A program made the position numbers and the translations under genes. Below are positions 1 to 64,000 of a stretch of DNA of 64,000 bases, piece by piece. The notes beneath the pieces are model-generated. The model was given only the letters and a program-made list of their open reading frames with translations, was not told where the DNA came from and did not search any database. How positions within the stretch are numbered: position 1 is the stretch's first letter; each line of letters starts with the position of its first letter. The DNA is from Armatimonadota bacterium (lineage in GTDB: Bacteria; Armatimonadota; Fimbriimonadia; Fimbriimonadales; GBS-DC), in assembly GCA_013359125.1 (NCBI GenBank), contig JABWCR010000001.1, positions 84,475 to 148,474 of the forward strand, read 5' to 3'.

Positions 1-158
1 AATGGGCAGAAGCGGCAGATCGGTCGGTATCGAGGGTCGGCGGCTGCGTCGAACCGGCTTCTTGGCCTTTTTGACCTCAGTCTCAACTTGGCTCATATGG
101 TAGGTAGAGATTACCTCATGAGTCGCTGGTCGCTTCTTGACGAATCATTTCGTCGTTC

Positions 159-572
159 CTATTGCCAGAAATGACGATCCAGCCGCTCCAGATTGCAGAA
201 GCGAGCGCGAGAAAGGGGCCGACGCCCCTTGTAGCCTCGATCGATAAGATAAACGAAATCGAGTGCGCCGCTGCGAGAATCGGAAGAAGCACTAGAGCCA
301 ATGGTCGCTGGGTCTGCTTGGCCAACAACAAGCAGTATGGCAATTGGAACGAACGCGATCGCCGCAACGCCGAGCCAGTTAGGGGCATAAACATTGAATA
401 GTTCGACCGACTCTCGCGCAGTGAGTTCGACAGTCAAATCTGGGCCCACAAGCCTGTTGGTAATCTCCCCCAACGCCCCGCCAATTTCTATCGGAACTAC
501 CGCCCATGTCGTAAACAGCGCAACCAACGCCGGTACTGTCGCCAACAATGCATTGACGAAGAGGCTCTTCAT
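159..572 (-). CDS. hypothetical membrane protein (possibly frameshifted, continuing in ORF 116..394)
   Basis: Hydrophobic N-terminus MKSLFVNALLATVPALVALF and a second TM-like segment. The same-strand ORF 116..394 also reads as TM-like text, so either there is a frameshift near 300-330 or only one frame is real. No family recognised. Confidence 0.3.
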   Translation of the reverse strand: MKSLFVNALLATVPALVALFTTWAVVPIEIGGALGEITNRLVGPDLTVELTARESVELFNVYAPNWLGVAAIAFVPIAILLVVGQADPATIGSSASSDSRSGALDFVYLIDRGYKGRRPLSRARFCNLERLDRHFWQ

Positions 573-687
573 GATACGCTTAATTCGGCCTATTTGCTTA
601 GAATCCCGCCGCCCCGATTCGCCTTGTCAGAGTTGTGTCAGACCCCTTTGGCAAACTATCGCCAAACGACAAACGGAGGCATCTGAC

Positions 688-2865
688 ATGCAAAGAAACC
701 AATCGGCGATCCTCGCCTTAAGCATCACCGTCGCGACGCTCATCGCGTCTGCGGCCAACTCGCAAGCCGTCCTCGCCTGGGCCGGAAGAGAAACCGGCCC
801 CGGCAACGACTTTGACATCGTAACCGACATGGCCGTCGACTCGCAAGGCCATGTCTACACGACCGGGTATTCCGCCGGACCTAACGGCCACGACATGTTC
901 ACCGTCAAATATCATTGGAACGGCGCCCGACTCTGGTCGCATCGCTACAATGGTTCGGCCAACACCAACGATTACGGCCGCGGCCTCGCTATCGACTCGC
1001 AAGACAACATCTACGTGGTCGGCAGCACGAACGAGGTTGGTCAAGGCTCTATCATGCGCATCGTCAAGTACAGCCCTCAAGGCTATGCGCTGTGGTCCAA
1101 TGCCTACAACTCGCCCGATGGCGGGGATGCGTTCTACGATGTTAAAATCGGCCCAGACGATAAGCCCATCGCGACCGGCACGGGCGGCACAGGCAGCTGC
1201 ATCACGATCAAGTACGACCAGAACGCCTCGACGGAGTGGCTGGATGGCTACAACAATACCGGCGTGCCCAGCGGCCTTGACATTGGCCTTGCTCTGACCA
1301 TCGATGCAGCCGGCAACTGCTACGTCGTCGGCAACACTTACAACGGAATGCGCGGCGACGACATGCTCTTCCTTAAGTACAATGCCGCAGGAACCAGACA
1401 GTGGGTGCGGCTGTACAACGGGCCGTACGGCGCCAACTCCAGCATCAACCTCGGTTTCTACATCGAAGACAGCGCGCTCGATTGTGCCGTGATGAACGTG
1501 AGCGGCACAAACTATCTCTACGTCGCCGGTTATGCGACGACCGCTGTTGCGAACAACGTTGCCACGGTCGGCCAGGTCATCCTCAAGATGGACGCGGGCA
1601 ACGGCTCGAACCTCGCGACCGTTGTGGGCAACCCGGCCAGCGGCCAGTTCGATTTCAAGCGACTGGCGGTCTGGTCTTCGGATCAGCGCGTCTACGCAGC
1701 AGGTTCCCGCGGATGCTATGCGTTCGACGCCAACTTGAACGTCGTCTGGTTCAATCCGACCGCCAGCGCAGATGTGGCGACCGACATCGATGGAGAGCCG
1801 GTTTTCCTAGACGGAGCCACTAGCGACGCTCGCGTTACTAAGATCAACAAGTTCAACGGTCAAGTTCGATGGTCGGCGGCCTATGACGGCGGCGGCAGCG
1901 AGAGCCCGGTGCGCGTCGCTTTGGACAGCCTCGGACGAGTCTACGTCGGGACAACCTCGCAAGGCGCCGGTCAAGACATGGTCGTCGCCCAGTTCGTCCA
2001 AGCGCCCTATGCCAAGATCAGCTTTAGCCACCCGATTCACGACCTCGCCGATGTCTACATCGGCCTGGGCAATCCCGACAATCCGATCTTTTTGAAAAAG
2101 GTCTGGGACGGCGAGAATCACGGCTCGGGCGAGCGCACGGTCTACCTGCCGTTGCGCGACAAGCACTGGTTCTACCAAACGCCGAGCGAGACCGTGGTCT
2201 ACTTTGGCAAAGTAACCGATGCCAACGGCGACGCAGAAGGCGCGCTAACCGGCTTTAGTATCGTCAGCGGCGGCGCGACGTATGCGAGCGGCAATGCGCC
2301 GACCGACGTGCCGGCCAACTCCAGCGCGATGGCCTACATCCCCACGCGCCAGAGCAAAACCGCGCTTGTCCGCATCGACCATCCAAATCGAGGCGACCTG
2401 AGAGTTGAAGTCGGCGCGGGCGACCCCGATTCGCCGTCTTATGTCAAGTTGGTAACCCAATACACCGGCAGCGGACTGCCGGGCATGTGGTGCCAAGTAG
2501 ACCTGACGGCGGCCTCCGCAATGCTCCCGCCTAGCTACCAGAATCGTTGGTGGGTGCGCGTGTTCGACGGCGGTCTGGGCAATCAGGGCCACATCACCGT
2601 GTTCAAGACCTTGACCAACAATCTGATGCACTCGGCCAAGTGCCTGCCCGCGGCGATCCTCGACAATCAGCGAACCCTGGTCAGCATCCCTGGCGCCCCG
2701 GGCGATCTGAACTGCGATGGCTGCGTGGACGACTCGGATCTGGCGATCGTGCTCGGACAGTTTGGCGCTTACGGCCAAAACCTGAACGGCGATGCGAACG
2801 GCGACGGTGCGGTCGACGATGTCGATCTGGCTATCGTTCTGCAACATTTCGGAGAAGGTTGCTGA
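688..2865 (+). CDS. secreted SBBP-type beta-propeller repeat protein with two P-domain-like modules and a dockerin-like C-terminal tail
   Basis: Lies inside ORF 394..2865. Start moved to ATG 688 (SD acggagg about 8 nt upstream), giving signal peptide MQRNQSAILALSITVATLIASAANSQA. Recurrent D..GN.YV.G......KY...G...W propeller repeats. IDHPNRGDLRVEVGAG resembles the proprotein-convertase P-domain hallmark. Tail: GDLNCDGCVDDSDLAIVLGQFG..GDANGDGAVDDVDLAIVLQHFGEGC. Confidence 0.85.
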   Translation: MQRNQSAILALSITVATLIASAANSQAVLAWAGRETGPGNDFDIVTDMAVDSQGHVYTTGYSAGPNGHDMFTVKYHWNGARLWSHRYNGSANTNDYGRGLAIDSQDNIYVVGSTNEVGQGSIMRIVKYSPQGYALWSNAYNSPDGGDAFYDVKIGPDDKPIATGTGGTGSCITIKYDQNASTEWLDGYNNTGVPSGLDIGLALTIDAAGNCYVVGNTYNGMRGDDMLFLKYNAAGTRQWVRLYNGPYGANSSINLGFYIEDSALDCAVMNVSGTNYLYVAGYATTAVANNVATVGQVILKMDAGNGSNLATVVGNPASGQFDFKRLAVWSSDQRVYAAGSRGCYAFDANLNVVWFNPTASADVATDIDGEPVFLDGATSDARVTKINKFNGQVRWSAAYDGGGSESPVRVALDSLGRVYVGTTSQGAGQDMVVAQFVQAPYAKISFSHPIHDLADVYIGLGNPDNPIFLKKVWDGENHGSGERTVYLPLRDKHWFYQTPSETVVYFGKVTDANGDAEGALTGFSIVSGGATYASGNAPTDVPANSSAMAYIPTRQSKTALVRIDHPNRGDLRVEVGAGDPDSPSYVKLVTQYTGSGLPGMWCQVDLTAASAMLPPSYQNRWWVRVFDGGLGNQGHITVFKTLTNNLMHSAKCLPAAILDNQRTLVSIPGAPGDLNCDGCVDDSDLAIVLGQFGAYGQNLNGDANGDGAVDDVDLAIVLQHFGEGC

Positions 2866-3443
2866 TGGCCGCCCAAACCGAAAGCCAGCGAATGATCGAC
2901 GCCCTGGAGAGCGACGACTGGCGCGAGAGGTTCGACGCGACCTACGCTCTCGGGATGATGAGCGAGGAGGACAACGTCCTCCCGCTCATCCGGGCGCTGG
3001 ACGATCCGCACGAGATGATTCGAGGCGCCGCGGCAGGGGCGCTCGGCGTGATGCGCGACCCCAGAGCCTTCGAGCCGCTCTCCAAAGCGCTCAAGGACCC
3101 GGACAAGCATGTGCGCATGGTGGCCGCCGCAGCATTGGGCGAGACCTACGATCGGTTGGCCGTCGGCCCGCTGATCGAGGCTCTGCAGGACGAAGAGCCG
3201 GGTGTGCGAACAGCGGCGATCTATGCCCTAGGCTGGCTGAGCGACGAGCGCGCCATGCCAGCGCTGCTAGCGTCGCTCACCGACGATTGCGAGCATGTGC
3301 GCTTCCTGGCCGCCAAAGCCGTGGCCAACATCTGGAGCCCGGCTGCCGTTGAGCCGCTGCTGCCCATGATCGAAAGCGACGACCCCGCCGTCCGCCAAGA
3401 AGCCTCGATGCTTCTCAGCCGCCGCTACAGGGGAGAGTCGTAG
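2865..3443 (+). CDS. HEAT-repeat (PBS-lyase HEAT-like) protein
   Basis: ATG 2865 overlaps the upstream stop (TGATG), implying translational coupling. Repeated D.D..VR..AA.ALG units: DDPHEMIRGAAAGALG, DPDKHVRMVAAAALG, DEEPGVRTAAIYALG, DDCEHVRFLAAKAV, DDPAVRQEA. Confidence 0.8.
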   Translation: MAAQTESQRMIDALESDDWRERFDATYALGMMSEEDNVLPLIRALDDPHEMIRGAAAGALGVMRDPRAFEPLSKALKDPDKHVRMVAAAALGETYDRLAVGPLIEALQDEEPGVRTAAIYALGWLSDERAMPALLASLTDDCEHVRFLAAKAVANIWSPAAVEPLLPMIESDDPAVRQEASMLLSRRYRGES

Positions 3444-3447
3444 ACGT

Positions 3448-3470
3448 GGAACGCCGCCCTTCCGCCTGGC
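3448..3470. repeat. degenerate copy of hairpin repeat module A (ggaacgcc..ccgcctggc)
   Basis: ggaacgccgcccttccgcctggc lies between convergent genes. It is related to the GGAACGCCAGGCNNNNGCCTGGC copies listed below. Confidence 0.4.
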
Positions 3471-3614
3471 CCAAATGGCTCCCTGTATAGGCCGAGGGGC
3501 TCCGGGCTGGGTCTTCGCTTTGGCTCTCCGATCCCTCCGCGCCTGCCGTTTGGTGCGGAGGGCCCAGAGGAAGGCGCCTATCAGCATTGGAGCGTCCGGG
3601 GCGACTTGACCATC

Positions 3615-4910
3615 TCAAATCAGCTTCCGCTCTCGCGCCGCTTGCTCTAGCTCGTCCTGAAAGGCCGGGTCCGCAATAGCGATCAGGGCTTCCGCGCGTC
3701 GACGAAGGCTCATCCCAAACAGCCGCGCCGTACCGTGTTCGGTAACCACGCAGTCCACGTCCGCCCGCGTAGTCACCACGCCCGCTCCCTGTCGCAAAAA
3801 GGGCACAATGCGAGAAAACTGGCCGCCCTTGGCCGTGCTGGGCAACGCAATGATTGCCCGCCCTCCTTGCGACGCCGTAGCCCCGCGCACAAAATCCACC
3901 TGACCGCCTACGCCCGAATAGATCTCCGTACCGATCGAATCGGCGCACACCTGCCCGGTCAAATCGATCTCCAGCGCCGAGTTGACCGAAATCATCGAAG
4001 CGTTCTGACTGATAACGCTCGGATCGTTGACGTAATCGACCGGATGCGATTCGATCCCCGCATTGTCGTGCAAAAAGGCGTACAGTTCGGCCGAACCGAG
4101 CGCAAAAGTAATGACCGCTTTGCCCGGATGCAGCGTCTTCATGCGGCCGTTCGCAATGCCTTTCTGGATCGCGCGCATGGCGCCGTCCGACAGCATCTCG
4201 GTATGAATGCCCAGGTCGCGCGCGTCCTCCAGGGCTTCAAAGAGCGCGTCGGGCACGCCGCCAATGCCCATCTGCAGCGTCGCCCCGTTGGGGATCAAGC
4301 GCCGCGCGTGCTCGCCGATCCGCCGCTCCACATCGGTAACCTCGACCCGTGGCAATTCGGGCAGTGCTTGCTCGGCCTCCACAATAGCGTCCACATCGCC
4401 GACGCTCACAAAGCAATCGCCTAAAGCACGGGGCATCCGAGAATTGACCTGCGCGATAACCCGGCGCGCCGAGCGTATCGCCGCATTCGTGATGAGCGAT
4501 TCGACGCCAAAACTCATCAAACCCTGGTTGTCGGGCGGGCTCGCCATAATCAAAGCGGCATCCAGCGGCACGATGCGGTCGTCGAAAAGACGCGGAATCT
4601 GATGCAGATGGATCGGCACATAATCGGCCCGGCCCTCCCGCACCGCCTGGCGGTCGCCCTTGCCCACAAACAGGCAGTTGTGCCGAAAAGCGCCCTCGCA
4701 TTCGGGACTGGCCAGAGGATTGTCCCCCAACATTAGCATATGGGTGATTTCGACGCCGATCAGGTCGCCTGCCCGCTGGGCAAGAGCCGTCAACAGCGCC
4801 GTAGGCGTGGCGGCGTTGCCCGCTACGTAGAGCCTATCGCCCGAACGAATCGCCTCGACCGCCTGCTCGGCTGTTTGGAGCTTCGATCGGTAATCGTCCT
4901 GCCAGCGCAT
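3615..4910 (-). CDS. acetyl-CoA hydrolase/transferase family protein (4-hydroxybutyrate CoA-transferase-like)
   Basis: 431 aa. The N-terminus MRWQDDYRSKLQTAEQAVEAIRSGDRLYVAGNAATP and the EMLSDG and GGQVDF motifs are typical of this family. Confidence 0.85.
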   Translation of the reverse strand: MRWQDDYRSKLQTAEQAVEAIRSGDRLYVAGNAATPTALLTALAQRAGDLIGVEITHMLMLGDNPLASPECEGAFRHNCLFVGKGDRQAVREGRADYVPIHLHQIPRLFDDRIVPLDAALIMASPPDNQGLMSFGVESLITNAAIRSARRVIAQVNSRMPRALGDCFVSVGDVDAIVEAEQALPELPRVEVTDVERRIGEHARRLIPNGATLQMGIGGVPDALFEALEDARDLGIHTEMLSDGAMRAIQKGIANGRMKTLHPGKAVITFALGSAELYAFLHDNAGIESHPVDYVNDPSVISQNASMISVNSALEIDLTGQVCADSIGTEIYSGVGGQVDFVRGATASQGGRAIIALPSTAKGGQFSRIVPFLRQGAGVVTTRADVDCVVTEHGTARLFGMSLRRRAEALIAIADPAFQDELEQAARERKLI

Positions 4911-5010
4911 GGCGGTCGCTTAGACAACCTTCCTAAGACGATCGGACGAAACGAACCGGGCGGCGCGATCCCTCTTGGGCATAAATGGGATTATAGCGCC
5001 GCTCGCACAA

Positions 5011-6538
5011 TCATGGACATACAGATCCGAACGCCCAAAGCATGGCCGCCAGGTCGGAATCGTCGATCCAGCCGTCCGCGTTGACGTCGCCCGCCGACCC
5101 CGGGTCTACCGATCGCCCGAATTGTTCAAGAACGATGGCCAAGTCCGCATCGTCAACATAGCCGCGTCCGCCCAGCCTTGGCAGTATCGAGCAATGATCC
5201 ATGGATACGCGAGCGTGAGCCAAATCCCACCAACGGGATCGATCCAAACGTCTCGCGCAACGGTTACGTTGGTGCGAGGCCCTTCGTAGATGTGCTTCTC
5301 TATCAGGCTGCCGTCCAATGTATAACGCATCAGGTAAATGCTATGTTGGTTGCTGTGCGGCCCCCCTCCCATCGTTGCCGTTATCTGGCCTCTAGCATCT
5401 ACCCTCGCCCGACCGAAACCGCCCAAGAAGCGATAATACGGTCTATAACTGATCTCGCGTTGAATCTCTCCGTCGGTCGTTACGGACAAAATGAGCGGCC
5501 GCCCTTCGTTCCAGTCCTTGATCCAAGAGACGCCGCCCGACGCTAAGATCGTCGTGCCGTGCACCTCCACATCGCTTGCCGAACCTTGGTTCAGGATTCC
5601 GTACGGAGCATAAAGAAAACTCCATCGGATCTGACCGTCAGGGCCGACCCGAGCCATGGGCAGGGCGGTGGATGGACCCCCAACATTGCTATTGCCTTGA
5701 GTGGCATGGCCGACAAAGACCAAGTCTCCTTCGTAGGTTGCAAGGCCGTATGCATTAAGACTCCCATCGAACTGATGGGGCGGTAGAGTTCGAAGTAGGG
5801 CCTCTCCGTCCCATCTGGAGCGTAGGCGCGACCTACCAGCGATGAGACATAGGGAGTCGCGTGGTCTAGCCTGCCGTTGCTCTTGCTGCCCAAGACGAAG
5901 ACAACGTCCGATTCCGCGGAATAGATAATCCTCGACGCCTTGTTGCTGTGCCGTCTCAACTCTGCAGGCAGTCTCCTCGCCCACTCGAGTCGTCCATCAG
6001 GGCTCAATTTGTACACCGGCCAATGACTAACAAAGTTCATGTCGTCCGAATAGCCGCAGACATAGACGCCCCCTCGATCATCGACGGCGATGCGCCGAGG
6101 ATCCTCAAAGAGCCACTGGCCGCTCGGCATCGACTCGAATTGGTGGGACCAAATCAGGTTGCCCTCTTTGTCGTGCTTAACGACGCAACTTGCCGAGATT
6201 CGCTCCGGATATTCCGTCCCGTAATCCACCATCCCGAGCGAAACGATCGAGCCGTCTTTGCCCTGCGCCATAGACCTCCCGTCAATTCTGCCGCGAGGAG
6301 GACTATAAGTCGAGCGCCAGATCAGCCGTCCGTCAGGAGCGTGCTTAGAAACGGAAAGGAATCTTCCCGAGGCATTGTTCCCATAGGACGAGTTGACGAG
6401 GTTCCCTGAAGAATCGGCCGTTGAATCAGCATAGTCGCTGGCAACGGACTGACCAGCGCGTTCGGTCCAGTGTAATCGAAACTGCCCGAAACTCGCCGCC
6501 GCGGCCATCAAGGCCGCGCACACAAACATTGAGCGCAT
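5011..6538 (-). pseudogene. frameshifted SBBP beta-propeller / dockerin-like-tail gene (paralog of 42714..44294)
   Basis: Three consecutive same-strand ORFs in three different frames (5591..6538, 5106..5984, 5011..5247). Together they reconstruct signal peptide, propeller and dockerin-like tail, and are colinear with the intact 551-aa paralog. Frame switches fall near 5780-5830 and near 5170-5250. Confidence 0.7.
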
Positions 6539-7251
6539 CCTTTCTGGGCCTCCAACTCTTTGGTTTCAGCAGTTATCGGTTGGCCGTCAAAGACGCGAAC
6601 TCGCAGAATCAGCTCCAATGCGCGCCCTTTTCCATCAGTGGCGGTTCCGGTCGCCCAAATGCCGCCGCTCTCGTCCAGCGCTAGCCGATCGAACAAACCG
6701 GAAAATCCTTCCGGCAAACGCATCATCCGCGCGCCGTGCAATGGACCGTATGCAAACTCGATTTCCCAGTCGTTTGACGGAACGCCTTCGCGGGCATCCA
6801 TCTTGACAATAACGGGCGCGGCGACCGGACCAATAGCCAACGAGCCAGCCGCATAGAGATTTCCGAATCGATCGAGCAGGATGGCCGAAGCCTGTTCCGC
6901 GCCGTCTCCCATATCCATTCGCCTTGTCCACTCAATCCGATAATCGTTCTCCGAATGCCGCTTGTACTTGCGGACCACAAAGTTCCCGTCCGTGCCCGCA
7001 ACGTAAAGATTGCCAAGCGGATCGGTGGCAAGGCTGTTTCCGCGACTGCCCTGGACATTCCAGGTGTCGCTCCAGACAACGTTGTCTTCCGAGTTTCGTT
7101 TGGCTATCCAGAGCGTCGGGTTTTTCCCATGGCTACCGGTTTCAAAGATGTTTCCATGTCGATCGACTAGGGTAGAGCGAATCTGAGGCGGCTGCGCCAA
7201 GGCGCACAATGCAAAAAGCAATGCGAGCGAAACGCCGACTTTGCGAAGCAT
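6508..7251 (-). CDS. secreted SBBP beta-propeller protein, short form (N-terminal ~45% equivalent of 44350..46056)
   Basis: Signal peptide MLRKVGVSLALLFALCALAQP. Blocks VVWSDTWN, NFVVRKYKRHSENDYRIEWT and GAEQASAILLDRFGNLYAAG align by eye with LLWSDQWN, DFAVRKYAKHATQESYTAAWT and GQEQARAIILDPDRRVFVAG of the 568-aa paralog. It lacks the dockerin-like tail. Confidence 0.7.
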   Translation of the reverse strand: MLRKVGVSLALLFALCALAQPPQIRSTLVDRHGNIFETGSHGKNPTLWIAKRNSEDNVVWSDTWNVQGSRGNSLATDPLGNLYVAGTDGNFVVRKYKRHSENDYRIEWTRRMDMGDGAEQASAILLDRFGNLYAAGSLAIGPVAAPVIVKMDAREGVPSNDWEIEFAYGPLHGARMMRLPEGFSGLFDRLALDESGGIWATGTATDGKGRALELILRVRVFDGQPITAETKELEAQKGCAQCLCARP

Positions 7252-7335
7252 GGCGATCCTCCAGTACGGATTTAGTGATTACCGCTATTTTGACAGCATG
7301 AAGCGGTGAATAGGTTTCGGCAGTTTCAATCCCGG

Positions 7336-7341
7336 TATAAT
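7336..7341 (+). promoter_or_regulatory. -10 box TATAAT placed 6 nt before ATG 7348 (leaderless geometry)
   Basis: Sequence is cccggTATAATcgcgctATG. No SD is possible in the 6-nt gap. Confidence 0.4.
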
Positions 7342-7347
7342 CGCGCT

Positions 7348-7914
7348 ATGCAAGAGATCATGGTCATCGGGCACGCGCATAGCGATCCGGCCAAGCCGGA
7401 GCTGGCGATGGAGGTCTTTCGGCAATATCAGACCATACTGAGCGAGTTGGACGGTTTTCGATCCATGACCTGTTGGCAAGCCGTAGAAGACCCGACCGAG
7501 TTTCGCGTGGTGCGCCACTATCGGGACGAGGCTTCGGCAGAAGCGGGAGAGGCCGCGCTGATCGAGAGCGACGCTTTCGAACTGGTTATGGAAGCCTTTA
7601 TCGATACGGCCGACGTCCGCCGCTACATGATCGACGGCCGGTCGTCGCCCAATACCATGCCGGTGGGGGCTTACGCCTCCTTTAGCGTGACCCAAAGCCC
7701 CGCGGGCGAAGAGACCGAAGTAGAGCAAGACCTGAGCCTGATTTTTGAGAATCTGAAGGCGATCCCGGGCTATCGGGGCGGCATGTTCGGGCGAAACGTA
7801 TCGCTGACCTCGGAGGTCTTGGGCTTGGCATTTTGGGACAGCATCGACGCCTTTGTCAAGTCGTTGCCAGAGAAGCCGGTCTTCGTAGTGAAGGCGTTCC
7901 GCCGCGTGGCATAG
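7348..7914 (+). CDS. tandem antibiotic-biosynthesis-monooxygenase (ABM, dimeric alpha/beta-barrel) domain protein
   Basis: Lies inside ORF 7306..7914. Two ABM-like halves: MQEIMVIGHAH...FRVVRHYRDEASAEA and ASFSVTQ...LGLAFWDSIDAFVKS. Confidence 0.6.
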   Translation: MQEIMVIGHAHSDPAKPELAMEVFRQYQTILSELDGFRSMTCWQAVEDPTEFRVVRHYRDEASAEAGEAALIESDAFELVMEAFIDTADVRRYMIDGRSSPNTMPVGAYASFSVTQSPAGEETEVEQDLSLIFENLKAIPGYRGGMFGRNVSLTSEVLGLAFWDSIDAFVKSLPEKPVFVVKAFRRVA

Positions 7915-7933
7915 GCGCTCTTCGTGCCTGTTC

Positions 7934-8052
7934 TTGTGCTACATTTTTCTAGAAGGCCGCTACAGTGCGCTCCGCCGCATTTTCTGAACGTGTCGCCGGG
8001 AGGGCGAGCGTCCCCGCGAGCCGCTGACCGGAACGCCAGGCTTCCGCCTGGC
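7934..8052. repeat. composite intergenic repeat (module C fragment ttgtgctacattt, module B gggagggcgagcgtccccgcgagcc, hairpin module A)
   Basis: Module C at 7934..7946, module B at 7998..8022, module A at 8030..8052 (ggaacgccaggcttccgcctggc). It lies between convergent gene ends. Confidence 0.75.
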
Positions 8053-8078
8053 CCGGCAGAAGCCTGGCGATCCGAATA

Positions 8079-9911
<1,833 letters not shown>

Positions 9912-9914
9912 GTC

Positions 9915-11582
9915 CTATTTCGCCTGGTTCGCTTTGTTGGCCTTGGCCGCCTCTTCGGCCATCTTCTTCTGTTGCGCTTGTTGCTCCATCATCGCCTTCT
10001 GCTCTTCGGCGCGCTGTTTAACCATTTGATCGAACAGATCCTTGCGCTTGTCGGTCGCTTCTTTGGCCAGTTCGCTCATGTTGTGCTTCTTGGCGACCTC
10101 GCCGATTCGCTCGGCCAAACCGAAGTGCTCGGGCTTGTAGGCGTTGGCCAAGGCGATCTCGAGCGAATCTTTGGCCGCTTTCTCCTCTTTGTTCGCCAAC
10201 AGCCTCTCGGCAAAGAGGATTCTCAGCTCGGCGTCTTCTGCTCCGCCCTCGTTGAAAAAGGCCCGAAGCGCGCCTAAGAGTTGATCGTTATATTCAGCCT
10301 TCTGCTTTTCGTCGGCAGGCAGGGCGGCTAGCTCCTTCAGCACTTCAATTTGAAGGAACCGAGCCATGATCGACCAGCGAGGCTGGCTGAGCGATTCGTC
10401 GATCGCCTTGAGCGCGGCGGTGCCGGCCTTCATCTTCTCGGCGGCCATCGGGTGCGGATTCATCTTCCAGTCGCGATAGGCCTTGATGAGCGGAATCTTG
10501 ATGTCGGTCTTGTACTCTTGGGTAGCCGTTGAAGTCGACTTGAAGAACTCCTGCTGAGCGCGCTGGTTGGCGTACTGCTCGGCATATTCCTTTTTCTTCT
10601 CCTCAAAGTCCTTCGGTAGGTTGGGCTTGCGACTGACCATCTGGTAGAGGAAGAACGACTTACCATCCGAGGCCTCGATCAAGTCCGACGTGCCGTTGAC
10701 CGGAAGCGCAAGAATTTTGCCTACATCCTCGGGCTTCAGGCGATAGCCCAGCATGTTCTGCACGTCGCCATACCGCCCCTTGTCGATGATTCCCTTCTGA
10801 TTCTTGATAAAGTCCACGTCGTCGCTGAATTTCTTGACCGCCTCTTCAAACTTCATGCCGCCTGCGACAGCGGCCTTCGCCTCTTCGGCCTTCTTCTTCG
10901 CCTCTTCGACCGAGCGCTTATCGCTATTGAGCACGATTCGCGCCGTCTCCACCTCGTCGTAGCTCAGCTTGAGTTGCTCGTCGTTGGGCAGATACTTGGA
11001 CTTCAGCGAATCGATCCATTTTTGCTGGGTGGCTTGCAACACGAACATGGTCTCGTCCTGCTCCATAAATCGCTTTTCCAAATCGGCCAGAGACATGCCG
11101 TACTGCTTCTTCATCTCCTTGTCCAAGTCGGCGTCGGTGCCCTTGCCGTCCTTTAGCAGGCTGGCTCGATAGCTGGCCAGTTGGTCGCGGAAGGTCTTCT
11201 CTTTGAACGCGTCGACCTCGCGGCCGCTCGCCAGCATTCCGGCTTTCTTGGCGGCCTGGACGAAAGCCTTTTGATAGGCTAACTGATTGATGGCCTGATC
11301 GATCGACTGAAGCTCGCTCGCCGGGCCGGAAGAGGGATTGAACTGCTGGTTCTGGCGAACGATCTTCATCACCTCTTCGCCATAGATCGACTCTTTGCCA
11401 ACGGTGGCGATTACCTCTCGATCCTGAATGGCGTTGCCGTTTTGGCCGCCCATCAGATCGGTAGGGCCCGACCAAAGCGAGACCATGCTCAGCGCAACGA
11501 TCAGCGCGCCAATGACGACGAGCCACCGAACGCCCTTCTTTCTCAGCGTGTTTCTTATCGAACGAACTGTTATTCCAGCCAT
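9915..11582 (-). CDS. PpiD/SurA-like periplasmic chaperone with degenerate parvulin PPIase domain
   Basis: Start moved to ATG 11582 (MAGITVRS...). N-terminal TM anchor VVIGALIVALSMVSLW. A SurA-N-like region is followed by a parvulin-like block (FEEAVKKFSDD...GIIDKG...). Lys/Glu-rich tail. Confidence 0.65.
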   Translation of the reverse strand: MAGITVRSIRNTLRKKGVRWLVVIGALIVALSMVSLWSGPTDLMGGQNGNAIQDREVIATVGKESIYGEEVMKIVRQNQQFNPSSGPASELQSIDQAINQLAYQKAFVQAAKKAGMLASGREVDAFKEKTFRDQLASYRASLLKDGKGTDADLDKEMKKQYGMSLADLEKRFMEQDETMFVLQATQQKWIDSLKSKYLPNDEQLKLSYDEVETARIVLNSDKRSVEEAKKKAEEAKAAVAGGMKFEEAVKKFSDDVDFIKNQKGIIDKGRYGDVQNMLGYRLKPEDVGKILALPVNGTSDLIEASDGKSFFLYQMVSRKPNLPKDFEEKKKEYAEQYANQRAQQEFFKSTSTATQEYKTDIKIPLIKAYRDWKMNPHPMAAEKMKAGTAALKAIDESLSQPRWSIMARFLQIEVLKELAALPADEKQKAEYNDQLLGALRAFFNEGGAEDAELRILFAERLLANKEEKAAKDSLEIALANAYKPEHFGLAERIGEVAKKHNMSELAKEATDKRKDLFDQMVKQRAEEQKAMMEQQAQQKKMAEEAAKANKANQAK

Positions 11583-11592
11583 TATTGCCTCC

Positions 11593-12423
11593 TCAGTTAA
11601 GCCGTCTTCTGACGGCATTTAGGCACAGGTCGGTTACATCGGCCTGACTCATGCCATCTTTCTTGGCGTGCGTCTCTATGGAGACCGCGCCCTTGTAGCC
11701 CGCCTCTTTGAGACGCGCAAACTGAAAATCGAAATCGATCTCGCCTTCGTCGATCCCCGCCCATTCATAGCCTTCGTCTGTCTTGCGCGCGTCCTTGACG
11801 TGCGCGTGCGCGATGAAGGGCAGGGCCGCCAGCAACCCCTCGTTCGGATCGCCTCCCGCGCAAAAGGCGTTGCCCGGATCCCACACCATCTTCAGCCAAT
11901 CGCCGACGCTTCGCACAGCCTTGGCCGTCTCCTCCCCCGTGCCGAGCCAGCACGAATGCTCGTTCTCCAGTGCGAAAACGATCCCATATCTCTCTGCAAT
12001 TCCTTCCAATTCCGCCAACTTTTCGACAATCGAACGAAAAATTTCATGCGATAGATCGCCTCGCTTCCAGAAACTAAATATTCTTACGATTGGGCACTCG
12101 AACGAGTTCGCAATTTGACAGGCGCGCTCGGCAAGCGCGAGTTGCTGTTCCAAAGCGACGTTCGATGCGCCATGAGTCGCGCCGACCGGCTCGGCCACTG
12201 CCTCAAGATCGGCCTTGTAGACCGGAGAAGCGAGGCAACAGACCGAAATGCCACGCTCCTTGACGAGCGCTCGGGCCGATGCGAGCTGTTCGTCGCTGGC
12301 TTCGCAGAGGTTGACGCCCCAGGCCGAGCGAAGCTCCACGGCATCGAGCCCGCGAGATTGGGCGTAATTGAGCGCCTCGCTCAAATCTTGGCTCACCTCG
12401 TCCGTGATGATCGACAAGCGCAC
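11593..12423 (-). CDS. sugar phosphate isomerase/epimerase (xylose isomerase-like TIM barrel)
   Basis: MRLSIITDEVSQDLSEALNYAQSRGLDAVELRS... and a conserved ENE/H.KD pattern. Confidence 0.8.
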   Translation of the reverse strand: MRLSIITDEVSQDLSEALNYAQSRGLDAVELRSAWGVNLCEASDEQLASARALVKERGISVCCLASPVYKADLEAVAEPVGATHGASNVALEQQLALAERACQIANSFECPIVRIFSFWKRGDLSHEIFRSIVEKLAELEGIAERYGIVFALENEHSCWLGTGEETAKAVRSVGDWLKMVWDPGNAFCAGGDPNEGLLAALPFIAHAHVKDARKTDEGYEWAGIDEGEIDFDFQFARLKEAGYKGAVSIETHAKKDGMSQADVTDLCLNAVRRRLN

Positions 12424-12427
12424 CAGA

Positions 12428-13000
12428 CTAATCTCCGTGAGCCAGCAGAATCGCCTCGGCGACCTCGCGCATGGTCTTGCGCGAGTTCATGCTTTGATCC
12501 TGAATCCGTTTGAAGGCGTCCGGCTCCTTTAGATTGTATAGGTCCATCAAGATTCCCTTGGCGCGCTCGACCAATTTGCGCGTTTCGAGCCGCTCTTCCA
12601 GCGTCTTCACCTCGCTTTCCAATGCCAAGTTCTCTTGAAACCGCGAAAGCGCAATCTCGAGAGTCGGCATCACGTCTCGCGAACTGAAGGGCTTGCCCAG
12701 GTAGCCGTAAACGCCCGCGTGCGCCGCGCGTTGGATCGTCTCCGAGTTGCCAAAAGCGGTCAAAAGCACGACGGGCGCCAAACCGTCTTTGTGCAGCGCC
12801 TGAGCCGCATCGATTCCGTCCATCACGGGCATCCGCACATCCATCAGCACGATGTCCGGCTTAAACTCGCGCGTCATCGCAATGGCTTGCTCGCCGTCGC
12901 CCGCCTCGGCATGGACGATATGCCCCAAAGCCTCTAACTGTTGCTTTAGGTCCATCCGGATGATCGGATCGTCGTCGGCGACCAGAATGCGATAGGGCAA
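12428..13000 (-). CDS. response regulator with ANTAR RNA-binding output domain
   Basis: TTG start with SD aggaga. Receiver domain (ILVADDD, D in VLMDVRMP, K in YLGKP). ANTAR region LETRKLVERAKGILM...AFKRIQDQSMNSRKTMREVAEAIL. Confidence 0.9.
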   Translation of the reverse strand: MPYRILVADDDPIIRMDLKQQLEALGHIVHAEAGDGEQAIAMTREFKPDIVLMDVRMPVMDGIDAAQALHKDGLAPVVLLTAFGNSETIQRAAHAGVYGYLGKPFSSRDVMPTLEIALSRFQENLALESEVKTLEERLETRKLVERAKGILMDLYNLKEPDAFKRIQDQSMNSRKTMREVAEAILLAHGD

Positions 13001-13088
13001 TAGGTTCGATTCTCCTGCGTAAATTGGCCTTTGATGATACCTGAACGGGAAGGAGCCGTCCGTCCGGGCGCGAATCGGTTAGGCCGGT

Positions 13089-13673
13089 ATGAGCTTCCAA
13101 CATTCGCACTATCAAATTCATCAAAAGCCTTTTGTGCTTGCGGGCGGCGAGTTTAGGGCATACGATCCTACTGGCGCATTGTGCTTCTTCGTGCACAAGA
13201 AGGGCTTCAAACTCAAGGAAGACATCCGGTTTTACGCCGATACGACCAAGCAAAAGGAGCTCCTAAGCATCCAGGCCCGGCAGATTATCGACTTTTCGGG
13301 CGTGTACGACGTAATGGACTCGGAGACCGGCGAGCGGCTAGGCGCGGTTTCCAGAAAGGGCTGGAAGTCGATGATCCGCGACGAATGGGCCGTGCTGGAC
13401 GCCAACGACAATGTAATCGCCACCATGCGCGAAGATTCGACTTCGCGGGCGCTGCTCAGGCGCTTCATCGGCGGCCTGATCGCGATGATCCTTATGCCGC
13501 AGTCCTTCAGAGTGTTGAACGAACAGGGGACGATCGCCGAGGCATATCAAAATCGCAATCCGCTCGCGCCGAAGCTGAGTGTTACGTTTTCACCCAGCGG
13601 GCCTCCCGTCGATCGACGACTCGCGCTCTCGGCCATTCTCCTACTAATGTGCATTGAAGGTCGAGAAGGATAG
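13089..13673 (+). CDS. hypothetical protein, LURP-one/scramblase-like (tubby C-terminal fold) with C-terminal hydrophobic segment
   Basis: Repeating pattern F.v.D..G......K.F.L...I.......L..I, and a second half Y.V.D..TGE.LG...RK...W.VLD.N. Assignment is by pattern only. Confidence 0.4.
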   Translation: MSFQHSHYQIHQKPFVLAGGEFRAYDPTGALCFFVHKKGFKLKEDIRFYADTTKQKELLSIQARQIIDFSGVYDVMDSETGERLGAVSRKGWKSMIRDEWAVLDANDNVIATMREDSTSRALLRRFIGGLIAMILMPQSFRVLNEQGTIAEAYQNRNPLAPKLSVTFSPSGPPVDRRLALSAILLLMCIEGREG

Positions 13674-13676
13674 AGC

Positions 13677-15110
13677 CTACTTGGCGATGTGAGTAACCGA
13701 CTGACCGTCGCAGATGATGACGATCTCTTCGTCGTCGGCCACGGTCTCTAATCGCACAGGCCGGCCCCAAAGCTGCGCTATGCTGCGCAGGCAGCGGCTT
13801 GTTCGCGCCATGTCCAACGGCTTGCCGTCATAGTGGTGCCTTAGATAAAGCTCGCCCCTGTGCTCGTAGTCGCCGTCCTCCACCGTGATGATAGGCACGC
13901 CAAAATTGGTCAGTTGCTCGGCCAATGCGTTGCGGACCTTGCGCCAGTCGGTCTCGTCCACCACCCAGACCAATTCGCCCTCGCGCTCCTCTATGCGATA
14001 GGTGTAGAGATCGAGCTCCTTGACCAGATTGGAGGTCAGATACTTGTGCAGAAAGCTCTGGTCGTTTTCCGCCTCGCGCACCTCAAAAATCTTGGACATG
14101 CCCTCGCCGGTCGGACGGTCGATGCGCTCGCCCATCCAGTTCTCTTCCGGATCGTCGGCCTCTTCGCCGTTCCAACGCCGTTCGATGCTACGGAAAATCT
14201 TGTAACCGACGTAGTACGGGTTCATGCTGGTGCGCGATCCCGGCTGGAGCACGCTGGAATGCATCCGGCGAAACTGCAAGTGCTCCTCGGCGGTCAAGGG
14301 CAAGTTCTCCAGAATGCGCTCGTGCCAAAACGATGCCCAGCCTTCGTTCATGATCTTGGTCTTGATCTGGGGCACAAAGTAGAGCATCTCCTCCCGCACG
14401 ATCTCGACCACGTCGCGCTGCCAATCCTCCAACACTTTCGAATGGTCGCGGATAAAGAGCAACAGGTCTTTCTGGGGCGATGCGGGAAACCGGTCTTTGT
14501 CAACAGGCGTCTCAGGCTTTGGATCGACCATGTAGATCAGGTCGTCGTAGGAGGTTTCGCTTTTTCGAGCCTCTTTCTTCTTTTCTTGGGCCTTGGGCTG
14601 TTCGATAATCGGATCGATATGCTCGTCGATGGAGAGCAGCGCGTCCAACAGACTCTCTACCTCGGCTGGGCCGTGCTTCATCTCGTACTGTCGAATCCGC
14701 TCCGCGTGAAGCCGGCATCGTTCGATCATCTGGCGATTGGTGTGACGAAACGTCATGTTGTGCTTAAAAAAGTCCGAGTGGCCGTAAACGTGCGCGATGA
14801 CCAGCTTGTGAGACAGCATGTCGTTCACATCGAGCAAAAACGCTTGAGAAGGATCCGCGTTGAACACCAGTTCGTAGATTTTGCTAACCCCATACTCGTA
14901 CATCGTCTTTTGCACGTGGTAGTCGCGGCCGTACGTCCAATGCGAAAATCGCGCGGGCAGGGCGTAGGCGCCCAACTCGTAGATGACGTGCGCCGGCGCG
15001 ACCTCAAAATGGACAGGGAAGGGATCCAGGCCCAATTCGTGCGCCTTTTCCCAAATGATGTCGATCCATCGCTCCAATTCGGCATGTTCGGTCTGCGTCA
15101 GAGCGCTCAT
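13677..15110 (-). CDS. spoVR: SpoVR family protein
   Basis: Start moved to ATG 15110, which overlaps the yeaH stop (ATGA). Motifs FSHWTYGRDY, KIYELVFN and AHVYGHSDFFKHN. Confidence 0.92.
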   Translation of the reverse strand: MSALTQTEHAELERWIDIIWEKAHELGLDPFPVHFEVAPAHVIYELGAYALPARFSHWTYGRDYHVQKTMYEYGVSKIYELVFNADPSQAFLLDVNDMLSHKLVIAHVYGHSDFFKHNMTFRHTNRQMIERCRLHAERIRQYEMKHGPAEVESLLDALLSIDEHIDPIIEQPKAQEKKKEARKSETSYDDLIYMVDPKPETPVDKDRFPASPQKDLLLFIRDHSKVLEDWQRDVVEIVREEMLYFVPQIKTKIMNEGWASFWHERILENLPLTAEEHLQFRRMHSSVLQPGSRTSMNPYYVGYKIFRSIERRWNGEEADDPEENWMGERIDRPTGEGMSKIFEVREAENDQSFLHKYLTSNLVKELDLYTYRIEEREGELVWVVDETDWRKVRNALAEQLTNFGVPIITVEDGDYEHRGELYLRHHYDGKPLDMARTSRCLRSIAQLWGRPVRLETVADDEEIVIICDGQSVTHIAK

Positions 15111-16297
15111 AGGCTGGCCACTTCCTTGTGATTGCTGAAGAACAGCTTCAGCGCGGGCCAAACGTCCTCTTTGTTGGCGATCTTGACAATCACTACGCGG
15201 CCGTCCTCGCCAAAGGCGTCGTTTAGCGACTGTCCGAGCGGCGCCAGAGCCCCCGCCTGACCCCAAAGATCGTTCGCAATTTCGCCGTAGCCGACCAAGT
15301 TGCTATAATCGACCAACTTCTTCATGTACTCCACGACCTCGCTGTCGCCCCAGTTGTAACCGTCCGAGAACATGAACGGATAGATGTTCCATTCCCTCGG
15401 ATTAAACCGCTTCTCGATCACCTCGATGGCCAATCGATAAGCGACCGACAAGCGCGTGCCGCCCGAATCGCCCGCGGCGAAAAACTCGTGCTCGTCCACT
15501 TCCTTTGCTTCCGTGTGGCAAGTGATAAAGACGATGTCCGCGCTGGCATACTTCTTCTTAAGAAACCTCAGCATCCAATAGTAAAAGCTCCGGCAGATAT
15601 AGGCTTCGAATTCGCCCATGCTGCCGCTCACGTCGCGCATGGCCAGGATGACCGCGTTCTTTTGCTTTTCGGGCACGATCTCCCAAGATTTGAACCGCTT
15701 GTCCTCGTCCTCGATGTTCCAGCCCGGAGCGCCTTGCGCCGCATTGCGCTTGTAGGCGTTGATCAATGTGCGCTTTCGATCCAGATTAGACTGCGGCCCG
15801 CGCCGCGCCAAAGTGTCGAACCGAACCTGATCGGACAGGATGTCTTTGGTGCCTTTGTCCCGCAAATTGGGCAGGTGCAGGTCTTCGAACACCATCTCGG
15901 CGATCTCTTCGATCGTGAACTCGGCTTCGTAAAAATCGACGCCCGGCTCGGTGCCCGCTTGCTTGCCGGCCCCTTCGCCCGGTTGCCCCGATCGACCGAT
16001 CACGTCGCCCGGCTTGGTGTTGCCTTGCCCTTGCCCGACGCCTTTCTTGCCATGAGGATCGAAGCGTATGTGGGGCAATTCCAGCCCGCGAATGGGAATC
16101 TTGACGATTTTGCCGTCGTCCGCCGTGATGATATCCTGATGGCTGACCAGATCGCCTAAGTTTTCTTTGATCACCTCTTTGATCTTGTCGTTGTGGCGAA
16201 GGCGATCCTTCTCGGCGCGGCGATGCAAATCCCAAGAGTCGGCGGACAGCCAGGGATCGGAAACGCCCATTTTTGTCGTTTTTTCTTCTCTGCTCAT
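15107..16297 (-). CDS. yeaH: YeaH/YhbH family protein (DUF444, vWA-like)
   Basis: ATG 16297 with SD gagggtg. Block MRDVSGSM...HTEAKEVDEHEFF...GGT...NIY.F..SDG.NW matches E. coli YeaH blocks recalled from memory. Confidence 0.9.
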   Translation of the reverse strand: MSREEKTTKMGVSDPWLSADSWDLHRRAEKDRLRHNDKIKEVIKENLGDLVSHQDIITADDGKIVKIPIRGLELPHIRFDPHGKKGVGQGQGNTKPGDVIGRSGQPGEGAGKQAGTEPGVDFYEAEFTIEEIAEMVFEDLHLPNLRDKGTKDILSDQVRFDTLARRGPQSNLDRKRTLINAYKRNAAQGAPGWNIEDEDKRFKSWEIVPEKQKNAVILAMRDVSGSMGEFEAYICRSFYYWMLRFLKKKYASADIVFITCHTEAKEVDEHEFFAAGDSGGTRLSVAYRLAIEVIEKRFNPREWNIYPFMFSDGYNWGDSEVVEYMKKLVDYSNLVGYGEIANDLWGQAGALAPLGQSLNDAFGEDGRVVIVKIANKEDVWPALKLFFSNHKEVASL

Positions 16298-16383
16298 GTT
16301 AAGCACCCTCAATGTTGGATACGAACGAGGCCGCGTCGCCGTGCCCTTGCCAACTATTAGTATTGTCGGCGGCGGTCAAAGGT

Positions 16384-16399
16384 TCTCTCTATAGAGAGA
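16384..16399. promoter_or_regulatory. perfect 16-bp palindrome TCTCTCTATAGAGAGA upstream of yeaH-spoVR
   Basis: Read directly from the sequence, about 87 nt upstream of the yeaH ATG (16297, minus strand). Candidate operator. Confidence 0.3.
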
Positions 16400-16755
16400 G
16401 GCGATGGGAGGGAGCAGTGGTCAACCCGGCGGGCGCGCGCATTTTGGGCGTCCCCATTGCTATCGCGCCACAAACGTATGAGGATTTGAATCAAACGCGC
16501 GCTTGAACATCGTGCGAGCACGATCCTCTTCGCCTCGTTGCCTGTGAGCATCGCCAAGGCAGTAGCAGGCAAGAGCAGTCAAGCGGAGCGATGCTGTAGA
16601 GCCGCCTCCCGGTCTCCGGGTCGTACCCTCTCGCGCCAATGTGCGTCAAACCGCCCGTGCGCCCGACACCGACGCGCCATAGGCGTCGAACACCGGCGCA
16701 GTCGAGTACGTGCCCAATCCGTACCCGATGGGGATTAACTGGCCTTCCCCAGCTT

Positions 16756-16778
16756 GGAACGCCAGGCTCCCGCCTGGC
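16756..16778. repeat. hairpin repeat module A copy (ggaacgccaggctcccgcctggc)
   Basis: 7-bp stem GCCAGGC/GCCTGGC. The loop is TCCC on plus, which is GGGA on minus. A degenerate second copy lies at 16904..16927. Confidence 0.75.
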
Positions 16779-17005
16779 ATCTCGCCCGGAGTTCCCTTGG
16801 AGCCGCTCCTAAACTTGATCCCTCCTCGTTTCATCGTTATCATCTAACTACCTATTGTCCGCATTGTGTCGAGTTTCCTGCCTTGTGCCCTCGTCCCTCT
16901 CTAAGGACGCCAGGCTGCAGGCTGGTCAACCGGTCTCTCAATGTACCGCCAGCGCCCTCGCCGGCCGATGTTCGGGCCGCCGGGACGGCGGCGGTACTGA
17001 TGCTC

Positions 17006-17236
17006 CCTGTACAGGCCGCCTATTGCCTGCGCAGGGTCTGATTCGTGCTCAAAGTTGTGCTACAGATCGAAAAAATCCCATTCGCAACAGGGGGTGGAAG
17101 GGAGGGCGAGCGTCCCCGCGAGCCAAACTCAAAGTTGTGCTACAGATCGAAAAAATCCCATTCGCAACAGGGGGTGGAAGGGAGGGCGAGCCAAACGGGA
17201 ATCTGTGCAAATGTAGCACAATTTTGAGTACGAATC
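17006..17236. repeat. composite repeat: paired palindromic decamers, two direct module C-B copies and one inverted module C copy
   Basis: CCTGTACAGG at 17006..17015 and CCTGCGCAGG at 17026..17035. Module C direct copies start at 17048 and 17128. An inverted copy tgtagcacaattttgagtacgaatc lies at 17205..17236. Confidence 0.8.
17048..17190 (+). repeat. tandem direct repeat, 63-bp identical unit, period 80 bp, two copies
   Basis: ctcaaagttgtgctacagatcgaaaaaatcccattcgcaacagggggtggaagggagggcgag occurs at 17048..17110 and again at 17128..17190. Confidence 0.9.
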
Positions 17237-17269
17237 GATCCCTGGAGGCGTAAGCAATGTTCGCGTTTT

Positions 17270-18283
17270 CTACCTTCCCGCCAATCGCTCGAACCCCTCC
17301 ACCGCCTTGTCGATGTCCTCGTCGCTCACGTCGAAGTGGGTGACTAAACGCAGGCGGCGGGCGTCGAGCGCGAGGCAGAGAATGCCTAGATCGCCCAAGG
17401 CGCGCTCAATCTCTAACGCAGGCCGCTCCGTCTCCACATAGACCAGGTTGGTCTGCACGCTCGAAAGATCGACCCGAAAGCCGGGCACGTTGGCGATTCC
17501 CTCGGCCAGTCGCCGCGCCCGAGCATGGTCCTCGGCCAATCGGTCGATCATGCTCTTCAACGCCACCAAGCCGGGAGCCGCCAATACGCCTGCCTGCCTC
17601 ATGCCGCCGCCGAAGAGTTTGCGAACCCGATGCGCGCGAGCGATAAAATCTTGCGGGCCGACCAGCAGACTGCCCACCGGACATCCGAGTCCCTTGGAGA
17701 GGCAGAACATCAGCGAATCGACCTCGGCGGCAATCTGGCAAGCCGGCACGCCCAAAGCTACCGCCGCATTGAAGACCCGAGCGCCATCCATATGAACGGG
17801 GATTCCCTTGGCAGTTTGCCGGACATTGCGGAGGCTTTCCAAAGGCCATACCGTGCCGCCGCAACGGTTGTGGGCGTTCTCCAGGCAGATCAGGCTTGTG
17901 CCGGGCGTATGGTCGTCTTCTGTGCGGATCATCGAGCGCAGCGTGTCGGCATCGTATTGGCCGTCTGCGGTCGGAATCGCCTCGACCATGACGCCGGAGA
18001 GCGCGGCCGGGCCGCCTAGCTCGTAATGGATGATATGGCTCTCGCTATCGGCCAGTATCGCGTCGCCCGGCTTGGTCCAAACCTTGATGGCGATCTCGTT
18101 CGCCATGGTGCCGCTGGGCACGAAGAGCGCCGCCTCTTTGCCCAAAATCTCTGCAGCGCGGTCTTGCAGGCGATTGAGCGTCGGGTCCTCGCCATAGACG
18201 TCGTCGCCCACTTCGGCTTCGGCCATGGCGCGCCGCATTTCGGGCGTCGGCTTGGTTACGGTGTCGGATCTCAGGTCGATCAT
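17270..18283 (-). CDS. ltaE: low-specificity L-threonine aldolase
   Basis: Start moved to [13 protein letters not shown], the same N-terminus as E. coli LtaE. Also [10 protein letters not shown] and the PLP-Lys region CLSKGLG.PVGS. Confidence 0.93.
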
Positions 18284-18319
18284 AGGAGGAATCTTAGCAG
18301 AGGGGTACAAGCCATTGGG

Positions 18320-18325
18320 TATAAT
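18320..18325 (+). promoter_or_regulatory. -10 box TATAAT for the riboswitch-led transcript
   Basis: gggTATAATgcc lies about 13 nt upstream of the riboswitch P1 5' strand. Confidence 0.4.
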
Positions 18326-18337
18326 GCCGCCGACCCC

Positions 18338-18423
18338 GAAGGGGAGTAGCGCCTGCGATCAGCAGAGCCGTCGTCGTCAATACGCTCCAAAAGAGCCGGC
18401 CCGGCCCAAAGCGCAAGACCTTC
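18338..18423 (+). promoter_or_regulatory. yybP-ykoY-like Mn2+ riboswitch aptamer
   Basis: GAAGGGGAGUAGCGCC...GUCGUCAAUACG...AGCCGGC...GCAAGACCUUC. The 5' GAAGG pairs with the 3' CCUUC. The conserved blocks GGGGAGUAGCG, GUCGUCAA, CCGGC and GCAAGACCUU match the L. lactis element as I recall it. The 3' arm looks shorter than usual and has no UUGACA. It sits upstream of a TerC gene. Confidence 0.6.
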
Positions 18424-18520
18424 ACCGAGCTGAAGGATTCTTGTCGCGCGGCACGGGTCGGGAGGGGCGAAACCTCCGATATATAGAGTGGCGATTTGCC
18501 ATGTGTGGAGGCGACAGGCG

Positions 18521-18769
18521 ATGCTTTGTCCGAAGTGTCACGACCAAGTCTTGGTCGTATTGGAGCGGTCTGGATTAGAGATCGAATATTGCGGCGGGTG
18601 CCGCGGCGTTTGGCTGGATAAGGGCGAACTGGAGAAGTTGATCGCGCTGGAAGGCAGCCAGCCAGTGCGTCAAGAGCGACCTCGACAGAACCGCGAAGAT
18701 TGGGACGACGACGACCGGCGCGAAAGGAAGCGCGGCGGGTTCTTGCGCGATCTGTTCGATTTCGACTAA
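18521..18769 (+). CDS. zinc-ribbon (zf-TFIIB-like) small protein
   Basis: ATG 18521 with SD ggagg 9 nt upstream. CPKC...CGGCRGVWLDKGELEKL, followed by an acidic/basic tail ending FLRDLFDFD. Confidence 0.6.
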   Translation: MLCPKCHDQVLVVLERSGLEIEYCGGCRGVWLDKGELEKLIALEGSQPVRQERPRQNREDWDDDDRRERKRGGFLRDLFDFD

Positions 18770-18774
18770 TCCCC

Positions 18775-19782
18775 ATGGAGCTTGCCAATATCTCGCTGTG
18801 GATCTGGGGCACATTCTTAGGCGTCATTTTTGGCTTTCTAGCGCTCGATCTGGGCGTTTTTCATCGCCAGGCGCATGTCGTGCGGATGCGCGAGGCGCTG
18901 ATCTGGAGCGTCGTTTGGATCATCGTCGCGCTGATCTTTAACTTGGGCATCCTGCTTTACTGGGATCGCATACAGCCCGACAGCGCTTACAAGAACTCCG
19001 AAGCCGCGATAGCTTTCTTTGCGGGCTATCTGGTAGAACGCGCGCTGAGCATCGACAACATTTTTGTGTTTTTGGTCGTCTTTTCCTACTTTCGCGTTCC
19101 GCCTCAGTATCAGCACCGGGTGTTGTTTTTGGGGATCATTGGCGCGCTGTTCTTTAGGGCGCTGTTTATTGCGCTTGGCGCGGCGCTGATTTCGGCTTTT
19201 GCCTGGACGATGGTCGTTTTTGGGCTGTTTTTGATCGTTACAGGCATCAAGATGATCAAGGTGAGCGGCAAGACCATCGATCCGGGCAAGAATCCTGTCA
19301 TCCGGATATTTGCAAAGATTATGCCCACCAGTCCCGACTATCACGGTCAGAAGTTCTTCGTTCGGCAGAACGGCGTTCTTTTCGCGACTCCTTTATTCGT
19401 CGCGCTCTTGGTGGTCGAGTTTACGGACATTATCTTCGCGGTCGACTCGATCCCAGCGATCTTTGCGATCACGCAAGACACCTTTATCGTCTTTACGTCC
19501 AACGTCTTCGCAATTTTAGGGTTGCGGGCGCTGTTCTTTGCCGTAGCCGGGCTAATGGAGCTGTTTCATTATTTGCATTACGGCTTGGCCGCGGTGTTGG
19601 CGTTTGTCGGCGTCAAGATGCTGTACGGCTATGCAGAGAAGGCCATCTTCCCAGGTTGGCCGCACTTTCCCATCATGGTATCGTTGCTCGTCATCGTGAT
19701 TATCTTGGCGGCGTCCATCATCGCGTCCGTTGTCAGGCCGGTTGCGCAGGCAGAGGAAGAGAGCGTCGCCAAAGGAGCCTAA
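18775..19782 (+). CDS. TerC family integral membrane protein
   Basis: Start moved to MELANISLWIWG. Motifs YLVERALSIDNIFVF and EFTDIIFAVDSIPAIFAIT. Confidence 0.92.
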   Translation: MELANISLWIWGTFLGVIFGFLALDLGVFHRQAHVVRMREALIWSVVWIIVALIFNLGILLYWDRIQPDSAYKNSEAAIAFFAGYLVERALSIDNIFVFLVVFSYFRVPPQYQHRVLFLGIIGALFFRALFIALGAALISAFAWTMVVFGLFLIVTGIKMIKVSGKTIDPGKNPVIRIFAKIMPTSPDYHGQKFFVRQNGVLFATPLFVALLVVEFTDIIFAVDSIPAIFAITQDTFIVFTSNVFAILGLRALFFAVAGLMELFHYLHYGLAAVLAFVGVKMLYGYAEKAIFPGWPHFPIMVSLLVIVIILAASIIASVVRPVAQAEEESVAKGA

Positions 19783-20625
19783 ATGGTCAAGGTCGTCGTC
19801 GGAATCGATTTTGAAAACTATCAGAAAGCGATCGCGCTTTTGAAGGCTTTGCGATTTGAACAGGCTGAAGCGCACTTGCTGCACGTCGTGGAGTCGATTT
19901 TTCCGGACAAGAGCTTTCCGTCCTTGTCAGAGGGCCATCCGATGGCCGAGGTGTTTGCCGAAATGGAGGAGCGCGGTCAAGCCGAGTTGGCCAATGCTGC
20001 GGCTCTGATTGCAGGCTCCGGCTACGTCGCGACCACCGAGCGTCTAAAGGGCGATCCGGCTCGGCGCTTGATCGAGACCGCAACGCGTCGAAACGCCGAT
20101 TTGATCGCTGTCGGCGCGCAGCCCAAGACGGCCTGGGAATCGCTTTTCTATGGCAGCATCTCCAAAGCGCTTTCGTCATCGGCAGAGCAGTCGATCTTGG
20201 TTGCCAAGAGCGAACCCAAGTCTACGGAGGCTTTGACGGCGGTTTTGGCGACCGACCATTCGACCTACTGCGACCAATCCATTGAGAAGTTCATGAGTTG
20301 GAAGGCACATGGGGTCGGTCGATTGTTGATCCTGACCGCCATCGAAGCAAAAGCAGTCGCCGATGCCGGCGAATGGAAGGAGATGGCCGTTGACAAGAAC
20401 CAAGCCCTTTGCGATCGGTTCTCGGCTCTGGGGATCGAATGCCAAAGCAGGGTTACGGAGGGCAGGGCGCAGCAGGTTATCGCTTCGGCGATGAAGGAGA
20501 CGGCGTCCGATTTGCTGATTATGGGCGCGCGCGGACATGGTTTTTGGGATCGCGCTCGCTTGGGCAGCGTCTCTCATTTCGAACTTGTGGCCTCGCCGCA
20601 CAATGTGCTCGTGATGAGGGTTTAA
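19783..20625 (+). CDS. tandem universal stress protein (UspA) domain protein
   Basis: Two Usp halves, each ending in a G.(R/A).G..........GS(V/I)S motif (AVGAQPKTAWESLFYGSIS; MGARGHGFWDRARLGSVS). Confidence 0.8.
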   Translation: MVKVVVGIDFENYQKAIALLKALRFEQAEAHLLHVVESIFPDKSFPSLSEGHPMAEVFAEMEERGQAELANAAALIAGSGYVATTERLKGDPARRLIETATRRNADLIAVGAQPKTAWESLFYGSISKALSSSAEQSILVAKSEPKSTEALTAVLATDHSTYCDQSIEKFMSWKAHGVGRLLILTAIEAKAVADAGEWKEMAVDKNQALCDRFSALGIECQSRVTEGRAQQVIASAMKETASDLLIMGARGHGFWDRARLGSVSHFELVASPHNVLVMRV

Positions 20626-20634
20626 GGCAGCGGT

Positions 20635-22002
20635 TCACCCCAGCAGCGCTTGCCAAACTTCGTCTTGGGCTTGGGGGTCGTACTCGCCCAGAATCCGTCC
20701 ATCGCGCATGGCCAAAATCCGGTCCGAAAGCGCGAAGACCTCTTCTAGCTCGGAAGAAACCAGCACAACCGCCTTGCCGTCATCGGCTAATTGGCGTATA
20801 AGGCGGTGGATTTCGACCTTTGCCCCTGCATCGACGCCTCTGGTAGGCTCATCTAACAGCAGAAGGTCGTGTTCGGCGAGAATCAGCCTGCCAAGGAGCG
20901 CCTTCTGTTGATTGCCGCCGGAGAGCGACGAGACCGGTTGTTCGACGCTTTGCGATCGGATGGCCAGTCGTTCGACTATGCGTTTTGCGGCTCGGCCTTG
21001 AGACTTTTGGTCGATCCATCCAGCGCGACCGTGCCGATGAAGCGAGCCGAGGGTGAGATTGTCCTTAAGGCTCCTGGACAGAGCCAAGCCGAACCGCTTG
21101 CGATCTTCGGGCAGATAGCCCGCGGGATGTCGATGAAGAATGGACCGAAGCAAGGAGGTGCGGCCAGAACCCACCAAGCCCGCAATGCCCAGTATCTCGC
21201 CACGGTCGATCGCCCATCGAAAGCCTCGATGATCGTGCTCCAGCACGGGTTGCCTCTCTTTGGGGCGGGCATTCCGATGGCTTTCAGTCTTTTCCGGTTT
21301 GCGACCCAGCATGTGTTCTATGACTTGCTCGGGAGTTGTTTGGGAGGACTCGAAAACCGTCCTGCCGTCCCTCAGCACGACGATGCGGTCGGCGATCTCG
21401 AACGCTTCGCGCAAACGATGGGTGATGAAGACCATTCCGACTCTTTGGCCTTTGAGCTCGCGCATGAGTCCGAAAAGCCTCTCCGATTCTGGCTGACTGA
21501 GCGCGGCGGTCGGCTCGTCGAGAACTAGGAAGGTTGCCGCCCGGCCAAGCGCCTTAGCGATTTCTGTCAACTGTTGCTGGGCGACAGTAAGGCGCGCAAC
21601 GGGCCGATCAAGGTCGGCTTGTAGTCCCGCGCGCTGCGATAAAACCGATGCTTCGGCGTACTGGCGTCGCCCCTTAAGCCAGCCCCAGGCGTTCGGCTCG
21701 CGTCCCAGAGTCAGATTTTCGGCTACGGAGAGGTGCGGACAGAGGCTGAACTCCTGGCAGATCATCGCGATACCGAGGCGCATCGCCGTTTGTGGGTTTA
21801 AGCGGTTTATCCTGCGACTATCGATCTCGATCGTTCCAGAATCGGGCTGTTCTGCGCCCGAGATCACTCGCATGAGGGTTGATTTTCCCGCGCCGTTCTG
21901 CCCGAGCACGGCAACAATCTCGCCTGGCTTTACGACGAGGTCGGCCTCGACCAGCGCTTGGGCGCTGCCGTAGCTCTTGCTGATCTTGCTGAGTCGAAGC
22001 AA
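20635..22002 (-). CDS. sugar-type ABC transporter ATP-binding protein with two NBDs, no adjacent permease
   Basis: NBD1: GQNGAGKST and LVLDEPTAAL. NBD2: GLVGSGRTS, LSGGNQQK, LLLDEPTRGVD. Confidence 0.85.
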   Translation of the reverse strand: MLRLSKISKSYGSAQALVEADLVVKPGEIVAVLGQNGAGKSTLMRVISGAEQPDSGTIEIDSRRINRLNPQTAMRLGIAMICQEFSLCPHLSVAENLTLGREPNAWGWLKGRRQYAEASVLSQRAGLQADLDRPVARLTVAQQQLTEIAKALGRAATFLVLDEPTAALSQPESERLFGLMRELKGQRVGMVFITHRLREAFEIADRIVVLRDGRTVFESSQTTPEQVIEHMLGRKPEKTESHRNARPKERQPVLEHDHRGFRWAIDRGEILGIAGLVGSGRTSLLRSILHRHPAGYLPEDRKRFGLALSRSLKDNLTLGSLHRHGRAGWIDQKSQGRAAKRIVERLAIRSQSVEQPVSSLSGGNQQKALLGRLILAEHDLLLLDEPTRGVDAGAKVEIHRLIRQLADDGKAVVLVSSELEEVFALSDRILAMRDGRILGEYDPQAQDEVWQALLG

Positions 22003-22005
22003 CGG

Positions 22006-22299
22006 TTATCGATCGATGATGGCCGGTTTCTCGCCCGGCGGCACATAGCCCGCTTCTTGCGCTTTTTCTTTGATGACTTCGGGATCGTTGACGCGCTGCA
22101 GAGACGCTTCCGCATCGGACTGCTTCTGCTTCAACTCGTTGTATTGTCGCTCTTTTGCGGCCAAGAGGTTCTTTTCTTGTTGGAGCCTTTTGTATCCCGG
22201 AGCGAAGGCGCGCGCAAAGAGGATGAGGGCAATCAGCGCGATGGCAATCACTAGAGCGCCTCGGTTCACTTTTCTTTTCCTGCGCGGTCTCCGGTTCAT
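22006..22299 (-). CDS. septum formation initiator (FtsB/DivIC/FtsL family)
   Basis: Basic N-terminus, single TM (ALVIAIALIALILF), coiled coil (LQQEKNLLAAKERQYNELKQKQ), and DPEVIEKAQE..GYV. Confidence 0.75.
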   Translation of the reverse strand: MNRRPRRKRKVNRGALVIAIALIALILFARAFAPGYKRLQQEKNLLAAKERQYNELKQKQSDAEASLQRVNDPEVIKEKAQEAGYVPPGEKPAIIDR

Positions 22300-22355
22300 T
22301 TTTTGTCTGGTTGGTCGATAATTAGGGTAGATTATGGCGCAAGTGGAGCAACGGC

Positions 22356-22712
22356 TTGTCGGGTTCTAAGAGGGTTCTCTTCGCTCATAAGAGCGAGGAA
22401 GAGTTTGCCCGCCTGTTGGACTTTTATCAGGTTCGATGGGAGTACGAGCCTCGGACGTTCGTATTGGAGGCTGCCGACGACGGAAGCCCCGTGGAATCGT
22501 TCACCCCTGATTTTTACTTGCCCGATCATGATCTTTACCTTGAATTGACGACGCGGCGCGGCAATCTATCGCGCCGCAAACTGCGCAAGATCGAGAAACT
22601 GATGCAAGCCTACCCCAGCATCCGGGCGCGGCTGATCGATCCGGCTCAGTTTGACGCTATCATGCTGGGCCGCGAGAACGACTGGCGCCAGCCCGAGGAC
22701 GAGACGCCTTAG
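22356..22712 (+). CDS. conserved hypothetical protein with PD-(D/E)XK-like core
   Basis: TTG start. EEFARLLDFYQVRWEYEP...FTPDFYLPDHDLYLELTT resembles a nuclease-fold D...ExT/K arrangement. Function unknown. Confidence 0.4.
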   Translation: MSGSKRVLFAHKSEEEFARLLDFYQVRWEYEPRTFVLEAADDGSPVESFTPDFYLPDHDLYLELTTRRGNLSRRKLRKIEKLMQAYPSIRARLIDPAQFDAIMLGRENDWRQPEDETP

Positions 22713-23131
22713 CCCAAGTAGTCCGGCGCTTTGGTGATCTGTCCCGTGATTCGGACGACCGCCTCGTGCGGAGCGTACAGGAAGACGTTCTCTCCAATCT
22801 TCTCCACGGTTCCTTCGAGCGTATAGACCACGCCGCTCATAAAGTCGACGATTCGCTCTCGCTCGTGGGGCGCCGTCAGAGACAGGTTTAGGATCTGCTG
22901 GCTGCCGCTCTTAAGGCCGTCTGCCGCCGATCTCGCGTCGGCCAGTTCTTGCAGATCTTTGTGCACGTGCACCTCGTAAGGGTGGACGCGCCGCACCTTG
23001 GGCGTCATGATGTTCGGTTCGTCTTCGAACTCCGTCTCGTCGTCGCCTCTGCCAAAAAAGCCCTTGACCCAACCGATCGGGCCTCGCCGTTCTTCAGTTA
23101 CATCGACATCATCATGATAATGCATCTTCAT
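22709..23131 (-). CDS. sepF: cell division protein SepF
   Basis: C-terminal domain ...ADGLKSGSQQILNLSLTAPHERERIVDFMSGVVYTLEGTVEKIGENVFLYAP. Conserved yggS-sepF neighbourhood. Confidence 0.88.
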   Translation of the reverse strand: MKMHYHDDVDVTEERRGPIGWVKGFFGRGDDETEFEDEPNIMTPKVRRVHPYEVHVHKDLQELADARSAADGLKSGSQQILNLSLTAPHERERIVDFMSGVVYTLEGTVEKIGENVFLYAPHEAVVRITGQITKAPDYLG

Positions 23132-23148
23132 CCCTCCTGGATGATCGA

Positions 23149-23826
23149 CTATCGATCTCTCGGTCCAAACAGCGCCGTGCCAATACGAATCTGGGTAGCG
23201 CCCTCCGTGATGGCCGCTTCCAAGTCGTGGCTCATGCCCATCGAAAGCGTTATACGCTCCGTTCTATGTAGCCGCTCGAACGTCTGACGCGCCATGGCAA
23301 AGGCCGGACGGACTGCTTCTGGGTCGTCGGTATAGGCTGGAATCGCCATGACGCCGCCAATCTTCAAGTTTGGCATTGCGCGCGCGCTGTCGATCAAACG
23401 GTCGAAGACTTCGACCGTCGCGCCGCCTTTAGACGGCTCCTCGCTGACCTTGATTTGGATCAGGATCGACTGAATGTGTTCAAGTTTCGACGCCCAAAGT
23501 TGCAATTCCTGCAACTGTCGGAGCGATTCGACAGAGCATACCCAATGAAATCGTCCGATCAGGTATTTTGCTTTGTTCGTCTGAAGCCTGCCGATAAAAT
23601 GCCATCGGGAATCTGAAGGCATTTGTTCAAGTTTCGCTTTCGATTCTTGCCAATAATTCTCGCCAAAATCGCGCAGTCCCAAAGCATAGGCTTCTGCGAT
23701 TCGGTCGATCTGGACGCCCTTTGTTACTGCGAGAAGCTGAATCTCGGACGGGTCTCGTTGGGTTCGGGTTGCGGCTTGGGCGATTCGGTCTTGAAGGATT
23801 AGGAGCGATTCTCTAACGGATGCCAT
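23149..23826 (-). CDS. yggS: YggS family pyridoxal-phosphate homeostasis protein
   Basis: Start moved to ATG 23826 (MASVRESL). Motifs AVTKG, FGENY, WHFIGRLQTNK, SMGMSHD, IRIGTALFG. Confidence 0.9.
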   Translation of the reverse strand: MASVRESLLILQDRIAQAATRTQRDPSEIQLLAVTKGVQIDRIAEAYALGLRDFGENYWQESKAKLEQMPSDSRWHFIGRLQTNKAKYLIGRFHWVCSVESLRQLQELQLWASKLEHIQSILIQIKVSEEPSKGGATVEVFDRLIDSARAMPNLKIGGVMAIPAYTDDPEAVRPAFAMARQTFERLHRTERITLSMGMSHDLEAAITEGATQIRIGTALFGPRDR

Positions 23827-24520
23827 CTGAGGTCTGGTCTTCCAGGCTGCCGCTCTTGTGCGTCTTGGCCAGATGATCCAGCTTGCCGGTTTGCATGAAC
23901 CAAACGCGCTCGACGATGTTGGTGGCATGGTCGGCCACTCGCTCCAGGTAGTGCGCGACGAGGAGGAGCCACGAGCCGGTTACGACCTTGGCCGGGTCGT
24001 CTGTCATCTGCTGAAGGAGCTGGCCTCGCATTTCTCGATAGAGAGCGTCTACCTCGTCGTCTTGATCGCACACGCGCTGAACCATCTCTAAGTCGCGATT
24101 GACGAAAGCCTCAAGGCTCTCGCGCAGCATCTTTCTGGCCACGTGCGCCAGTTTGGGCACATCGATCATCGGTTCGTAGCCCGGCTCTCGCGCCAGTTTG
24201 CGGGCCGATTTGGCGATATCGACGCTGTAATCGCCCACGCGCTCGATGTCGGTGATCATCTTCATGGCGGTGCCGATGATGCGCAGGTCGCTGGCCATAG
24301 GTTGTTGCAGGGCGAGCAGTCGGAGGCAGTGATGCTCGATGTCGATGTCCATCTCGTCCACCTCGTCGTCGCGGAAGATCACCTCTTCTGCAAGATTGAG
24401 GTCGCGCTTGACCAGGGCTTCGACAGAATCGGCCACCATGCCTTCTACCACCGCGCCCATTTCGAGCAGTTTGTTCTCGAGCTGCTTCAGTTCGCTGTCA
24501 AACGCCTGACGAGTAAACAC
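23813..24520 (-). CDS. phoU: phosphate signalling complex protein PhoU
   Basis: Two PhoU repeats with the D.E.D and ERVGD/ERVAD motifs. Confidence 0.93.
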   Translation of the reverse strand: MFTRQAFDSELKQLENKLLEMGAVVEGMVADSVEALVKRDLNLAEEVIFRDDEVDEMDIDIEHHCLRLLALQQPMASDLRIIGTAMKMITDIERVGDYSVDIAKSARKLAREPGYEPMIDVPKLAHVARKMLRESLEAFVNRDLEMVQRVCDQDDEVDALYREMRGQLLQQMTDDPAKVVTGSWLLLVAHYLERVADHATNIVERVWFMQTGKLDHLAKTHKSGSLEDQTSDGIR

Positions 24521-24566
24521 GATACCCCCTAAGATGATTCGGCTATTGTACCCGCCGCGCCGAACT

Positions 24567-25718
24567 CTAACTTAGGAAACGGGCGAAGGCAGGCGGCTGT
24601 TCCCAGCAGGGCAAGCCTCGCAGTTCTTCGAACTTGCCCAAGAACGAAAGGGCCGACATGCTGGCCACTATCGAGCCTTCCATCGCCTCTTCTATAACCG
24701 CACCGGCGATGGCCAGGGTTTCGAGAGGGAGCGATTCGCCCGGCCTCAATCGACCCGCAATAAGCCACCGCGCGGTCCATTCCTGTCGGTCAATCTGGGC
24801 TTGAGCGGTTGGCAATCGATAGGCGGAGCCGTTGTTCAGGGCGTCGCCCAACATTGCGGTCGCAGTGGCTTCGCCCCCTGCGCCGGGTCCGGAAAGAAAG
24901 AGGTCGCCGAACGTCGGTCCGCTCAGGAAGGCTCCGTTCAAAACGCCGTGCAGGCTCGCCAGTGGAGAATCTTGCGGGACCAAAGTCGGCAACACGCTGA
25001 GTTCGTCCGCTCGATACCGGGCAAGCAGTTTGACCGCGCAGTTTCTTCTTTGTGCTTCTGCCATGAGTTCAAGATTGACCTCCCGAATCCCATGACACAG
25101 TACGTCCGCGGGGTCAACCCATTGGCCTTGCGCTAGCGAAGCAAGAATGGATATTTTGTAGACCGCGTCCAAGCCGTCCACGTCGGCAGAGGGGTCGGTT
25201 TCGGCATAGCCTTTCTGCTGAGCGTCTCTCAGCGCGGCGTCAAAATCCATCTCGGGCATTTGGGTCAAGATGTAGTTGGTCGTGCCGTTCAATACGCCGC
25301 TCGCCTCGGTTATCGGCACGCTGGCCAAAGCGCCTCTCATCGTGGAGACGATCGGGATCGCGCCTCCGACCGCCGCATCGAAGTAGAGCGACCCGCCCAA
25401 GGCCGACAGTTCCGCGCCTTTCTTGGCGATCAATTCCTTGTTGGCGGTTACCACCTTCAAGCCCCGTTTGAGCGCGGTCGAAACGAGTTCGAAGGCTGGA
25501 TGCAGTCCGCCCATCGCTTCAAACACGATGCTCAGCGTCGTATCGTCCAATAGATCGGCGGCTCGGACGGTCAAAGGTAAACCATTCGATGGTCGATTTG
25601 CATTTCTTACAAAAGCGCCTGAAAATTCGATTTGAGGAGCGTGTTCGAGGATTAATCGATGAAGAGCGCGCCCGACCGTGCCGTAGCCGAGGAGCGCGGC
25701 TTTAAGGTTGCTCATCAA
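24567..25718 (-). CDS. hom: homoserine dehydrogenase
   Basis: GYGTVG NAD-binding motif, TANKEL, GAIP, NGTTNYIL, GYAE.DPS.DV.G.D...K. Confidence 0.92.
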   Translation of the reverse strand: MMSNLKAALLGYGTVGRALHRLILEHAPQIEFSGAFVRNANRPSNGLPLTVRAADLLDDTTLSIVFEAMGGLHPAFELVSTALKRGLKVVTANKELIAKKGAELSALGGSLYFDAAVGGAIPIVSTMRGALASVPITEASGVLNGTTNYILTQMPEMDFDAALRDAQQKGYAETDPSADVDGLDAVYKISILASLAQGQWVDPADVLCHGIREVNLELMAEAQRRNCAVKLLARYRADELSVLPTLVPQDSPLASLHGVLNGAFLSGPTFGDLFLSGPGAGGEATATAMLGDALNNGSAYRLPTAQAQIDRQEWTARWLIAGRLRPGESLPLETLAIAGAVIEEAMEGSIVASMSALSFLGKFEELRGLPCWEQPPAFARFLS

Positions 25719-26115
25719 TGTACATCAGCGGCTCGCCTGCATGCACCAGAGAGTTGTTTCCGGCGACGATCTTCGTAATAACGCCAGAACAAGGCGAAGG
25801 CAGTTCGTTAAACACTTTCATTGCTTCGATGATGCATATCGGCTGGCCTTCTTGCACCATGTCGCCTTCTTTCACGTAGGGCGGATCGTTGGGCGAGGGG
25901 CCGCGGTAGAACATCCCCATCATGGGCGCTTCGATGGCGCGACCGTGCGATGGCGATTGGGCCGTCTCTTTTGCGGCTATGACGACGGCCGGATTGGCAT
26001 CGGCATCTCGGCGCAATTCGACAGAAAGCTCCGAAGTTTCGATGGACAACTCTTCCAGCCGCTGGCGCTCCATGATCTCGACCAGTTGCTGGACCGTCTC
26101 GAAAGAGGGTCGCAT
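25702..26115 (-). CDS. accB: biotin carboxyl carrier protein (AccB-like), no adjacent accC
   Basis: Biotinylation motif EAMKVFNEL and an AccB-type N-terminus. Confidence 0.8.
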   Translation of the reverse strand: MRPSFETVQQLVEIMERQRLEELSIETSELSVELRRDADANPAVVIAAKETAQSPSHGRAIEAPMMGMFYRGPSPNDPPYVKEGDMVQEGQPICIIEAMKVFNELPSPCSGVITKIVAGNNSLVHAGEPLMYIDEQP

Positions 26116-26161
26116 AGAGAGATTATAGCGGATGGGCGCCAGGGCCCATCCGCCTAATCGA

Positions 26162-28354
26162 TTATTGCGGGCAGCAACCGAGGCCGAAGTTCATAAGGAC
26201 GGTGGCCAAGTCGACGTCGTCCACCCGGAAGTCGCGATTGGTGTCCTCGGTGAGACTTGGGCCAAAGTCTCCGAAGCGCATCAGCACGCGCGCCAGGTCG
26301 TAATCGTCGATGCAGCCGTCTTGGTCCACGTCGCCTTGCCAGTATCCTCTCGGATTGACCGCGCAAACCACTGCGCCGTCGCCTCGACCATAGACCATTT
26401 GGATTTCGTCCTTTGCGAACGACATGGCCGTTACGCCCTGGAATCCGCCCGTCTCCAAGTCGATGCGATTAGTGAGGGTTCGCAGGTTGAAATCCCAAAA
26501 GTTGAGAGAACCGAAGTAGGAAGAGCCGTCAAACTCGAACACGCCGGTGGCCAAGGTGCTGCCGTCATCGGAGAACTTGACGACGTTCACCCCGCCCGTA
26601 TGCGGCAGAGCCGCCTCCTGTTCGCCCGTCTGGATGTTCCAGACAGTGGCTTGGCAACCGATCGGGTATCGATCTGGGGACTCGTCGCCCTGGCCGATGA
26701 TCACTCGAAGACCGTCCGGCGAGAAATCGACCGAATTGGCCTGTGCTTCAGAGAGGAGAAAGCGCCGAGTAGGATCGAAGCTATCGAGCGTCCAGATTCG
26801 CGCGCCGCAATCGTAGAGGGTGCCTTCGGCGACGTAACCGCTGGCTGTGGCGATCATCGTACCGTTCCGAGAGAAGGCAACGGAGCGAATGGGCGATGTG
26901 TGGCCTTGATATTCGGTGTAAAGTTCGCCCGTATCGACGATCCAAAGACGCAACATGCAGTCGGTGAACCGATAGCCTTGAGTCGATTCGTACGAAGCGT
27001 CGCCGCCGGCGGATGCCAGCATGGTTCCGTCGGGCGAGAATGCCAAGCCCCGGACGGTCGCATAGTGGCCATAGAGAGTTTGAACGAGTTGTCCGTTCGA
27101 CGATCGCCAAATGTGGATATCGGCGATGCCATCGATGGGGTCGCCGCCGGTTGCGATCAGAGAGCCGTCGGGCGAGATCGCGATCGCTCGGATCCGCGAT
27201 TGAAATGGTCCGAGCACAGCTTGGGTCTGGCCGGTACAGACAGAGATGATCCTGAGCAAGTCGTCCCCGGCGGCGACGGCGGCGATGTCGCCGCTGGGCG
27301 ACACAGCGATCGCGCTGATGGGGTTGTGGTATTCGGCGTAGTCTCTAATCTGGACGCCTGTGTTTGCGTCCCATTCGAACACGGCGCGGTCGTCGCCCGA
27401 AGTGTAGAGCCGCAGACCATCGGGAGAGTAGAGCGCCTGGGTTGCACGCCCGCGATGAGCGATGACCGAAAACGCCGGAGCGTGGGGGATGGTCAGCCAG
27501 ACTCGAACGGTGCCGTCCGAACTGGTGGAGACCATGCGTCCGCCATCCGGCGCATAGGCAATACTGGTAATCTCGTCCGTATGGCCATGGAACGAACCGA
27601 TCTGCGTGCCGGTTAACGTGCTCCACTCACGAATGACGGGATCGGCCGAACTACCGCCGGAGCAAAGCCGAAGACCATCAAGCGAGTAAGCTAAAGATCG
27701 AACAGGACCTTCAAACGGTCCGATCTCTTGAACCATTGCGCCGGTCGTTGCGTTCCAAACGCGAATCGTGCCGTAGTTGTTGGGAAACGTTCCGTCTAGT
27801 CCGCCCGTAGCGATAGTCTGGCCGTTGGGACGAAATGCGAGCGCGGTCAGGTTTGCGCTGTGGACGAGAATCTGAGCAATGGGGGCTCCAGTCTCTACAT
27901 CCCACAACCTGACTCGTCGGTCGTCGTGGGCGGTGGCCAGCCGAGAGCCGTCGGGCGAGAATGCGACTGCCTTGACGCCGTTGACAGGCGCAGCGAGGGT
28001 GCGGACATAGTTCCCTACTCGCGGCTCCCATATGTGCGTCTGGCCCCATGCCTCGCCCGCCGCTAGCAGTGAGCCGTCGGGCGAGAATGCGAGCGTTCGA
28101 ACGCATCCAAGGTTGAATCGGGCCAGCGTGCGCTCGAGTCGACCGGTCAGGGTGGACCAGATTTTGATCGTTCGGTCGCAGAAACCGGCCGTGGCCAGCC
28201 ACAGACCGTCCGGCGACTGTGCTATCGCCTCGACTCCGTTGGCATGGCCGCCCGCCATCCACTTGATAGTGGGCGGGTTCTGCGCCAGAGAAGCCCCAAA
28301 TATCAAAACGGCAAAAAGCGCCGTCAGCAAAGCTCTCTTTCCTGCCATCGACAC
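26162..28354 (-). CDS. secreted WD40-repeat protein (at least 13 repeats) with dockerin-like C-terminal tail
   Basis: Signal peptide MSMAGKRALLTALFAVLIFGASLAQ. At least 13 units of (F/Y)SPDG..(L/I)A(T/S)...D..(I/V)..W. Tail: GDVDQDGCIDDYDLARVLMRFG...NRDFRVDDVDLATVLMNFGLGCCPQ. Confidence 0.88.
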   Translation of the reverse strand: MSMAGKRALLTALFAVLIFGASLAQNPPTIKWMAGGHANGVEAIAQSPDGLWLATAGFCDRTIKIWSTLTGRLERTLARFNLGCVRTLAFSPDGSLLAAGEAWGQTHIWEPRVGNYVRTLAAPVNGVKAVAFSPDGSRLATAHDDRRVRLWDVETGAPIAQILVHSANLTALAFRPNGQTIATGGLDGTFPNNYGTIRVWNATTGAMVQEIGPFEGPVRSLAYSLDGLRLCSGGSSADPVIREWSTLTGTQIGSFHGHTDEITSIAYAPDGGRMVSTSSDGTVRVWLTIPHAPAFSVIAHRGRATQALYSPDGLRLYTSGDDRAVFEWDANTGVQIRDYAEYHNPISAIAVSPSGDIAAVAAGDDLLRIISVCTGQTQAVLGPFQSRIRAIAISPDGSLIATGGDPIDGIADIHIWRSSNGQLVQTLYGHYATVRGLAFSPDGTMLASAGGDASYESTQGYRFTDCMLRLWIVDTGELYTEYQGHTSPIRSVAFSRNGTMIATASGYVAEGTLYDCGARIWTLDSFDPTRRFLLSEAQANSVDFSPDGLRVIIGQGDESPDRYPIGCQATVWNIQTGEQEAALPHTGGVNVVKFSDDGSTLATGVFEFDGSSYFGSLNFWDFNLRTLTNRIDLETGGFQGVTAMSFAKDEIQMVYGRGDGAVVCAVNPRGYWQGDVDQDGCIDDYDLARVLMRFGDFGPSLTEDTNRDFRVDDVDLATVLMNFGLGCCPQ

Positions 28355-28425
28355 ACCTCCGGGAGTTGCCCAAACAGAAGGAACTCTTCCTGAGAAAGTA
28401 TAACACGGATTTTGCCGGGTATGCT

Positions 28426-29193
28426 ATGCCTCTTATGGAGTTGGCATGTCGGACCGAGAAGTTGGGGCTGCTATTGCCGGGCGGCAGTTGTCGGGGCGCG
28501 TTTCAAATCGGGGTGCTGCAGGCATTCAAGGAGCGGGGGATCGCGGCAGAGGTGGTTGCGGGAGTTTCATCGGGATCGTGGAACGCGGTCGCCTGGGCTC
28601 TGGACGAGGTGCACCGGTTGGAGGAGCTTTGGCTGGACGCTTTGTCGGCTTCTTTCTACAGCAAGTCGTTAAGGCAATGGGCGACGAATCTCTCGCCGTT
28701 TAACTACAAGTGGATTCACAAAACGCGCTCGAAGTTTCATCTTGATTGGGACTTAGTCAAAAATGCGGCGGTCGAGGTAGTGATCGGGGTGGCGACGTTT
28801 CCGCTGATGCGGCTCAAGTTGTTCAGCAATCGAGAGCATCCCAATGTGGACTTCTTCAGCGTCGTGCTGGCGTCCAACACCCTGATGCCGTTTCACACGC
28901 TGCCCGTGCGGGTGGGGACTGGGTTCTACGTTGATGGCGGGTTTGCGGACAATGCGCCGGTTCATGCTTTGTACGAGAAGGGATGCGACCGGGTGATCGC
29001 GGTCGTGTCGAGGCCGACCGACCGTCTGCACCACAAACCGATGAGGCCGTGGGGTTTTTCTTATCCGAACGACCGGCTCGCTCTGGTTTGTCCAGAGGAG
29101 CCCTTGCCGCTCAACTTCAACGATTTCGACCCTGGGCGATTGAGAGAAGCGATCCGTATCGGCTATGAGACCGGCCTAAAGGCTGCGATCTGA
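28426..29193 (+). CDS. patatin-like phospholipase
   Basis: Oxyanion PGGSCRGAF, nucleophile elbow GVSSGS, catalytic Asp in YVDGGFADNAP. Start chosen at in-frame ATG 28426; ORF track start is 28366. Confidence 0.85.
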   Translation: MPLMELACRTEKLGLLLPGGSCRGAFQIGVLQAFKERGIAAEVVAGVSSGSWNAVAWALDEVHRLEELWLDALSASFYSKSLRQWATNLSPFNYKWIHKTRSKFHLDWDLVKNAAVEVVIGVATFPLMRLKLFSNREHPNVDFFSVVLASNTLMPFHTLPVRVGTGFYVDGGFADNAPVHALYEKGCDRVIAVVSRPTDRLHHKPMRPWGFSYPNDRLALVCPEEPLPLNFNDFDPGRLREAIRIGYETGLKAAI

Positions 29194-29742
29194 ACCGGGC
29201 GCGACCTTGAGGCTTTGTATGACTCGGTCGGCCGTCCTGGCCACTACCGGATCGTCTGACGGCCCTGCACAGACGACCTGCCACATCTCATTGTCTTTTA
29301 CGAGAATGATGTGGCGATAGATGGTCTTGTTCTGTTTGGCTGTGAGGCTTGTTCCATAGGCATAGAACCCGTGCGCCCCGTTGCGAGAGGCTTCTTCTCG
29401 CTTAACGTCCAGGCGTTCGGAACCCATGCTCCTCTTGACTCGGTCTATCGCGCCATCCATGGCTTTGGAAGCGTTCAATCGGCTGCCCGCCCGATACTTG
29501 GCGTAGGAGCAGAAGACCACAAGGCCGTCCATCGTACTGGAGAAGCTGACCGACTTGTCCAGCGCTTCTTGGGTCGATTCCTTAAGGTTCAGCTTCGCGT
29601 CTTTTGGCGGCGAGGGCAGGTTGACAGACATTTTTGCGTCGTCAACGACATATTGCTTCAACGGGATGGCGTTTTGGATCGCAGAGTGCAGATCGCAAGA
29701 GAACGAGATTGCGACCAAGAGCGAAATTGTGAGCCAGCGCAT
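29176..29742 (-). CDS. hypothetical secreted protein or lipoprotein
   Basis: Signal-like MRWLTISLLVAISFSC with a weak lipobox. No family recognised. Confidence 0.45.
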   Translation of the reverse strand: MRWLTISLLVAISFSCDLHSAIQNAIPLKQYVVDDAKMSVNLPSPPKDAKLNLKESTQEALDKSVSFSSTMDGLVVFCSYAKYRAGSRLNASKAMDGAIDRVKRSMGSERLDVKREEASRNGAHGFYAYGTSLTAKQNKTIYRHIILVKDNEMWQVVCAGPSDDPVVARTADRVIQSLKVAPGSDRSL

Positions 29743-29820
29743 GACAGCCTCTCCTTTTGCCGTACTTGCTTTTATGGTCGGAGGCTTTTGAAATCGTAAT
29801 AACTGATGGAATTGCAGGAA

Positions 29821-30504
29821 TTAGGCGGGGGACAATCCCTTGGCGCGCTGCACGAATGTGCGAATCGCGCTTTCCAGCGCGTCGGCGCTTGTGCTGGGGG
29901 TAAATGCCTGGTCGTCGATGACCAGCGGCGCGCCAATGACGACCAAGGGCGCGCCAAGGCTAGGCAGCAGCGCGGCTTGGTCCAGCGTTAAACCGCCCAC
30001 CGCCTGGACTGGGATCGAGACGGCGCCGACCACGGATGCCAGTTCGTCCAGAGGCGATTTGCCGACTTTGGCGTGTCGCTCGTCATATCCGATGTGATGG
30101 ATGATGTAATCGGCGCCCAGCGCCTCCATTCTCTTGGCGGCAGCCGGCAGGTCCGGCTCTAGCATGATGTCGGCCATCACTTGCGTGCCATAGTCCCTCG
30201 CCGCGCGCACCGCGCCTCGCACGGTTTCATCGTGGGCCCGGGACATCACAACGGTCAGATCGGCGCCCGCCTTCGCCATCATTTCCGTTTCCAGGTAGCC
30301 GGCATCCATCGTTTTCAAATCGGCGACCACCTTGCGATCCGGAAAGGTCGCCTTGAGTTCTCTGACGCATCTTAATCCCTCCGCCAATATCAAAGGCGTT
30401 CCGGCCTCCAGCCAGTCAACCCCTGCCATGACGGCGATTTCTGCGGTTTTGATCGCTTCGTATAGGTCGGTCAGGTCGAGCGAGATTTGAACGATTACGC
30501 TCAT
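29821..30504 (-). CDS. orotidine 5'-phosphate decarboxylase/HUMPS family protein (3-hexulose-6-phosphate synthase-like)
   Basis: QISLDL...A...G.DW.E.GTPL...G...V..L...FP......DLKTMD. Confidence 0.7.
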   Translation of the reverse strand: MSVIVQISLDLTDLYEAIKTAEIAVMAGVDWLEAGTPLILAEGLRCVRELKATFPDRKVVADLKTMDAGYLETEMMAKAGADLTVVMSRAHDETVRGAVRAARDYGTQVMADIMLEPDLPAAAKRMEALGADYIIHHIGYDERHAKVGKSPLDELASVVGAVSIPVQAVGGLTLDQAALLPSLGAPLVVIGAPLVIDDQAFTPSTSADALESAIRTFVQRAKGLSPA

Positions 30505-32234
30505 TGTCCGATCGATTTGAGGAAGGCGTCGATCGGTTGGCCTTCGCGCGCTTGACCGATGCCGAATCGCTTGACCTTCTCGGCGACGATCTTGGCGTAT
30601 TTCTCTTTGTCGTCCGAGAGCCTTAGTTGCGCGTAGTCGATCGACAGGCGGAGCTTCTGAACTCTACTCAGCACGGCGGGCTTATCCTTGACGGCTTCTT
30701 CGGCTTGATCGAATAGCCTTTCGGCCTTGGCCAGCGAATCTTCGTTCAGATAGCCTAGCGTCTTGGGGTCGTCGAAAATTTTGAAGTGAATGTTATTCTG
30801 CTTCACGGTTTCGTGCATCGATTTGTAGTAAGCGAGAATGGGGGGCGCGGCATCTTCGTACACGGCGTTGACGAACTCCTCGACCAATGGCCAAACATCC
30901 AGTTTGGCGTTCCACAGAATCTTGGCTTGAAACCAGGCTTTCAACTCGGACGATTCGCCGCCTCCGCCCGGTCCGTAGGCGCCCTGATAGAAGAGTCCCT
31001 TCACCCCGTTCGCTTTGTAAGCGCGGTTGGAGCCTTGGAGCTCGTCGAAGTCGGGGAACGGGATGAAGTAGTGGGCGAAGTTGGTGTTATAGTGCCAGAT
31101 GTAGAGGTTGTCGGTAATTTTGGCCCATGCTTGAAGATTGGCAAACGGCTCTTTGTTGACGGGGCACTGGTCGATTGGGTGGCCGAAGCAGTTGCCGATG
31201 GGCGCCATGCGCACACGGACGTTCGGGTGCGGCCGAGCGAGTTTGGGCGTCTTCTCCGTCCATTGATAGGCCAACGTTTCGATGAGCTTGTCGGGGTGGT
31301 CTTGCGCTATGGCCGCGGCCACCTCGTTCACAAATCGCAAGACGAGCCCGCTCGGGGCGCCTTCTTCTTCGTAGACTAGGCGGCACTGTTCGCACTGGCA
31401 TTGGCCGTACCAGTCGTTTTGAGAGACGCTGAAGATGCGCGCTTCGGGCTTTTCGGCGATCCATTGTCGCACCTTGTCGACCGTCAGCTTCATCACGTCG
31501 GTGTTGGTGAGACAAAGTTGGGCGCCTTCGTGCTTTCGCTTGCCGTCGATTTCGGAATAGTATTCGGGATGCTCCTCGAAGTATTGCGCCGGCGGAAGGA
31601 TCTCGTAGAAGCTATGGACAAAGGGCTGGAATCCGATCTTGCCGCCCTCGCGCTCGCCCAATCGCATAAAGTTGCCGTTGCATCGGTTGCGCGCCGCCCA
31701 GTCGGTGTCCCAGGCTTCGGTCCAAAACGGCTCGCGGTATTCGAACGAGGGAATGACGGTTTCGTTGAGCTCGCCGATCTCGATGCGGTCGCGCTTGGGG
31801 ATTTTGCCGACTTCGGACGTGTACCAGCGGCAGCCTAGGTGGTCTTCCAACAGGCCGTAAACGCCGTAGAGCACGCCTCGCGGACGGCCGCCATAGACGA
31901 TGAGCGACTGGCCATGAGTGAAGAGCGCGTAGCCTTCCATGCCTAGAGCGGCCTCGGGCCGGAGGGGAGATTGGGCGATGACCGGGTTGGTTTGCGCGTT
32001 GCCCAGTAGGATGGCTTTGCTCGGTGTTTGGCCGGGCGGCGCGATGGGGAGTTCGGCTCCGGAGATTTCTTTGACGTAACGCTGCAGTTCTTCGGCGGCT
32101 CGCCGTTCTGCGGGCGTTGGGTCTGTAGGCAGGACGATCGAGTAGTCGCTCTTGCCGTTATCGGCCAGCACGAGGCGTTGCTGGTCGGCCAAGGTTGACA
32201 GCGTCAAAATCGATAGGAGCATTGCCGCGATCAC
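30501..32234 (-). CDS. DUF4838-like putative glycoside hydrolase
   Basis: Signal peptide. LVLADNGKSDYSIVLP..PT.AERRAAEELQRYV.EISGA.LP and GVLYGVYGLLEDHLGCRWY are typical of this family as I recall it. Confidence 0.55.
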   Translation of the reverse strand: MIAAMLLSILTLSTLADQQRLVLADNGKSDYSIVLPTDPTPAERRAAEELQRYVKEISGAELPIAPPGQTPSKAILLGNAQTNPVIAQSPLRPEAALGMEGYALFTHGQSLIVYGGRPRGVLYGVYGLLEDHLGCRWYTSEVGKIPKRDRIEIGELNETVIPSFEYREPFWTEAWDTDWAARNRCNGNFMRLGEREGGKIGFQPFVHSFYEILPPAQYFEEHPEYYSEIDGKRKHEGAQLCLTNTDVMKLTVDKVRQWIAEKPEARIFSVSQNDWYGQCQCEQCRLVYEEEGAPSGLVLRFVNEVAAAIAQDHPDKLIETLAYQWTEKTPKLARPHPNVRVRMAPIGNCFGHPIDQCPVNKEPFANLQAWAKITDNLYIWHYNTNFAHYFIPFPDFDELQGSNRAYKANGVKGLFYQGAYGPGGGGESSELKAWFQAKILWNAKLDVWPLVEEFVNAVYEDAAPPILAYYKSMHETVKQNNIHFKIFDDPKTLGYLNEDSLAKAERLFDQAEEAVKDKPAVLSRVQKLRLSIDYAQLRLSDDKEKYAKIVAEKVKRFGIGQAREGQPIDAFLKSIGQ

Positions 32235-32289
32235 AGTTTTTGCGATTCGGCGGACGGGGTTAGATTCCTGTCAATCGTACGCCGCAAGG

Positions 32290-32312
32290 GCCAGGCGGGA
32301 GCCTGGCGTTCC
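32290..32312. repeat. hairpin repeat module A copy (gccaggcgggagcctggcgttcc)
   Basis: Perfect 7-bp stem with loop GGGA on the plus strand. Lies between the clpX stop and the next gene's start. Confidence 0.75.
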
Positions 32313-32325
32313 AAGCGGTTCTCTC

Positions 32326-33573
<1,248 letters not shown>

Positions 33574-33703
33574 TGGATGTTCCTCCTTTGTGGTCGCCGG
33601 GTATGTTTCGGCATCGGCGCGTTGCGAAGGGCAAGGAGCGCGGCTCCGACGCTGACGGCTTGCAAAGGTCCTATTTTATATTACGGGCGTTTGGGCGAAA
33701 AGA

Positions 33704-34309
33704 TCACCGTTCGCCCGGAATCAGCACCTTGTCGATTATTCCATACTCCAGCGACTCGTTCGAGGACATGAAGTAGTCGCGCGCCGTATCCTGTTCGATC
33801 TTGCTCAAGGTGGCGCCGGTATGGTGGACGAGGATTCCGTTGAGCACGTCCTTGTAGCGCAAAACTTCCTTGGCCTGAATCTCGATATCGAGCGCGGTGC
33901 CTTGGAATCCGGCGTGCACTTGGTGGATCATGATTCGAGCGTTGGGCAGGGCGTAGCGCTTGCCTTTTGCGCCGCCCGTTAGCAGGATCGCGCCCATGCT
34001 GGCGGCCTGGCCGACGCAAATAGTCGCCACGTCCGGGGCGATCATCTGCATGGTGTCATAAATCGCCAGCCCGGCCGAGACGACGCCGCCCGGCGAGTTG
34101 ATGTACATGTCGATGTCTTTGTCCTTGTCCTCTTTCTCTAAAAAGAGCAGCATGGCGATGACCAGATTGGCGATATGGTCGTCGATCGGTTCGCCAATGA
34201 AGATGATACGGTCCTTAAGAAGGCGGGAATAGATGTCGTAAGAGCGCTCGCCCCTCGACGTTTGCTCGACCACGATCGGAACGAGCGTGTTGCGTTCGTT
34301 AAGCCCCAT
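33704..34309 (-). CDS. clpP: ATP-dependent Clp protease proteolytic subunit ClpP
   Basis: [14 protein letters not shown], active-site GQAASMG, IMIHQ. Confidence 0.97.
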
Positions 34310-35603
34310 CGCTTTGCGTACCTCCCTCAGTTTCGGCGATCTCGGCAGAATCGAGCAGGAATCGAGCGACCTTGCGCATCAAGATGTCGGACCGCACTCG
34401 CTTTCTGACCTCTGGTTCTCGCTTCAACTTCTTGATTTCGGCGTCTGCCAGCCCTTCGCGCTGTGCCAATATTTGAATTTCGGCATCTAATTCGGCCTCC
34501 GTTACCCCGATTTTCTCCTGACGGGCGATTTCGACCATCACGAAGGTGTTCTCCAATCGCCTTTGGGCATCGGTGCGGATTTCGGCTTCTAGTTGCGCCT
34601 GCTCCAGTCCGTTGGCGGCCAGATAGTCGGCGATCGTAAAACCGCGCTCTTGGAGGTCGCGCTCGAAGTTCTCCAACTGGGCTTTGGCTTCGTCGGCGAT
34701 CAGCGTGCTGGGCAAGCTGACGGAAGCGTTGTTCCGCGCTTGCTGAATCAGTTCGTTTTCAACTCTTCGGGCTTCCATCCGCTCCTTCTCTCCCACGATG
34801 GCGGCGGCGACCTTGTCCTTAAGGGCCTCGACGCTTTCGGCGTTCAGCTTCTTGGCCATTTCTTCGTCGATCTCGGGCACGACGGGGGCGTAAAGTTCCT
34901 GGATTTCGATCTCGACCTCGGCCATCTTGCCGGCCAGCCCTTCGTGCTGAAACTCCTCGGGAAAATTGAGGGTGGCGGTCTTGGGCTCATTGGGCTTCAA
35001 TCCAGAGATCGCCTGATCCATCTCGCCAAACGTGCTGCCGACGACGATCATGAAGCGCGCGGGTTTGGCATCTTCGCCTTCCTTGGGCGTTATCTGCACA
35101 ACGGCCTGGTCGCCCGCCTGTGCGCCCCGATCGGAGACCGGATCGTGGGTGGTGAACTGGCGTTGAATGTCCTGAAGGCCGTGCTCAACCTCTTCGGCGC
35201 TGGCCGCTACCAGATTGCGCTGGGCTTTGAGCCCTTTGTACTCGCCCAATTCGACCCGCGGAGGCAAGGGTATGGTGGCGGTGAACTTGAAAGGCTCGTT
35301 CGCCTCGATCTTCTCGCCCACATCGAATCGGGGCATCTCGTACTCATCGATCCCGTGCTCTTTGATGGCTTGAGTGGTGGCGTCGATGATCAGCATTTGG
35401 GCGGCTTCTTGCTTCACCTCGGAGTCGCTGACGAACGGCTTGACCAAGTGGTCGGGCGCGGCGCCGGGCCGAAAACCGGGAATGCGGATGCGCTTGGCGA
35501 CCTTTCGGAAGGAACGCTTGAAGGCTTCCGAGACGGTTTCCGGCTCGACTTCGATGTCGAATTTTATGGTGCAGGGATCGAGTTCTTCTTTGGTAACTTG
35601 CAT
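34299..35603 (-). CDS. tig: trigger factor
   Basis: IPGFRPG motif and the conserved tig-clpP-clpX gene order. Confidence 0.93.
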
Positions 35604-35654
35604 CGATGCCTCTTGGGTTGGGATGTTTGCCGCGCTCTTGTCGGGCGGGCAGGG

Positions 35655-35660
35655 ATTATA
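35655..35660 (-). promoter_or_regulatory. -10 box TATAAT (minus strand) upstream of tig
   Basis: The minus strand reads gaaggTATAATccc about 50 nt upstream of the tig ATG, with SD aagagg. Confidence 0.35.
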
Positions 35661-35670
35661 CCTTCTGGTC

Positions 35671-35735
35671 GTTTGCCGGGCATCGATTCGTACTCAAAAT
35701 TGTGCTACATTTCGAAAAAATCCCGTTCGGCAAAC
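35671..35735. repeat. 65-bp module C element bounded by 8-bp terminal inverted repeats (MITE-like)
   Basis: GTTTGCCG ggcatcgattcgtactcaaaattgtgctacatttcgaaaaaatcccgtt CGGCAAAC. A degenerate module B copy lies nearby at 35907..35930. Confidence 0.7.
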
Positions 35736-36057
35736 GAGCCGGTCAAAGTCCCAGGACAAAAAAACGCCCTTAGGGCTTTTGGGCTAGGAACTCGGGGCGG
35801 AGCTTTGGCGGCCTCTTTCAACATCTCGGCGACCGCCTCCACATTGATACAGCCGGATGCGGAGGTATAGGAAAAACGGCGGGTGTGGCGGCTTTGCCGT
35901 CGCGCGCCTCGCGGGGACGCTCGGCCTCCCGGAGTTCGGCGGCATTGCGACGCTCGCCGTCATAGTACCGCCGGCGTCCCCGCCGGCCCCTTCGAGCGCC
36001 AAGGATGCCAATAGCCCAAAGCCCCCCCAACAATCCCAGGAAGATTAACAGCATTCG

Positions 36058-36066
36058 TGGTATAAC
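36058..36066 (+). promoter_or_regulatory. extended -10 TGgTATAAC placed 5 nt before ATG 36072 (leaderless geometry)
   Basis: Sequence is cgTGgTATAACcctctATGATG. Confidence 0.45.
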
Positions 36067-36071
36067 CCTCT

Positions 36072-36980
36072 ATGATGAACTCGCTGACCGAGCGCGAGCG
36101 AGGAAACGTCTTCTTGGCCGCCCTCCAGGCGCTTCGCCCCCATCAATGGATCAAGAACGGCCTGCTCTTTGCAGGCGTGCTCTTTGCCGGCAAGTTCCGC
36201 GATCCCGAGGCGCTGCTGCAGGCGTCGCTCGCTTTTCTCGCCTTTTGCGCGGTCTCGGGCGGCGTCTATGTGTTCAACGACATCCTCGATTGGAAGCGCG
36301 ACCGCGAGCATCCCGTCAAGCGCAATCGCCCAATCGCCTCGGGCCGTTTGCCTCTGCCCGGCGCCTGGGTCTTGCTATTGGTCGCATGGATCGGCGGCTT
36401 TCTTGGCCTGACCGCGCTCGATCCGTCGCTCCGACTTCTGGGCATTGGGGCGGCCTATGCGACCCTCACCGTCTCCTATTCGCTGGGGCTTAAGAACATT
36501 GCCGCTTTGGACGTTATCTTGATCGCGTTAGGGTTTGTGCTAAGGGCGGCGGCGGGCGCGGTCGCGGTCGATACGGCCATTTCGCCCTGGTTGATCGTCT
36601 GCACCTTCCTGCTCGCTCTCTTCTTGGGTTTTGGCAAGCGGCGGCACGAGCTGCTTCTGTTAGGCGAGGACGGCGCCAAGCATCGTCAATCGCTGGACGA
36701 GTACAACAAAGAGATGTTGGACCATCTGCTGACCATCACGGTGGCGGCAACTATCCAGTCGTATGCCATCTACACCATCCTATCGGATACGGCCAAGCAT
36801 CACGACGGCCTCTGGTATACTTTGCCGTTCGTGGTGTATGGGCTTTTCCGCTATTTGCAGCTCATCCACCGGCAGGACGAAGGGGGCAGTCCCGAGCGGA
36901 TCATCTTGGGGGATCGCAGGCTCGTTGTCTGTATCCTGCTGTGGACTCTGTCGGTCGTTGTGGTGATGTTCCGACAATAG
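36072..36980 (+). CDS. UbiA-family prenyltransferase, decaprenyl-phosphate phosphoribosyltransferase-like
   Basis: LRPHQWIKNGLLFAG.LFA and the Asp-rich motif YVFNDILDWKRDREHP. About 9 TM segments. Resembles the Rv3806c-type family. Confidence 0.8.
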   Translation: MMNSLTERERGNVFLAALQALRPHQWIKNGLLFAGVLFAGKFRDPEALLQASLAFLAFCAVSGGVYVFNDILDWKRDREHPVKRNRPIASGRLPLPGAWVLLLVAWIGGFLGLTALDPSLRLLGIGAAYATLTVSYSLGLKNIAALDVILIALGFVLRAAAGAVAVDTAISPWLIVCTFLLALFLGFGKRRHELLLLGEDGAKHRQSLDEYNKEMLDHLLTITVAATIQSYAIYTILSDTAKHHDGLWYTLPFVVYGLFRYLQLIHRQDEGGSPERIILGDRRLVVCILLWTLSVVVVMFRQ

Positions 36981-36987
36981 AAATCGA

Positions 36988-37557
36988 ATGGAAACGGAGC
37001 GATTGGCGGATCGAGCCCCCGGGCGAAGGCCGATGAATCTGTTGCGCAACCGGGCCGAGAGTCTCCCTCTTTCTGCGCGGCAGTTTGTCAAGTTCTGCAT
37101 CGTCGGCGGTATGAACACGGCGCTGGACTGGACGCTGACCTACCTGCTCTTTTATCATTCCGGCTTCCCCCAGCTGGTCGTTCAACAGGTCGCGCATCTG
37201 CTGGGCAGCGTCAACCCGTCCGATGCGGCCCTCTTTGTCAGCAAGTGCATCGCCACCTCTGTCGCTGTCTGTAATTCGTTCTTCTGGAACCGTCGTTGGA
37301 CTTTTCGCGTAACGGGAAGGGACGGCAGGCGCCGACAATTTATTAGGTTCGCCGCTGTCAACCTCACGGGTCTGGCGCTCAACTCGATTATCGCGACCAC
37401 CGTCGTAGCCGTGCTGCGAGGCGCCTTAGGCTTTGAAGGGGATCCGCCGAAACTGGTCTTTATGTATGGGCTGGCCACGGCGACCGGCATCGTGCTGTTT
37501 TGGAACTTTTTGGCGAACCGCTACTGGACTTTTCGTGTTAAAGATAACGGAGGATAG
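36988..37557 (+). CDS. GtrA family membrane protein
   Basis: FVKFCIVGGMNTALDW at the N-terminus, FFWNRRWTF and FLANRYWTF motifs. The alternative start ATG 37033 is equally possible. Confidence 0.8.
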   Translation: METERLADRAPGRRPMNLLRNRAESLPLSARQFVKFCIVGGMNTALDWTLTYLLFYHSGFPQLVVQQVAHLLGSVNPSDAALFVSKCIATSVAVCNSFFWNRRWTFRVTGRDGRRRQFIRFAAVNLTGLALNSIIATTVVAVLRGALGFEGDPPKLVFMYGLATATGIVLFWNFLANRYWTFRVKDNGG

Positions 37558-37560
37558 CCC

Positions 37561-38616
37561 TTGGTCGCTCCCTTTATAGACGAAGTTAAAAGACTGCCCA
37601 AGCCGCAAATATGGATGGTCGGCGCCATCGCGCTCGCCATCGGCATGCTCATCTACTCGTACTACGTCATCATCGATCTCTACTACATCCCACGATGGGG
37701 GCATGAGGACGGTTACTACTCTCACGCCTATCTGGTGCCAATCTTGGCTGTCGCCATTCTGTGGATGCGTAGAGACCGGCTGAAAGAACTCGGCGCCGAT
37801 ATGACGATTTACAGCCTTTTTGCGGGCATCGTTGCGTTTGTGATCGCCTTTGCGCTGATCCACGCAAGGGAATACCAGTCTCTCGGCTCGCCCAACTACA
37901 AGCCGGAATTCTACGAGACCTATGGCGTGCCTTTGTTGCTGGCGGTCTGTACGGCGATGCTGACGCTGCTCTACGTGGAGAAGCCCAAACCGAACTACTG
38001 GGGTCTGGGCATACTGGCGCTGGCTGTGGCGGCCCGAGCGGTCGGGCATTGGGGCAACTCCTTCTGGACGCCCAGCATGGCTTTGCCTCTCTTCATCATT
38101 GGAGCCATGATGCTGCTTTATGGGTGGCAGATCACCAAGGTGCTGATGTTTCCGATCCTGTTCCTCTACTTCATGGTTCCGTTGCCGTCTTGGATTTTTG
38201 ACGAGGTAACGCATCCGATCCAAGTCTGGTCGACAGACGCCTCGGTTACCATTCTCAAGTTCTTCTATTCGGTAACTCGCACGGGCGAGATCAAATTTCT
38301 AATGCCCAGCATGTACGAACTGGGCGTCGGGGTGGAGTGCAGCGGCTTTAAGATGACTATCTCGCTGCTCACCTTCATCTTCTTCTTTATGGTCTTTGTC
38401 GATCTGCCCGCATGGAAGAAGGCGATCATGGTAGCAGTCGTTTTGCCCATCGCGGTGCTGACCAATGCGCTTCGTATTTGTAGCGTGGCGGTCGCCGGGC
38501 ATCACTTTGGCGCCGATGTCGGCAATACCGTGCACGACTGGAGCGGCTATCCGTTGCTGTTCGTCGCGTTCATGTTCATTTTTGCTTTGGCAAGGTGGTT
38601 AGGATGGAAAAGATAG
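37561..38616 (+). CDS. exosortase family protein
   Basis: TTG start with SD ggagga 6 nt upstream. Polytopic membrane protein. Catalytic-type Cys in GVECSGFKM, Arg in TNALRI, His in AGHHFG. Confidence 0.85.
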   Translation: MVAPFIDEVKRLPKPQIWMVGAIALAIGMLIYSYYVIIDLYYIPRWGHEDGYYSHAYLVPILAVAILWMRRDRLKELGADMTIYSLFAGIVAFVIAFALIHAREYQSLGSPNYKPEFYETYGVPLLLAVCTAMLTLLYVEKPKPNYWGLGILALAVAARAVGHWGNSFWTPSMALPLFIIGAMMLLYGWQITKVLMFPILFLYFMVPLPSWIFDEVTHPIQVWSTDASVTILKFFYSVTRTGEIKFLMPSMYELGVGVECSGFKMTISLLTFIFFFMVFVDLPAWKKAIMVAVVLPIAVLTNALRICSVAVAGHHFGADVGNTVHDWSGYPLLFVAFMFIFALARWLGWKR

Positions 38617-39407
38617 AACGACCGGACGAGATCGAGGCCGAAGCCCCTGTAAACGGCGCTTTGGGCGAAGCAAAGGCCGAATGGGAGCAGGAGGGCGGCG
38701 CTCCTGAGGCTGAACCTATCGCAGAGCCAGTAACCTTGACAGGATCGACCGCGATGCAGAATCGCATGAAGCTGCCTATGGCGGTTCTCTTGGTTTTTGC
38801 CATCGGTATGGCGGTGGCAGTCAACGTGATCAAGCAGCCCGAGGGCGCCAAGGGCGAGCCGACCTTGCACAAACTCTCGCTCAACTTGGGCGACTGGGGC
38901 GGTCAGAAGTACGAGATGGACAAGGCTTCTTTGGACGAGTTGAAGCCGGACGAGTACGCGGCGATTCAGTATCGCGACAACGACGGCAACTCGGGCGATC
39001 TGACCATCATCGCCGGGTCGCACACGGGCGCCTTTCACAATCCCGAGGTCTGCTTTAGGGCGCAGCAGTGGGAGTTTACGGAGAACGCCGCCTCGTCTCT
39101 GGCCGTGCCGGGCATGGATCGCGAGATACCGATCAAGCGGGTCGGTCTCAATCACAGGATTACTGGACAGAAGGCGGTCGGCCTTTACTTCTACAAGACG
39201 CCTTATGGTCTTTTTGCCGATACGACGCCGGCCAGAATCTGGCTTTTCTTTGCGAGGGTATTAGGGGTTCAGCAAAAGTCCTACTTTGTCCGAGTGTTGG
39301 TGCTCTCCTCAGGCGGAAACAAGGAGAAGGACTTTGAAACGCTGGAGCAGTTTGCGATCGAGGTATTGGAATCAACCCGAGAAACCAATCCAGAACTGCT
39401 GAACTAA
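38595..39407 (+). CDS. EpsI family (exosortase-associated) protein
   Basis: Single TM (LPMAVLLVFAIGMAVAV) followed by a periplasmic domain with ...LGDW.G......L..L..D.Y....Y......V.L.I........HNPE.C.... The start is uncertain: GTG 38595, ATG 38604 or ATG 38754. Confidence 0.75.
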   Translation: MVRMEKIERPDEIEAEAPVNGALGEAKAEWEQEGGAPEAEPIAEPVTLTGSTAMQNRMKLPMAVLLVFAIGMAVAVNVIKQPEGAKGEPTLHKLSLNLGDWGGQKYEMDKASLDELKPDEYAAIQYRDNDGNSGDLTIIAGSHTGAFHNPEVCFRAQQWEFTENAASSLAVPGMDREIPIKRVGLNHRITGQKAVGLYFYKTPYGLFADTTPARIWLFFARVLGVQQKSYFVRVLVLSSGGNKEKDFETLEQFAIEVLESTRETNPELLN

Positions 39408-39421
39408 GCCGAGGCGCGTCG

Positions 39422-40207
39422 ATCCAGCCGATTCCAGGCAAGGCGCTGGGCCTTTTCGGCCCTTCTGGGTCTGGCAAGACGGCCCTGCTTGCCCAAATGT
39501 ACGCCAAGCACAAAGATGCCGGGGCGAGTCCGTCGTTGCTCTCACGGCAACCCAGAGCGTCCACCGTTCGCGCCTATCTTAAGCCCAAGGCCGATCCGCC
39601 TGCCAGGGCAATCTATTTGCTCGAACTGTTCGGGCTCTACAGCAAGGCCGACCGATCGATCGGCGAACTGAGCGAGGGCGAACTAGCTGCCCTGAAAGCC
39701 GCGTTTGCCTTGGCGCCCCGCTCCAAGCTCTATCTGCTCGATTGCTCGTTTGAACCGCTGGATTTTGAGCGTCGAAAGCGGCTCTGGTCGGAGATCGACG
39801 ACTTGGCGCGCAAGGGCGCCGCGATCGTGGTTTCGTCTCGCGATCCATCGATAGCGGGACGCTGCGACGAGGTCGCGATCATTGCCGGCGGACGCTCCAT
39901 CGCACAAAACGATCCGCGTCGGCTGTGCGAAGATGTCTCACCGACCGAGATCTTGATAGAAGCAGAGGATCCCGACGGCCTTGGCGACCTGCTGCCCAAT
40001 TCCGAGATCGAGCTCGTCTGGGACGAGTCGGGCTATCGCGCGCGCGTTCGCCAGGGCGATGCGGAGGCCATGAGTCTGCTCAGGGACGGTTACGGAAACG
40101 TCCGAACCGTTGTCGTTCGCCAGCCGAACCTCGCCGAGGCGTGGCAAACCCTTGCGATTAAGGCAGGGGTCTATGGCGAGGAGCGGCGTCCTCGCCCGAA
40201 AAAGTAA
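39422..40207 (+). CDS. degenerate ABC-2-type ATPase-like protein (no canonical start codon; catalytic Glu and switch His replaced)
   Basis: Walker A GPSGSGKT (39458..39481) lies upstream of the first ATG (39497). The frame is open from 39338 and holds no ATG, GTG or TTG before 39497. Signature LSEGE. Walker B LYLLDC (Cys in place of Glu). SSRD in place of the H-loop. DUF4162-like C-terminal domain. The 5' boundary is unresolved. Confidence 0.6.
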   Translation: MQPIPGKALGLFGPSGSGKTALLAQMYAKHKDAGASPSLLSRQPRASTVRAYLKPKADPPARAIYLLELFGLYSKADRSIGELSEGELAALKAAFALAPRSKLYLLDCSFEPLDFERRKRLWSEIDDLARKGAAIVVSSRDPSIAGRCDEVAIIAGGRSIAQNDPRRLCEDVSPTEILIEAEDPDGLGDLLPNSEIELVWDESGYRARVRQGDAEAMSLLRDGYGNVRTVVVRQPNLAEAWQTLAIKAGVYGEERRPRPKK

Positions 40208-40212
40208 GCGGG

Positions 40213-40485
40213 CTACTCGCCAGCGTCTAGATCGCCGCGAGTGAGGCGCCGAGCAAGCGTCTCCTGCGATATGGCCGAAAGGATGACGTGGCCGCTGTCT
40301 GCAAAGATCACGCACTTTGTTCGCCGCCCTTGCGTGGCGTCGATCAAGTTGCTGCCTTCCTTGCGAAACTGACGAATCAGCCGGCGCATAGGAGCCGATT
40401 CGCTACTGATCATAGCTACGATTTTTGATGTCTGAACGTAATTATAGAACCCGACGTTCAGGACGGGCGGCGGTTGACTTTGCAT
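40213..40485 (-). CDS. remA: RemA-like (DUF370) extracellular matrix regulator
   Basis: LNVGFYNYVQTSKIVAMISSESAPMRRLI...LIDATQGRRTKCVIFADSGHVILSAISQETLARRL is colinear with B. subtilis RemA as recalled. Confidence 0.85.
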   Translation of the reverse strand: MQSQPPPVLNVGFYNYVQTSKIVAMISSESAPMRRLIRQFRKEGSNLIDATQGRRTKCVIFADSGHVILSAISQETLARRLTRGDLDAGE

Positions 40486-40566
40486 AGATCCAATCCCTCC
40501 TGTACGCCCTGATTATGGCAGATATCGGCCAGATTTGGCAACTTTTCTTGAGCAATGAGAGCGCCG

Positions 40567-41124
40567 TTATCTCGCGTATTCGAATCTGGGCTGCCACTCG
40601 CCTGCGCCATCCTTCAGCAGGTCGAACATGTGCCAGACGGAACAGTAAAAGTCTCCCGGGCCAAAGTAGTCTCTCGCGATGCGCCTTATCTGGCCTTCCT
40701 CCAGCCTGAAGGTCGAGAAGCCCGGCCAGTAATCGCCGTTTACTTCGAAGCCCATGTCCTTAGTGAAGCTTGATCCGGCGGCAGAGACCATCTTGAATCG
40801 CCATCCTCGGCTAAGGGCAAACTCCTTCTGTGCGTGCGGTTCGTCGGGCGAGACGACGACAAATCCGGCGCGGTTTTGAAAGTGGTCGGTGAGACCGTTT
40901 AACCCATCGGCCCAGAGCGTGCAGTAGGGGCAGTTGCGGCCCATATTGTGGACCACGATCAGGTCTTGCTTGTCTCCAAAGAGTTGGGAGAGTTTGACGC
41001 TGTTGCCGTCTTGGTCTTTCAAGTCGTAATCGAACGCCTCTTCAGGCCCTTGGCTTTTGAGGAGATCGACCATTTGCTTGCGGAGTTCGCGGATCTGCTC
41101 TTCGATTCTTTGGTACTCTTCCAT
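40567..41124 (-). CDS. DUF899 thioredoxin-like family protein
   Basis: LIVVHNMG..CPYCTLWADG and F.......GF..VS.......F....GW.F...S. Confidence 0.75.
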   Translation of the reverse strand: MEEYQRIEEQIRELRKQMVDLLKSQGPEEAFDYDLKDQDGNSVKLSQLFGDKQDLIVVHNMGRNCPYCTLWADGLNGLTDHFQNRAGFVVVSPDEPHAQKEFALSRGWRFKMVSAAGSSFTKDMGFEVNGDYWPGFSTFRLEEGQIRRIARDYFGPGDFYCSVWHMFDLLKDGAGEWQPRFEYAR

Positions 41125-41157
41125 GCTCTAAGTTTAGCGCATGGGGCGGGTTTTGAA

Positions 41158-41195
41158 CTCAAAATTGTGCTACATTTGCAAAAAATCCCGTTCGG
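41158..41195. repeat. module C repeat copy (ctcaaaattgtgctacatttgcaaaaaatcccgttcgg)
   Basis: Near-identical to the copies at 35688..35727 and 17048..17085, and to the inverted copies at 17205..17236 and 54541..54568. Confidence 0.8.
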
Positions 41196-41333
41196 GCGGC
41201 GCGGCGCGTTTGCGGATTGGTTTCCACCATTGGTCGTCGGCAATCCGGCTGGGATCGTCGTATTAGTTTCCTTCGCGCCCGGCGCTTTAAGCCTCCATAC
41301 CGAAGGGCGGGTGCGGAAGGTTAAGGGCGCTTC

Positions 41334-41486
41334 GGCTCGCGGGGACGCTCGCCCTCCCGGGCGGCACCGTTGTCTTCTGCCAGGCGGGAGCCTGGCGTTC
41401 CACGGGGTCAGGGCATGCTGCGCCGTTGGAAGGCCGCCCTCCCGGGCGGCACCGTTGTCTTCTGCCAGGCGGGAGCCTGGCGTTCC
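41334..41486 (+). repeat. module B copy followed by a tandem 51-bp unit (period 85 bp), each unit ending in hairpin module A
   Basis: ggctcgcggggacgctcgccctccc at 41334..41358. gccctcccgggcggcaccgttgtcttctgccaggcgggagcctggcgttcc occurs at 41351..41401 and is identical at 41436..41486. Confidence 0.9.
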
Positions 41487-41574
41487 GGGGCGTCTCGCGC
41501 AAAGGGCGGGAAGATCGCCAAGAAGCGTTGCGTTCCGTTCGGCGCAGAATTCGTATTCTGAATTCGGGAATCTG

Positions 41575-41583
41575 TGTTATACT
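41575..41583 (+). promoter_or_regulatory. extended -10 TGtTATACT
   Basis: Sequence is tcTGtTATACTatc, about 42 nt upstream of ATG 41625, which has a strong SD (aaaggaggga). Confidence 0.45.
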
Positions 41584-41624
41584 ATCTGTCAGAAGCATAC
41601 CGACCCAAAGGAGGGAAGCGCATC

Positions 41625-42656
41625 ATGAAGCAGATTTTGATTCTCGCAGCGGCCGCTATGGTGGTTGCTGCCGGCGCGCAGCCGTCCAACGACGGCGTAG
41701 CCATCACGTCCAAGTATCCCGGCGCCCTGATTGCGGCGCAGTCCAACTACACCGGTTTTGGCGATAACTTTTCCGAACTCAACACGCTCTGGGGCTTCCG
41801 CACTCTCAGCACGCTCTACCTGGGCGTTGCGGGCAATTTGGAGGGCAACTTCAACAATCTCCATATCTATATCGACTCGATCCCCGGCGGCGGAAACCCG
41901 TTCTTTCTGAACCAGGGCTGTCTGAACTGTAGCGTGGTGGGCATGAGCGGCGTGGTGTGGGACAGCGGCTTTACGCCCGACTACGTGCTCTCGATCAGCC
42001 ACGGCGGCGGCGTCTACTATGTGGACCTGATCGACATTACGACCGATACCTCTTGCTATCAGGGCGAAGGGTATACCGATAGTTTCAGCGGTCTGTTGTT
42101 CGGCGGCTCCGACTGCGCGACCAGCGGTCTGTTGGTGGCCTTTAACAACACCAACAGTATGGGTATTACCAGCGATTCGAACAATTTGGGCGATCCGTTC
42201 ACGTGCAGCACAGGTTTCGACATCCAGATCCCCATCAGCGCGATTGCGGCGACCGGTCCGATCAAGGCGGCCGCGCTCATTACGGGCGGCGCCAATTTGG
42301 GCGATCTGTGCGGCAGCAACAGTCTGCCCCTTGGCACCTATGTGTCGAACCAGATGCTGCCAGCCATGAACTCGGGCAATCCGGGCTCGCATTACAACAA
42401 TCTGGCGTGGTCGCACTGTCCCGACGCTTTGGGCGGCGCGAACGGCATCGAGTTCACTCAGGCTACGGGCGATCAGTGCGCCGACGTGGTTTGGCTGGGC
42501 GATGTGAACGGCGACTGGTGCGTGGACGATGCGGATCTGGCGATTGTTTTGGAGAACTTTGGCACGGACGATGAACAAGCAGACGTGAACGGCGACGGGA
42601 TTGTGGACGATACCGATCTGGCGATCGTTCTCTCTTCGTTCGGCGTCGGTTGCTAA
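41625..42656 (+). CDS. secreted protein with unknown Cys/Gly/Asn-rich domain and dockerin-like C-terminal tail
   Basis: Start moved to ATG 41625 (SD aaaggaggga). Signal peptide MKQILILAAAAMVVAAGAQP. Tail: GDVNGDWCVDDADLAIVLENFG...DVNGDGIVDDTDLAIVLSSFGVGC. Confidence 0.85.
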   Translation: MKQILILAAAAMVVAAGAQPSNDGVAITSKYPGALIAAQSNYTGFGDNFSELNTLWGFRTLSTLYLGVAGNLEGNFNNLHIYIDSIPGGGNPFFLNQGCLNCSVVGMSGVVWDSGFTPDYVLSISHGGGVYYVDLIDITTDTSCYQGEGYTDSFSGLLFGGSDCATSGLLVAFNNTNSMGITSDSNNLGDPFTCSTGFDIQIPISAIAATGPIKAAALITGGANLGDLCGSNSLPLGTYVSNQMLPAMNSGNPGSHYNNLAWSHCPDALGGANGIEFTQATGDQCADVVWLGDVNGDWCVDDADLAIVLENFGTDDEQADVNGDGIVDDTDLAIVLSSFGVGC

Positions 42657-42671
42657 TCGCGACTCGTAAAC

Positions 42672-42701
42672 GCCGGGCGGATCGATCTCCATCCGCCCGG
42701 C
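42672..42701. terminator. bidirectional hairpin between convergent genes
   Basis: Perfect 11-bp inverted repeat GCCGGGCGGAT cgatctcc ATCCGCCCGGC. No clear U-tract. Confidence 0.55.
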
Positions 42702-42713
42702 CTAAGTTCACTA

Positions 42714-44294
42714 TTAATCTCCGCAGGTTTCGCCGTACATCCACAGCACGAGGGCGAGATCGGCATCGTCCACAAAGCCGTCCTTGACCGCGTCGCCGTT
42801 GCTGCCCGGCGGCACGATCGCTCCGAAGTTCTCTAAGACGGTCTCTAAGTCCGTTCCGTCTACCCTGCCGTCGTTGTTCGCGTCGCCCCATCGCTGGCAG
42901 AGTTTGATGGTGATGGCGTCTGCGCCTGAAGTCCAATCCCAGACGGTCGTGCCGACGATGTAGACCCCGCCCCAGTCGTCTAAGAACAGATCTTCCAACG
43001 TGTCGACGTTGTCGGCCGGAGCATGCCAGCGATACTGCCATGTCAGCTGGTCCCCGGCGTTGAACTTGGCGACATAAACATCCTGGTTAAGCGACGAGCT
43101 GCGCTGGCTCCCGCCGTAGCCCACGTAGAGCGAGCCAAAGGCATCGACGCGCCCTCTTTGCGCGTTGCCCTCAAAATCGGGCATCGGGCGGTAGAAGAGA
43201 GGCTCGAGGGGCGCGCCGTCCAGCCGATAGCGCAACACATAGCAATCGTATAGATCGATGTCTGTCCAATGATCGGCGCCGCTAAAAGAGTAGACGATGC
43301 CGTTTGCGATCGTCAGCCCGATCGCCGAACCAAAGAATTGGGACTGGGGATAGAGTTCGTAGACGCGAACCCAGGCTAGTTCGCCATTTGGACGAATGCG
43401 CCCGGTCGCGGCCGCGAAGGAGACCTGGCCCCGGTCGTTGGCCCATGTGATGGTGCCGCCGGTGAAGATGAGGTCGCCGTCGATTGCGACGATTCCTAGC
43501 GCGTGATAATGTCGGCTGTACTCCGTCTGGGACGCCAATCGATTGAAGCCGACCAATGCGCCGTCTTCCGCGCGATAGGCCGCTACCCACATGTCGGACC
43601 AATAGCGCGTCCAATCGTTGGGGCGCGGCGCGTCGACGGCCACTGTACCCGTGGCATAGATCAGGTCGTTCTGCGGACTATAGGCGACGCGGCTGGCTCT
43701 GCTTCTCGTCCGATCGTGCGGCGGAGGCGGGCGGCGCATCCATTGCAGTTGGCCGTCTGAGTTCAACTTGTAGACCACGTAGTGGATGGCGGCGTCCCAC
43801 GCCTCGGACATTCCGGCAACATAGGCGTTGCCGCTGTCATCGACCGCCAAGTCGTACGACTCGTCCAAATTGAAGCCGGGCGTCTCGAAACGATGCCTCC
43901 AGAGAAGGCGGCCGTCCCGATCCATCTTCACCGTGTCGATCGCTTGTCGCTCTGGCTGAGGATGAGCGGCGCCCGTAACAAAGACATTGCCCGACGAGTC
44001 GACGGCGAGGGCGCTTGGGCCGCCCAACGCTTCCCCCGAATTGCGAGCGATCGATCGAAGCCAGACCCGCCGACCGTCTGGCGCGTATTTGATAATGGTC
44101 CACCGCAGGCGATTCTCAGAGTCCGGGTCGCCGCCCATGACGATCAGATGGCCCGACGGGTCCCATTTCGATTCTTTGACCGTATTATTCCGCACGCCCT
44201 GGTACACGTCCATCCACTGGACCCAGGGTTGGGCGACAGCCAAGGTTGCGGTACAGATAAAGGCGCTCAGAACGAATTTCGCTCTCATGTTCAT
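42714..44294 (-). CDS. secreted SBBP beta-propeller protein with dockerin-like tail (cassette gene b)
   Basis: Start moved to MNMRAKFVLSAFICTATLAVAQP. Propeller repeats. Tail: CQRWGDANNDGRVDGTDLETVLENFG...GDAVKDGFVDDADLALVLWMYGETCGD. Confidence 0.85.
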   Translation of the reverse strand: MNMRAKFVLSAFICTATLAVAQPWVQWMDVYQGVRNNTVKESKWDPSGHLIVMGGDPDSENRLRWTIIKYAPDGRRVWLRSIARNSGEALGGPSALAVDSSGNVFVTGAAHPQPERQAIDTVKMDRDGRLLWRHRFETPGFNLDESYDLAVDDSGNAYVAGMSEAWDAAIHYVVYKLNSDGQLQWMRRPPPPHDRTRSRASRVAYSPQNDLIYATGTVAVDAPRPNDWTRYWSDMWVAAYRAEDGALVGFNRLASQTEYSRHYHALGIVAIDGDLIFTGGTITWANDRGQVSFAAATGRIRPNGELAWVRVYELYPQSQFFGSAIGLTIANGIVYSFSGADHWTDIDLYDCYVLRYRLDGAPLEPLFYRPMPDFEGNAQRGRVDAFGSLYVGYGGSQRSSSLNQDVYVAKFNAGDQLTWQYRWHAPADNVDTLEDLFLDDWGGVYIVGTTVWDWTSGADAITIKLCQRWGDANNDGRVDGTDLETVLENFGAIVPPGSNGDAVKDGFVDDADLALVLWMYGETCGD

Positions 44295-44349
44295 TGTAAT
44301 AACTCCCGCACTTGCGGGTCGGGCTTTTAAGCCCGACCCGTGTCTGCCA

Positions 44350-46056
44350 TTAAGGACATTGGTGCCCAAACGCTGCCAAAACGATCGCTAAGTCGGTATC
44401 GTCGACCGTTCCATCGTTGTTCAAGTCGGTCTCGGGGCATCCGCCTTGCTGGCCGAAGCAGCCCAAGACATAGGCCAGATCCGCGTCGTCCACAATGCCG
44501 TCGTGGTTGATGTCGGCCCGTGGCCAGCACCAACGCATCGCCAGAAAGTGGTTTTGCGAGCCAATCTGCAATCTTCCCGCCGTCCAGACGTAGGAAGGGT
44601 CGGAAGAGTCGTAGACCATGGCAAATGGCCTTTCAGCATCGCCAGGCGCGTCTCGTTCGAAGTTCCTTTCGAATCGGACGTCGAGGCAGGGACTGAACTT
44701 AGCCAGTTTGAAGTCCGAGTCAGAGCCGCTCGGCCTTTTGGCGGGCGCGACCACAAAGACATTGCCGTGCACGTCCAAGATCGCTCGCGCGACCGTCTCA
44801 TTGACCACGTTTATCGAAAGCAGGTCCACATCTGCGTTGTCGGCAATGGGCGAGACGGTGCGGTCGTCGCACGCCGAATAGGTCGCGGTATACTTTGCCG
44901 CCACCATTCGCTGGGTCTCTCCGGTGGAGCCGACCATGCCGATGCCGGCGGCATAAACGACCGAATGTTGGGCGTCAAGCAGGATAGCCGTCGGATAGGC
45001 CGCGGTGGTCTCACTTGGGTGGAAAATCGACTTCCAGCACCGATTGCCCTCGGGGTCGTACTTGATCACCCCAAAGTCGCCGGGAAGCGATTGTGTTTCG
45101 CTCGCGGCGCCGGCCACATAGGCGTTGCCCGCTTGATCCATGACGATGGCGTTCGCCACGTCGTCGGACGAGGTCACATGGCTCCAAACAGCCTGGTAGG
45201 CTACGGCACCGTCGAGTTTGTCTATTCTAACGGTCAAGAAGTCCTTGTGATTCGGGGAACCGCCGCCTGATTGAAGGACATAGCCTGCGGCGCCGACGTG
45301 ATCGGCGCCATCCAGGGCGATCGCGTGGAGCTGGTCTTCGCCATTGGCGCTGCCGGAGAAGAAGCGAATGCCTTCGAGATGGTTTCCACCAGGCTCCCAC
45401 TGGTCAGAGGGCTCTCCGTCAGAGTTATTCAATCTGGCAACAGCGGCGTCGAGATTCCCGTCCTTGACGAGCTTTCCAGCAACGAACACTCGCCTGTCTG
45501 GGTCTAGAATGATGGCTCTCGCCTGTTCCTGTCCGTTGCCGTTGTGAATCAGGGTTGTCCACGCCGCGGTGTAGCTTTCTTGCGTGGCGTGCTTGGCATA
45601 CTTTCTGACGGCAAAGTCCCAATCGCCGGAACCCGTCTGCACCGTTCCGCAGACGTAGACGTTCTGGGAACTGTCGACCGCGACTCCAAAGCCCTCGTCG
45701 TCGCCGTCGAACGAGCCGTTCCACTGGTCGGACCAGAGCAAGACGCCGCTTCGGTCGTACTTGACGACATGGATGTCCAGCCCGTTTGGGCCGGAAACGA
45801 CTCCCGCAAGATAGGCGTTTCCGAGCGGGTCTTTTGCCATTGACCGCACGAAAGCTGTGGATGCGCCCGACGTATTCCGCTTGTCGATCTTCTCCAGACT
45901 GAAATTCAAAGGCAGGCAGTTCTCTTGGCCCGGCGCGGTGGGCGGTTGGGAAAGGAAGGCGATCAATAACAGCAAGGTCAAGGTCAGTCTCCCGTTACGG
46001 TAGAGAGAGAGAGGGGGAGAGAGAGCCGAATCGATGGCGCTGCATAGTCTGAACAT
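44350..46056 (-). CDS. secreted SBBP beta-propeller protein with dockerin-like tail (cassette gene a)
   Basis: Hydrophobic leader LTLTLLLLIAFLS. Propeller repeats (NAYLAGV, NVYVCGT, RVFVAGK, NAYVAGA, VVYAAGI, NVFVVAP). Tail: WCWPRADINHDGIVDDADLAYVLGCFG...DLNNDGTVDDTDLAIVLAAFGHQCP. Confidence 0.85.
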   Translation of the reverse strand: MFRLCSAIDSALSPPLSLYRNGRLTLTLLLLIAFLSQPPTAPGQENCLPLNFSLEKIDKRNTSGASTAFVRSMAKDPLGNAYLAGVVSGPNGLDIHVVKYDRSGVLLWSDQWNGSFDGDDEGFGVAVDSSQNVYVCGTVQTGSGDWDFAVRKYAKHATQESYTAAWTTLIHNGNGQEQARAIILDPDRRVFVAGKLVKDGNLDAAVARLNNSDGEPSDQWEPGGNHLEGIRFFSGSANGEDQLHAIALDGADHVGAAGYVLQSGGGSPNHKDFLTVRIDKLDGAVAYQAVWSHVTSSDDVANAIVMDQAGNAYVAGAASETQSLPGDFGVIKYDPEGNRCWKSIFHPSETTAAYPTAILLDAQHSVVYAAGIGMVGSTGETQRMVAAKYTATYSACDDRTVSPIADNADVDLLSINVVNETVARAILDVHGNVFVVAPAKRPSGSDSDFKLAKFSPCLDVRFERNFERDAPGDAERPFAMVYDSSDPSYVWTAGRLQIGSQNHFLAMRWCWPRADINHDGIVDDADLAYVLGCFGQQGGCPETDLNNDGTVDDTDLAIVLAAFGHQCP

Positions 46057-46190
46057 ACTATTCCTCCTAGTGCCTCTCTGAAAGTACGGCGCGATGTCCG
46101 TCTGATTAAGAATATATCACAACTTCTGACGACACGGATAGAAATGCGGGACGGCGCTGGGGATCCCGGCGTCCGTTTTGCCGTCCGGTG

Positions 46191-46196
46191 TATAAT
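46191..46196 (+). promoter_or_regulatory. -10 box TATAAT (context gtgTATAAT)
   Basis: Lies 25 nt upstream of the ridA ATG 46221. SD ggaggg at 46205..46210. Confidence 0.4.
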
Positions 46197-46220
46197 CTCG
46201 GCTCGGAGGGTTTATCCAAC

Positions 46221-46598
46221 ATGAAGAGCGTCGTCAGCACCGACCAAGCCCCTGCCGCCATCGGCCCCTATTCTCAAGCCATTCGGACGGGCGATCTGTT
46301 GTTCGTTTCGGGGCAGATTCCGATCGATCCGGCGACTGGCAGCATTGTCGACGGCGGCATCGAGGAGCAGACCCATCGGGTAATGCAGAACTTGAAGGCG
46401 ATCTTGGGGGCGGCGGGCGCATCGCTGAATCAGGTGGTCAAGACGACGATCTATTTGACCGATCTGGGCGATTTTGCGACGGTGAACGGGATTTATGCCG
46501 ACTACTTTCAGCAGCCTTTTCCCGCTCGCGCTACGGTGCAGGTTTCGGCGCTGCCCAAGAGCGTGGGCGTAGAGATCGACGCGATCGCTGCTTTATGA
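46221..46598 (+). CDS. ridA: RidA family reactive-intermediate deaminase
   Basis: APAAIGPYSQA, LFVSGQIP, KTT.YL.D..DF...N..Y, PAR..V.V..LP. Confidence 0.93.
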   Translation: MKSVVSTDQAPAAIGPYSQAIRTGDLLFVSGQIPIDPATGSIVDGGIEEQTHRVMQNLKAILGAAGASLNQVVKTTIYLTDLGDFATVNGIYADYFQQPFPARATVQVSALPKSVGVEIDAIAAL

Positions 46599-48001
46599 CG
46601 GATCTGCCCATTTATATTGCGGGAAAGAAGGTCGTCGATGGCGAGCGCTTTTCGATCCTAAACCCGTATACGGGCGAAGCGATCGCGTCCGCCATCAAAG
46701 GGGATAAGTCTCACATCGACAGGGCGGCTGAAGACGCGAAGCTGAACGCGCCCGCCTTCAAACGAGCGGATTGGTTGCGCGCGGCCTCCGCGCTCATCGG
46801 CTATCACAGCGAAGAGTTAGCGCGGATTCTGTCGTCAGAGGTCGGAAAGACCATTCGCGAAGCGCGAATAGAGGTCGATCGCGCCGCACGCATTTTTGCC
46901 CTTGCAATCGGCGAGACCGAGCGGCTATCGGGCGAACAGGCGCCCTTTGGCGCACAGCCCAACGGCCAGCATCGATTTGGTTTTTTTGTTCGTCGTCCGG
47001 TCGGCATTGTTGGAGCCATCACGCCCTTTAATGTGCCCTTGGCCTTGGCGGCGCACAAGATCGCGCCGGCATTGGGGGCGGGTAACGCGGTTATCTTGAA
47101 GCCTGCCGAGCAGGCGCCGGTCGCCGCTGTGCGGCTGATCGAGATTCTTTACGAAGCGGGCTTCCCTCCCGAATCGTTGAGCGTGATAACGGGCTTCGGG
47201 CCTGATGCGGGCTTGCCCTTGATTCAACACGAGCGGGTCGGCTTCATTTCATTCACAGGAAGCCGCGAGGTCGGACGTCAGATACCCGGCTGGGCAGGGC
47301 CTAAGAAGGTAACGCTGGAATTAGGGGGCAACTGTCCTCTCATCGTGGCGCCCTCGGCTGATGTCAATGCGGCGGCAGAGGCTGCGTGCCGAGGCGGGTT
47401 TGCTCAAGCAGGCCAACTCTGCATCTCGGTGCAACGAGCCATCGTCCACGAATCGCACTATCAGAAGTTCGTCGTCTCGCTCTCCCATAAGGCCGAATCG
47501 CTCAAGTTGGGCGATCCGTTAGACGAATCGACCGATATGGGCCCGATGATCGACTCTGAGGCGTTAGACCGAGTTGGCGCCTGGATAGCAGATCAGGTCG
47601 GAGCCAAAATCATGACGGGCGGCGAAGCGGCGCCCCCGTTCTATCGCCCAACAGTGCTGACCGACGTGCCGCGAGACGCCAAAATGAGCTGTAGCGAACT
47701 GTTCGGACCTGCGGTGATCGTCTACCCTTACCAGACGGCGGACGAGGCGATTGAACTGGCCAACGGCACGCCTTACGGCCTTCAGGCGGGCGTCTTTACG
47801 CAGGACCTGAACGAGGCCTTTGACTTTGCCAACCGGCTTGAGTTTGGCGGGGTGATGATCAACGAAGCGCCGACATTCCGAAGCGACTTGATGCCATACG
47901 GCGGCACCAAGGAAAGCGGTTTGGGTCGAGAGGGCGTGCGATTTGCGATGCAGGAGATGACGGAGACGAAGGTGGTCGGATTTAAGAACGTTGAGCTTTA
48001 G
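46595..48001 (+). CDS. NAD(P)-dependent aldehyde dehydrogenase
   Basis: Overlaps the ridA stop (ATGA). FTGS, catalytic ELGGN and GQLCISVQR, EEPFGPV-like ELFGPA, and PYGG.K.SG.GREG at the C-terminus. Confidence 0.92.
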   Translation: MTDLPIYIAGKKVVDGERFSILNPYTGEAIASAIKGDKSHIDRAAEDAKLNAPAFKRADWLRAASALIGYHSEELARILSSEVGKTIREARIEVDRAARIFALAIGETERLSGEQAPFGAQPNGQHRFGFFVRRPVGIVGAITPFNVPLALAAHKIAPALGAGNAVILKPAEQAPVAAVRLIEILYEAGFPPESLSVITGFGPDAGLPLIQHERVGFISFTGSREVGRQIPGWAGPKKVTLELGGNCPLIVAPSADVNAAAEAACRGGFAQAGQLCISVQRAIVHESHYQKFVVSLSHKAESLKLGDPLDESTDMGPMIDSEALDRVGAWIADQVGAKIMTGGEAAPPFYRPTVLTDVPRDAKMSCSELFGPAVIVYPYQTADEAIELANGTPYGLQAGVFTQDLNEAFDFANRLEFGGVMINEAPTFRSDLMPYGGTKESGLGREGVRFAMQEMTETKVVGFKNVEL

Positions 48002-48011
48002 GAGAGACTGA

Positions 48012-48893
48012 ATGGCGGCTATTTTTGGCGCGACATGGTGGTTCGGGGAACAGGCTGTCAAGGCGTGCTGGGAGGCGTGGGCAAGAGGTTCGAACGACAA
48101 GGCGGGATTGATGGACGCTGTGGAGGCGGGCGCGGTCGTTACCGAGATGGATCCCGAGGTTCGATCGGTAGGCGCGGGCGGCTATCCTAATCGTTCGGGC
48201 GAGATCGAGTTAGACGCTGCCATTATGGAGGGGGAGACGATGCGTTGCGGGGCAGTGTGCAGCGTGCGTCGGTTTGCGCCTGTCATCACGCTGGCGCGGC
48301 GCGTGATGGAGCAGACGCCGCACTTGATGCTGTCGGCGGAGGGCGCGGAGCGCTTTGCTCTGCAACAGGGCTTTGAGCCTCGGCAGTTGCACAGCGCGGC
48401 ATCGTTGCAAGCCTGGTACGAGTGGCGGGAGAGGCAGACCGAAATGAAGGAAGCGTCGTTGGAGGGGCACGACACGATCGGTGTCTTGGGCTGGAGCGAG
48501 GGTCGGTCGGTGGCGGCCTGCACCACTAGCGGGATGGCGTGGAAGATGGCCGGTCGCGTGGGCGATTCTCCCATTGTCGGCGCGGGTCTCTATGCGGACG
48601 ATGAAGTGGGCTGCGCGGTGGGTACTGGCGTGGGCGAGGAGATTTGGCGGTATTTGCTCTCTTTTCGGGCGATGGAGGCGATGCGAGCGGGCTCGAGCGC
48701 GAAGGAAGCGTGCGAAGAGGCGATCCGGTTTATACAGAGCAAGGGGCTGCCCGGGCACGAGCGGCAGGTGGCCTTGATCGCGATTCGGAAGGACGGCGAT
48801 TATGGCGGGGCGACCAATCACGAGAAGTTCACGGCTTGGTTTTGCAAGGACGGCCAGACCAGCGAGACGACTTTTGAGCCTGTGAAGCCTTAG
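48012..48893 (+). CDS. Ntn-hydrolase asparaginase-2 family protein (glycosylasparaginase/isoaspartyl peptidase-like)
   Basis: Autoprocessing/nucleophile site GHDTIG, GRVGDSPI.GAG.YAD, G.GE. Confidence 0.8.
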   Translation: MAAIFGATWWFGEQAVKACWEAWARGSNDKAGLMDAVEAGAVVTEMDPEVRSVGAGGYPNRSGEIELDAAIMEGETMRCGAVCSVRRFAPVITLARRVMEQTPHLMLSAEGAERFALQQGFEPRQLHSAASLQAWYEWRERQTEMKEASLEGHDTIGVLGWSEGRSVAACTTSGMAWKMAGRVGDSPIVGAGLYADDEVGCAVGTGVGEEIWRYLLSFRAMEAMRAGSSAKEACEEAIRFIQSKGLPGHERQVALIAIRKDGDYGGATNHEKFTAWFCKDGQTSETTFEPVKP

Positions 48894-48899
48894 GGAGTG

Positions 48900-48905
48900 T
48901 ATAAT
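48900..48905 (+). promoter_or_regulatory. -10 box TATAAT (context gtgTATAAT)
   Basis: Lies 30 nt upstream of the hppD ATG 48935. Same 9-mer as at 46188..46196. Confidence 0.4.
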
Positions 48906-48934
48906 TTGGGCAGTCTAAGCGAGAGGTGACAACG

Positions 48935-50020
48935 ATGTCAGACTTCATGCCGCTCCGCCGTATCGATCACATTCGTTTCATCGTGGGCAACGCCAAGCAG
49001 GCCGCCTACTTTTACCATAGTTTGTTCGGTTTCGACATGGACGCCTATTCGGGTCTAGAGACGGGCAATCGAGAAGAGGCGGGCTATGTTTTGAGGCAGC
49101 AGAACGTGCGTTTTGTGATGACCTCGCCCTACATGAGCGATCATCCTCATGGGAAGTTTTTGAACAAGCACGGGGACGCTGTCAAGGATGTTGCGTTCGA
49201 GGTGGACGACGTGGAGAAGGCCTATCGGGAAGCCACCAAACGGGGCGCGGTGAGCATCGCAGAACCTCATGAGATGCGGGACGACGAGGGCGTCGTAAGG
49301 CTGGCGACCATTGGTACGTATGGCGATTGCGTGCACACTTTTATCAATCGCGACGAGTATCGCGGCGTTTTCTTGCCTGGTTTTCGGAAGGAGCATGTGC
49401 CTGGCGAACCGGTGGGCATCAGCGACGTGGATCATGTGGTGGGGAACGTCGAATTGGGCAAGATGGACGTTTGGGTGCGGTTTTACAACGAGGTTTTGGG
49501 CTTTGAAAACTTGCTTCACTTTACGGACAAGGACATCAGCACGGAGTATTCGGCTTTGATGTCGAAGGTGGTGCAGGGCGGCGGCGGCAAGATCAAGCTG
49601 CCTATCAACGAGCCGGCCGAGGGGCGGCGCAAGTCGCAGATCGAGGAGTATTTGGTTTACAACACCGGGCCTGGCGTTCAGCACATTGCGCTAGAGACGA
49701 GCGACGTGATCCATACGGTGCGCTGCCTGCGGCAGAAGGGTTTGATGTTTACCTACGTCCCTGAGGCGTATTATGAGGCGCTGCCCGACCGCGTGGGGCA
49801 GATCGACGAGGATTTGCGCACGGTTGGCGAGCTGGGGATCTTGGTGGATCGGGACGAAGAGGGCTATCTGCTCCAGATTTTTACCAAGACCGTTCAGGAC
49901 AAGCCGACGCTGTTTTACGAGGTGATTCAGCGCAAGGGCTCTCGCGGTTTTGGCAAGGGCAATTTTAAGGCGCTGTTCGAGGCGATCGAGCGCGAGCAGG
50001 CGGCGCGCGGGAATCTGTAG
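48935..50020 (+). CDS. hppD: 4-hydroxyphenylpyruvate dioxygenase
   Basis: ATG 48935 with SD gagaggtg. IDH..F.V.NAKQAA.FY, HGD.V.D.AF.V.D, GVQHIAL, and the C-terminal GFG.GNFKALFE.IE..Q..RG.L. Confidence 0.93.
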   Translation: MSDFMPLRRIDHIRFIVGNAKQAAYFYHSLFGFDMDAYSGLETGNREEAGYVLRQQNVRFVMTSPYMSDHPHGKFLNKHGDAVKDVAFEVDDVEKAYREATKRGAVSIAEPHEMRDDEGVVRLATIGTYGDCVHTFINRDEYRGVFLPGFRKEHVPGEPVGISDVDHVVGNVELGKMDVWVRFYNEVLGFENLLHFTDKDISTEYSALMSKVVQGGGGKIKLPINEPAEGRRKSQIEEYLVYNTGPGVQHIALETSDVIHTVRCLRQKGLMFTYVPEAYYEALPDRVGQIDEDLRTVGELGILVDRDEEGYLLQIFTKTVQDKPTLFYEVIQRKGSRGFGKGNFKALFEAIEREQAARGNL

Positions 50021-51304
50021 ATTAAGATCGAGCGCGGCGTAACCGCGTTCTTTCTCATCTGGTTTGGCCAGCTGATATCCGGCCTTGGGTCGGGGCTGAC
50101 CTCTTTTGCCCTATCTTTCTGGGTGTTCGATCAGACCCTTCGCGCTACGGAGATGGGGCTGATCGCGATGTCGGCTTCGATTCCCAGCGTGGTGTTGGCG
50201 CCGGTGATGGGGGCGCTGGCCGACCGGATCGACCGGCGGCGGGCTTTGATCTTCGTCGATTCGCTGGCTGCTTTGGCCATTGCGGTCATGGTTTGGCTGG
50301 CGGTTACGGACCAGATGAAGATTTGGCACATTTATCCATTGGTCGCGCTGGTGGGCGCGTGCGGCAACTTCCATTGGCCGGCCATGAGCGCGCTGACGAC
50401 CGAACTGCTGCCCAAATCGATGCTGAGTCGCGCGGCCGCACTGACCAGCATTAACGAAGCGACGAGCGTCATTCTGAGCCCGATCTTGGCGGCGCTGCTC
50501 TATACCCGGTCGCACATTAGCGTAATTCTGTGGATCGATGCGCTGACATTTGCGCTCGCTGCGGTTTGCGCTCTACTGGCTTGGACGCCCAAGCGGGAAC
50601 CGATAGCTGGGCCTAAAGAGGGGTTTTTGCAGAACATGAGCCACGGTTTTCGGTTCATTTGGGAGCGGCCGGCGATGATGCGGGTGCTGCTGTTCTTTAT
50701 GCTGACCAACTTTGCGGCGGCGGTGCTGATGGTGGTCTATCCGGCCATGGTGATGACGTATCACAGCAAGGAGGCGGTCGGGACGATCCATGCGGTCGGC
50801 GGATTGGGGATGTTGGCAGGCGGCATGGCCGTGGCGGCTCGGGGCGTTCGGGCAAACCGGGCGTGGGGCATGAGGGCGGGCGGCATCGTCGCGGGAGCGG
50901 CTCTGCTATTTGCGTTGTTGCCGCCTCATTTTGCCATTCATGCGATGGTACTGTTAGGGGTGATGCTGCCGATGCCGTACATGTATGCGTGCAGCCAGTC
51001 GCTGTGGCAGACCAAGACGCCGGTGGAACTTCAGGGGCGTGTGTTTTCGGTTCGTCGGATGGCCGGTCAGGCGTTGGCGCCATTGGCCTACTTTTTGAGC
51101 GGGGGGTTGAACGACCGCGTGTTCGAGCCTGCAATGCGCAAGGGCGGGGCGTTGGTTCCGTACTTTGGCGGATGGATGGGGGTTGGGCCTGGGTCGGGCG
51201 CTCGGTTGCTGATCGCGCTGATCGGGGTTGCGATGGCTGGGATTGCGGTGTTGATTCTAGGCCGGGCTTTGAATGTGGAGAGCGAGGTTGCGGATGCGAG
51301 TTAG
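50021..51304 (+). CDS. MFS transporter (EntS/MFS_3-like); 5' end lacks a canonical start codon
   Basis: The first canonical in-frame start (GTG 50123) would delete predicted TM1 (FFLIWFGQLISGLGSGLTSFALSFWV, encoded at 50048..50125). The frame opens immediately after the hppD stop TAG (50018..50020) with ATT AAG ATC. Confidence 0.7.
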   Translation: MKIERGVTAFFLIWFGQLISGLGSGLTSFALSFWVFDQTLRATEMGLIAMSASIPSVVLAPVMGALADRIDRRRALIFVDSLAALAIAVMVWLAVTDQMKIWHIYPLVALVGACGNFHWPAMSALTTELLPKSMLSRAAALTSINEATSVILSPILAALLYTRSHISVILWIDALTFALAAVCALLAWTPKREPIAGPKEGFLQNMSHGFRFIWERPAMMRVLLFFMLTNFAAAVLMVVYPAMVMTYHSKEAVGTIHAVGGLGMLAGGMAVAARGVRANRAWGMRAGGIVAGAALLFALLPPHFAIHAMVLLGVMLPMPYMYACSQSLWQTKTPVELQGRVFSVRRMAGQALAPLAYFLSGGLNDRVFEPAMRKGGALVPYFGGWMGVGPGSGARLLIALIGVAMAGIAVLILGRALNVESEVADAS

Positions 51305-51861
51305 GGGGACTCTTTGTGAGCCGTTATCCAGACTTCTCGCGCCGCGCCGGCATTGAGCGCGGCGATGCCCATGCCGACGAAGAGGTCGGGCCACATGGAG
51401 AGCCAGAAGGTCGTAGCGATGCCTGCCGCGATGATGGCGATGTTGGCGATGGCGTCGTTGCGAGCGGAAAGGAAGGCGACCTTGGCCAAGCTGCCGCCTT
51501 TGCGGAATCGGGCGAGCAGGATCGCGCAATAGGCGTTGACGGTCAGCGCGGCGGCGCCGGTTATTGTGAGCGTTGAGGCGTGGGGCGGGGTTTTTGTGAG
51601 CAACTTGAGCACGATAGAGATCAGCGCCCAGACGCTGGGGACGAGCAGGACGCCAGCCAGAACTTTGCCAAGTTTAGCCCGGGCTGTTAGGGACCATCCG
51701 AGGCCGACGACGACTAAGGCGTTGACGCTGGCGTCCTCTAGGAAGTCGATGCTATCGGCCAGGAGGGAGACGGAATCGATGGCGCAGGCGATGCCGAACT
51801 CGACGACGAAGAAGGCGAGGTTGAGCATAGCGACGGTCGCGGCGACTCGCTTGAGGGACAT
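51301..51861 (-). CDS. cation diffusion facilitator-like transporter, transmembrane domain only (186 aa)
   Basis: Start moved to ATG 51861 (MSLKRVAATVAMLNLAFFVVEF). TM2 LLADSIDFLED and TM5 ARNDAIANI metal-site-like motifs. No cytoplasmic C-terminal domain. Confidence 0.65.
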   Translation of the reverse strand: MSLKRVAATVAMLNLAFFVVEFGIACAIDSVSLLADSIDFLEDASVNALVVVGLGWSLTARAKLGKVLAGVLLVPSVWALISIVLKLLTKTPPHASTLTITGAAALTVNAYCAILLARFRKGGSLAKVAFLSARNDAIANIAIIAAGIATTFWLSMWPDLFVGMGIAALNAGAAREVWITAHKESP

Positions 51862-51958
51862 GTTTGGGGATACTATGGCATAGGGGGAGAATCGGATTGG
51901 CAGGCTCCAACGCCGTTTTTGGGCGAGCGGGAACCCCCCGCCGGTTGGCGGCGTCGGG

Positions 51959-52011
51959 GCCAGGCGAGAGCCTGGCGTTCCGTTCCTCAGCCTGGAGATG
52001 GGGCGTTTCGG
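51959..52011 (+). repeat. repeat modules A plus D (gccaggcgagagcctggcgttcc gtt cctcagcctggagatggggcgtttcgg)
   Basis: Hairpin with loop GAGA at 51959..51981. Module D at 51985..52011 matches 54616..54642 at 26 of 27 positions in the same orientation. Confidence 0.8.
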
Positions 52012-52082
52012 GGTCGAGGATTTGCTGGACGAGGGCCTCGATCGCGCCGCGGTCGGCGTCCGAGGCGCGGGATTTCTTGGGC

Positions 52083-52091
52083 TGGTACAAT
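52083..52091 (+). promoter_or_regulatory. extended -10 TGgTACAAT placed 6 nt before ATG 52098 (leaderless geometry)
   Basis: Sequence is gcTGgTACAATcaacgtATG. Confidence 0.45.
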
Positions 52092-52097
52092 CAACGT

Positions 52098-53120
52098 ATG
52101 CCTCGCTCAAATGCCGTTTCCGTCGCCAAACATACTGGCGAGTTGACCCCAACGTCCCATAAGGTCATCATAGCCGACTCCCGATGGATGACCGAGGTGC
52201 CGGACGAGTCGGTCCATCTCGTCGTCACGTCTCCGCCCTATTGGCAACTCAAGGATTACGGCCATGAAGACCAGATCGGGTTCGACGACACCTACGAGGA
52301 CTATGTCAATAATCTAAACCTTGTCTGGGACGAGTGTCGGCGCGTCCTTCATCCGGGGTGTCGGCTTTGCGTGAACATCGGCGACCAGTTTGCCCGATCC
52401 GTGTATTACGGCCGGTACAAGGTCATACCCATTCGAACAGAGATCATCAAGTTCTGCGAGTCAATAGGGTTCGATTTCATGGGCTCGATCGTTTGGCGCA
52501 AAGTGACCACCACAAATACGACTGGGGGCGCGGTCATCATGGGTTCTTATCCCTATCCGCGCAATGGGATTCTGAAAATTGACTATGAGCATATCCTGCT
52601 GTTCAAAAAACTCGGCGAAGCTCCCAAGCCGACATTAGACCAAAAGCACGCATCAAAGCTCGCCGATGAAGAGTGGAACATCTACTTCTCAGGGCATTGG
52701 AACTTCCCAGGCGAACGCCAGGACAGGCACCTCGCAATGTTTCCCGAAGAACTTCCTCGCCGTTTGATCAAGATGTTCACGTTTATCGGAGAGACAGTTC
52801 TCGATCCATTCTTGGGTAGCGGGACGACCTCGCGCGCGGCCTACAATTTAGGGCGAAACTCGATTGGGTACGAAGTCAACCCAGAGTTCCTTCCGGTCAT
52901 TCGTAGCAAGATATGTGGAAGAGACAACAACCTCTTCGAGGCCGCCTCCGAAATTGAGGTTTGCGAGCGTCGGGCTCATCCGGACAACCGGAAGGAGCGG
53001 CTCGCCGCGTTCCCGTACGTCTTTCAGGATTTTGTCAGGGTCGAAAAGCAGGTAGATCCTAGGACCCTCGACTTTGGGTCGAAAATCAGCGCCGATAGCA
53101 GGGGCGCCCGCGTCCGGTGA
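52098..53120 (+). CDS. beta-class N4/N6 DNA methyltransferase (SPPY motif; N4-cytosine or N6-adenine)
   Basis: Start moved to ATG 52098. Motif IV VVTSPPYW precedes motif I LDPFLGSGTT, the beta-class order. Local GC is about 50%. Confidence 0.9.
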   Translation: MPRSNAVSVAKHTGELTPTSHKVIIADSRWMTEVPDESVHLVVTSPPYWQLKDYGHEDQIGFDDTYEDYVNNLNLVWDECRRVLHPGCRLCVNIGDQFARSVYYGRYKVIPIRTEIIKFCESIGFDFMGSIVWRKVTTTNTTGGAVIMGSYPYPRNGILKIDYEHILLFKKLGEAPKPTLDQKHASKLADEEWNIYFSGHWNFPGERQDRHLAMFPEELPRRLIKMFTFIGETVLDPFLGSGTTSRAAYNLGRNSIGYEVNPEFLPVIRSKICGRDNNLFEAASEIEVCERRAHPDNRKERLAAFPYVFQDFVRVEKQVDPRTLDFGSKISADSRGARVR

Positions 53121-53704
53121 AGAAGCTCACGATCAGCAACCAGGAGATCGCGCGCCTGGTTGCCGGAGTGCCTGCTGACTTTCCAAAATACACAACGCAG
53201 TTGATCAATTTGGCGAATCAGAACGCTGGCGGCACGCGCCCAAAGGTGGTCGGCCAACTCTCCGACATGATCCAAGAATTCACCGGCAAGAGCCTTGCAG
53301 AGTGGCGAGACTTTTACCTTGAAAAGAAGCCTGTCGCGATGAAAGCGGCTGCCGACAAAATCTGGGCGATGATCCAGAATCTGAAGGTGGCGATAGAAAG
53401 GATCGACCGGAAGATGGTAGATGATTGGGTGTATGACCTAGTGATCGTCAAAACGTTTGTGGGGCTTCGTTTCCAGGAATCGATTTTGGCAAAGATCGCC
53501 AGCGAGGAGAATACGACCTATCGATTGGCGATGCCCGAAGAAGAGGCGCAGGGAATAGACGGATTCATCGGCGAGACGCCCGTTTCAATCAAGCCAGCGA
53601 CGTATCGAACCAAAAACATGTTGCCCGAAGCGATCGATGTCCAGATGATTTTCTATGACAAGCAGAAGGATGGGCTTCGGATCGAATGGGAACCGTGGCA
53701 ATGA
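53117..53704 (+). CDS. putative type II restriction endonuclease (possibly MjaI-like)
   Basis: 4-nt overlap with the methyltransferase stop. 195 aa with low GC. FPKYTTQLINLANQNAGGTRPKVVGQ resembles what I recall of MjaI-family enzymes. Possible core GIDGF...VSIKP. Unverified. Confidence 0.5.
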   Translation: MKKLTISNQEIARLVAGVPADFPKYTTQLINLANQNAGGTRPKVVGQLSDMIQEFTGKSLAEWRDFYLEKKPVAMKAAADKIWAMIQNLKVAIERIDRKMVDDWVYDLVIVKTFVGLRFQESILAKIASEENTTYRLAMPEEEAQGIDGFIGETPVSIKPATYRTKNMLPEAIDVQMIFYDKQKDGLRIEWEPWQ

Positions 53705-53804
53705 CTCCAATCCTTGTATAGATCGGGCTGTCTTGGCGTCCGTGGGCAGACCCATCGCTCGCGCCCTCTCCTTCCAGGCGACCGGCAGGCGCGGAGTCCC
53801 CAAC

Positions 53805-54327
53805 CTACGGCACAGTCGTCACGCTCGCCACAGGCGACCAGTTGCCCGCCGGGTCGTCGCCGTCCAGGTACCGCATCCGGTACCGACGCACCTCCGGCTG
53901 GCCCGCGACCAGCGGCGCCCGCCCGTCCAAATAGGGAGAGAACCGATCCGTCCCCAGCGGCGTCCACTCCGTTTCCGAGCCCCGCTGACCCTCCATCAAA
54001 ACCCCGTCCGAGCTCGACTTCACCCAGTTCTGCCGCACCTCGCTGTTCGGCTGCGCCACCGCCTCGAAGGTCGGATCGCCCAGCGGCGGCGGCCCGATCG
54101 GGCTCCCGATGGGCCCCTCGCTCAACAGCCGCTTCCACTCGGTCAAATCCTGCGAGTGCGTGCGGATCTGGTCCGTCCGATTGATGATTCAGAAAGTGGT
54201 CGCGATAGCCGTTCACGGCGGTCAAATCCCCCGCGACGATGCCCGCCTGCCCCACGCACACGTTCAACTTCAGCGCGAAGTTCTGCAGCCAAGTCAGCCG
54301 TTCGGTTTCGCGCACAGGCAACAAGAT
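53805..54327 (-). pseudogene. frameshifted gene for a small protein with an FN3-like C-terminal domain
   Basis: SD ggagga, then ATC/TTG at 54322..54327. The N-terminal part ...LPVRETERLTWLQNFALKLNV...YRDHFLNH is in one frame. After a shift near 54170-54185 the reading continues as RTDQIRTHSQDLTEWKRLLSEGP...RRYRMRYLDGDDPAGNWSPVASVTTVP (ORF 53805..54146). Confidence 0.45.
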
Positions 54328-54446
54328 GGTATTCGTTCCTCCCCCGCGCGGTCTCGCCGCGGTGCGATGCCCAGGGAGCCTCGCGCGGGTCGACAGGATT
54401 CTACCTGTTCGCAATTTGGCGCGAACCGGCGGCCGCGCCCCCCTTC

Positions 54447-54504
54447 GGAACGCCCGGCTCCCGCCTAGCCCGATCTTTCGGCTCGCGGGGACGCTCGCCC
54501 TCCC
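54447..54504. repeat. degenerate hairpin module A (inverted) plus module B (inverted)
   Basis: ggaacgcccggctcccgcctagc at 54447..54469. ggctcgcggggacgctcgccctccc at 54480..54504. Confidence 0.7.
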
Positions 54505-54540
54505 GAAGCGATTCGCAAGCCTGCAAGCGGCCTCTCGCGA

Positions 54541-54602
54541 TAATGTAGCACAATTTTGAGTACGAATCAGCCCCTGTGCGGGCAATAGACGGCCTGTGCA
54601 GG
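54541..54602. repeat. inverted module C plus paired palindromic decamers (same block as 17006..17065, opposite orientation)
   Basis: The sequence taatgtagcacaattttgagtacgaatcagcccctgtgcgggcaatagacggcctgtgcagg is the reverse complement of the consensus cctgYacaggccgYctattgccYgcRcagggKctgattcgtRctcaaaRttgtgctaca. Confidence 0.8.
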
Positions 54603-54615
54603 AGGCATAAGTACT

Positions 54616-54693
54616 CCTCAGCCTGGAGATGCGGCGTTTCGGCCCGCTTTTGGAGCGCCGCCCTTCCTTTGCCAGGCGGAAGCCTGGCGTTCC
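54616..54693 (+). repeat. repeat modules D, E and A
   Basis: cctcagcctggagatgcggcgtttcgg ... ggagcgccgcccttcc ... gccaggcggaagcctggcgttcc (loop GGAA). Confidence 0.8.
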
Positions 54694-54809
54694 GTTTGCT
54701 GATTCCTCCACGCTTGCGGGCGCGGAGGGATCGTGGGATCGTGAGAGGCGGCGTTTAAGCCTGGAGGTACGGCGGATGCTCGGGCTGGGTTCATTGCTAT
54801 TCTAGCCGA

Positions 54810-57317
54810 TCAGTTTTCGGTGTTGCGATTAGTTTCTCCTGCCGCCCTCGGTTCTGCATTCCATAGCGATCGCACGAAGAAGTCCATCAGGCGGCGGCGG
54901 CCGTAGGGGGTGCCGTAGGTGCCGTGGCCGATGCCGGGCATGACCAGGAGTTCGAAGTCCTTATCGGCACGGATCAGGGCGTTGACGACCTGCATGGTGG
55001 AGGCCGGATCGACGTTGTTGTCCAGCTCGCCGACCATGAGGAGCAGTTTGCCTTGGAGTTTGGGCGCCAGGGTTACGTTGGATTGCTGGTCGTAGTGCTC
55101 GCCCAATGGGTAGCCCATCCATTGTTCGTTCCACCAGACTTTGTCCATGCGGTTGTCGTGGCAGCCGCAATCGGCGACGGCCGCTTTGTAGAAGTCGCCG
55201 TGCAGCAGCATTCCGCCCAGCGCGTTTTGTCCTCCGGCCGATCCGCCGTAGATGCCGACGCGGTTCAGGTCGATGCTGGGGTACTGCTGGGCGGCGGCGC
55301 GGAGCCATGCGATGCGGTCGGGAAATCCGGCGTCGGCCAGGTTTTTGAAGCAGACGTCGTGGAAGGCTTTGGAGCGGTTGGAGGTGCCCATGCCGTCGGC
55401 CTGCACGACGATGAAGCCGAGCTCGGCCAACGATTGGCGCATGTCGTTAATGGCAAAGTTTTTGCGCACGTGCGAACCTTGCGGTCCGGCGTAGACGTTC
55501 TCTATGACGGGATATTTTTTGGTAGGGTCGTGGTTCATGGGGAAGAAGAGGATGCCGTAGATGTCGGTTTGGCCGTCGCGGCCTTTGGCGACGAATCGGA
55601 CGGGCGGCTTCCAGCCTTCGGCGATGAGTTCGGAGGCGTCTGCGCGTTCGATCTCCATGACGAGCGAGCCGTCGCTGGCGCGGCGCAGTTCGGTTACAGG
55701 GGGCAGATCGACTCGGGAGTAGACATCGAGCATCCATTGGCCGTTTGGAGAGTAGCTGACCGTGTGCGTGCCGTCGCCTTGGGTTAGGATGGTCAGGTTG
55801 GAGCCGTCAAAGTCGACCCGGCAGTAGTGAACGTGGTAGGGGTCTTGTGCGGGGTGGATGCCGCCCGCTCGAAACCAGATTTGGCGCTTTTCGGCATCGA
55901 CGCGATCGACGCCGCGCACAACCCATTGGCCTTGGGTGATGGGGTTTTTCAGTTCGCCGGTCTTCATGTCGAACAGGTAGAGGTGGTTCCATCCGCTGCG
56001 CTCGCTCATCCAGACGATCTCTTCGGTGTCCCAAAGAAAGTGGCGGACGATCTTGTTGGTGTAGTCGATAAAGGTGTCGGTCTTTTCTTCGATGATCAGT
56101 TTGGATTGGCCGGTCTGCGCGTCTACGCGGACTACGCGCATCAGTTGGTGTCCGCGCTGGTTGTAGACGAGGATGAAGGATCGGGAGTCGGGCGCCCATT
56201 CCACTCTTCGGCTGGGCCAAGGGTTAGGGAAGAGCGAATCGTCGATTTCGATCAGTTCGCCGTCGCGCCATAGGACGGGTTTGGGATGGTCGAGGCGGTC
56301 GCCGGGTTTTTCATAGTCGAAAGTGCGGAGTTTGGGTTGGACTTGGTCGCGGGGGGAGGATTCGACGATGTGGATTTTGCGCTTTTCGCCCGGGGCGGTG
56401 CGAAAGAATACGGCGGATGCGGAGTTTGGAGACCAGAAGACGCCGCCTTCGTAGTAGCTGCTTTCGGAGCCATTGGTGGTAATGGGCGTTTCGTTGTCGC
56501 CGCGATTTAGGATGGCGTTGTGGTCGCGGAATGCGATTCGTTTGGAGCCGTCGGGGGATCGTCCTGCCCCGCCGCCCCCGCCCCCGCCTCTTGGGGCAGC
56601 TCTTGCAGGCGTTGAGCCATCGATGAGGGCGATTCTCGGTTCTGTGTCGGCTTGGAAGATGGCGAGGTAGTCGCCGTTGGGCTTTGCGATGGCCCATACA
56701 TGGCCGGCATAGGTGTGCTGTCTGAAGGAATCGCCCGGGGCGATCTTGCTATAGGCGATGGCGGCTCCGGACTGTTCTAGCCAGAAAAGTTGGATTTCGA
56801 ACGAGGCGGCGTTGACGAAGGTGACGAAGGTTTCTTCGCCGGTGCTGGCCGATGCTCTGGGCGCGGCGTCGGGATGCATAGGGGTCAGGCGGTCGCCGCC
56901 GCCTTCGACTTTGGTCAGCGAGTAGTCGGCGAGGTCGCAGCGCAGAGTTTCGGCTCCGACAGTCAGATCAACGGTCTTTAGGTCAGGCGCAAAGTCGATC
57001 TTCTCGATTGGGAGGCGTTTGGGATCGATCTCTTTTTGGAGGCGATCGGAAAGCGCTTTTGCGACGCGCTCGTGGTCAAACGCGGGCGCTTTGGTCGCCT
57101 TGGCGGCATCGACGAGGATGAACTGCTTTTCGCCGCCGGGCAGATTGAGCAGGTACCAAAAGCGGTCGCCGATCCAGTTGGCGCGCACGTCCGATCGGTA
57201 GACTTTGTTGGCAAACCGTCGCTGGAGGCTGTTGGCGCGGTCGTAGTCTTCTTTTGTGCCTTGAGCAAAGGCGGAGGCGCACAGAACGAGGCAAGATAGG
57301 GCTGCAGCTTTCATCAT
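54810..57317 (-). CDS. S9-family serine peptidase (dipeptidyl-peptidase IV-like propeller plus prolyl-oligopeptidase catalytic domain)
   Basis: Signal peptide MMKAAALSCLVLCASAFA. Nucleophile elbow GIYGGSAGG. Asp/His region ...GELDNNV...PG.GHG. Contains an unusual GGGGGGGAG loop. Confidence 0.88.
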   Translation of the reverse strand: MMKAAALSCLVLCASAFAQGTKEDYDRANSLQRRFANKVYRSDVRANWIGDRFWYLLNLPGGEKQFILVDAAKATKAPAFDHERVAKALSDRLQKEIDPKRLPIEKIDFAPDLKTVDLTVGAETLRCDLADYSLTKVEGGGDRLTPMHPDAAPRASASTGEETFVTFVNAASFEIQLFWLEQSGAAIAYSKIAPGDSFRQHTYAGHVWAIAKPNGDYLAIFQADTEPRIALIDGSTPARAAPRGGGGGGGAGRSPDGSKRIAFRDHNAILNRGDNETPITTNGSESSYYEGGVFWSPNSASAVFFRTAPGEKRKIHIVESSPRDQVQPKLRTFDYEKPGDRLDHPKPVLWRDGELIEIDDSLFPNPWPSRRVEWAPDSRSFILVYNQRGHQLMRVVRVDAQTGQSKLIIEEKTDTFIDYTNKIVRHFLWDTEEIVWMSERSGWNHLYLFDMKTGELKNPITQGQWVVRGVDRVDAEKRQIWFRAGGIHPAQDPYHVHYCRVDFDGSNLTILTQGDGTHTVSYSPNGQWMLDVYSRVDLPPVTELRRASDGSLVMEIERADASELIAEGWKPPVRFVAKGRDGQTDIYGILFFPMNHDPTKKYPVIENVYAGPQGSHVRKNFAINDMRQSLAELGFIVVQADGMGTSNRSKAFHDVCFKNLADAGFPDRIAWLRAAAQQYPSIDLNRVGIYGGSAGGQNALGGMLLHGDFYKAAVADCGCHDNRMDKVWWNEQWMGYPLGEHYDQQSNVTLAPKLQGKLLLMVGELDNNVDPASTMQVVNALIRADKDFELLVMPGIGHGTYGTPYGRRRLMDFFVRSLWNAEPRAAGETNRNTEN

Positions 57318-57378
57318 GCCGCTCTATTTCGGCGCGCGAGGCAGGAGTCCGCCTTAGTTTTGCCAAAGATATAGGGTG

Positions 57379-60300
57379 ATGAAAGCGCTCTCGACTTTGA
57401 CATTGGCATTGGGATTGATGATGGCGCAGGGTCAGAGCCTGCGAGCGGATCGGTCGGCGACCGTGGATTTGGCCAATGGGGCTGAGCGCGTAATCGCGCT
57501 GAACGTCTCTCCAGGCCATGTCTACTCGGTTACGGCGGCTGCGGTCGATCCGATGACGCTTGGCGGCGGGCACAAGTTGGGGTTTATCGCCTCGCCCAGC
57601 GTGTTCAACGTCGATCCGGCCGGGTTTGTGGCGCCCAGCGCGGCGGTGGTGGCTCAGTTGCTGGATTCCAAGGGCAACGAGGTCGTCAAGAAAGCGCTTT
57701 GGTGGGGCGATCCGTCGATCAGCGCGCCTTTTGCGCCGACGGGGGCGACTTATGCATTGCGATTGTTGGGGGTCGAGACGAAGGGGGCTCGGTTCAATGT
57801 TCGGCTCTCGCGATTGACGGCGACGCCCGAGGATTTGTATCGATTTGAGCATGAGCCGAACGACGATTGGCGGTCTGCAAATCCGATGCGCTTAGGATTA
57901 ACGGTGTACGGTTCGAGCGACGATATCGAGTATCTGTACAACGTCGAAGAGGGCAAGACGGGTTGGGATTGGTTCAAGTTTGATTTTGACGGACCGGAGA
58001 AATTGGCCTACTTTGAGGTCGATCTGTTAGATCGGGATGTCATTTGCACGCTGAAGCTGTATCGGGCGAACGGGCAGGGCGAGATCGAGGAGTATCGTGA
58101 GGGCGCCGATCCGACCGAGATCAGGCACGACGACCAAGGGGACAACCTGCTGGCGTTCAAGTTTATTACTCGGGTCTTGAAGCCGGGCAGTTATCGGTTG
58201 GCGGTCCGGTCGAACCATCCCTCTTATGAGCTTCGCACCGCGTTGTACGATCCGCCGCCCTACACGGGCCAGGACCTGCCGGAGGCAGGGCGAAAGTCGG
58301 TGCGGCTGGCGGTGCGCTATCTGATGGACGGCGGGGACAGTTTTTTTCACAACACGCCTCGAAAGGGCGGGATACGGGTTCGTGCCGAGAATCAGACGGA
58401 CGAGACGGAGCGATGTTTGACGTGCCATCCGGGGCATTTTACGACTTTCGCGACGCTCAGCGCCATTCAGCAGGGTTATCGCCCGGAGAATCGCCCGCAG
58501 TTTAAGTGGATGATGGACAAGGTGTACAACTCGATGGCGCCGTTCTACGGCCATCCGGACGCCTATTGGACGCGATTCGACTTAGCGCCGACGAACGGGG
58601 TCAGTCGCGTGGGGCACATGATTGCGCTGTACGAGCGTTATCTGAGCGGCCGCAGAACGGATGCGCCGACCAAAGCGGCCGGTTTTCCTGCGCTTGTGTA
58701 CGACGCTCGGGATCGGTTGCCTCAGGATGGGCACGACGGCAACAAGAACAAGAACTTCGAGTTTGACGGCAATCGGCCCATATCGGACTTTCGGGTGGCG
58801 ATGGACAGCTGGGTATCGATGACCGAGGCTTATCGACGCACGGGCGATCGAAAGTGGCAGGAGCGCGCTCAACATTTGGCGAGTTTGATCCGAACCGGGC
58901 GGCTGAAGGACACCGAAGATTATGTCGAGCAAGCCAAGTGGGCGATCTATCTTTCCGATCCTTCGCACGGATATGTAGATCATAAGAGCGGCATCTGGGA
59001 CGACTTGATTCGAGAGAATCTGAAAGTCATTTTATCGAGGCGTCAAAGCGACGGCGGCTGGTTGACTGCGGAGTATCTGTCGAACGAACATTACACGGAC
59101 GCGCCGAGGCAGGCCGCCAAGGTAAAGCCGGACGATCCGTCGCTGACTTTTATGACGGCTGAGGCGATCTATGTAATCGCCGCAGCGAAGAAGCATTTGG
59201 GCGAGATCAAACAGCCGGGCGATGTGTTGGACGATGCGAGCATTCGAGCGGCGGTCGAGCGGATTATCCAGCAGATGAATCGGTATGGGGCCTGGTTGGA
59301 CCAGAAGGGCGAATTGTTCTTTACGCCCTATTTGGAGACGAAATGGGCGGTTGTGATGCTCAGTTATCTTTTTCCCGAGACTTTGGCGCGGGTTGAGACG
59401 CCCCGCGCTCCGAAAGAGACGATGGCGCTGATCGATTGGTTGGACGGGTTATGGGGGCCTCAAGCGGATCCTGTTTTGGGCAGCGTGAGTCGGTCGATCG
59501 GGCATTTGAATCCTTACGTCCGGCGGAAGGCGATCGAGGCGGTTGGCAAGATGTTTTGCGATGCGCCGGACGCAGAGCCTGCCAAGCGATTCGTGAGGCC
59601 GTTGGTTCAGGCGCTTTCGGACAACGACAAGGCGACCTCATTGGCGGCTGCATGGTCGCTTAGGCAGTTAGCGAACATAGGCGTCGGATTGCCGGAGATT
59701 GAGGCCGCGCTGAGTTCGAAGAGCGCCGTGGAAAGGCGAGGGGCGGCCAGGGTCTTTCAGCGGTTTTTCTATCGCCTGACGGATCAGAAAGAGATTGCGG
59801 AGCAGTTTTGTAAACTGGCGGACGATCCCGATCCGATGGTGCAGATTGCGGCGCTGCAAACGTTGTGGCGATGGTGGTATCGAACGAGCGATGTTGCGCT
59901 GAAGCGAAACATGCAGCAGGCGATCGTCCGGGCATCCAGTCGATCTGAGCCGTTGGTGAGGCTGAACGTTGCGCAGGCCGTGCACAACATTCTGGACGAG
60001 AATACGGTGCAGTTTCACGACAACTGGCTGCGCGTAATAGCCCGGCAAGAGGACAAGGAGATCGCTCGACAAGCGCGATTGACGAATGTGGAGCGGACGT
60101 TAGCATTGGATTTGGCTTCGGGGCTTGGCGCGAACGATGCTTCGGCGCACGAGACCTTGACTATGGCTTTTACTTATCACTTTTTGCGCGGCGGTGTGGG
60201 CAACGATTACGACTTTTTGACATTTTACGATCCGGAGGCGGCCAGGACGCTGGCGGAGGCGCTGTTGCCGTTGCTCGATTCTCCCAGCGCGACGGCTCGG

Positions 60301-60486
60301 TATGGAGCGACCCGCGCAGCCATGGCGGTGCGAACGGCTAAAAGCGACCGATTGGTAGCGAAGCTATTAGAGCGGTTGAGGGATAGCGATGCGAATGTGA
60401 GAAGTTCGGCGCTGGCGTCGCTGCAACACGGGGCTTTTCCGACCGACTACACCAACGACCGAGCGGCCACTGGAGCGCAGAATTGA
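57379..60486 (+). CDS. large secreted multidomain protein: PPC-like domain, single CxxCH motif, prenyltransferase/terpene-cyclase-like alpha-alpha repeats, C-terminal HEAT repeats
   Basis: Signal peptide MKALSTLTLALGLMMAQG. EPNDDWRSANPM is a PPC-type motif. ERCLTCHPGH. RRQSDGGW and MNRYGAW are toroid-repeat-like. HEAT units: NPYVRRKAIEAVG, DPDPMVQIAALQTL, DSDANVRSSALASL. Confidence 0.8.
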   Translation: MKALSTLTLALGLMMAQGQSLRADRSATVDLANGAERVIALNVSPGHVYSVTAAAVDPMTLGGGHKLGFIASPSVFNVDPAGFVAPSAAVVAQLLDSKGNEVVKKALWWGDPSISAPFAPTGATYALRLLGVETKGARFNVRLSRLTATPEDLYRFEHEPNDDWRSANPMRLGLTVYGSSDDIEYLYNVEEGKTGWDWFKFDFDGPEKLAYFEVDLLDRDVICTLKLYRANGQGEIEEYREGADPTEIRHDDQGDNLLAFKFITRVLKPGSYRLAVRSNHPSYELRTALYDPPPYTGQDLPEAGRKSVRLAVRYLMDGGDSFFHNTPRKGGIRVRAENQTDETERCLTCHPGHFTTFATLSAIQQGYRPENRPQFKWMMDKVYNSMAPFYGHPDAYWTRFDLAPTNGVSRVGHMIALYERYLSGRRTDAPTKAAGFPALVYDARDRLPQDGHDGNKNKNFEFDGNRPISDFRVAMDSWVSMTEAYRRTGDRKWQERAQHLASLIRTGRLKDTEDYVEQAKWAIYLSDPSHGYVDHKSGIWDDLIRENLKVILSRRQSDGGWLTAEYLSNEHYTDAPRQAAKVKPDDPSLTFMTAEAIYVIAAAKKHLGEIKQPGDVLDDASIRAAVERIIQQMNRYGAWLDQKGELFFTPYLETKWAVVMLSYLFPETLARVETPRAPKETMALIDWLDGLWGPQADPVLGSVSRSIGHLNPYVRRKAIEAVGKMFCDAPDAEPAKRFVRPLVQALSDNDKATSLAAAWSLRQLANIGVGLPEIEAALSSKSAVERRGAARVFQRFFYRLTDQKEIAEQFCKLADDPDPMVQIAALQTLWRWWYRTSDVALKRNMQQAIVRASSRSEPLVRLNVAQAVHNILDENTVQFHDNWLRVIARQEDKEIARQARLTNVERTLALDLASGLGANDASAHETLTMAFTYHFLRGGVGNDYDFLTFYDPEAARTLAEALLPLLDSPSATARYGATRAAMAVRTAKSDRLVAKLLERLRDSDANVRSSALASLQHGAFPTDYTNDRAATGAQN

Positions 60487-60941
60487 CGATCGAGGGCGTC
60501 AGCCTTCATCCGTTGAAGCCTTATGCGGACGAGCGGGGCTTTTTGATGGAACTTTTGCGAAGCGACGATCCGCATTTTCAAAAGTTTGGCCAGGCCTATA
60601 TATCGCTCAACTATCCGGGCGTGATTCGGGCGTGGCACTGGCACGATCGGCAGACGGACTATTGGGTGGTTGCAAGCGGCATGGTGAAGGCGGCGATGTA
60701 CGATCGTCGAGAGGGATCGCCCACGTTTGGAAAGGTTCAAGAGGCGTTTTTGGGAGAGAACAACCGGTCGCTGTTGGTCATCCCGCCCGGAGTGGCGCAT
60801 GGGTACAAGACTATTGGGGATAAGCCGTCTCTGCTCATCAATTTTCCGACCGAAGTTTACAATCGCGATCAGCCGGACGAACTGCGGCTGCCGTACGATT
60901 CGCCGGAGATACCGTACGATTGGTCGATCAGGATGGGATAA
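60483..60941 (+). CDS. dTDP-4-dehydrorhamnose 3,5-epimerase-like cupin
   Basis: TTG start overlapping the upstream stop. DERGFLMEL, RAWHWH, GVAHGY. Confidence 0.7.
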   Translation: MTIEGVSLHPLKPYADERGFLMELLRSDDPHFQKFGQAYISLNYPGVIRAWHWHDRQTDYWVVASGMVKAAMYDRREGSPTFGKVQEAFLGENNRSLLVIPPGVAHGYKTIGDKPSLLINFPTEVYNRDQPDELRLPYDSPEIPYDWSIRMG

Positions 60942-60952
60942 AGGAGGCAGAG

Positions 60953-62053
60953 ATGCGGTTAGTCGCGTTTATGTTGGTTTTGGGCGTTTGGGTCGGCTTT
61001 GCGGACGACATCTCGCTTTTTGGAAGCGGGAACAGGGGTATGGGCGGCGCTGGGTTGGCGATCATTCGCGATCCCTCCTCGCAACAGTTTGTCAATCCGG
61101 CGGCGGCGGCTTACAATCGGTCGTTTCGGTTGGGCGCCGGCAATTTTGATCTGCAGGCGGAAGGGGCGGGATTTAGGCGCCTTTTGGACGAGATCACGAT
61201 CAAGCGGGGATCGCCGGTCGATTTATCGCAAATGGGACGGGTCTCGAGGCTTTTTGCGTCAGAGGATTCGCGAATCTTCTTGACGGGCGATTTGGGCCTA
61301 ACGGTGAGCGGCGTAACGGTGAGCGCGGGAGTCGTCGGCGAGGTGAGGTTTTTGCCCAATGCCGACCTTAGGGCTTGGGCGGCACAAAGCGGCAATCCGG
61401 CGGACTTGGGCAATGCGACCTTCCCCAATCCGCGAGGCGATTCGATCGCGCTGACGGCTGTCAGCCTGCCCGACGTAACCGCCGGTATCGCCATGCCAGC
61501 AGGATCAGGAAACATGGCGCTGGGCGCTCGAGTGCGGGCGATGCGGGTCTTCTATGCGCATTACATTGCAACAACGGCTGATCTGCAGGCGGGTAGCGGC
61601 GGAACGCTTGCGCCGGAGATGGGCGGCAATCGGTTTTTGGAGAAAAGCACGACCTCGGTCGATTTTGGCGCGCTGTTCCATCCCAATGGGGACGATAGCA
61701 TCGCCTATGCGATCGTTGTGGAAAATCTCATCGAGCCGGATGCGAACTTTGCGGCGACGGATACTCAGGGTCAAGCGATCAATGTGTTTCCGTTCAAGCG
61801 CTCGGTGCATTTGGGATCGGCGATGCGATTGCCGACCGGCGCATGGTTGGCCGCCGATCTGATCGATGTCGGCAACGAGACCCAGCGACAAGAGCTGAGG
61901 CTGGGCGTGGAGCAGCCGTTCGGGTTTGGGCTTTATGGGCGCGCGGGCTACGCTTCCAAGACGGGATGGACGGTGGGCTTGGGCGCATTCGGGTTTAACC
62001 TTGCCTTTGCCAAGAAGCTTCCTTTTCAGGTATCGCGCTCGTTGAGGTTTTAG
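60953..62053 (+). CDS. putative outer-membrane beta-barrel protein
   Basis: ATG 60953 with SD aaaggagg. Signal peptide MRLVAFMLVLGVWVGFA. Alternating amphipathic strands. C-terminal ...QVSRSLRF, an aromatic terminal residue typical of OMPs. Confidence 0.55.
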   Translation: MRLVAFMLVLGVWVGFADDISLFGSGNRGMGGAGLAIIRDPSSQQFVNPAAAAYNRSFRLGAGNFDLQAEGAGFRRLLDEITIKRGSPVDLSQMGRVSRLFASEDSRIFLTGDLGLTVSGVTVSAGVVGEVRFLPNADLRAWAAQSGNPADLGNATFPNPRGDSIALTAVSLPDVTAGIAMPAGSGNMALGARVRAMRVFYAHYIATTADLQAGSGGTLAPEMGGNRFLEKSTTSVDFGALFHPNGDDSIAYAIVVENLIEPDANFAATDTQGQAINVFPFKRSVHLGSAMRLPTGAWLAADLIDVGNETQRQELRLGVEQPFGFGLYGRAGYASKTGWTVGLGAFGFNLAFAKKLPFQVSRSLRF

Positions 62054-62973
62054 TCGCCTGCCGCTTCGAGCGCCTGTATGACGGCCAGGCCGTTGTTGCC
62101 GTCTGCGATGGGCGATCGGCCTTCTCGGATGCTACCGATGAAGTCTTGAATCTCTAACTTGAGCGGTTCGCCCGAGCCTTTGAAAAGCATTTCGGCGCCT
62201 TGATCGTTCTGCGTCAGGCTTCGCTCGAAGAACTTCTTGTGGAGCGTTACGGTCTGCTCGAGTTCGTCGTAGACGATGATGCCCTTGTCGCCGATCAGCG
62301 TGCTGCGTCGGCGGCGCTCGGGCCAGAGCCAAGAACAGTGCAAGTGGGACTGAGCGCCGTTTTCGAACGCCATGTGGAGATAGCAGTCATCCTCGATTTC
62401 AGGCTGGACGATCTTGTCGCCGACAAAGGTCGTTTCGGTTACTTTGGACCCGATTAGATGCAGGGCGACCGCCACGTCGTGCACGCCGATGCTCCAAAGC
62501 ACGTTTTCGACGTCTCGGATTCGGCCTAGGTTCAGCCGTTCTTGGTGGAGCGCCCAGAGTTTTCCAATGCGGCCTTCGCGGACGTATTGGGCGATTTTTT
62601 GGACGGCGGGCTGATAGAGCAGCAGATGGCCGACGGCCAGGACGCGATTTGCGGCTTGAGCGGCCTCGACGATCGCTCCGGCCTCCTTGCTGGAGAGCGC
62701 CATCGGCTTTTCGACCAGGACGTGTTTGCCTGCCGAGATTGCGTCGATGGCGATAGCGGCATGGCTTTCGGGCGGGGTGGCGATCACGACGCCGTCGATT
62801 CCGTCGTTCAGCATGGCTCTATAATCTTCGTGGACGGGGGCGTCGAACAGCGATTGGATCGCGATGCGCCGTTCCATGGAGGCATCGGCCACGCCGCCTA
62901 AGGCGTCCAACTCGTGCAAAGTGCGAACGATGTTCTGTCCCCACTGGCCGGCGCCTATCACTCCAATCTTCAT
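62050..62973 (-). CDS. Gfo/Idh/MocA family oxidoreductase (WbpB-like)
   Basis: Start moved to MKIGVIGAGQWG (Rossmann). EKP motif VLVEKPMA. The ATGA overlaps the upstream dehydrogenase stop. Confidence 0.85.
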   Translation of the reverse strand: MKIGVIGAGQWGQNIVRTLHELDALGGVADASMERRIAIQSLFDAPVHEDYRAMLNDGIDGVVIATPPESHAAIAIDAISAGKHVLVEKPMALSSKEAGAIVEAAQAANRVLAVGHLLLYQPAVQKIAQYVREGRIGKLWALHQERLNLGRIRDVENVLWSIGVHDVAVALHLIGSKVTETTFVGDKIVQPEIEDDCYLHMAFENGAQSHLHCSWLWPERRRRSTLIGDKGIIVYDELEQTVTLHKKFFERSLTQNDQGAEMLFKGSGEPLKLEIQDFIGSIREGRSPIADGNNGLAVIQALEAAGD

Positions 62974-64000
62974 AGTAGCGCGATCCTTTCTCGATTTTCT
63001 GTAACTTGACGGGTCGCGTTGCGGGTGTCCAGCACGGCGCGGGATTGCCGAACTAAATCTGTCCAATTAATGTAACTGTGGTCGGTGGCGATGATCGCGA
63101 GGTCGTAGGTTTCCAGCGCTTCCAGCGGTCGGGAGCGATGCTCGACGCCATCGACCTCGATGCAGGGCACGTAGTCGTCGTGATAATCGACACGGGCGCC
63201 GTCTTTCAGCATCAGGCGAAAGACCTCATAGGCGGGCGATTCGCGCCAATCGCCCAAGTCGCGCTTGTAGGCCATGCCGACGACTAGAACTCTAGCTTTG
63301 GACGGGGCGACTCCGAGCCGATTGAGGACTCTTTGAGCTTTGTCTCTTACGAACTCTGGCATCTTGCGATTGATCTCTCCGGCCAGGGCGATAAAGTGGG
63401 TGTTGAAATTGAACTCTTTGGCCTTCCATTCTAAGTAGTGCGGATCGATAGGAATGCAATGGCCGCCAACGCCCGGACCGGGGTAGAAGGGCATGATGCC
63501 GAACGGTTTGGTGAAGGCGGCGTCCAGCACTTCCCAGACATTGAGGTTCATGCGGTCGCAGAGCAGGGCCAGTTCGTTGACCAGCGCAATGTTGACCGCA
63601 CGGAAGGTGTTTTCGAAGACCTTGACCATTTCTGCGGCGCGGGCGCTGGAGACGGGGGCAATCTTTTCAATCGTCTGGCGATAGAATGAGACGGCGACTT
63701 CCAAAGAGTTCGGTCCGGCGCCGCCGACCACTTTGCTGGTGTTTTTGGTGCTGTAGCGCTTGTTGCCCGGGTCGACGCGCTCGGGGGAGTGGGCCAGGTA
63801 GAAATCAGCGTCGGTCTTTAGTCCGCCGCGCTCTAAGATGGGCTTCATCACCTCTTCGGTGGTGCCCGGATAGGTGGTCGATTCGAGGCTGATCAGTTGA
63901 TGGGGCTGAAGGCGTTTGGCTATCTCTTGAGTTACGTTTCGCACGTATTGCAGGTCGGGCGCCAGGTTGTGGGTGAGCGGCGTTGGCACAGCGATTACGA
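62970..64000 (-). CDS. UDP-sugar (UDP-GlcNAc/ManNAc) 6-dehydrogenase family protein, 5' end beyond the window
   Basis: PERV.PG, FPGPGVGGHCIP catalytic Cys, GMAYK.D..D.RESP. The ORF runs off the right edge. Confidence 0.9.
   Translation of the reverse strand, partial: VIAVPTPLTHNLAPDLQYVRNVTQEIAKRLQPHQLISLESTTYPGTTEEVMKPILERGGLKTDADFYLAHSPERVDPGNKRYSTKNTSKVVGGAGPNSLEVAVSFYRQTIEKIAPVSSARAAEMVKVFENTFRAVNIALVNELALLCDRMNLNVWEVLDAAFTKPFGIMPFYPGPGVGGHCIPIDPHYLEWKAKEFNFNTHFIALAGEINRKMPEFVRDKAQRVLNRLGVAPSKARVLVVGMAYKRDLGDWRESPAYEVFRLMLKDGARVDYHDDYVPCIEVDGVEHRSRPLEALETYDLAIIATDHSYINWTDLVRQSRAVLDTRNATRQVTENRERIALL

Follow-up and report, generated by a model that had tools for sequence, protein, structure and literature searches.

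The Armatimonadota are nearly uncultured, and a 64-kb window from an uncultured Armatimonadota MAG (the window being the whole stretch of DNA analysed here) raises the question of what purpose may be served by a short, cysteine-bracketed module that recurs at the C-terminus of predicted exported proteins. The tail module is a dockerin-fold variant of a known docking domain and is found lineage-wide; as a module it is of an expected kind, here in a new host, and it entails no new principle. What sets it apart is a coupled pair of cysteines, which probably joins its two ends.

The tails and the proteins that carry them

A profile built from the six tails (t1 to t6) and run on the six-frame translation of the window retrieved these six C-terminal modules and no others, each 55-60 residues long; they score 85-102 bits, the next-best ORF 9.9 bits. 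The gap of more than 75 bits to everything else excludes chance as the origin of the six matches, and the translations together with the profile search confirm all six tail positions of the first-pass annotation. On inspection of the sequence each tail consists of two F-hand repeats, identical to each other at 11-16 of 21 residues. The Ca-ligand positions 1, 3, 5, 9 and 12 are intact (D/N/D/D/D) in nine of the ten complete loops; loop 2 of t4 has a Val at ligand position 3. Because the pairwise DNA identity among the tails is just 52-71%, an origin as a DNA repeat is rejected and the tails are, as judged from their sequences, diverged paralogues.

The tail-bearing proteins have signal-peptide-like N-termini (judged by eye), and p1 to p5 are predicted to be exported. 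Three of these proteins end in tails of subtype 1 (all tail motifs are given up to the stop codon). p1 (688..2865, + strand, 725 amino acids; exact NCBI match NUL81172.1) is an SBBP beta-propeller (Pfam SBBP, 45 bits) with tail t1 (2701..2865, +; GDLNCDGCVDD...FGEGC; 94.5 bits with our own profile), p2 (26162..28348, - strand, 728 amino acids; NUL81199.1) is a WD40 propeller (Pfam WD40, 257.7 bits) with tail t2 (26162-26335, -; GDVDQDGCIDD...FGLGCCPQ; 93.8 bits), and p3 (41625..42656, + strand, 343 amino acids) bears tail t3 (42498-42656, +; GDVNGDWCVDD...FGVGC, from the translation), its residues 24-287 matching no Pfam family even at E<=10. The tails of subtype 2 follow SBBP propellers: t4 (42714-42899, -; LCQRWGD...YGETCGD; 92.8 bits) on p4 (42714..44294, - strand, 526 amino acids; NUL81215.1, where it has 524), t5 (44350-44532, -; WCWPRAD...FGHQCP; 102.5 bits) on p5 (44350..46056, - strand, 568 amino acids; NUL81216.1, where it has 543) and t6 (5010-5190, -; YCQGW...FGSVCP, from the translation) on a frameshifted SBBP pseudogene (5010..6538, - strand). 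The pseudogene, annotated as such in the first pass, is indeed a paralogue of p4 that is read in three frames, with tblastn matches of p4 at 6532-5885, 5774-5163 and 5163-5017 and one break falling inside loop 1 of t6. An assembly error is unlikely, because an independent assembly shows the same pattern of broken ORFs.

The same annotation described the cargos of the six tails as unrelated and ascribed P-domains to p1, and neither description can be maintained. p1, p4, p5 and the pseudogene are all related SBBP propellers with 23-34% mutual identity, therefore the tails follow three kinds of cargo; p1 has no Pfam match to a P-domain even at E<=10.

Dockerin identity and the search for a cohesin

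The dockerin-like nature of the tails, first suggested by their motifs, is upheld by sequence (Pfam, NCBIfam and solved relatives) and by the predicted fold. In the proposed comparison with Pfam Dockerin_1 (PF00404), five of the six tails match the family among the matches listed (16.9-28.2 bits), and one of the six exceeds its cutoff of 22.9 bits. This is p3 (28.2 bits), followed by p1 (21.0), t6 (18.9), p5 (17.4) and p4 (16.9), while for p2 Dockerin_1 is absent among the best 25 Pfam families. A related family is already in the databases as NCBIfam NF041540 (dockerin_GC, "GC-type dockerin domain-anchored protein"). The alignments of the window tails reach the last position of its 67-position profile, p3 scoring 22.0, p5 20.4, p1 17.9 and t6 14.0 bits; p2 and p4 have no match at E<=1, and none of the six tails attains the curated cutoff of 29 bits. 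The tails end in GC (t1 and t3), GCCPQ (t2), TCGD, QCP and VCP (t4 to t6, respectively), to be read against an "ends in Gly-Cys" criterion that is deduced from the family name and the members seen. A Fimbriimonadales homologue ending in FGNGC (P0040) reaches the cutoff and is named accordingly by PGAP, and the FGxGC tails typical of Fimbriimonadales reach about 21 bits. Our literature search found no paper on "GC-type dockerin" and none that deals in substance with dockerins in Armatimonadetes.

The AF2 models are confident, with pLDDT values of 90.3 (p3) and 89.2 (p5). A Foldseek search against the PDB placed nothing but dockerins and chains containing a dockerin at ranks 1-25, almost every one taken from a cohesin-dockerin complex; 2y3n_B came first (TM 0.74, rmsd 1.2 A), and the top five had probability 1.00. 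The closest solved relatives by sequence are likewise dockerins (2y3n_B, 8ajy_B and 2jnk). Whether ranked by fold or by sequence, calmodulins come after dockerins, and the canonical EF-hand pair (PF13499, cutoff 30 bits) gave a sole match of 13.8 bits, in p5.

The DG-C-VDD...FGxGC type is abundant in Fimbriimonadia, with 103 modules in 79 loci; a stop codon follows within 8 residues after 100 of the 103. At least 13 copies are present in one assembly and at least 10 in a complete genome, and the cargo, once the tails are removed, falls into at least 32 clusters and 100 Pfam families. Dockerin_1 is detected at E<=1e-3 in just 28 of 92 relatives; Pfam overlooks about two thirds of the Fimbriimonadia tails. 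The idea of a proteome-wide system, put forward from the six copies in the window, stands in so far as genomes across the lineage carry multiple copies of the module (at least 10-13 per genome), the scan having covered related loci.

Both the fold and the nearest solved relatives lead to dockerins that come from cohesin complexes, and the tails could be plain dockerins of an ordinary cohesin-dockerin system, in which the cohesins of a scaffoldin or anchoring protein lie elsewhere in the 660-kb contig or in the genome and the Cys pair is a local stabilising decoration. The highly similar repeats, which resemble those of dual-binding type-I dockerins, point the same way, and cohesin-dockerin pairs outside cellulosomes are documented, e.g. 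in the proposed "planctosome" of Planctomycetes (PMC6461901). We regard this system as possible but doubtful, as no cohesin was encountered in the window, in a 22-kb locus extending about 9 kb beyond the window start, or in the flanks. Pfam cohesins are absent from the 46 window ORFs, in agreement with the first-pass reading, and among the recurrent neighbours in 737 kb of loci around the 103 related modules none is cohesin-like. A narrow type-I cohesin profile, built from three verified C. thermocellum cohesins, gave no match in the loci and has low power. In all, the window and some 740 kb of related flanks were covered, which amounts to a small part of each genome.

The cysteine bracket

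In all six tails the terminal Cys lies exactly 3 residues past the final (F/Y)G, and the tails stop 0-3 residues after it. The N-side Cys occupies position 7 of the first loop in subtype 1 (t1 to t3; DG-C-V/I-DD), and in subtype 2 (t4 to t6) it is found 4 residues upstream of the G/A immediately before the first Asp (LCQRWGD, WCWPRAD and YCQGWAD). A Trp at -1 to -3 is kept in five of the six tails. The initial description of one Cys at each end is correct for the bracket in all six tails, but t1, t2 and t5 carry extra cysteines: t1 has three (CDGC in loop 1, at positions 4 and 7, and the terminal one), t2 ends in GCCPQ with a Cys pair, and t5 has four.

The conservation of the terminal Cys was explored in a wider set, in which the two Cys positions co-occur far beyond independence. 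The terminal Cys is present in each of the 73 short homologues that have the loop Cys. Among the distinct C-terminal modules from two protein searches, 106 have both Cys, 4 the N-side Cys only, 15 the C-side Cys only and 17 neither (Fisher p=5e-10), and in the 79 genomic loci loop and terminal Cys occur together in 69 tails, the loop Cys alone in 0 and neither in 19 (p=5e-15); both p-values overstate independence, because the counts include related sequences. The exceptions in the 79 loci are six tails with the terminal Cys only and three with a position-6 Cys only. Eight tails were inspected (five terminal-Cys-only, two position-6-only and one with neither), and in most of them a further Cys occurs 20-40 residues upstream, within the preceding domain; this hints at alternative Cys pairings. 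The Cys states are scattered over many cargo families. Both Cys are missing from a seventh tail, which the same genome encodes just beyond the window, and p4 orthologues at 79%, 39% and 33% identity retain the subtype 2 pair.

In AF2 model 1 (p3), beta-bridge assignments are confined to two residues, Cys19 (loop position 7) and Gly62, the neighbour of the terminal Cys63. The same contact is formed by I21 and Q66 in model 2 (p5), together with a symmetric twin, T50-Q37; in both models the contact was read from DSSP bridge partners. The expected proximity of the two Cys is therefore seen in subtype 1, where they are adjacent in a confident model, while in the p5 model the N-side Cys of subtype 2 lies within a low-confidence N-terminal block (mean pLDDT 55). 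The two module ends are probably joined by a disulfide. The modelled contact fits a covalent version of the known N-to-C "clasp" of dockerins, in which contacts of positions -1 to -3 with the C-terminus stabilise the fold and aid cohesin binding (Slutzki et al. 2013, PMC3821032).

The terminal Cys might instead be engaged in an intermolecular bond, through a disulfide with a receptor or a second tail or through a covalent linkage of another kind, with a different role for the N-side Cys. Tails with the terminal Cys only (6 in the 79 loci and 15 from the protein searches) and the odd Cys numbers of several tails, such as the three of t1, as well as the CC near the end of t2, would agree with such a bond. 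We consider it very improbable, given that no tail with the loop Cys lacks the terminal Cys (69 vs 0; 73 vs 0), that in the AF2 model the loop Cys contacts the C-terminal end through a bridge to the residue beside the terminal Cys, and that the inspected terminal-only tails have another Cys nearby upstream.

Proposed function and comparison with known systems

We propose, with a confidence slightly better than even, that the disulfide-clasped dockerin-fold tails constitute a common docking tag, by which exported proteins are placed on a shared envelope receptor. Each tail is a dockerin-fold module of two putatively Ca2+-binding F-hand repeats in pseudo-twofold packing, carried at the C-terminal end of proteins that a Fimbriimonadia-type Armatimonadota bacterium is predicted to export by the Sec route. 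After export, an intramolecular disulfide would form between the terminal Cys and the N-side Cys, that is, loop-1 position 7 in subtype 1 and the Cys 4 residues before the loop in subtype 2. This bond would lock both chain ends, as a covalent counterpart of the non-covalent clasp in clostridial dockerins, and the locked module would tether a diverse exported cargo, with propellers and dehydrogenases among others, to one cell-envelope receptor, which may or may not be cohesin-like. A bolder form of the proposal, which we deem unlikely, casts the tails as address labels for a hitherto undescribed sorting or surface-attachment system that does without cohesins and is specific to Fimbriimonadia, the disulfide-locked, Ca2+-loaded fold of the tails being read by a non-cohesin envelope receptor or machine. 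If true, this system would be a counterpart of the T9SS C-terminal domain in Bacteroidota, and the Cys clasp might tie docking to the redox state of the envelope.

The module might also be a secretion or sorting signal, recognised by an outer-membrane translocation or sorting machine and perhaps then removed, as is the T9SS C-terminal domain. Its C-terminal position in 100 of 103 cases and its many unrelated cargos are compatible with such a role; moreover, in 13 of 52 SBBP homologues of other phyla the T9SS C-terminal sorting domain (PF18962) occupies the same slot, which in other such homologues is taken by different Cys-ending dockerin-like doubles. Pseudopilins and the type II secretion ATPase recur near the dockerin genes, along with PD40 proteins, kinases and dehydrogenases, but the adjacency of the secretion genes may be chance, because those families are very abundant in these genomes. 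No recurrent neighbour is cohesin-like, and a conserved neighbour was rejected as the partner on this ground. Dockerin-fold domains are not known to work as translocation signals, and we consider a sorting role quite unlikely. The window contains an exosortase gene (37561-38613). A link to it was rejected: no window ORF has a PEP-CTERM-like end, the tail proteins offering no substrate of that type, and the tails, having no hydrophobic segment, lack a transmembrane helix and the C-terminal transmembrane sorting signature. A redoxin gene (40567-41124) adjoins the cluster of tail genes at 41.6-46 kb; the redoxin was rejected as a dedicated oxidase, as it has no signal peptide and is of a DUF899/AhpC-like cytoplasmic type.

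If the tails are a docking tag, one tag common to dozens of exported proteins per genome offers a route to an inventory of the surface or secreted proteins and a bait for the receptor. With its coupled Cys pair the module would present the N-to-C clasp of dockerins in a covalent form that occurs in nature, and could inform the design of dockerins with greater stability, for use in designer cellulosomes and surface display.

Similarly to the tails, type I dockerins (PF00404) have a duplicated F-hand of about 22 residues, in which a Ca loop (D-x-N-x-D-G-x-V-D-x-x-D) is followed by a helix, and they share the C-terminal position on exported proteins, the fold and the near-symmetric repeats. They differ in that the window tails have a conserved Cys pair and the protein ends at most 3 residues past the terminal Cys; the three solved dockerins aligned have no Cys at the loop position used by subtype 1. 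The host is an Armatimonadota bacterium, the cargos are propellers instead of carbohydrate-active enzymes, and no cohesin is found in the window or flanks. NF041540 is, like the tails, a C-terminal dockerin variant, and a curated one; the window tails that match it align up to the end of its profile but score 14-22 bits, below its 29-bit cutoff. The T9SS C-terminal sorting domain is also a multi-copy tag on diverse exported cargo and sits in the same slot on SBBP propellers, but its beta-sandwich fold is unrelated and its translocon known; the likeness is one of position only. The closest parallel to the bracket itself is the intramolecular clasp, in which pre-loop residues meet C-terminal residues as in the tails; this clasp is non-covalent and is described without any mention of cysteine (Slutzki et al. 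2013, PMC3821032), whereas the window tails would be closed by a disulfide, in subtype 1 at loop position 7 and not at -1 to -3.

Six cysteine-bracketed tails in the window

The six C-terminal tails that the first-pass annotation had placed between positions 2701 and 44532 were all recovered by translation and by a profile of their own, which gave them 85-102 bits in a search of all stop-to-stop ORFs of the window (best other ORF: 9.9 bits). Each tail (t1-t6) comprises 55-60 residues with two copies of the unit D-x-N-x-D-G-x-V-D-D-x-D-L-A-x-V-L-x-x-F-G; 11-16 of the 21 residues are common to both repeats within one tail, and the Ca-ligand positions are intact in nine of the ten complete loops. 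The pairwise DNA identity of the tails is only 52-71%, which rules out a repeat element and marks them as old paralogous modules. A terminal Cys stands exactly three residues past the last (F/Y)G in all six. The N-side Cys defines two subtypes: in t1-t3 (subtype 1) it occupies loop position 7 (DG-C-V/I-DD) and the tails end with GC (t1 and t3) or GCCPQ (t2); in t4-t6 (subtype 2) it lies four residues ahead of the loop (LCQRWGD, WCWPRAD, YCQGWAD) and the tails end with C plus one or two residues.

Extra Cys residues are carried by t1 (CDGC), t2 (GCC) and t5 (four Cys). Loop 1 of t1, at 2713-2724 (+), reads D-L-N-C-D-G-C, a CxxC motif that brings t1 to three Cys; the NCDGC recurs in P0255 and P0257, two homologues that come from other assemblies. 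In t5, at 44419-44454 (-), there is a second Cys pair: helix 1 closes with one Cys (LGCFG) and the linker between the repeats holds the other (GGCPE), at a spacing of seven residues that suggests a second disulfide. In some metagenomic relatives, such as P0103 and P0115, each half-module is bracketed separately (C..PGD...WGPC, twice).

Four of the tail-bearing proteins are identical to NCBI MAG proteins with HUU60_ locus tags (NUL81172.1 and others), and the protein N-termini look like putative signal peptides. The cargos had been described as unrelated, a claim that did not hold: p1, p4 and p5 (the parents of t1, t4 and t5) and the t6 pseudogene are all SBBP propellers, with 23-34% identity, so that there are three cargo kinds only, SBBP, WD40 (p2) and a domain without an assigned family (p3). 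The P-domains proposed for p1 found zero Pfam support even at E<=10. The t6 parent gene (5010-6538, -) is a paralogue of the p4 gene (42714-44294, -) whose coding sequence is now spread over three frames; the identical broken ORFs are present in an independent assembly, hence it is a true pseudogene. Immediately upstream of it, a 247-aa SBBP-repeat ORF without a dockerin tail (6508-7251, -) shares 32% identity with the N-terminal region of p5 and is probably another gene remnant, in a spot that would hold decayed propeller genes.

Elsewhere in the window, an N6/N4 DNA methylase gene (143 bits) followed by a MjaI-family restriction endonuclease gene (225 bits) constitutes a restriction-modification pair (51864-53701, +). 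SpoVR-like (454 bits) and DUF444 (314 bits) genes are adjacent at 13680-16312 (-), here in a non-sporulating phylum; this pair usually accompanies PrkA in a conserved stress operon.

Predicted dockerin fold and search for a binding partner

Pfam Dockerin_1 matches five tails with 16.9-28.2 bits, one of them above the 22.9 cutoff, and is absent among the best 25 Pfam matches listed for p2. NCBIfam NF041540 ("GC-type dockerin domain-anchored protein") matches four tails with 14-22 bits (cutoff 29), in alignments that reach the last position of the profile. AF2 models obtained from homologue alignments reached pLDDT values of 90.3 (t3) and 89.2 (t5). Comparison of the t3 model with the PDB by Foldseek returned dockerins or dockerin-bearing chains at all of ranks 1-25, nearly all from cohesin-dockerin complexes, the closest structure being 2y3n_B (TM 0.74, rmsd 1.2 A), while calmodulin-type EF-hands rank after the dockerins with rmsd >10 A; the best solved relatives by sequence are dockerins too. 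The tails are thus modules of the dockerin fold, with scores at or under the cutoffs of the curated profiles.

The fold argues for one shared binding partner, as does the fact that both helix faces are highly conserved among the paralogues. An ordinary cohesin-dockerin interaction, with the cohesin encoded elsewhere in the genome, would be compatible with such a fold; we consider it a less likely but serious alternative, as the cohesin searches covered the window, a 22-kb locus and the related loci, a small part of each genome. In agreement with the first-pass annotation, which had seen no cohesin-like partner in the window, Pfam cohesin matched none of the 46 window ORFs, nor any ORF of this 22-kb locus, which reaches some 9 kb past the start of the window, and a narrow profile built from three verified C. 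thermocellum cohesins had zero matches in 15,166 six-frame ORFs. The neighbours that do recur in the related loci, none of them cohesin-like, comprise DUF1559 pseudopilins, a T2SS ATPase, PD40 proteins, kinases and dehydrogenases.

The cysteine pair as a putative clasp

Among 73 short homologues with a Cys at loop position 7, all 73 have the terminal Cys as well. Distinct C-terminal modules from two protein searches carry both Cys in 106 cases, the N-side Cys only in 4, the terminal Cys only in 15 and neither in 17 (Fisher p=5e-10), the corresponding counts being 35, 2, 7 and 8 for the 50%-identity representatives alone (p=3e-4) and, for the loop and terminal Cys of genomic loci, 69, 0, 6 and 19 (p=5e-15), p-values that are inflated by the relatedness of the sequences, the pattern itself being one-sided and repeated. 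The "both" and the "neither" state are each found across many separate cargo clusters. A few tails have only one Cys of the pair; most of those inspected carry a further Cys upstream, at a distance of 20-40 residues, and may pair differently. The pair is tightly coupled and, within one genome, occurs in at least two topologies.

In the t3 model, beta-bridge pairing is confined to two residues, Cys19 at loop position 7 and Gly62, which directly precedes the terminal Cys63; this sets the C-terminal GC directly against the loop Cys. The proximity of the two Cys residues expected by the first-pass annotation is thus borne out, at the level of predicted beta-bridge contacts, for subtype 1 only. The same contact is found in the t5 model as Ile21-Gln66, plus a symmetric twin (Thr50-Gln37), and the N-side Cys of this subtype 2 tail falls in a low-confidence block. 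In dockerins, residues -1 to -3 contact the C-terminus as an "intramolecular clasp", and mutants of these residues melt at 41-55 C instead of 61 C and bind cohesin about tenfold more weakly (Slutzki et al. 2013, PMC3821032). The contact seen in the t3 and t5 models between loop 1 and the C-terminal end matches this clasp, and a Trp at -1 to -3 is kept in five of the six window tails. On the basis of the models, the Cys pair can be read as a putative covalent form of the known dockerin clasp. For subtype 2, this reading would draw its support from conservation: KLCQRWGD and an end in TC(P/GD/GV) are present in each of the p4 orthologues with 79%, 39% and 33% identity.

Distribution, C-terminal slot and relation to known dockerins

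The tail profile matched 158 short proteins in a set of 5.8 billion proteins; those named are nearly all from Fimbriimonadales or Armatimonadetes, and one carries the name "GC-type dockerin domain-anchored protein". Against 1.84 billion cluster representatives, it matched 30,828 proteins at E<=0.001; this set is the entire dockerin-like superfamily, with many Cys-bracketed forms (such as C-P-G-D...W-G-P-C) among its members. A scan with the subtype 1 alignment, one genome per species, gave at least 258 confirmed stretches, and the best 79 of these loci all lie in 25 Armatimonadota assemblies. These 79 loci (737 kb) contain 103 modules, and in 100 of them a stop comes no more than 8 residues later. 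At least 13 tail copies are present in one MAG and at least 10 in the sampled parts of one complete genome, which upholds, as a lower bound, the proteome-wide system that had been proposed. In related genomes the tailed genes often form tandem clusters, six in 11 kb in one Fimbriimonadales locus (AP024673.1, 922584-934008; L005) and three or four in related Fimbriimonadales loci (L060, L026 and L062). Stripped of their tails, the cargos form at least 32 BLAST clusters, and their matches span 100 Pfam families, WD40, PD40, GSDH and CarboxypepD_reg among them; only 28 of 92 relatives match Dockerin_1 at E<=1e-3. A seventh tailed gene of the same genome (581 aa; JAPKFX010000001.1, locus L080, 1122-2867, -) is located some 7 kb outside the window, on the side of its start, and its tail, LGDVNGDNVIDD...FGTSGD*, has neither the N-side nor the terminal Cys.

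That the tail stands so strictly at the C-terminus, and on so many unrelated, putatively exported cargos, argues for a tag. Of 52 SBBP propeller homologues in other phyla, 13 have a T9SS sorting domain (PF18962) in place of the tail (one bears the name "T9SS type A sorting domain-containing protein"), and others have different dockerin-like doubles there, also Cys-ending, which indicates that this C-terminal slot is used for sorting or anchoring modules. In p4 homologues from Zixibacteria, the FCB group and others (P0281-P0292 and P0306) the double reads GDANND...INYLFKGGPAP, twice, and ends with ..PAPSC, ..PAPCI or ..CCL. An exosortase gene (EpsH, 153 bits), directly followed by a DUF3485 (EpsI-like) gene, was detected by Pfam at 37561-39404 (+), 2 kb upstream of the three-gene dockerin cluster; no window ORF ends with a PEP-CTERM-like signal, so the exosortase substrates would be encoded elsewhere.

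Dockerin-like modules outside cellulosomes were reportedly already described by Peer et al. in 2009. The proposed "planctosome" (PMC6461901) is a further case outside cellulosomes, and the GC-type dockerin is already catalogued by NCBI (NF041540). A literature search returned zero papers on the Fimbriimonadia tail family, the coupled Cys pair or a covalent clasp. What appears to be new is that the Fimbriimonadia tails constitute a large family mostly missed by both curated models (Dockerin_1 and NF041540), together with a tightly coupled Cys pair that has at least two topologies within one genome and can be read as a covalent clasp.

Follow-up and report, generated by a model that had tools for sequence, protein, structure and literature searches.

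Gene content of the locus

The window, a 64,000-nucleotide stretch of DNA from a Fimbriimonadales genome, contains five plus-strand open reading frames that encode a UbiA-family enzyme, a GtrA-like protein, an exosortase, an EpsI-like protein and an ABC-type ATPase, and a convergent remA-like gene lies downstream of them. The positions and family assignments in the original prediction hold for each of these genes, and profile matches bear out its central claim that one operon combines GtrA and an enzyme of the UbiA/DPPR-synthase type with an exosortase and EpsI.

The first gene (36072..36980, plus strand; PF01040, NF008977) encodes a 302-aa UbiA-family protein of the polyprenyl-phosphate 5-phosphoribosyltransferase (DPPR/PPPR synthase) type. 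The protein scores 264.7 bits against NF008977, the NCBI equivalog-level profile 'decaprenyl-phosphate phosphoribosyltransferase' (cut-off 234), and 229.3 bits against NF008978 (cut-off 207), and it falls far below the cut-offs of the other UbiA subfamily profiles. An alignment to Mycobacterium tuberculosis Rv3806c (PDB 8j8j; residues 9-295, E = 2.4e-39) covers the full length of the protein. The predicted Asp motif, FNDILDWKRD, is found in the sequence, and its NDxxDxxxD pattern is unchanged across eight orthologs. UbiA orthologs of both locus types likewise pass the NF008977 cut-off. Because the genes around UbiA relatives of 40-53% identity are quite different in other metagenomic lineages, we infer the substrate specificity of this enzyme only from the HMM cut-offs.

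The GtrA-family gene (36988..37557, plus strand; PF04138, 79.8 bits) encodes a small membrane protein of 189 aa when read from the ATG at 36988; the gene caller selects the ATG at 37033, which yields 174 aa. Orthologs of 156-174 aa occupy the same position in 36 loci. The exosortase gene (37561..38616, plus strand; PF09721, 153 bits) starts with a TTG 3 nt past the GtrA stop codon and encodes 351 aa. The EpsI (DUF3485) gene (38604..39407, plus strand; TIGR02914, PF11984) encodes a protein with one N-terminal membrane anchor that scores 54.6 bits against TIGR02914 (cut-off 42.8). Counted from the last base of the exosortase stop codon, its ATG at 38604 lies 12 nt upstream, producing a 13-nt overlap that is kept in 34 of 36 related loci, and an alternative GTG start is present at 38595.

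The predicted spacing of 3-7 nt or overlap between all five genes holds in part. With the gene-caller starts there is a 52-nt gap before GtrA and the 13-nt overlap at EpsI, and the claim fails at the EpsI-to-ABC junction, where the first ATG, GTG or TTG of the ABC frame is found 89 nt past the EpsI stop codon. The far end of the operon was placed correctly, with 5 nt between the ABC stop codon and that of the RemA-like gene (40213..40485, minus strand; PF04025, 96.6 bits). RemA adjoins the cassette in this genome only, and no RemA match was found in 87 related loci. Upstream, the extended -10-like sequence TGgTATAAC (36058..36066, plus strand), read directly, is present and ends 5 nt before the UbiA ATG as predicted, and a sigma-70 promoter scan did not call it. 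As a putative promoter it would, if used, give a leaderless mRNA; UbiA in relatives is an internal operon gene.

The exosortase reaches no named subtype cut-off

The exosortase scores 111.6 bits against TIGR02602 (cut-off 105.55). Classification against the subfamily HMMs, as the original prediction had proposed, assigns it to no known subtype, since none of the NCBIfam cut-offs for a named Xrt subtype is reached: the scores are 107 bits for XrtW (cut-off 425), 106 for XrtD (400), 103 for XrtV (313) and 93 for XrtA (208). The exosortases of relatives likewise fall under all NCBIfam subtype cut-offs. Residues C260, R305 and H325 are invariant in an alignment of 16 homologs. The VECSGFKM and NALRI motifs are present as described, but the conserved histidine had been misplaced: it is H325 in TVHDWSG, and the AGHHFG stretch to which it had been assigned varies among homologs.

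The protein also carries a lineage-specific, in-frame insertion of ~63 aa (37792..37980, plus strand) that is missing from all 15 aligned homologs. Hydropathy analysis places two extra hydrophobic segments within it (residues 82-100 and 121-139), and in a phmmer search against a representative library it divides every match into two parts.

The gene order is conserved in Armatimonadota

UbiA-GtrA lies directly upstream of Xrt in 36 of the 78 exosortase loci of GTDB species-representative Armatimonadota, and 38 other exosortase-EpsI loci of the phylum have no adjacent UbiA/GtrA. Since 36 species-level loci share the UbiA-GtrA-Xrt-EpsI order at a protein identity of ~40-50%, the arrangement is far beyond chance, and the chance juxtaposition named in the original prediction as a refuting outcome is rejected. 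These loci form essentially one clade of the exosortase tree, the adjacency is kept in two classes of the phylum, and the combination is confined to Armatimonadota among the collections searched. We found no prior description of it in the literature searched, nor anything tying an exosortase to GtrA; 'exosortase' and 'UbiA' occur together only in one haloarchaeal genome report, each once.

In 29 of 29 related loci with enough upstream DNA, the cassette is preceded by Wza-like (PolyExp), Wzc-like and priming phosphoglycosyltransferase (BacTransf) genes. The cassette of relatives thus sits inside an ordinary exopolysaccharide (EPS) locus, and the idea of a system apart from EPS loci does not stand. 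Within that locus, UbiA-GtrA adjoins Xrt-EpsI and not the export genes.

Given this setting, the adjacency could be without specific meaning, UbiA and GtrA being ordinary polysaccharide side-chain genes of an EPS locus that, as most such loci do, contains an exosortase too, or UbiA making another prenylated product. Exosortase (epsH) genes are almost always found among EPS genes (Haft et al. 2006, PMC1569441), many unrelated gene contexts contain UbiA homologs of 40-53% identity, and the wider UbiA family, to which there are weak profile matches, includes aromatic prenyltransferases. However, across roughly class-level divergence UbiA-GtrA keeps its fixed place after the priming transferase and before Xrt, the genes overlapping or standing 3-14 nt apart; UbiA exceeds two phosphoribosyltransferase equivalog cut-offs; and in this genome the four genes survive although the remainder of the locus is not with them. 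We consider an adjacency without specific meaning very improbable. In one Armatimonadota group, exosortase/EpsI always directly follows a lipid-linked-pentose gene pair, and this fixed adjacency therefore makes the locus a concrete entry to the link between surface-protein sorting and surface-sugar decoration.

The cassette is detached from the export module in this genome

Of 30 testable loci, only that of the window has the four core genes apart from the export module, and no Wza, Wzc or priming transferase gene is found in the 64 kb. The fifth gene also departs from its relatives. Alignment with 10 orthologs identifies the predicted 'degenerate ABC-2-type ATPase' as an ortholog, damaged at its 5' end, of the conserved EpsI-adjacent ABC-type ATPase of Fimbriimonadales (frame 39338..40207, plus strand; 39497-40207 from the ATG). 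The frame is open from 39338, and Walker A (GPSGSGKT) is encoded at 39458-39481, upstream of the ATG at 39497; no ATG, GTG or TTG occurs in frame before 39497, including between Walker A and that ATG. Read from the ATG, the protein gives a profile match that starts at position ~97. The Walker B region reads LLDCS, with loss of the acidic residue, and the H-loop histidine is absent. The gene is probably in decay, unless its translation begins at a non-canonical start. Five Logan assemblies, each from a different run, have the same sequence at the EpsI/ABC junction as the NCBI record.

A dispersed intergenic repeat (CTCAAAATTGTGCTACATTTCGAAAAAATCCCGTTCGG...) is present upstream (35693..35756, plus strand) and as a direct copy downstream (41158..41221, plus strand), bracketing the UbiA-to-DUF899 segment; the repeat also occurs at 17048, 17128, 17190 (inverted) and 54542 (inverted).

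The four-gene core appears to have been split from its Wza/Wzc/priming-transferase module, with the ABC ATPase gene decaying. It is conceivable, though unlikely, that the whole cassette is a decaying remnant, cut from these partners by rearrangement and with no working system left. The unmatched detachment, the ABC gene that lacks a start codon and the Walker B acidic residue, the unique exosortase insertion, the flanking repeats and the absence of a PEP-CTERM gene from the 64 kb would all be consistent with decay. However, the four core ORFs are intact, with a GC3 of 0.71-0.78 like that of housekeeping genes; the exosortase retains C260, R305 and H325, UbiA its Asp motifs, and the Xrt/EpsI junction its 13-nt overlap; the insertion is in-frame, and its two hydrophobic segments would preserve topology; the five further sequencing runs give the identical sequence; and the export genes may sit elsewhere on the 660-kb contig.

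Substrates and a predicted glycosyltransferase in relatives

No ORF of the window encodes a PEP-CTERM-like tail, confirming what had been noted for its proteins, and cognate tails are found in relatives: related Armatimonadota encode canonical VPEP...RRR PEP-CTERM proteins. By these sequences, the substrates of this exosortase clade look ordinary.

Directly after EpsI, six of ~40 loci (L039, L041, L045, L047, L048 and L096) encode a 544-aa membrane protein. Its AlphaFold model (pLDDT 88.4, pTM 0.89) has GT-C enzymes as all of its top matches (STT3, E = 1e-6; ArnT, TM 0.54; DPY19; PglB; AftA), and some members of the family carry PF13231. We predict that it is a GT-C-fold glycosyltransferase. 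In L039, and only there, this gene lies beside a PEP-CTERM protein gene on the same strand (PF07589, 25.9 against a cut-off of 20.7).

The 64-kb window contains no GT-C, phosphatase or DprE1/E2 gene. Fimbriimonadales loci have a GalE-like SDR epimerase gene directly upstream of UbiA; this epimerase could equally serve the priming transferase. Arabinose is not implied, because the conserved locus genes include no DprE1- or DprE2-type Pfam annotation; with no PAP2 phosphatase gene annotated there either, the pentose is more likely ribose or an SDR-derived epimer.

A model for the cassette

A UbiA-type polyprenyl-phosphoribose synthase, a flippase and a GT-C enzyme have been shown experimentally to add periplasmic pentofuranose side chains, with a GalE-like SDR epimerase as an optional component (PMC11127046). 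The UbiA/GtrA pair fits this "three-component" pathway of 2024. We favor, with somewhat better than even confidence, the reading of the cassette as a form of the exosortase/PEP-CTERM exopolysaccharide system that is specific to Armatimonadota and has taken up two of the three parts of such a pathway.

By equivalog-level homology, UbiA would transfer 5-phosphoribose from PRPP to polyprenyl phosphate at the cytoplasmic face. Some phosphatase would then remove the 5-phosphate, and in Fimbriimonadales relatives the upstream epimerase may alter the pentose. Family precedent suggests that GtrA would flip the lipid-linked pentose or scaffold the complex. A GT-C-fold transferase, encoded beside EpsI in some relatives and presumably by an unlinked gene in this genome, would act outside the cytoplasmic membrane and attach the pentofuranose to PEP-CTERM proteins, to the exported polysaccharide or to both. 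Finally, the exosortase (Cys260/Arg305/His325) and EpsI would cut the PEP-CTERM anchor and release the proteins or attach them to the matrix; since no exosortase has a proven acceptor, this step is put forward as a family-level hypothesis. The mechanistic link of the sugar-donor genes to protein sorting is putative.

The link could be more direct if the lipid-linked pentose, or a glycolipid derived from it, were the acceptor for PEP-CTERM proteins after cleavage, placing UbiA and GtrA at the core of the sorting reaction and not of polysaccharide decoration. Sortase with lipid II and T9SS with the A-LPS linking sugar are parallels. UbiA-GtrA is always immediately beside Xrt-EpsI and in this genome remained there as the locus came apart, the acceptor of exosortases is not known (PMC1569441), and GtrA-like proteins may act as interaction hubs (bioRxiv 10.1101/2020.04.19.049825). 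However, the 38 other Armatimonadota loci and all named Xrt subtypes work without adjacent UbiA/GtrA, a polyprenyl-phosphate pentose offers hydroxyl nucleophiles only, the presence of a GT-C enzyme beside EpsI in six relatives suggests that the donor is used in the ordinary way, and the detached arrangement is a single example. We regard this acceptor role as quite improbable.

Comparison with known systems

The XrtA/EpsH-EpsI system (PMC1569441) shares with the cassette a multi-pass exosortase that has the conserved Cys, Arg and His and is encoded just ahead of EpsI, the embedding of relatives' loci among Wza-like export, Wzc-like chain-length/tyrosine-kinase and priming phosphoglycosyltransferase genes, and canonical VPEP-TM-RRR substrates in genomes related to this one. 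It differs in that the present clade scores 93-156 bits against the XrtA cut-off of 208 and lies under all other subtype cut-offs, in the UbiA/GtrA pair between priming transferase and exosortase, and in PrsK/PrsR/PrsT genes, which were not seen in the Armatimonadota loci.

The original prediction took mycobacterial arabinan synthesis as the analogue of the UbiA-GtrA pair. As in the mycobacterial decaprenyl-phospho-arabinose pathway (Rv3806c, Rv3807c, DprE1/E2, Rv3789), UbiA, matching Rv3806c (8j8j) end to end, has a GtrA-family partner, Rv3789 in mycobacteria, where a flippase role for GtrA is itself disputed (bioRxiv 10.1101/2020.04.19.049825). However, DprE1/DprE2 and PAP2 phosphatase genes are unannotated in all conserved loci, and the Emb/Aft-type polymerase context is missing.

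The three-component systems (Kelly et al. 2024, PMC11127046) are a better analogue. Both have a UbiA-family homolog of Rv3806c as polyprenyl-phosphoribose synthase, a small membrane protein at the flippase position and, in some relatives, a GT-C-fold transferase, and the GalE-like SDR upstream of UbiA in Fimbriimonadales parallels ORF13. In contrast to those systems, the flippase candidate here is of the GtrA type rather than a MATE protein, UbiA lacks a fused HAD phosphatase domain and none of the genes near it encodes a phosphatase, linkage of the GT-C gene is the exception, and the host locus is an exosortase/EPS locus and not an O-antigen locus. For glycosylation of a protein, the GT-C enzyme TfpW of Pseudomonas aeruginosa, which arabinosylates pilin from a polyprenyl-phosphate pentofuranose donor with the help of a GtrA-like protein (bioRxiv 10.1101/2020.04.19.049825), provides a precedent, and the GT-C gene of L039 adjoins a PEP-CTERM gene; the substrate class here, PEP-CTERM proteins, is putative, with the pairing seen in that one locus.

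Results

Five ORFs occupy the plus strand between tig-clpP-clpX (minus strand) and a convergent remA-like gene. The first of these (36072-36980, plus strand) encodes a UbiA-family protein of the polyprenyl-phosphate phosphoribosyltransferase type (Rv3806c-like), as judged by NF008977, NF008978, PF01040, and homology to 8j8j. It exceeds the cut-offs of both decaprenyl-phosphate phosphoribosyltransferase equivalogs (264.7 against 234 for NF008977 and 229.3 against 207 for NF008978), and the M. tuberculosis Rv3806c structure, 8j8j, aligns with its residues 9-295 (E=2.4e-39). Residues N69, D70, D73, and D77 of its Asp-rich motif, NDxxDxxxD, are invariant in eight orthologs. The protein is thus predicted from its sequence to be a phosphoribosyltransferase that uses PRPP and polyprenyl phosphate, which is a more specific assignment than that of a generic prenyltransferase. 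The GtrA protein exceeds the curated PF04138 cut-off, the exosortase is recognized by TIGR02602 (111.6 versus 105.55), PF09721 (153.2 versus 25.7), and the TIGR04178 signature (58.1 versus 23), and the EpsI protein exceeds the cut-offs of TIGR02914 (54.6 versus 42.8) and PF11984. At the level of family HMMs, these matches establish the identities of the genes and bear out the original prediction of an operon that joins UbiA/GtrA donor genes to an exosortase/EpsI pair. A putative -10-like sequence with which this operon was proposed to begin, TGgTATAAC, is indeed present 5 nt before the UbiA ATG, but a sigma-70 scan gave no support for a promoter there. An Rfam scan of the window and the 468-bp upstream spacer returned nothing at threshold. 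A putative uncalled 78-aa ORF (35818-36054, minus strand) diverges from UbiA; its product would start with a hydrophobic helix, after which comes a stretch rich in Arg (MLLIFLGLLGGLWAIGILGARRGRRGRRR...).

In an alignment of 16 exosortase sequences, C260 (VECSGFK), R305 (NALRI), and H325 (TVHDWSG), which correspond to the Cys/Arg/His set put forward as catalytic (PMC1569441), are invariant. The Cys and Arg are those named in the original prediction; the AGHHFG histidines that it proposed are not kept across the homologs, and the conserved His is H325. We then compared the exosortase with the NCBIfam subtype models for XrtA, B, C, D, H, N, S, T, V, and W and CrtA, B, and C. It falls below every subtype cut-off, with the best scores being 107 of 425 for XrtW, 106 of 400 for XrtD, 103 of 313 for XrtV, and 93 of 208 for XrtA. 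Likewise, five other Armatimonadota exosortases and that of L001, a Fimbriimonadales locus, reach no NCBIfam subtype cut-off. All 12 Armatimonadota exosortases scanned, which comprise seven sequences spread over the tree and five nearly identical copies of the L059 type, lie outside each current NCBIfam subtype. The other Armatimonadota exosortases were considered as members of a named subtype, and they do not reach the cut-offs either. Classification against subfamily HMMs, which had been proposed with the original prediction, therefore places EpsI in TIGR02914 and the exosortase in no known subfamily. The exosortase is an unclassified subtype, defined by the conserved UbiA/GtrA insertion in its locus. 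Homolog alignment and hydropathy also reveal an in-frame insertion of approximately 63 aa with two added hydrophobic segments (37792-37980, plus strand) that, among homologs in the databases searched, is carried by the exosortase of this species alone.

To place these genes in a wider context, the exosortase alignment was scanned against one genome per GTDB species, which yielded 78 loci, and the neighboring genes were mapped by tblastn and counted. Nearly all of these loci are from Armatimonadota by name, one is from Abditibacteriota, and a few have no phylum name. UbiA-GtrA lies immediately 5' of the exosortase in 36 of the 78 loci, and is absent from 38; the remaining four loci lie at contig edges. 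The 13-nt overlap between the EpsI ATG and the exosortase stop is kept in 34 of the 36, and in the exosortase tree the UbiA-GtrA loci fall into what is essentially a single clade, with L044 and L056 on a small separate branch. Adjacency maintained in 36 species-level loci goes far beyond a chance juxtaposition, which the original prediction had named as part of its refutation. As for the proposed five-gene order, UbiA-GtrA-Xrt-EpsI is what these 36 loci share, and the ABC-type ATPase follows EpsI in the Fimbriimonadales layout, which reads PolyExport-Wzc-like-priming transferase-epimerase-UbiA-GtrA-Xrt-EpsI-ABC-Nudix. The Chthonomonadia-like layout is S8 peptidase-PolyExport-Wzc-like-priming transferase-UbiA-GtrA-Xrt-EpsI, faced by a tricorn protease gene in convergent orientation. 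Export and priming genes are found in 29 of the 29 UbiA-GtrA loci with enough upstream sequence; therefore, the system in these relatives is an ordinary EPS locus to which a UbiA/GtrA pair has been added. The export, chain-length, and priming proteins fall below the cut-offs of the exosortase-associated NCBIfam models, and general EPS models match them more strongly. No RemA match was found across the related loci, so RemA was rejected as a component of the system.

We also carried out the reciprocal scan, starting from UbiA, in metagenome contigs. An exosortase adjoins UbiA in only two of 80 loci, both of Armatimonadota types, and the remaining UbiA relatives (40-53% identity) have unrelated neighbors (mevalonate-kinase-like, GT2, and SMR-like genes, among others). 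Therefore, the link to the exosortase is not a general trait of this UbiA family and is clade-specific. These varied neighbors are what one might expect if the adjacency were functionally uninformative or if UbiA made a different product. Given the conserved gene order within the clade and the equivalog-level matches of UbiA, we regard that explanation as improbable.

The window is the sole exception to the EPS setting: the EPS genes are not around the cassette, whose flanks are tig-clpP-clpX and remA, and the four-gene core and a damaged ABC gene stand alone. The ABC-type ATPase ortholog (plus strand) has a frame open from 39338, and its Walker A box, GPSGSGKT (39458-39481), lies upstream of any canonical start codon, the first ATG, GTG, or TTG being at 39497. 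A deletion has removed approximately nine residues following Walker A, and Walker B reads LLDCS versus LLDDP in orthologs. Five Logan assemblies, each built from a different sequencing run, show the same junction as the NCBI record; therefore, the missing start codon is not an assembly error. The H-loop His is replaced by Arg throughout the ortholog group, and no permease gene adjoins the ABC gene in the Fimbriimonadales-type loci whose annotation was read. An intact ABC system would have Walker A, Walker B with the catalytic Glu, the His of the H-loop, a start codon, and an accompanying permease, and the ORF thus lacks the full set. In the Fimbriimonadales relatives (L001 and L010-L036; e.g., L001 9730-11163), EpsI is followed by the ABC-type ATPase and then by a NudE-like Nudix hydrolase, and the EpsI-adjacent ATPase of relatives has Asp at the catalytic Glu position and no H-loop His. 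A solitary core beside a damaged gene is consistent with the cassette copy in this genome being a decaying remnant; the four core ORFs are intact, which speaks against this, and we consider such decay of the cassette unlikely.

A dispersed intergenic repeat family with the core TTGTGCTACATTTCGAAAAAATCCC was also observed in the window (four matches versus zero expected by chance). Copies are located at 17048-17111, 17128-17191, 17190-17245 (inverted), 35693-35756, 41158-41221, and 54542-54580 (inverted), with companion repeats at 35905, 41333-41494, and 54479. Two direct copies bracket a 5.4-kb segment from UbiA to DUF899, and they may be related to the separation of the cassette from its EPS locus. 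Elsewhere, an N6/N4 DNA methylase (PF01555) overlaps an MjaI-family restriction endonuclease (PF09568) in a type II restriction-modification pair (51864-53704). The sign of the GC skew flips around 18 kb (approximately 16000-20000; cumulative minimum approximately -0.51), and between 48 and 52 kb (48000-52000) the skew reaches unusually high values of 0.20-0.24.

A scan of every ORF in the 64-kb window found no PEP-CTERM-like tail, in agreement with the original prediction. When PEP-CTERM and other C-terminal tails with a TM segment and basic residues were sought among the window ORFs and approximately 1.4 Mb of related loci, the sole real match was in L039, a related exosortase locus. Therefore, substrates are not usually encoded near the locus. 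PEP-CTERM proteins with canonical tails do occur in related Armatimonadota (L039, the proteins P0050-P0058, and L094). On the opposite strand just 3' of EpsI, L039 encodes a multi-pass protein of 544 aa and, next to it, a protein with a signal peptide and the tail QPVPEPATG...LLALWRRKRGQV, which matches PF07589 (25.9 versus 20.7) and is named a PEP-CTERM protein by NCBI. The same tail is kept in nine homologs of this protein, and two more PEP-CTERM proteins are present in a related MAG. Five beta-propeller proteins of the window (SBBP/WD40 repeats; 394-2865, plus; 26162-28354, minus; 41574-42656, plus; 42714-44369, minus; and 44350-46056, minus) end in a double dockerin-type repeat, always ...DLAxVLxxFGxxC, with the Cys a few residues from the C-terminus. 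None has a TM segment after the tail, and three are encoded at the flanks of the cassette region. These FGxxC tails were rejected as an alternative sorting signal, as they have no TM segment or basic cluster and are Dockerin_1 modules.

The 544-aa protein is found directly 3' of EpsI in L041, L045, L047, L048, and L096 as well, making six relatives in all. Searches of Pfam, NCBIfam, and PDB sequences returned no match for it, and fold comparison alone resolved its class; PF13231 is present in some members of its family. Its AlphaFold model (pLDDT 88.4, pTM 0.89) has as its top Foldseek matches only GT-C glycosyltransferases, namely STT3, ArnT, DPY19, PglB, AglB, AftA, and ALG9, so the modeled structure identifies a GT-C fold. 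GT-C enzymes act outside the cytoplasmic membrane on polyprenyl-phosphate-linked sugars, which is the kind of donor that UbiA and GtrA would supply. By tblastn, the window contains no homolog of this protein, and no GT-C family match was found among the window proteins scanned. Distant homologs occur in other contexts on MAG and metagenome contigs (L097 7617-10581 and L098 6671-15122); one adjoins an ADP-ribosylglycohydrolase, BacA, and an epimerase, and another adjoins Dpy19-like and Wzy_C proteins, with another UbiA gene 3.5 kb away.

Discussion

The most likely reading, which we favor at somewhat better than even, is that an Armatimonadota exosortase/EPS system acquired that half of a pentofuranose glycosylation pathway which makes the donor. 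A pentofuranose, presumably handled by GtrA, would be added outside the membrane to matrix polysaccharide and/or PEP-CTERM proteins, and Xrt-EpsI would process PEP-CTERM proteins while this decoration proceeds. The gene observation behind the original prediction stands; its interpretation is partly supported.

Exosortases were predicted in 2006 and, to our knowledge, the acceptor of their substrates and the function of EpsI are still unknown. The epsH genes are almost always found among EPS genes, EpsI has been described as lacking a known function, and the Cys/Arg/His triad suggests transpeptidation by the exosortase (Haft et al., PMC1569441). A lipid-linked pentose might serve as the acceptor of the exosortase; the loci establish at most co-membership of UbiA/GtrA and the exosortase in one surface-glycan pathway, and we consider such an acceptor improbable. 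We think it similarly improbable that the exosortase reaction itself depends on lipid-linked pentose in this clade in either of two ways: PEP-CTERM proteins may need GT-C pentofuranosylation before or during sorting, or the exosortase may move the cleaved protein onto a glycolipid or glycan derived from polyprenyl-phosphate-pentose. If true, either version would provide the first chemical partner identified for any exosortase. The conserved linkage of UbiA/GtrA to Xrt-EpsI predicts pentose adducts on PEP-CTERM proteins or matrix polysaccharide, an existing GT-C partner, and sorting or matrix defects upon loss of UbiA or GtrA. The UbiA/GtrA-Xrt-EpsI loci offer a workable way into the exosortase mechanism, which is still unsolved, and the clade is a natural experiment in which a defined PRPP-to-polyprenyl-phosphate-pentose pathway, amenable to biochemistry, is welded to Xrt-EpsI and remains so even without the rest of the polysaccharide locus.

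In our literature search, "exosortase" and "GtrA" were not found together, and "exosortase" shares only one paper with "UbiA", where each term appears once. In P. aeruginosa, the GT-C enzyme TfpW provides a precedent: assisted by a GtrA-like protein, whose role as a flippase is disputed, it uses a polyprenyl-phosphate pentofuranose to glycosylate a protein that is secreted (bioRxiv 10.1101/2020.04.19.049825). Experiments by Kelly et al. (2024, PMC11127046) have shown that pentofuranose side chains are attached in the periplasm by a flippase, a GT-C enzyme, and a UbiA-family polyprenyl-phosphoribose synthase (an Rv3806c homolog), with ribose converted to xylose by an optional GalE-like SDR epimerase or to arabinose by DprE1/E2 (PMC11127046). 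Our loci differ from this three-component system in that the candidate flippase is of the GtrA type and the phosphatase is neither fused nor adjacent in the conserved loci: the 302-aa UbiA of the window has no extra domain, and no phosphoribose 5-phosphatase (HAD PRP domain or PAP2) and no DprE1/E2 is annotated in those loci, although a phosphatase gene may lie at another site. The window has the synthase and the GtrA-type candidate flippase, and a GT-C-fold protein adjoins in six relatives. The epimerase-UbiA-GtrA order of the Fimbriimonadales and the GT-C neighbor in other relatives fit the three-component system (PMC11127046) well, and, on our reading, pentofuranose systems of this type would be present in a phylum new to them and in a setting of EPS synthesis and protein sorting.
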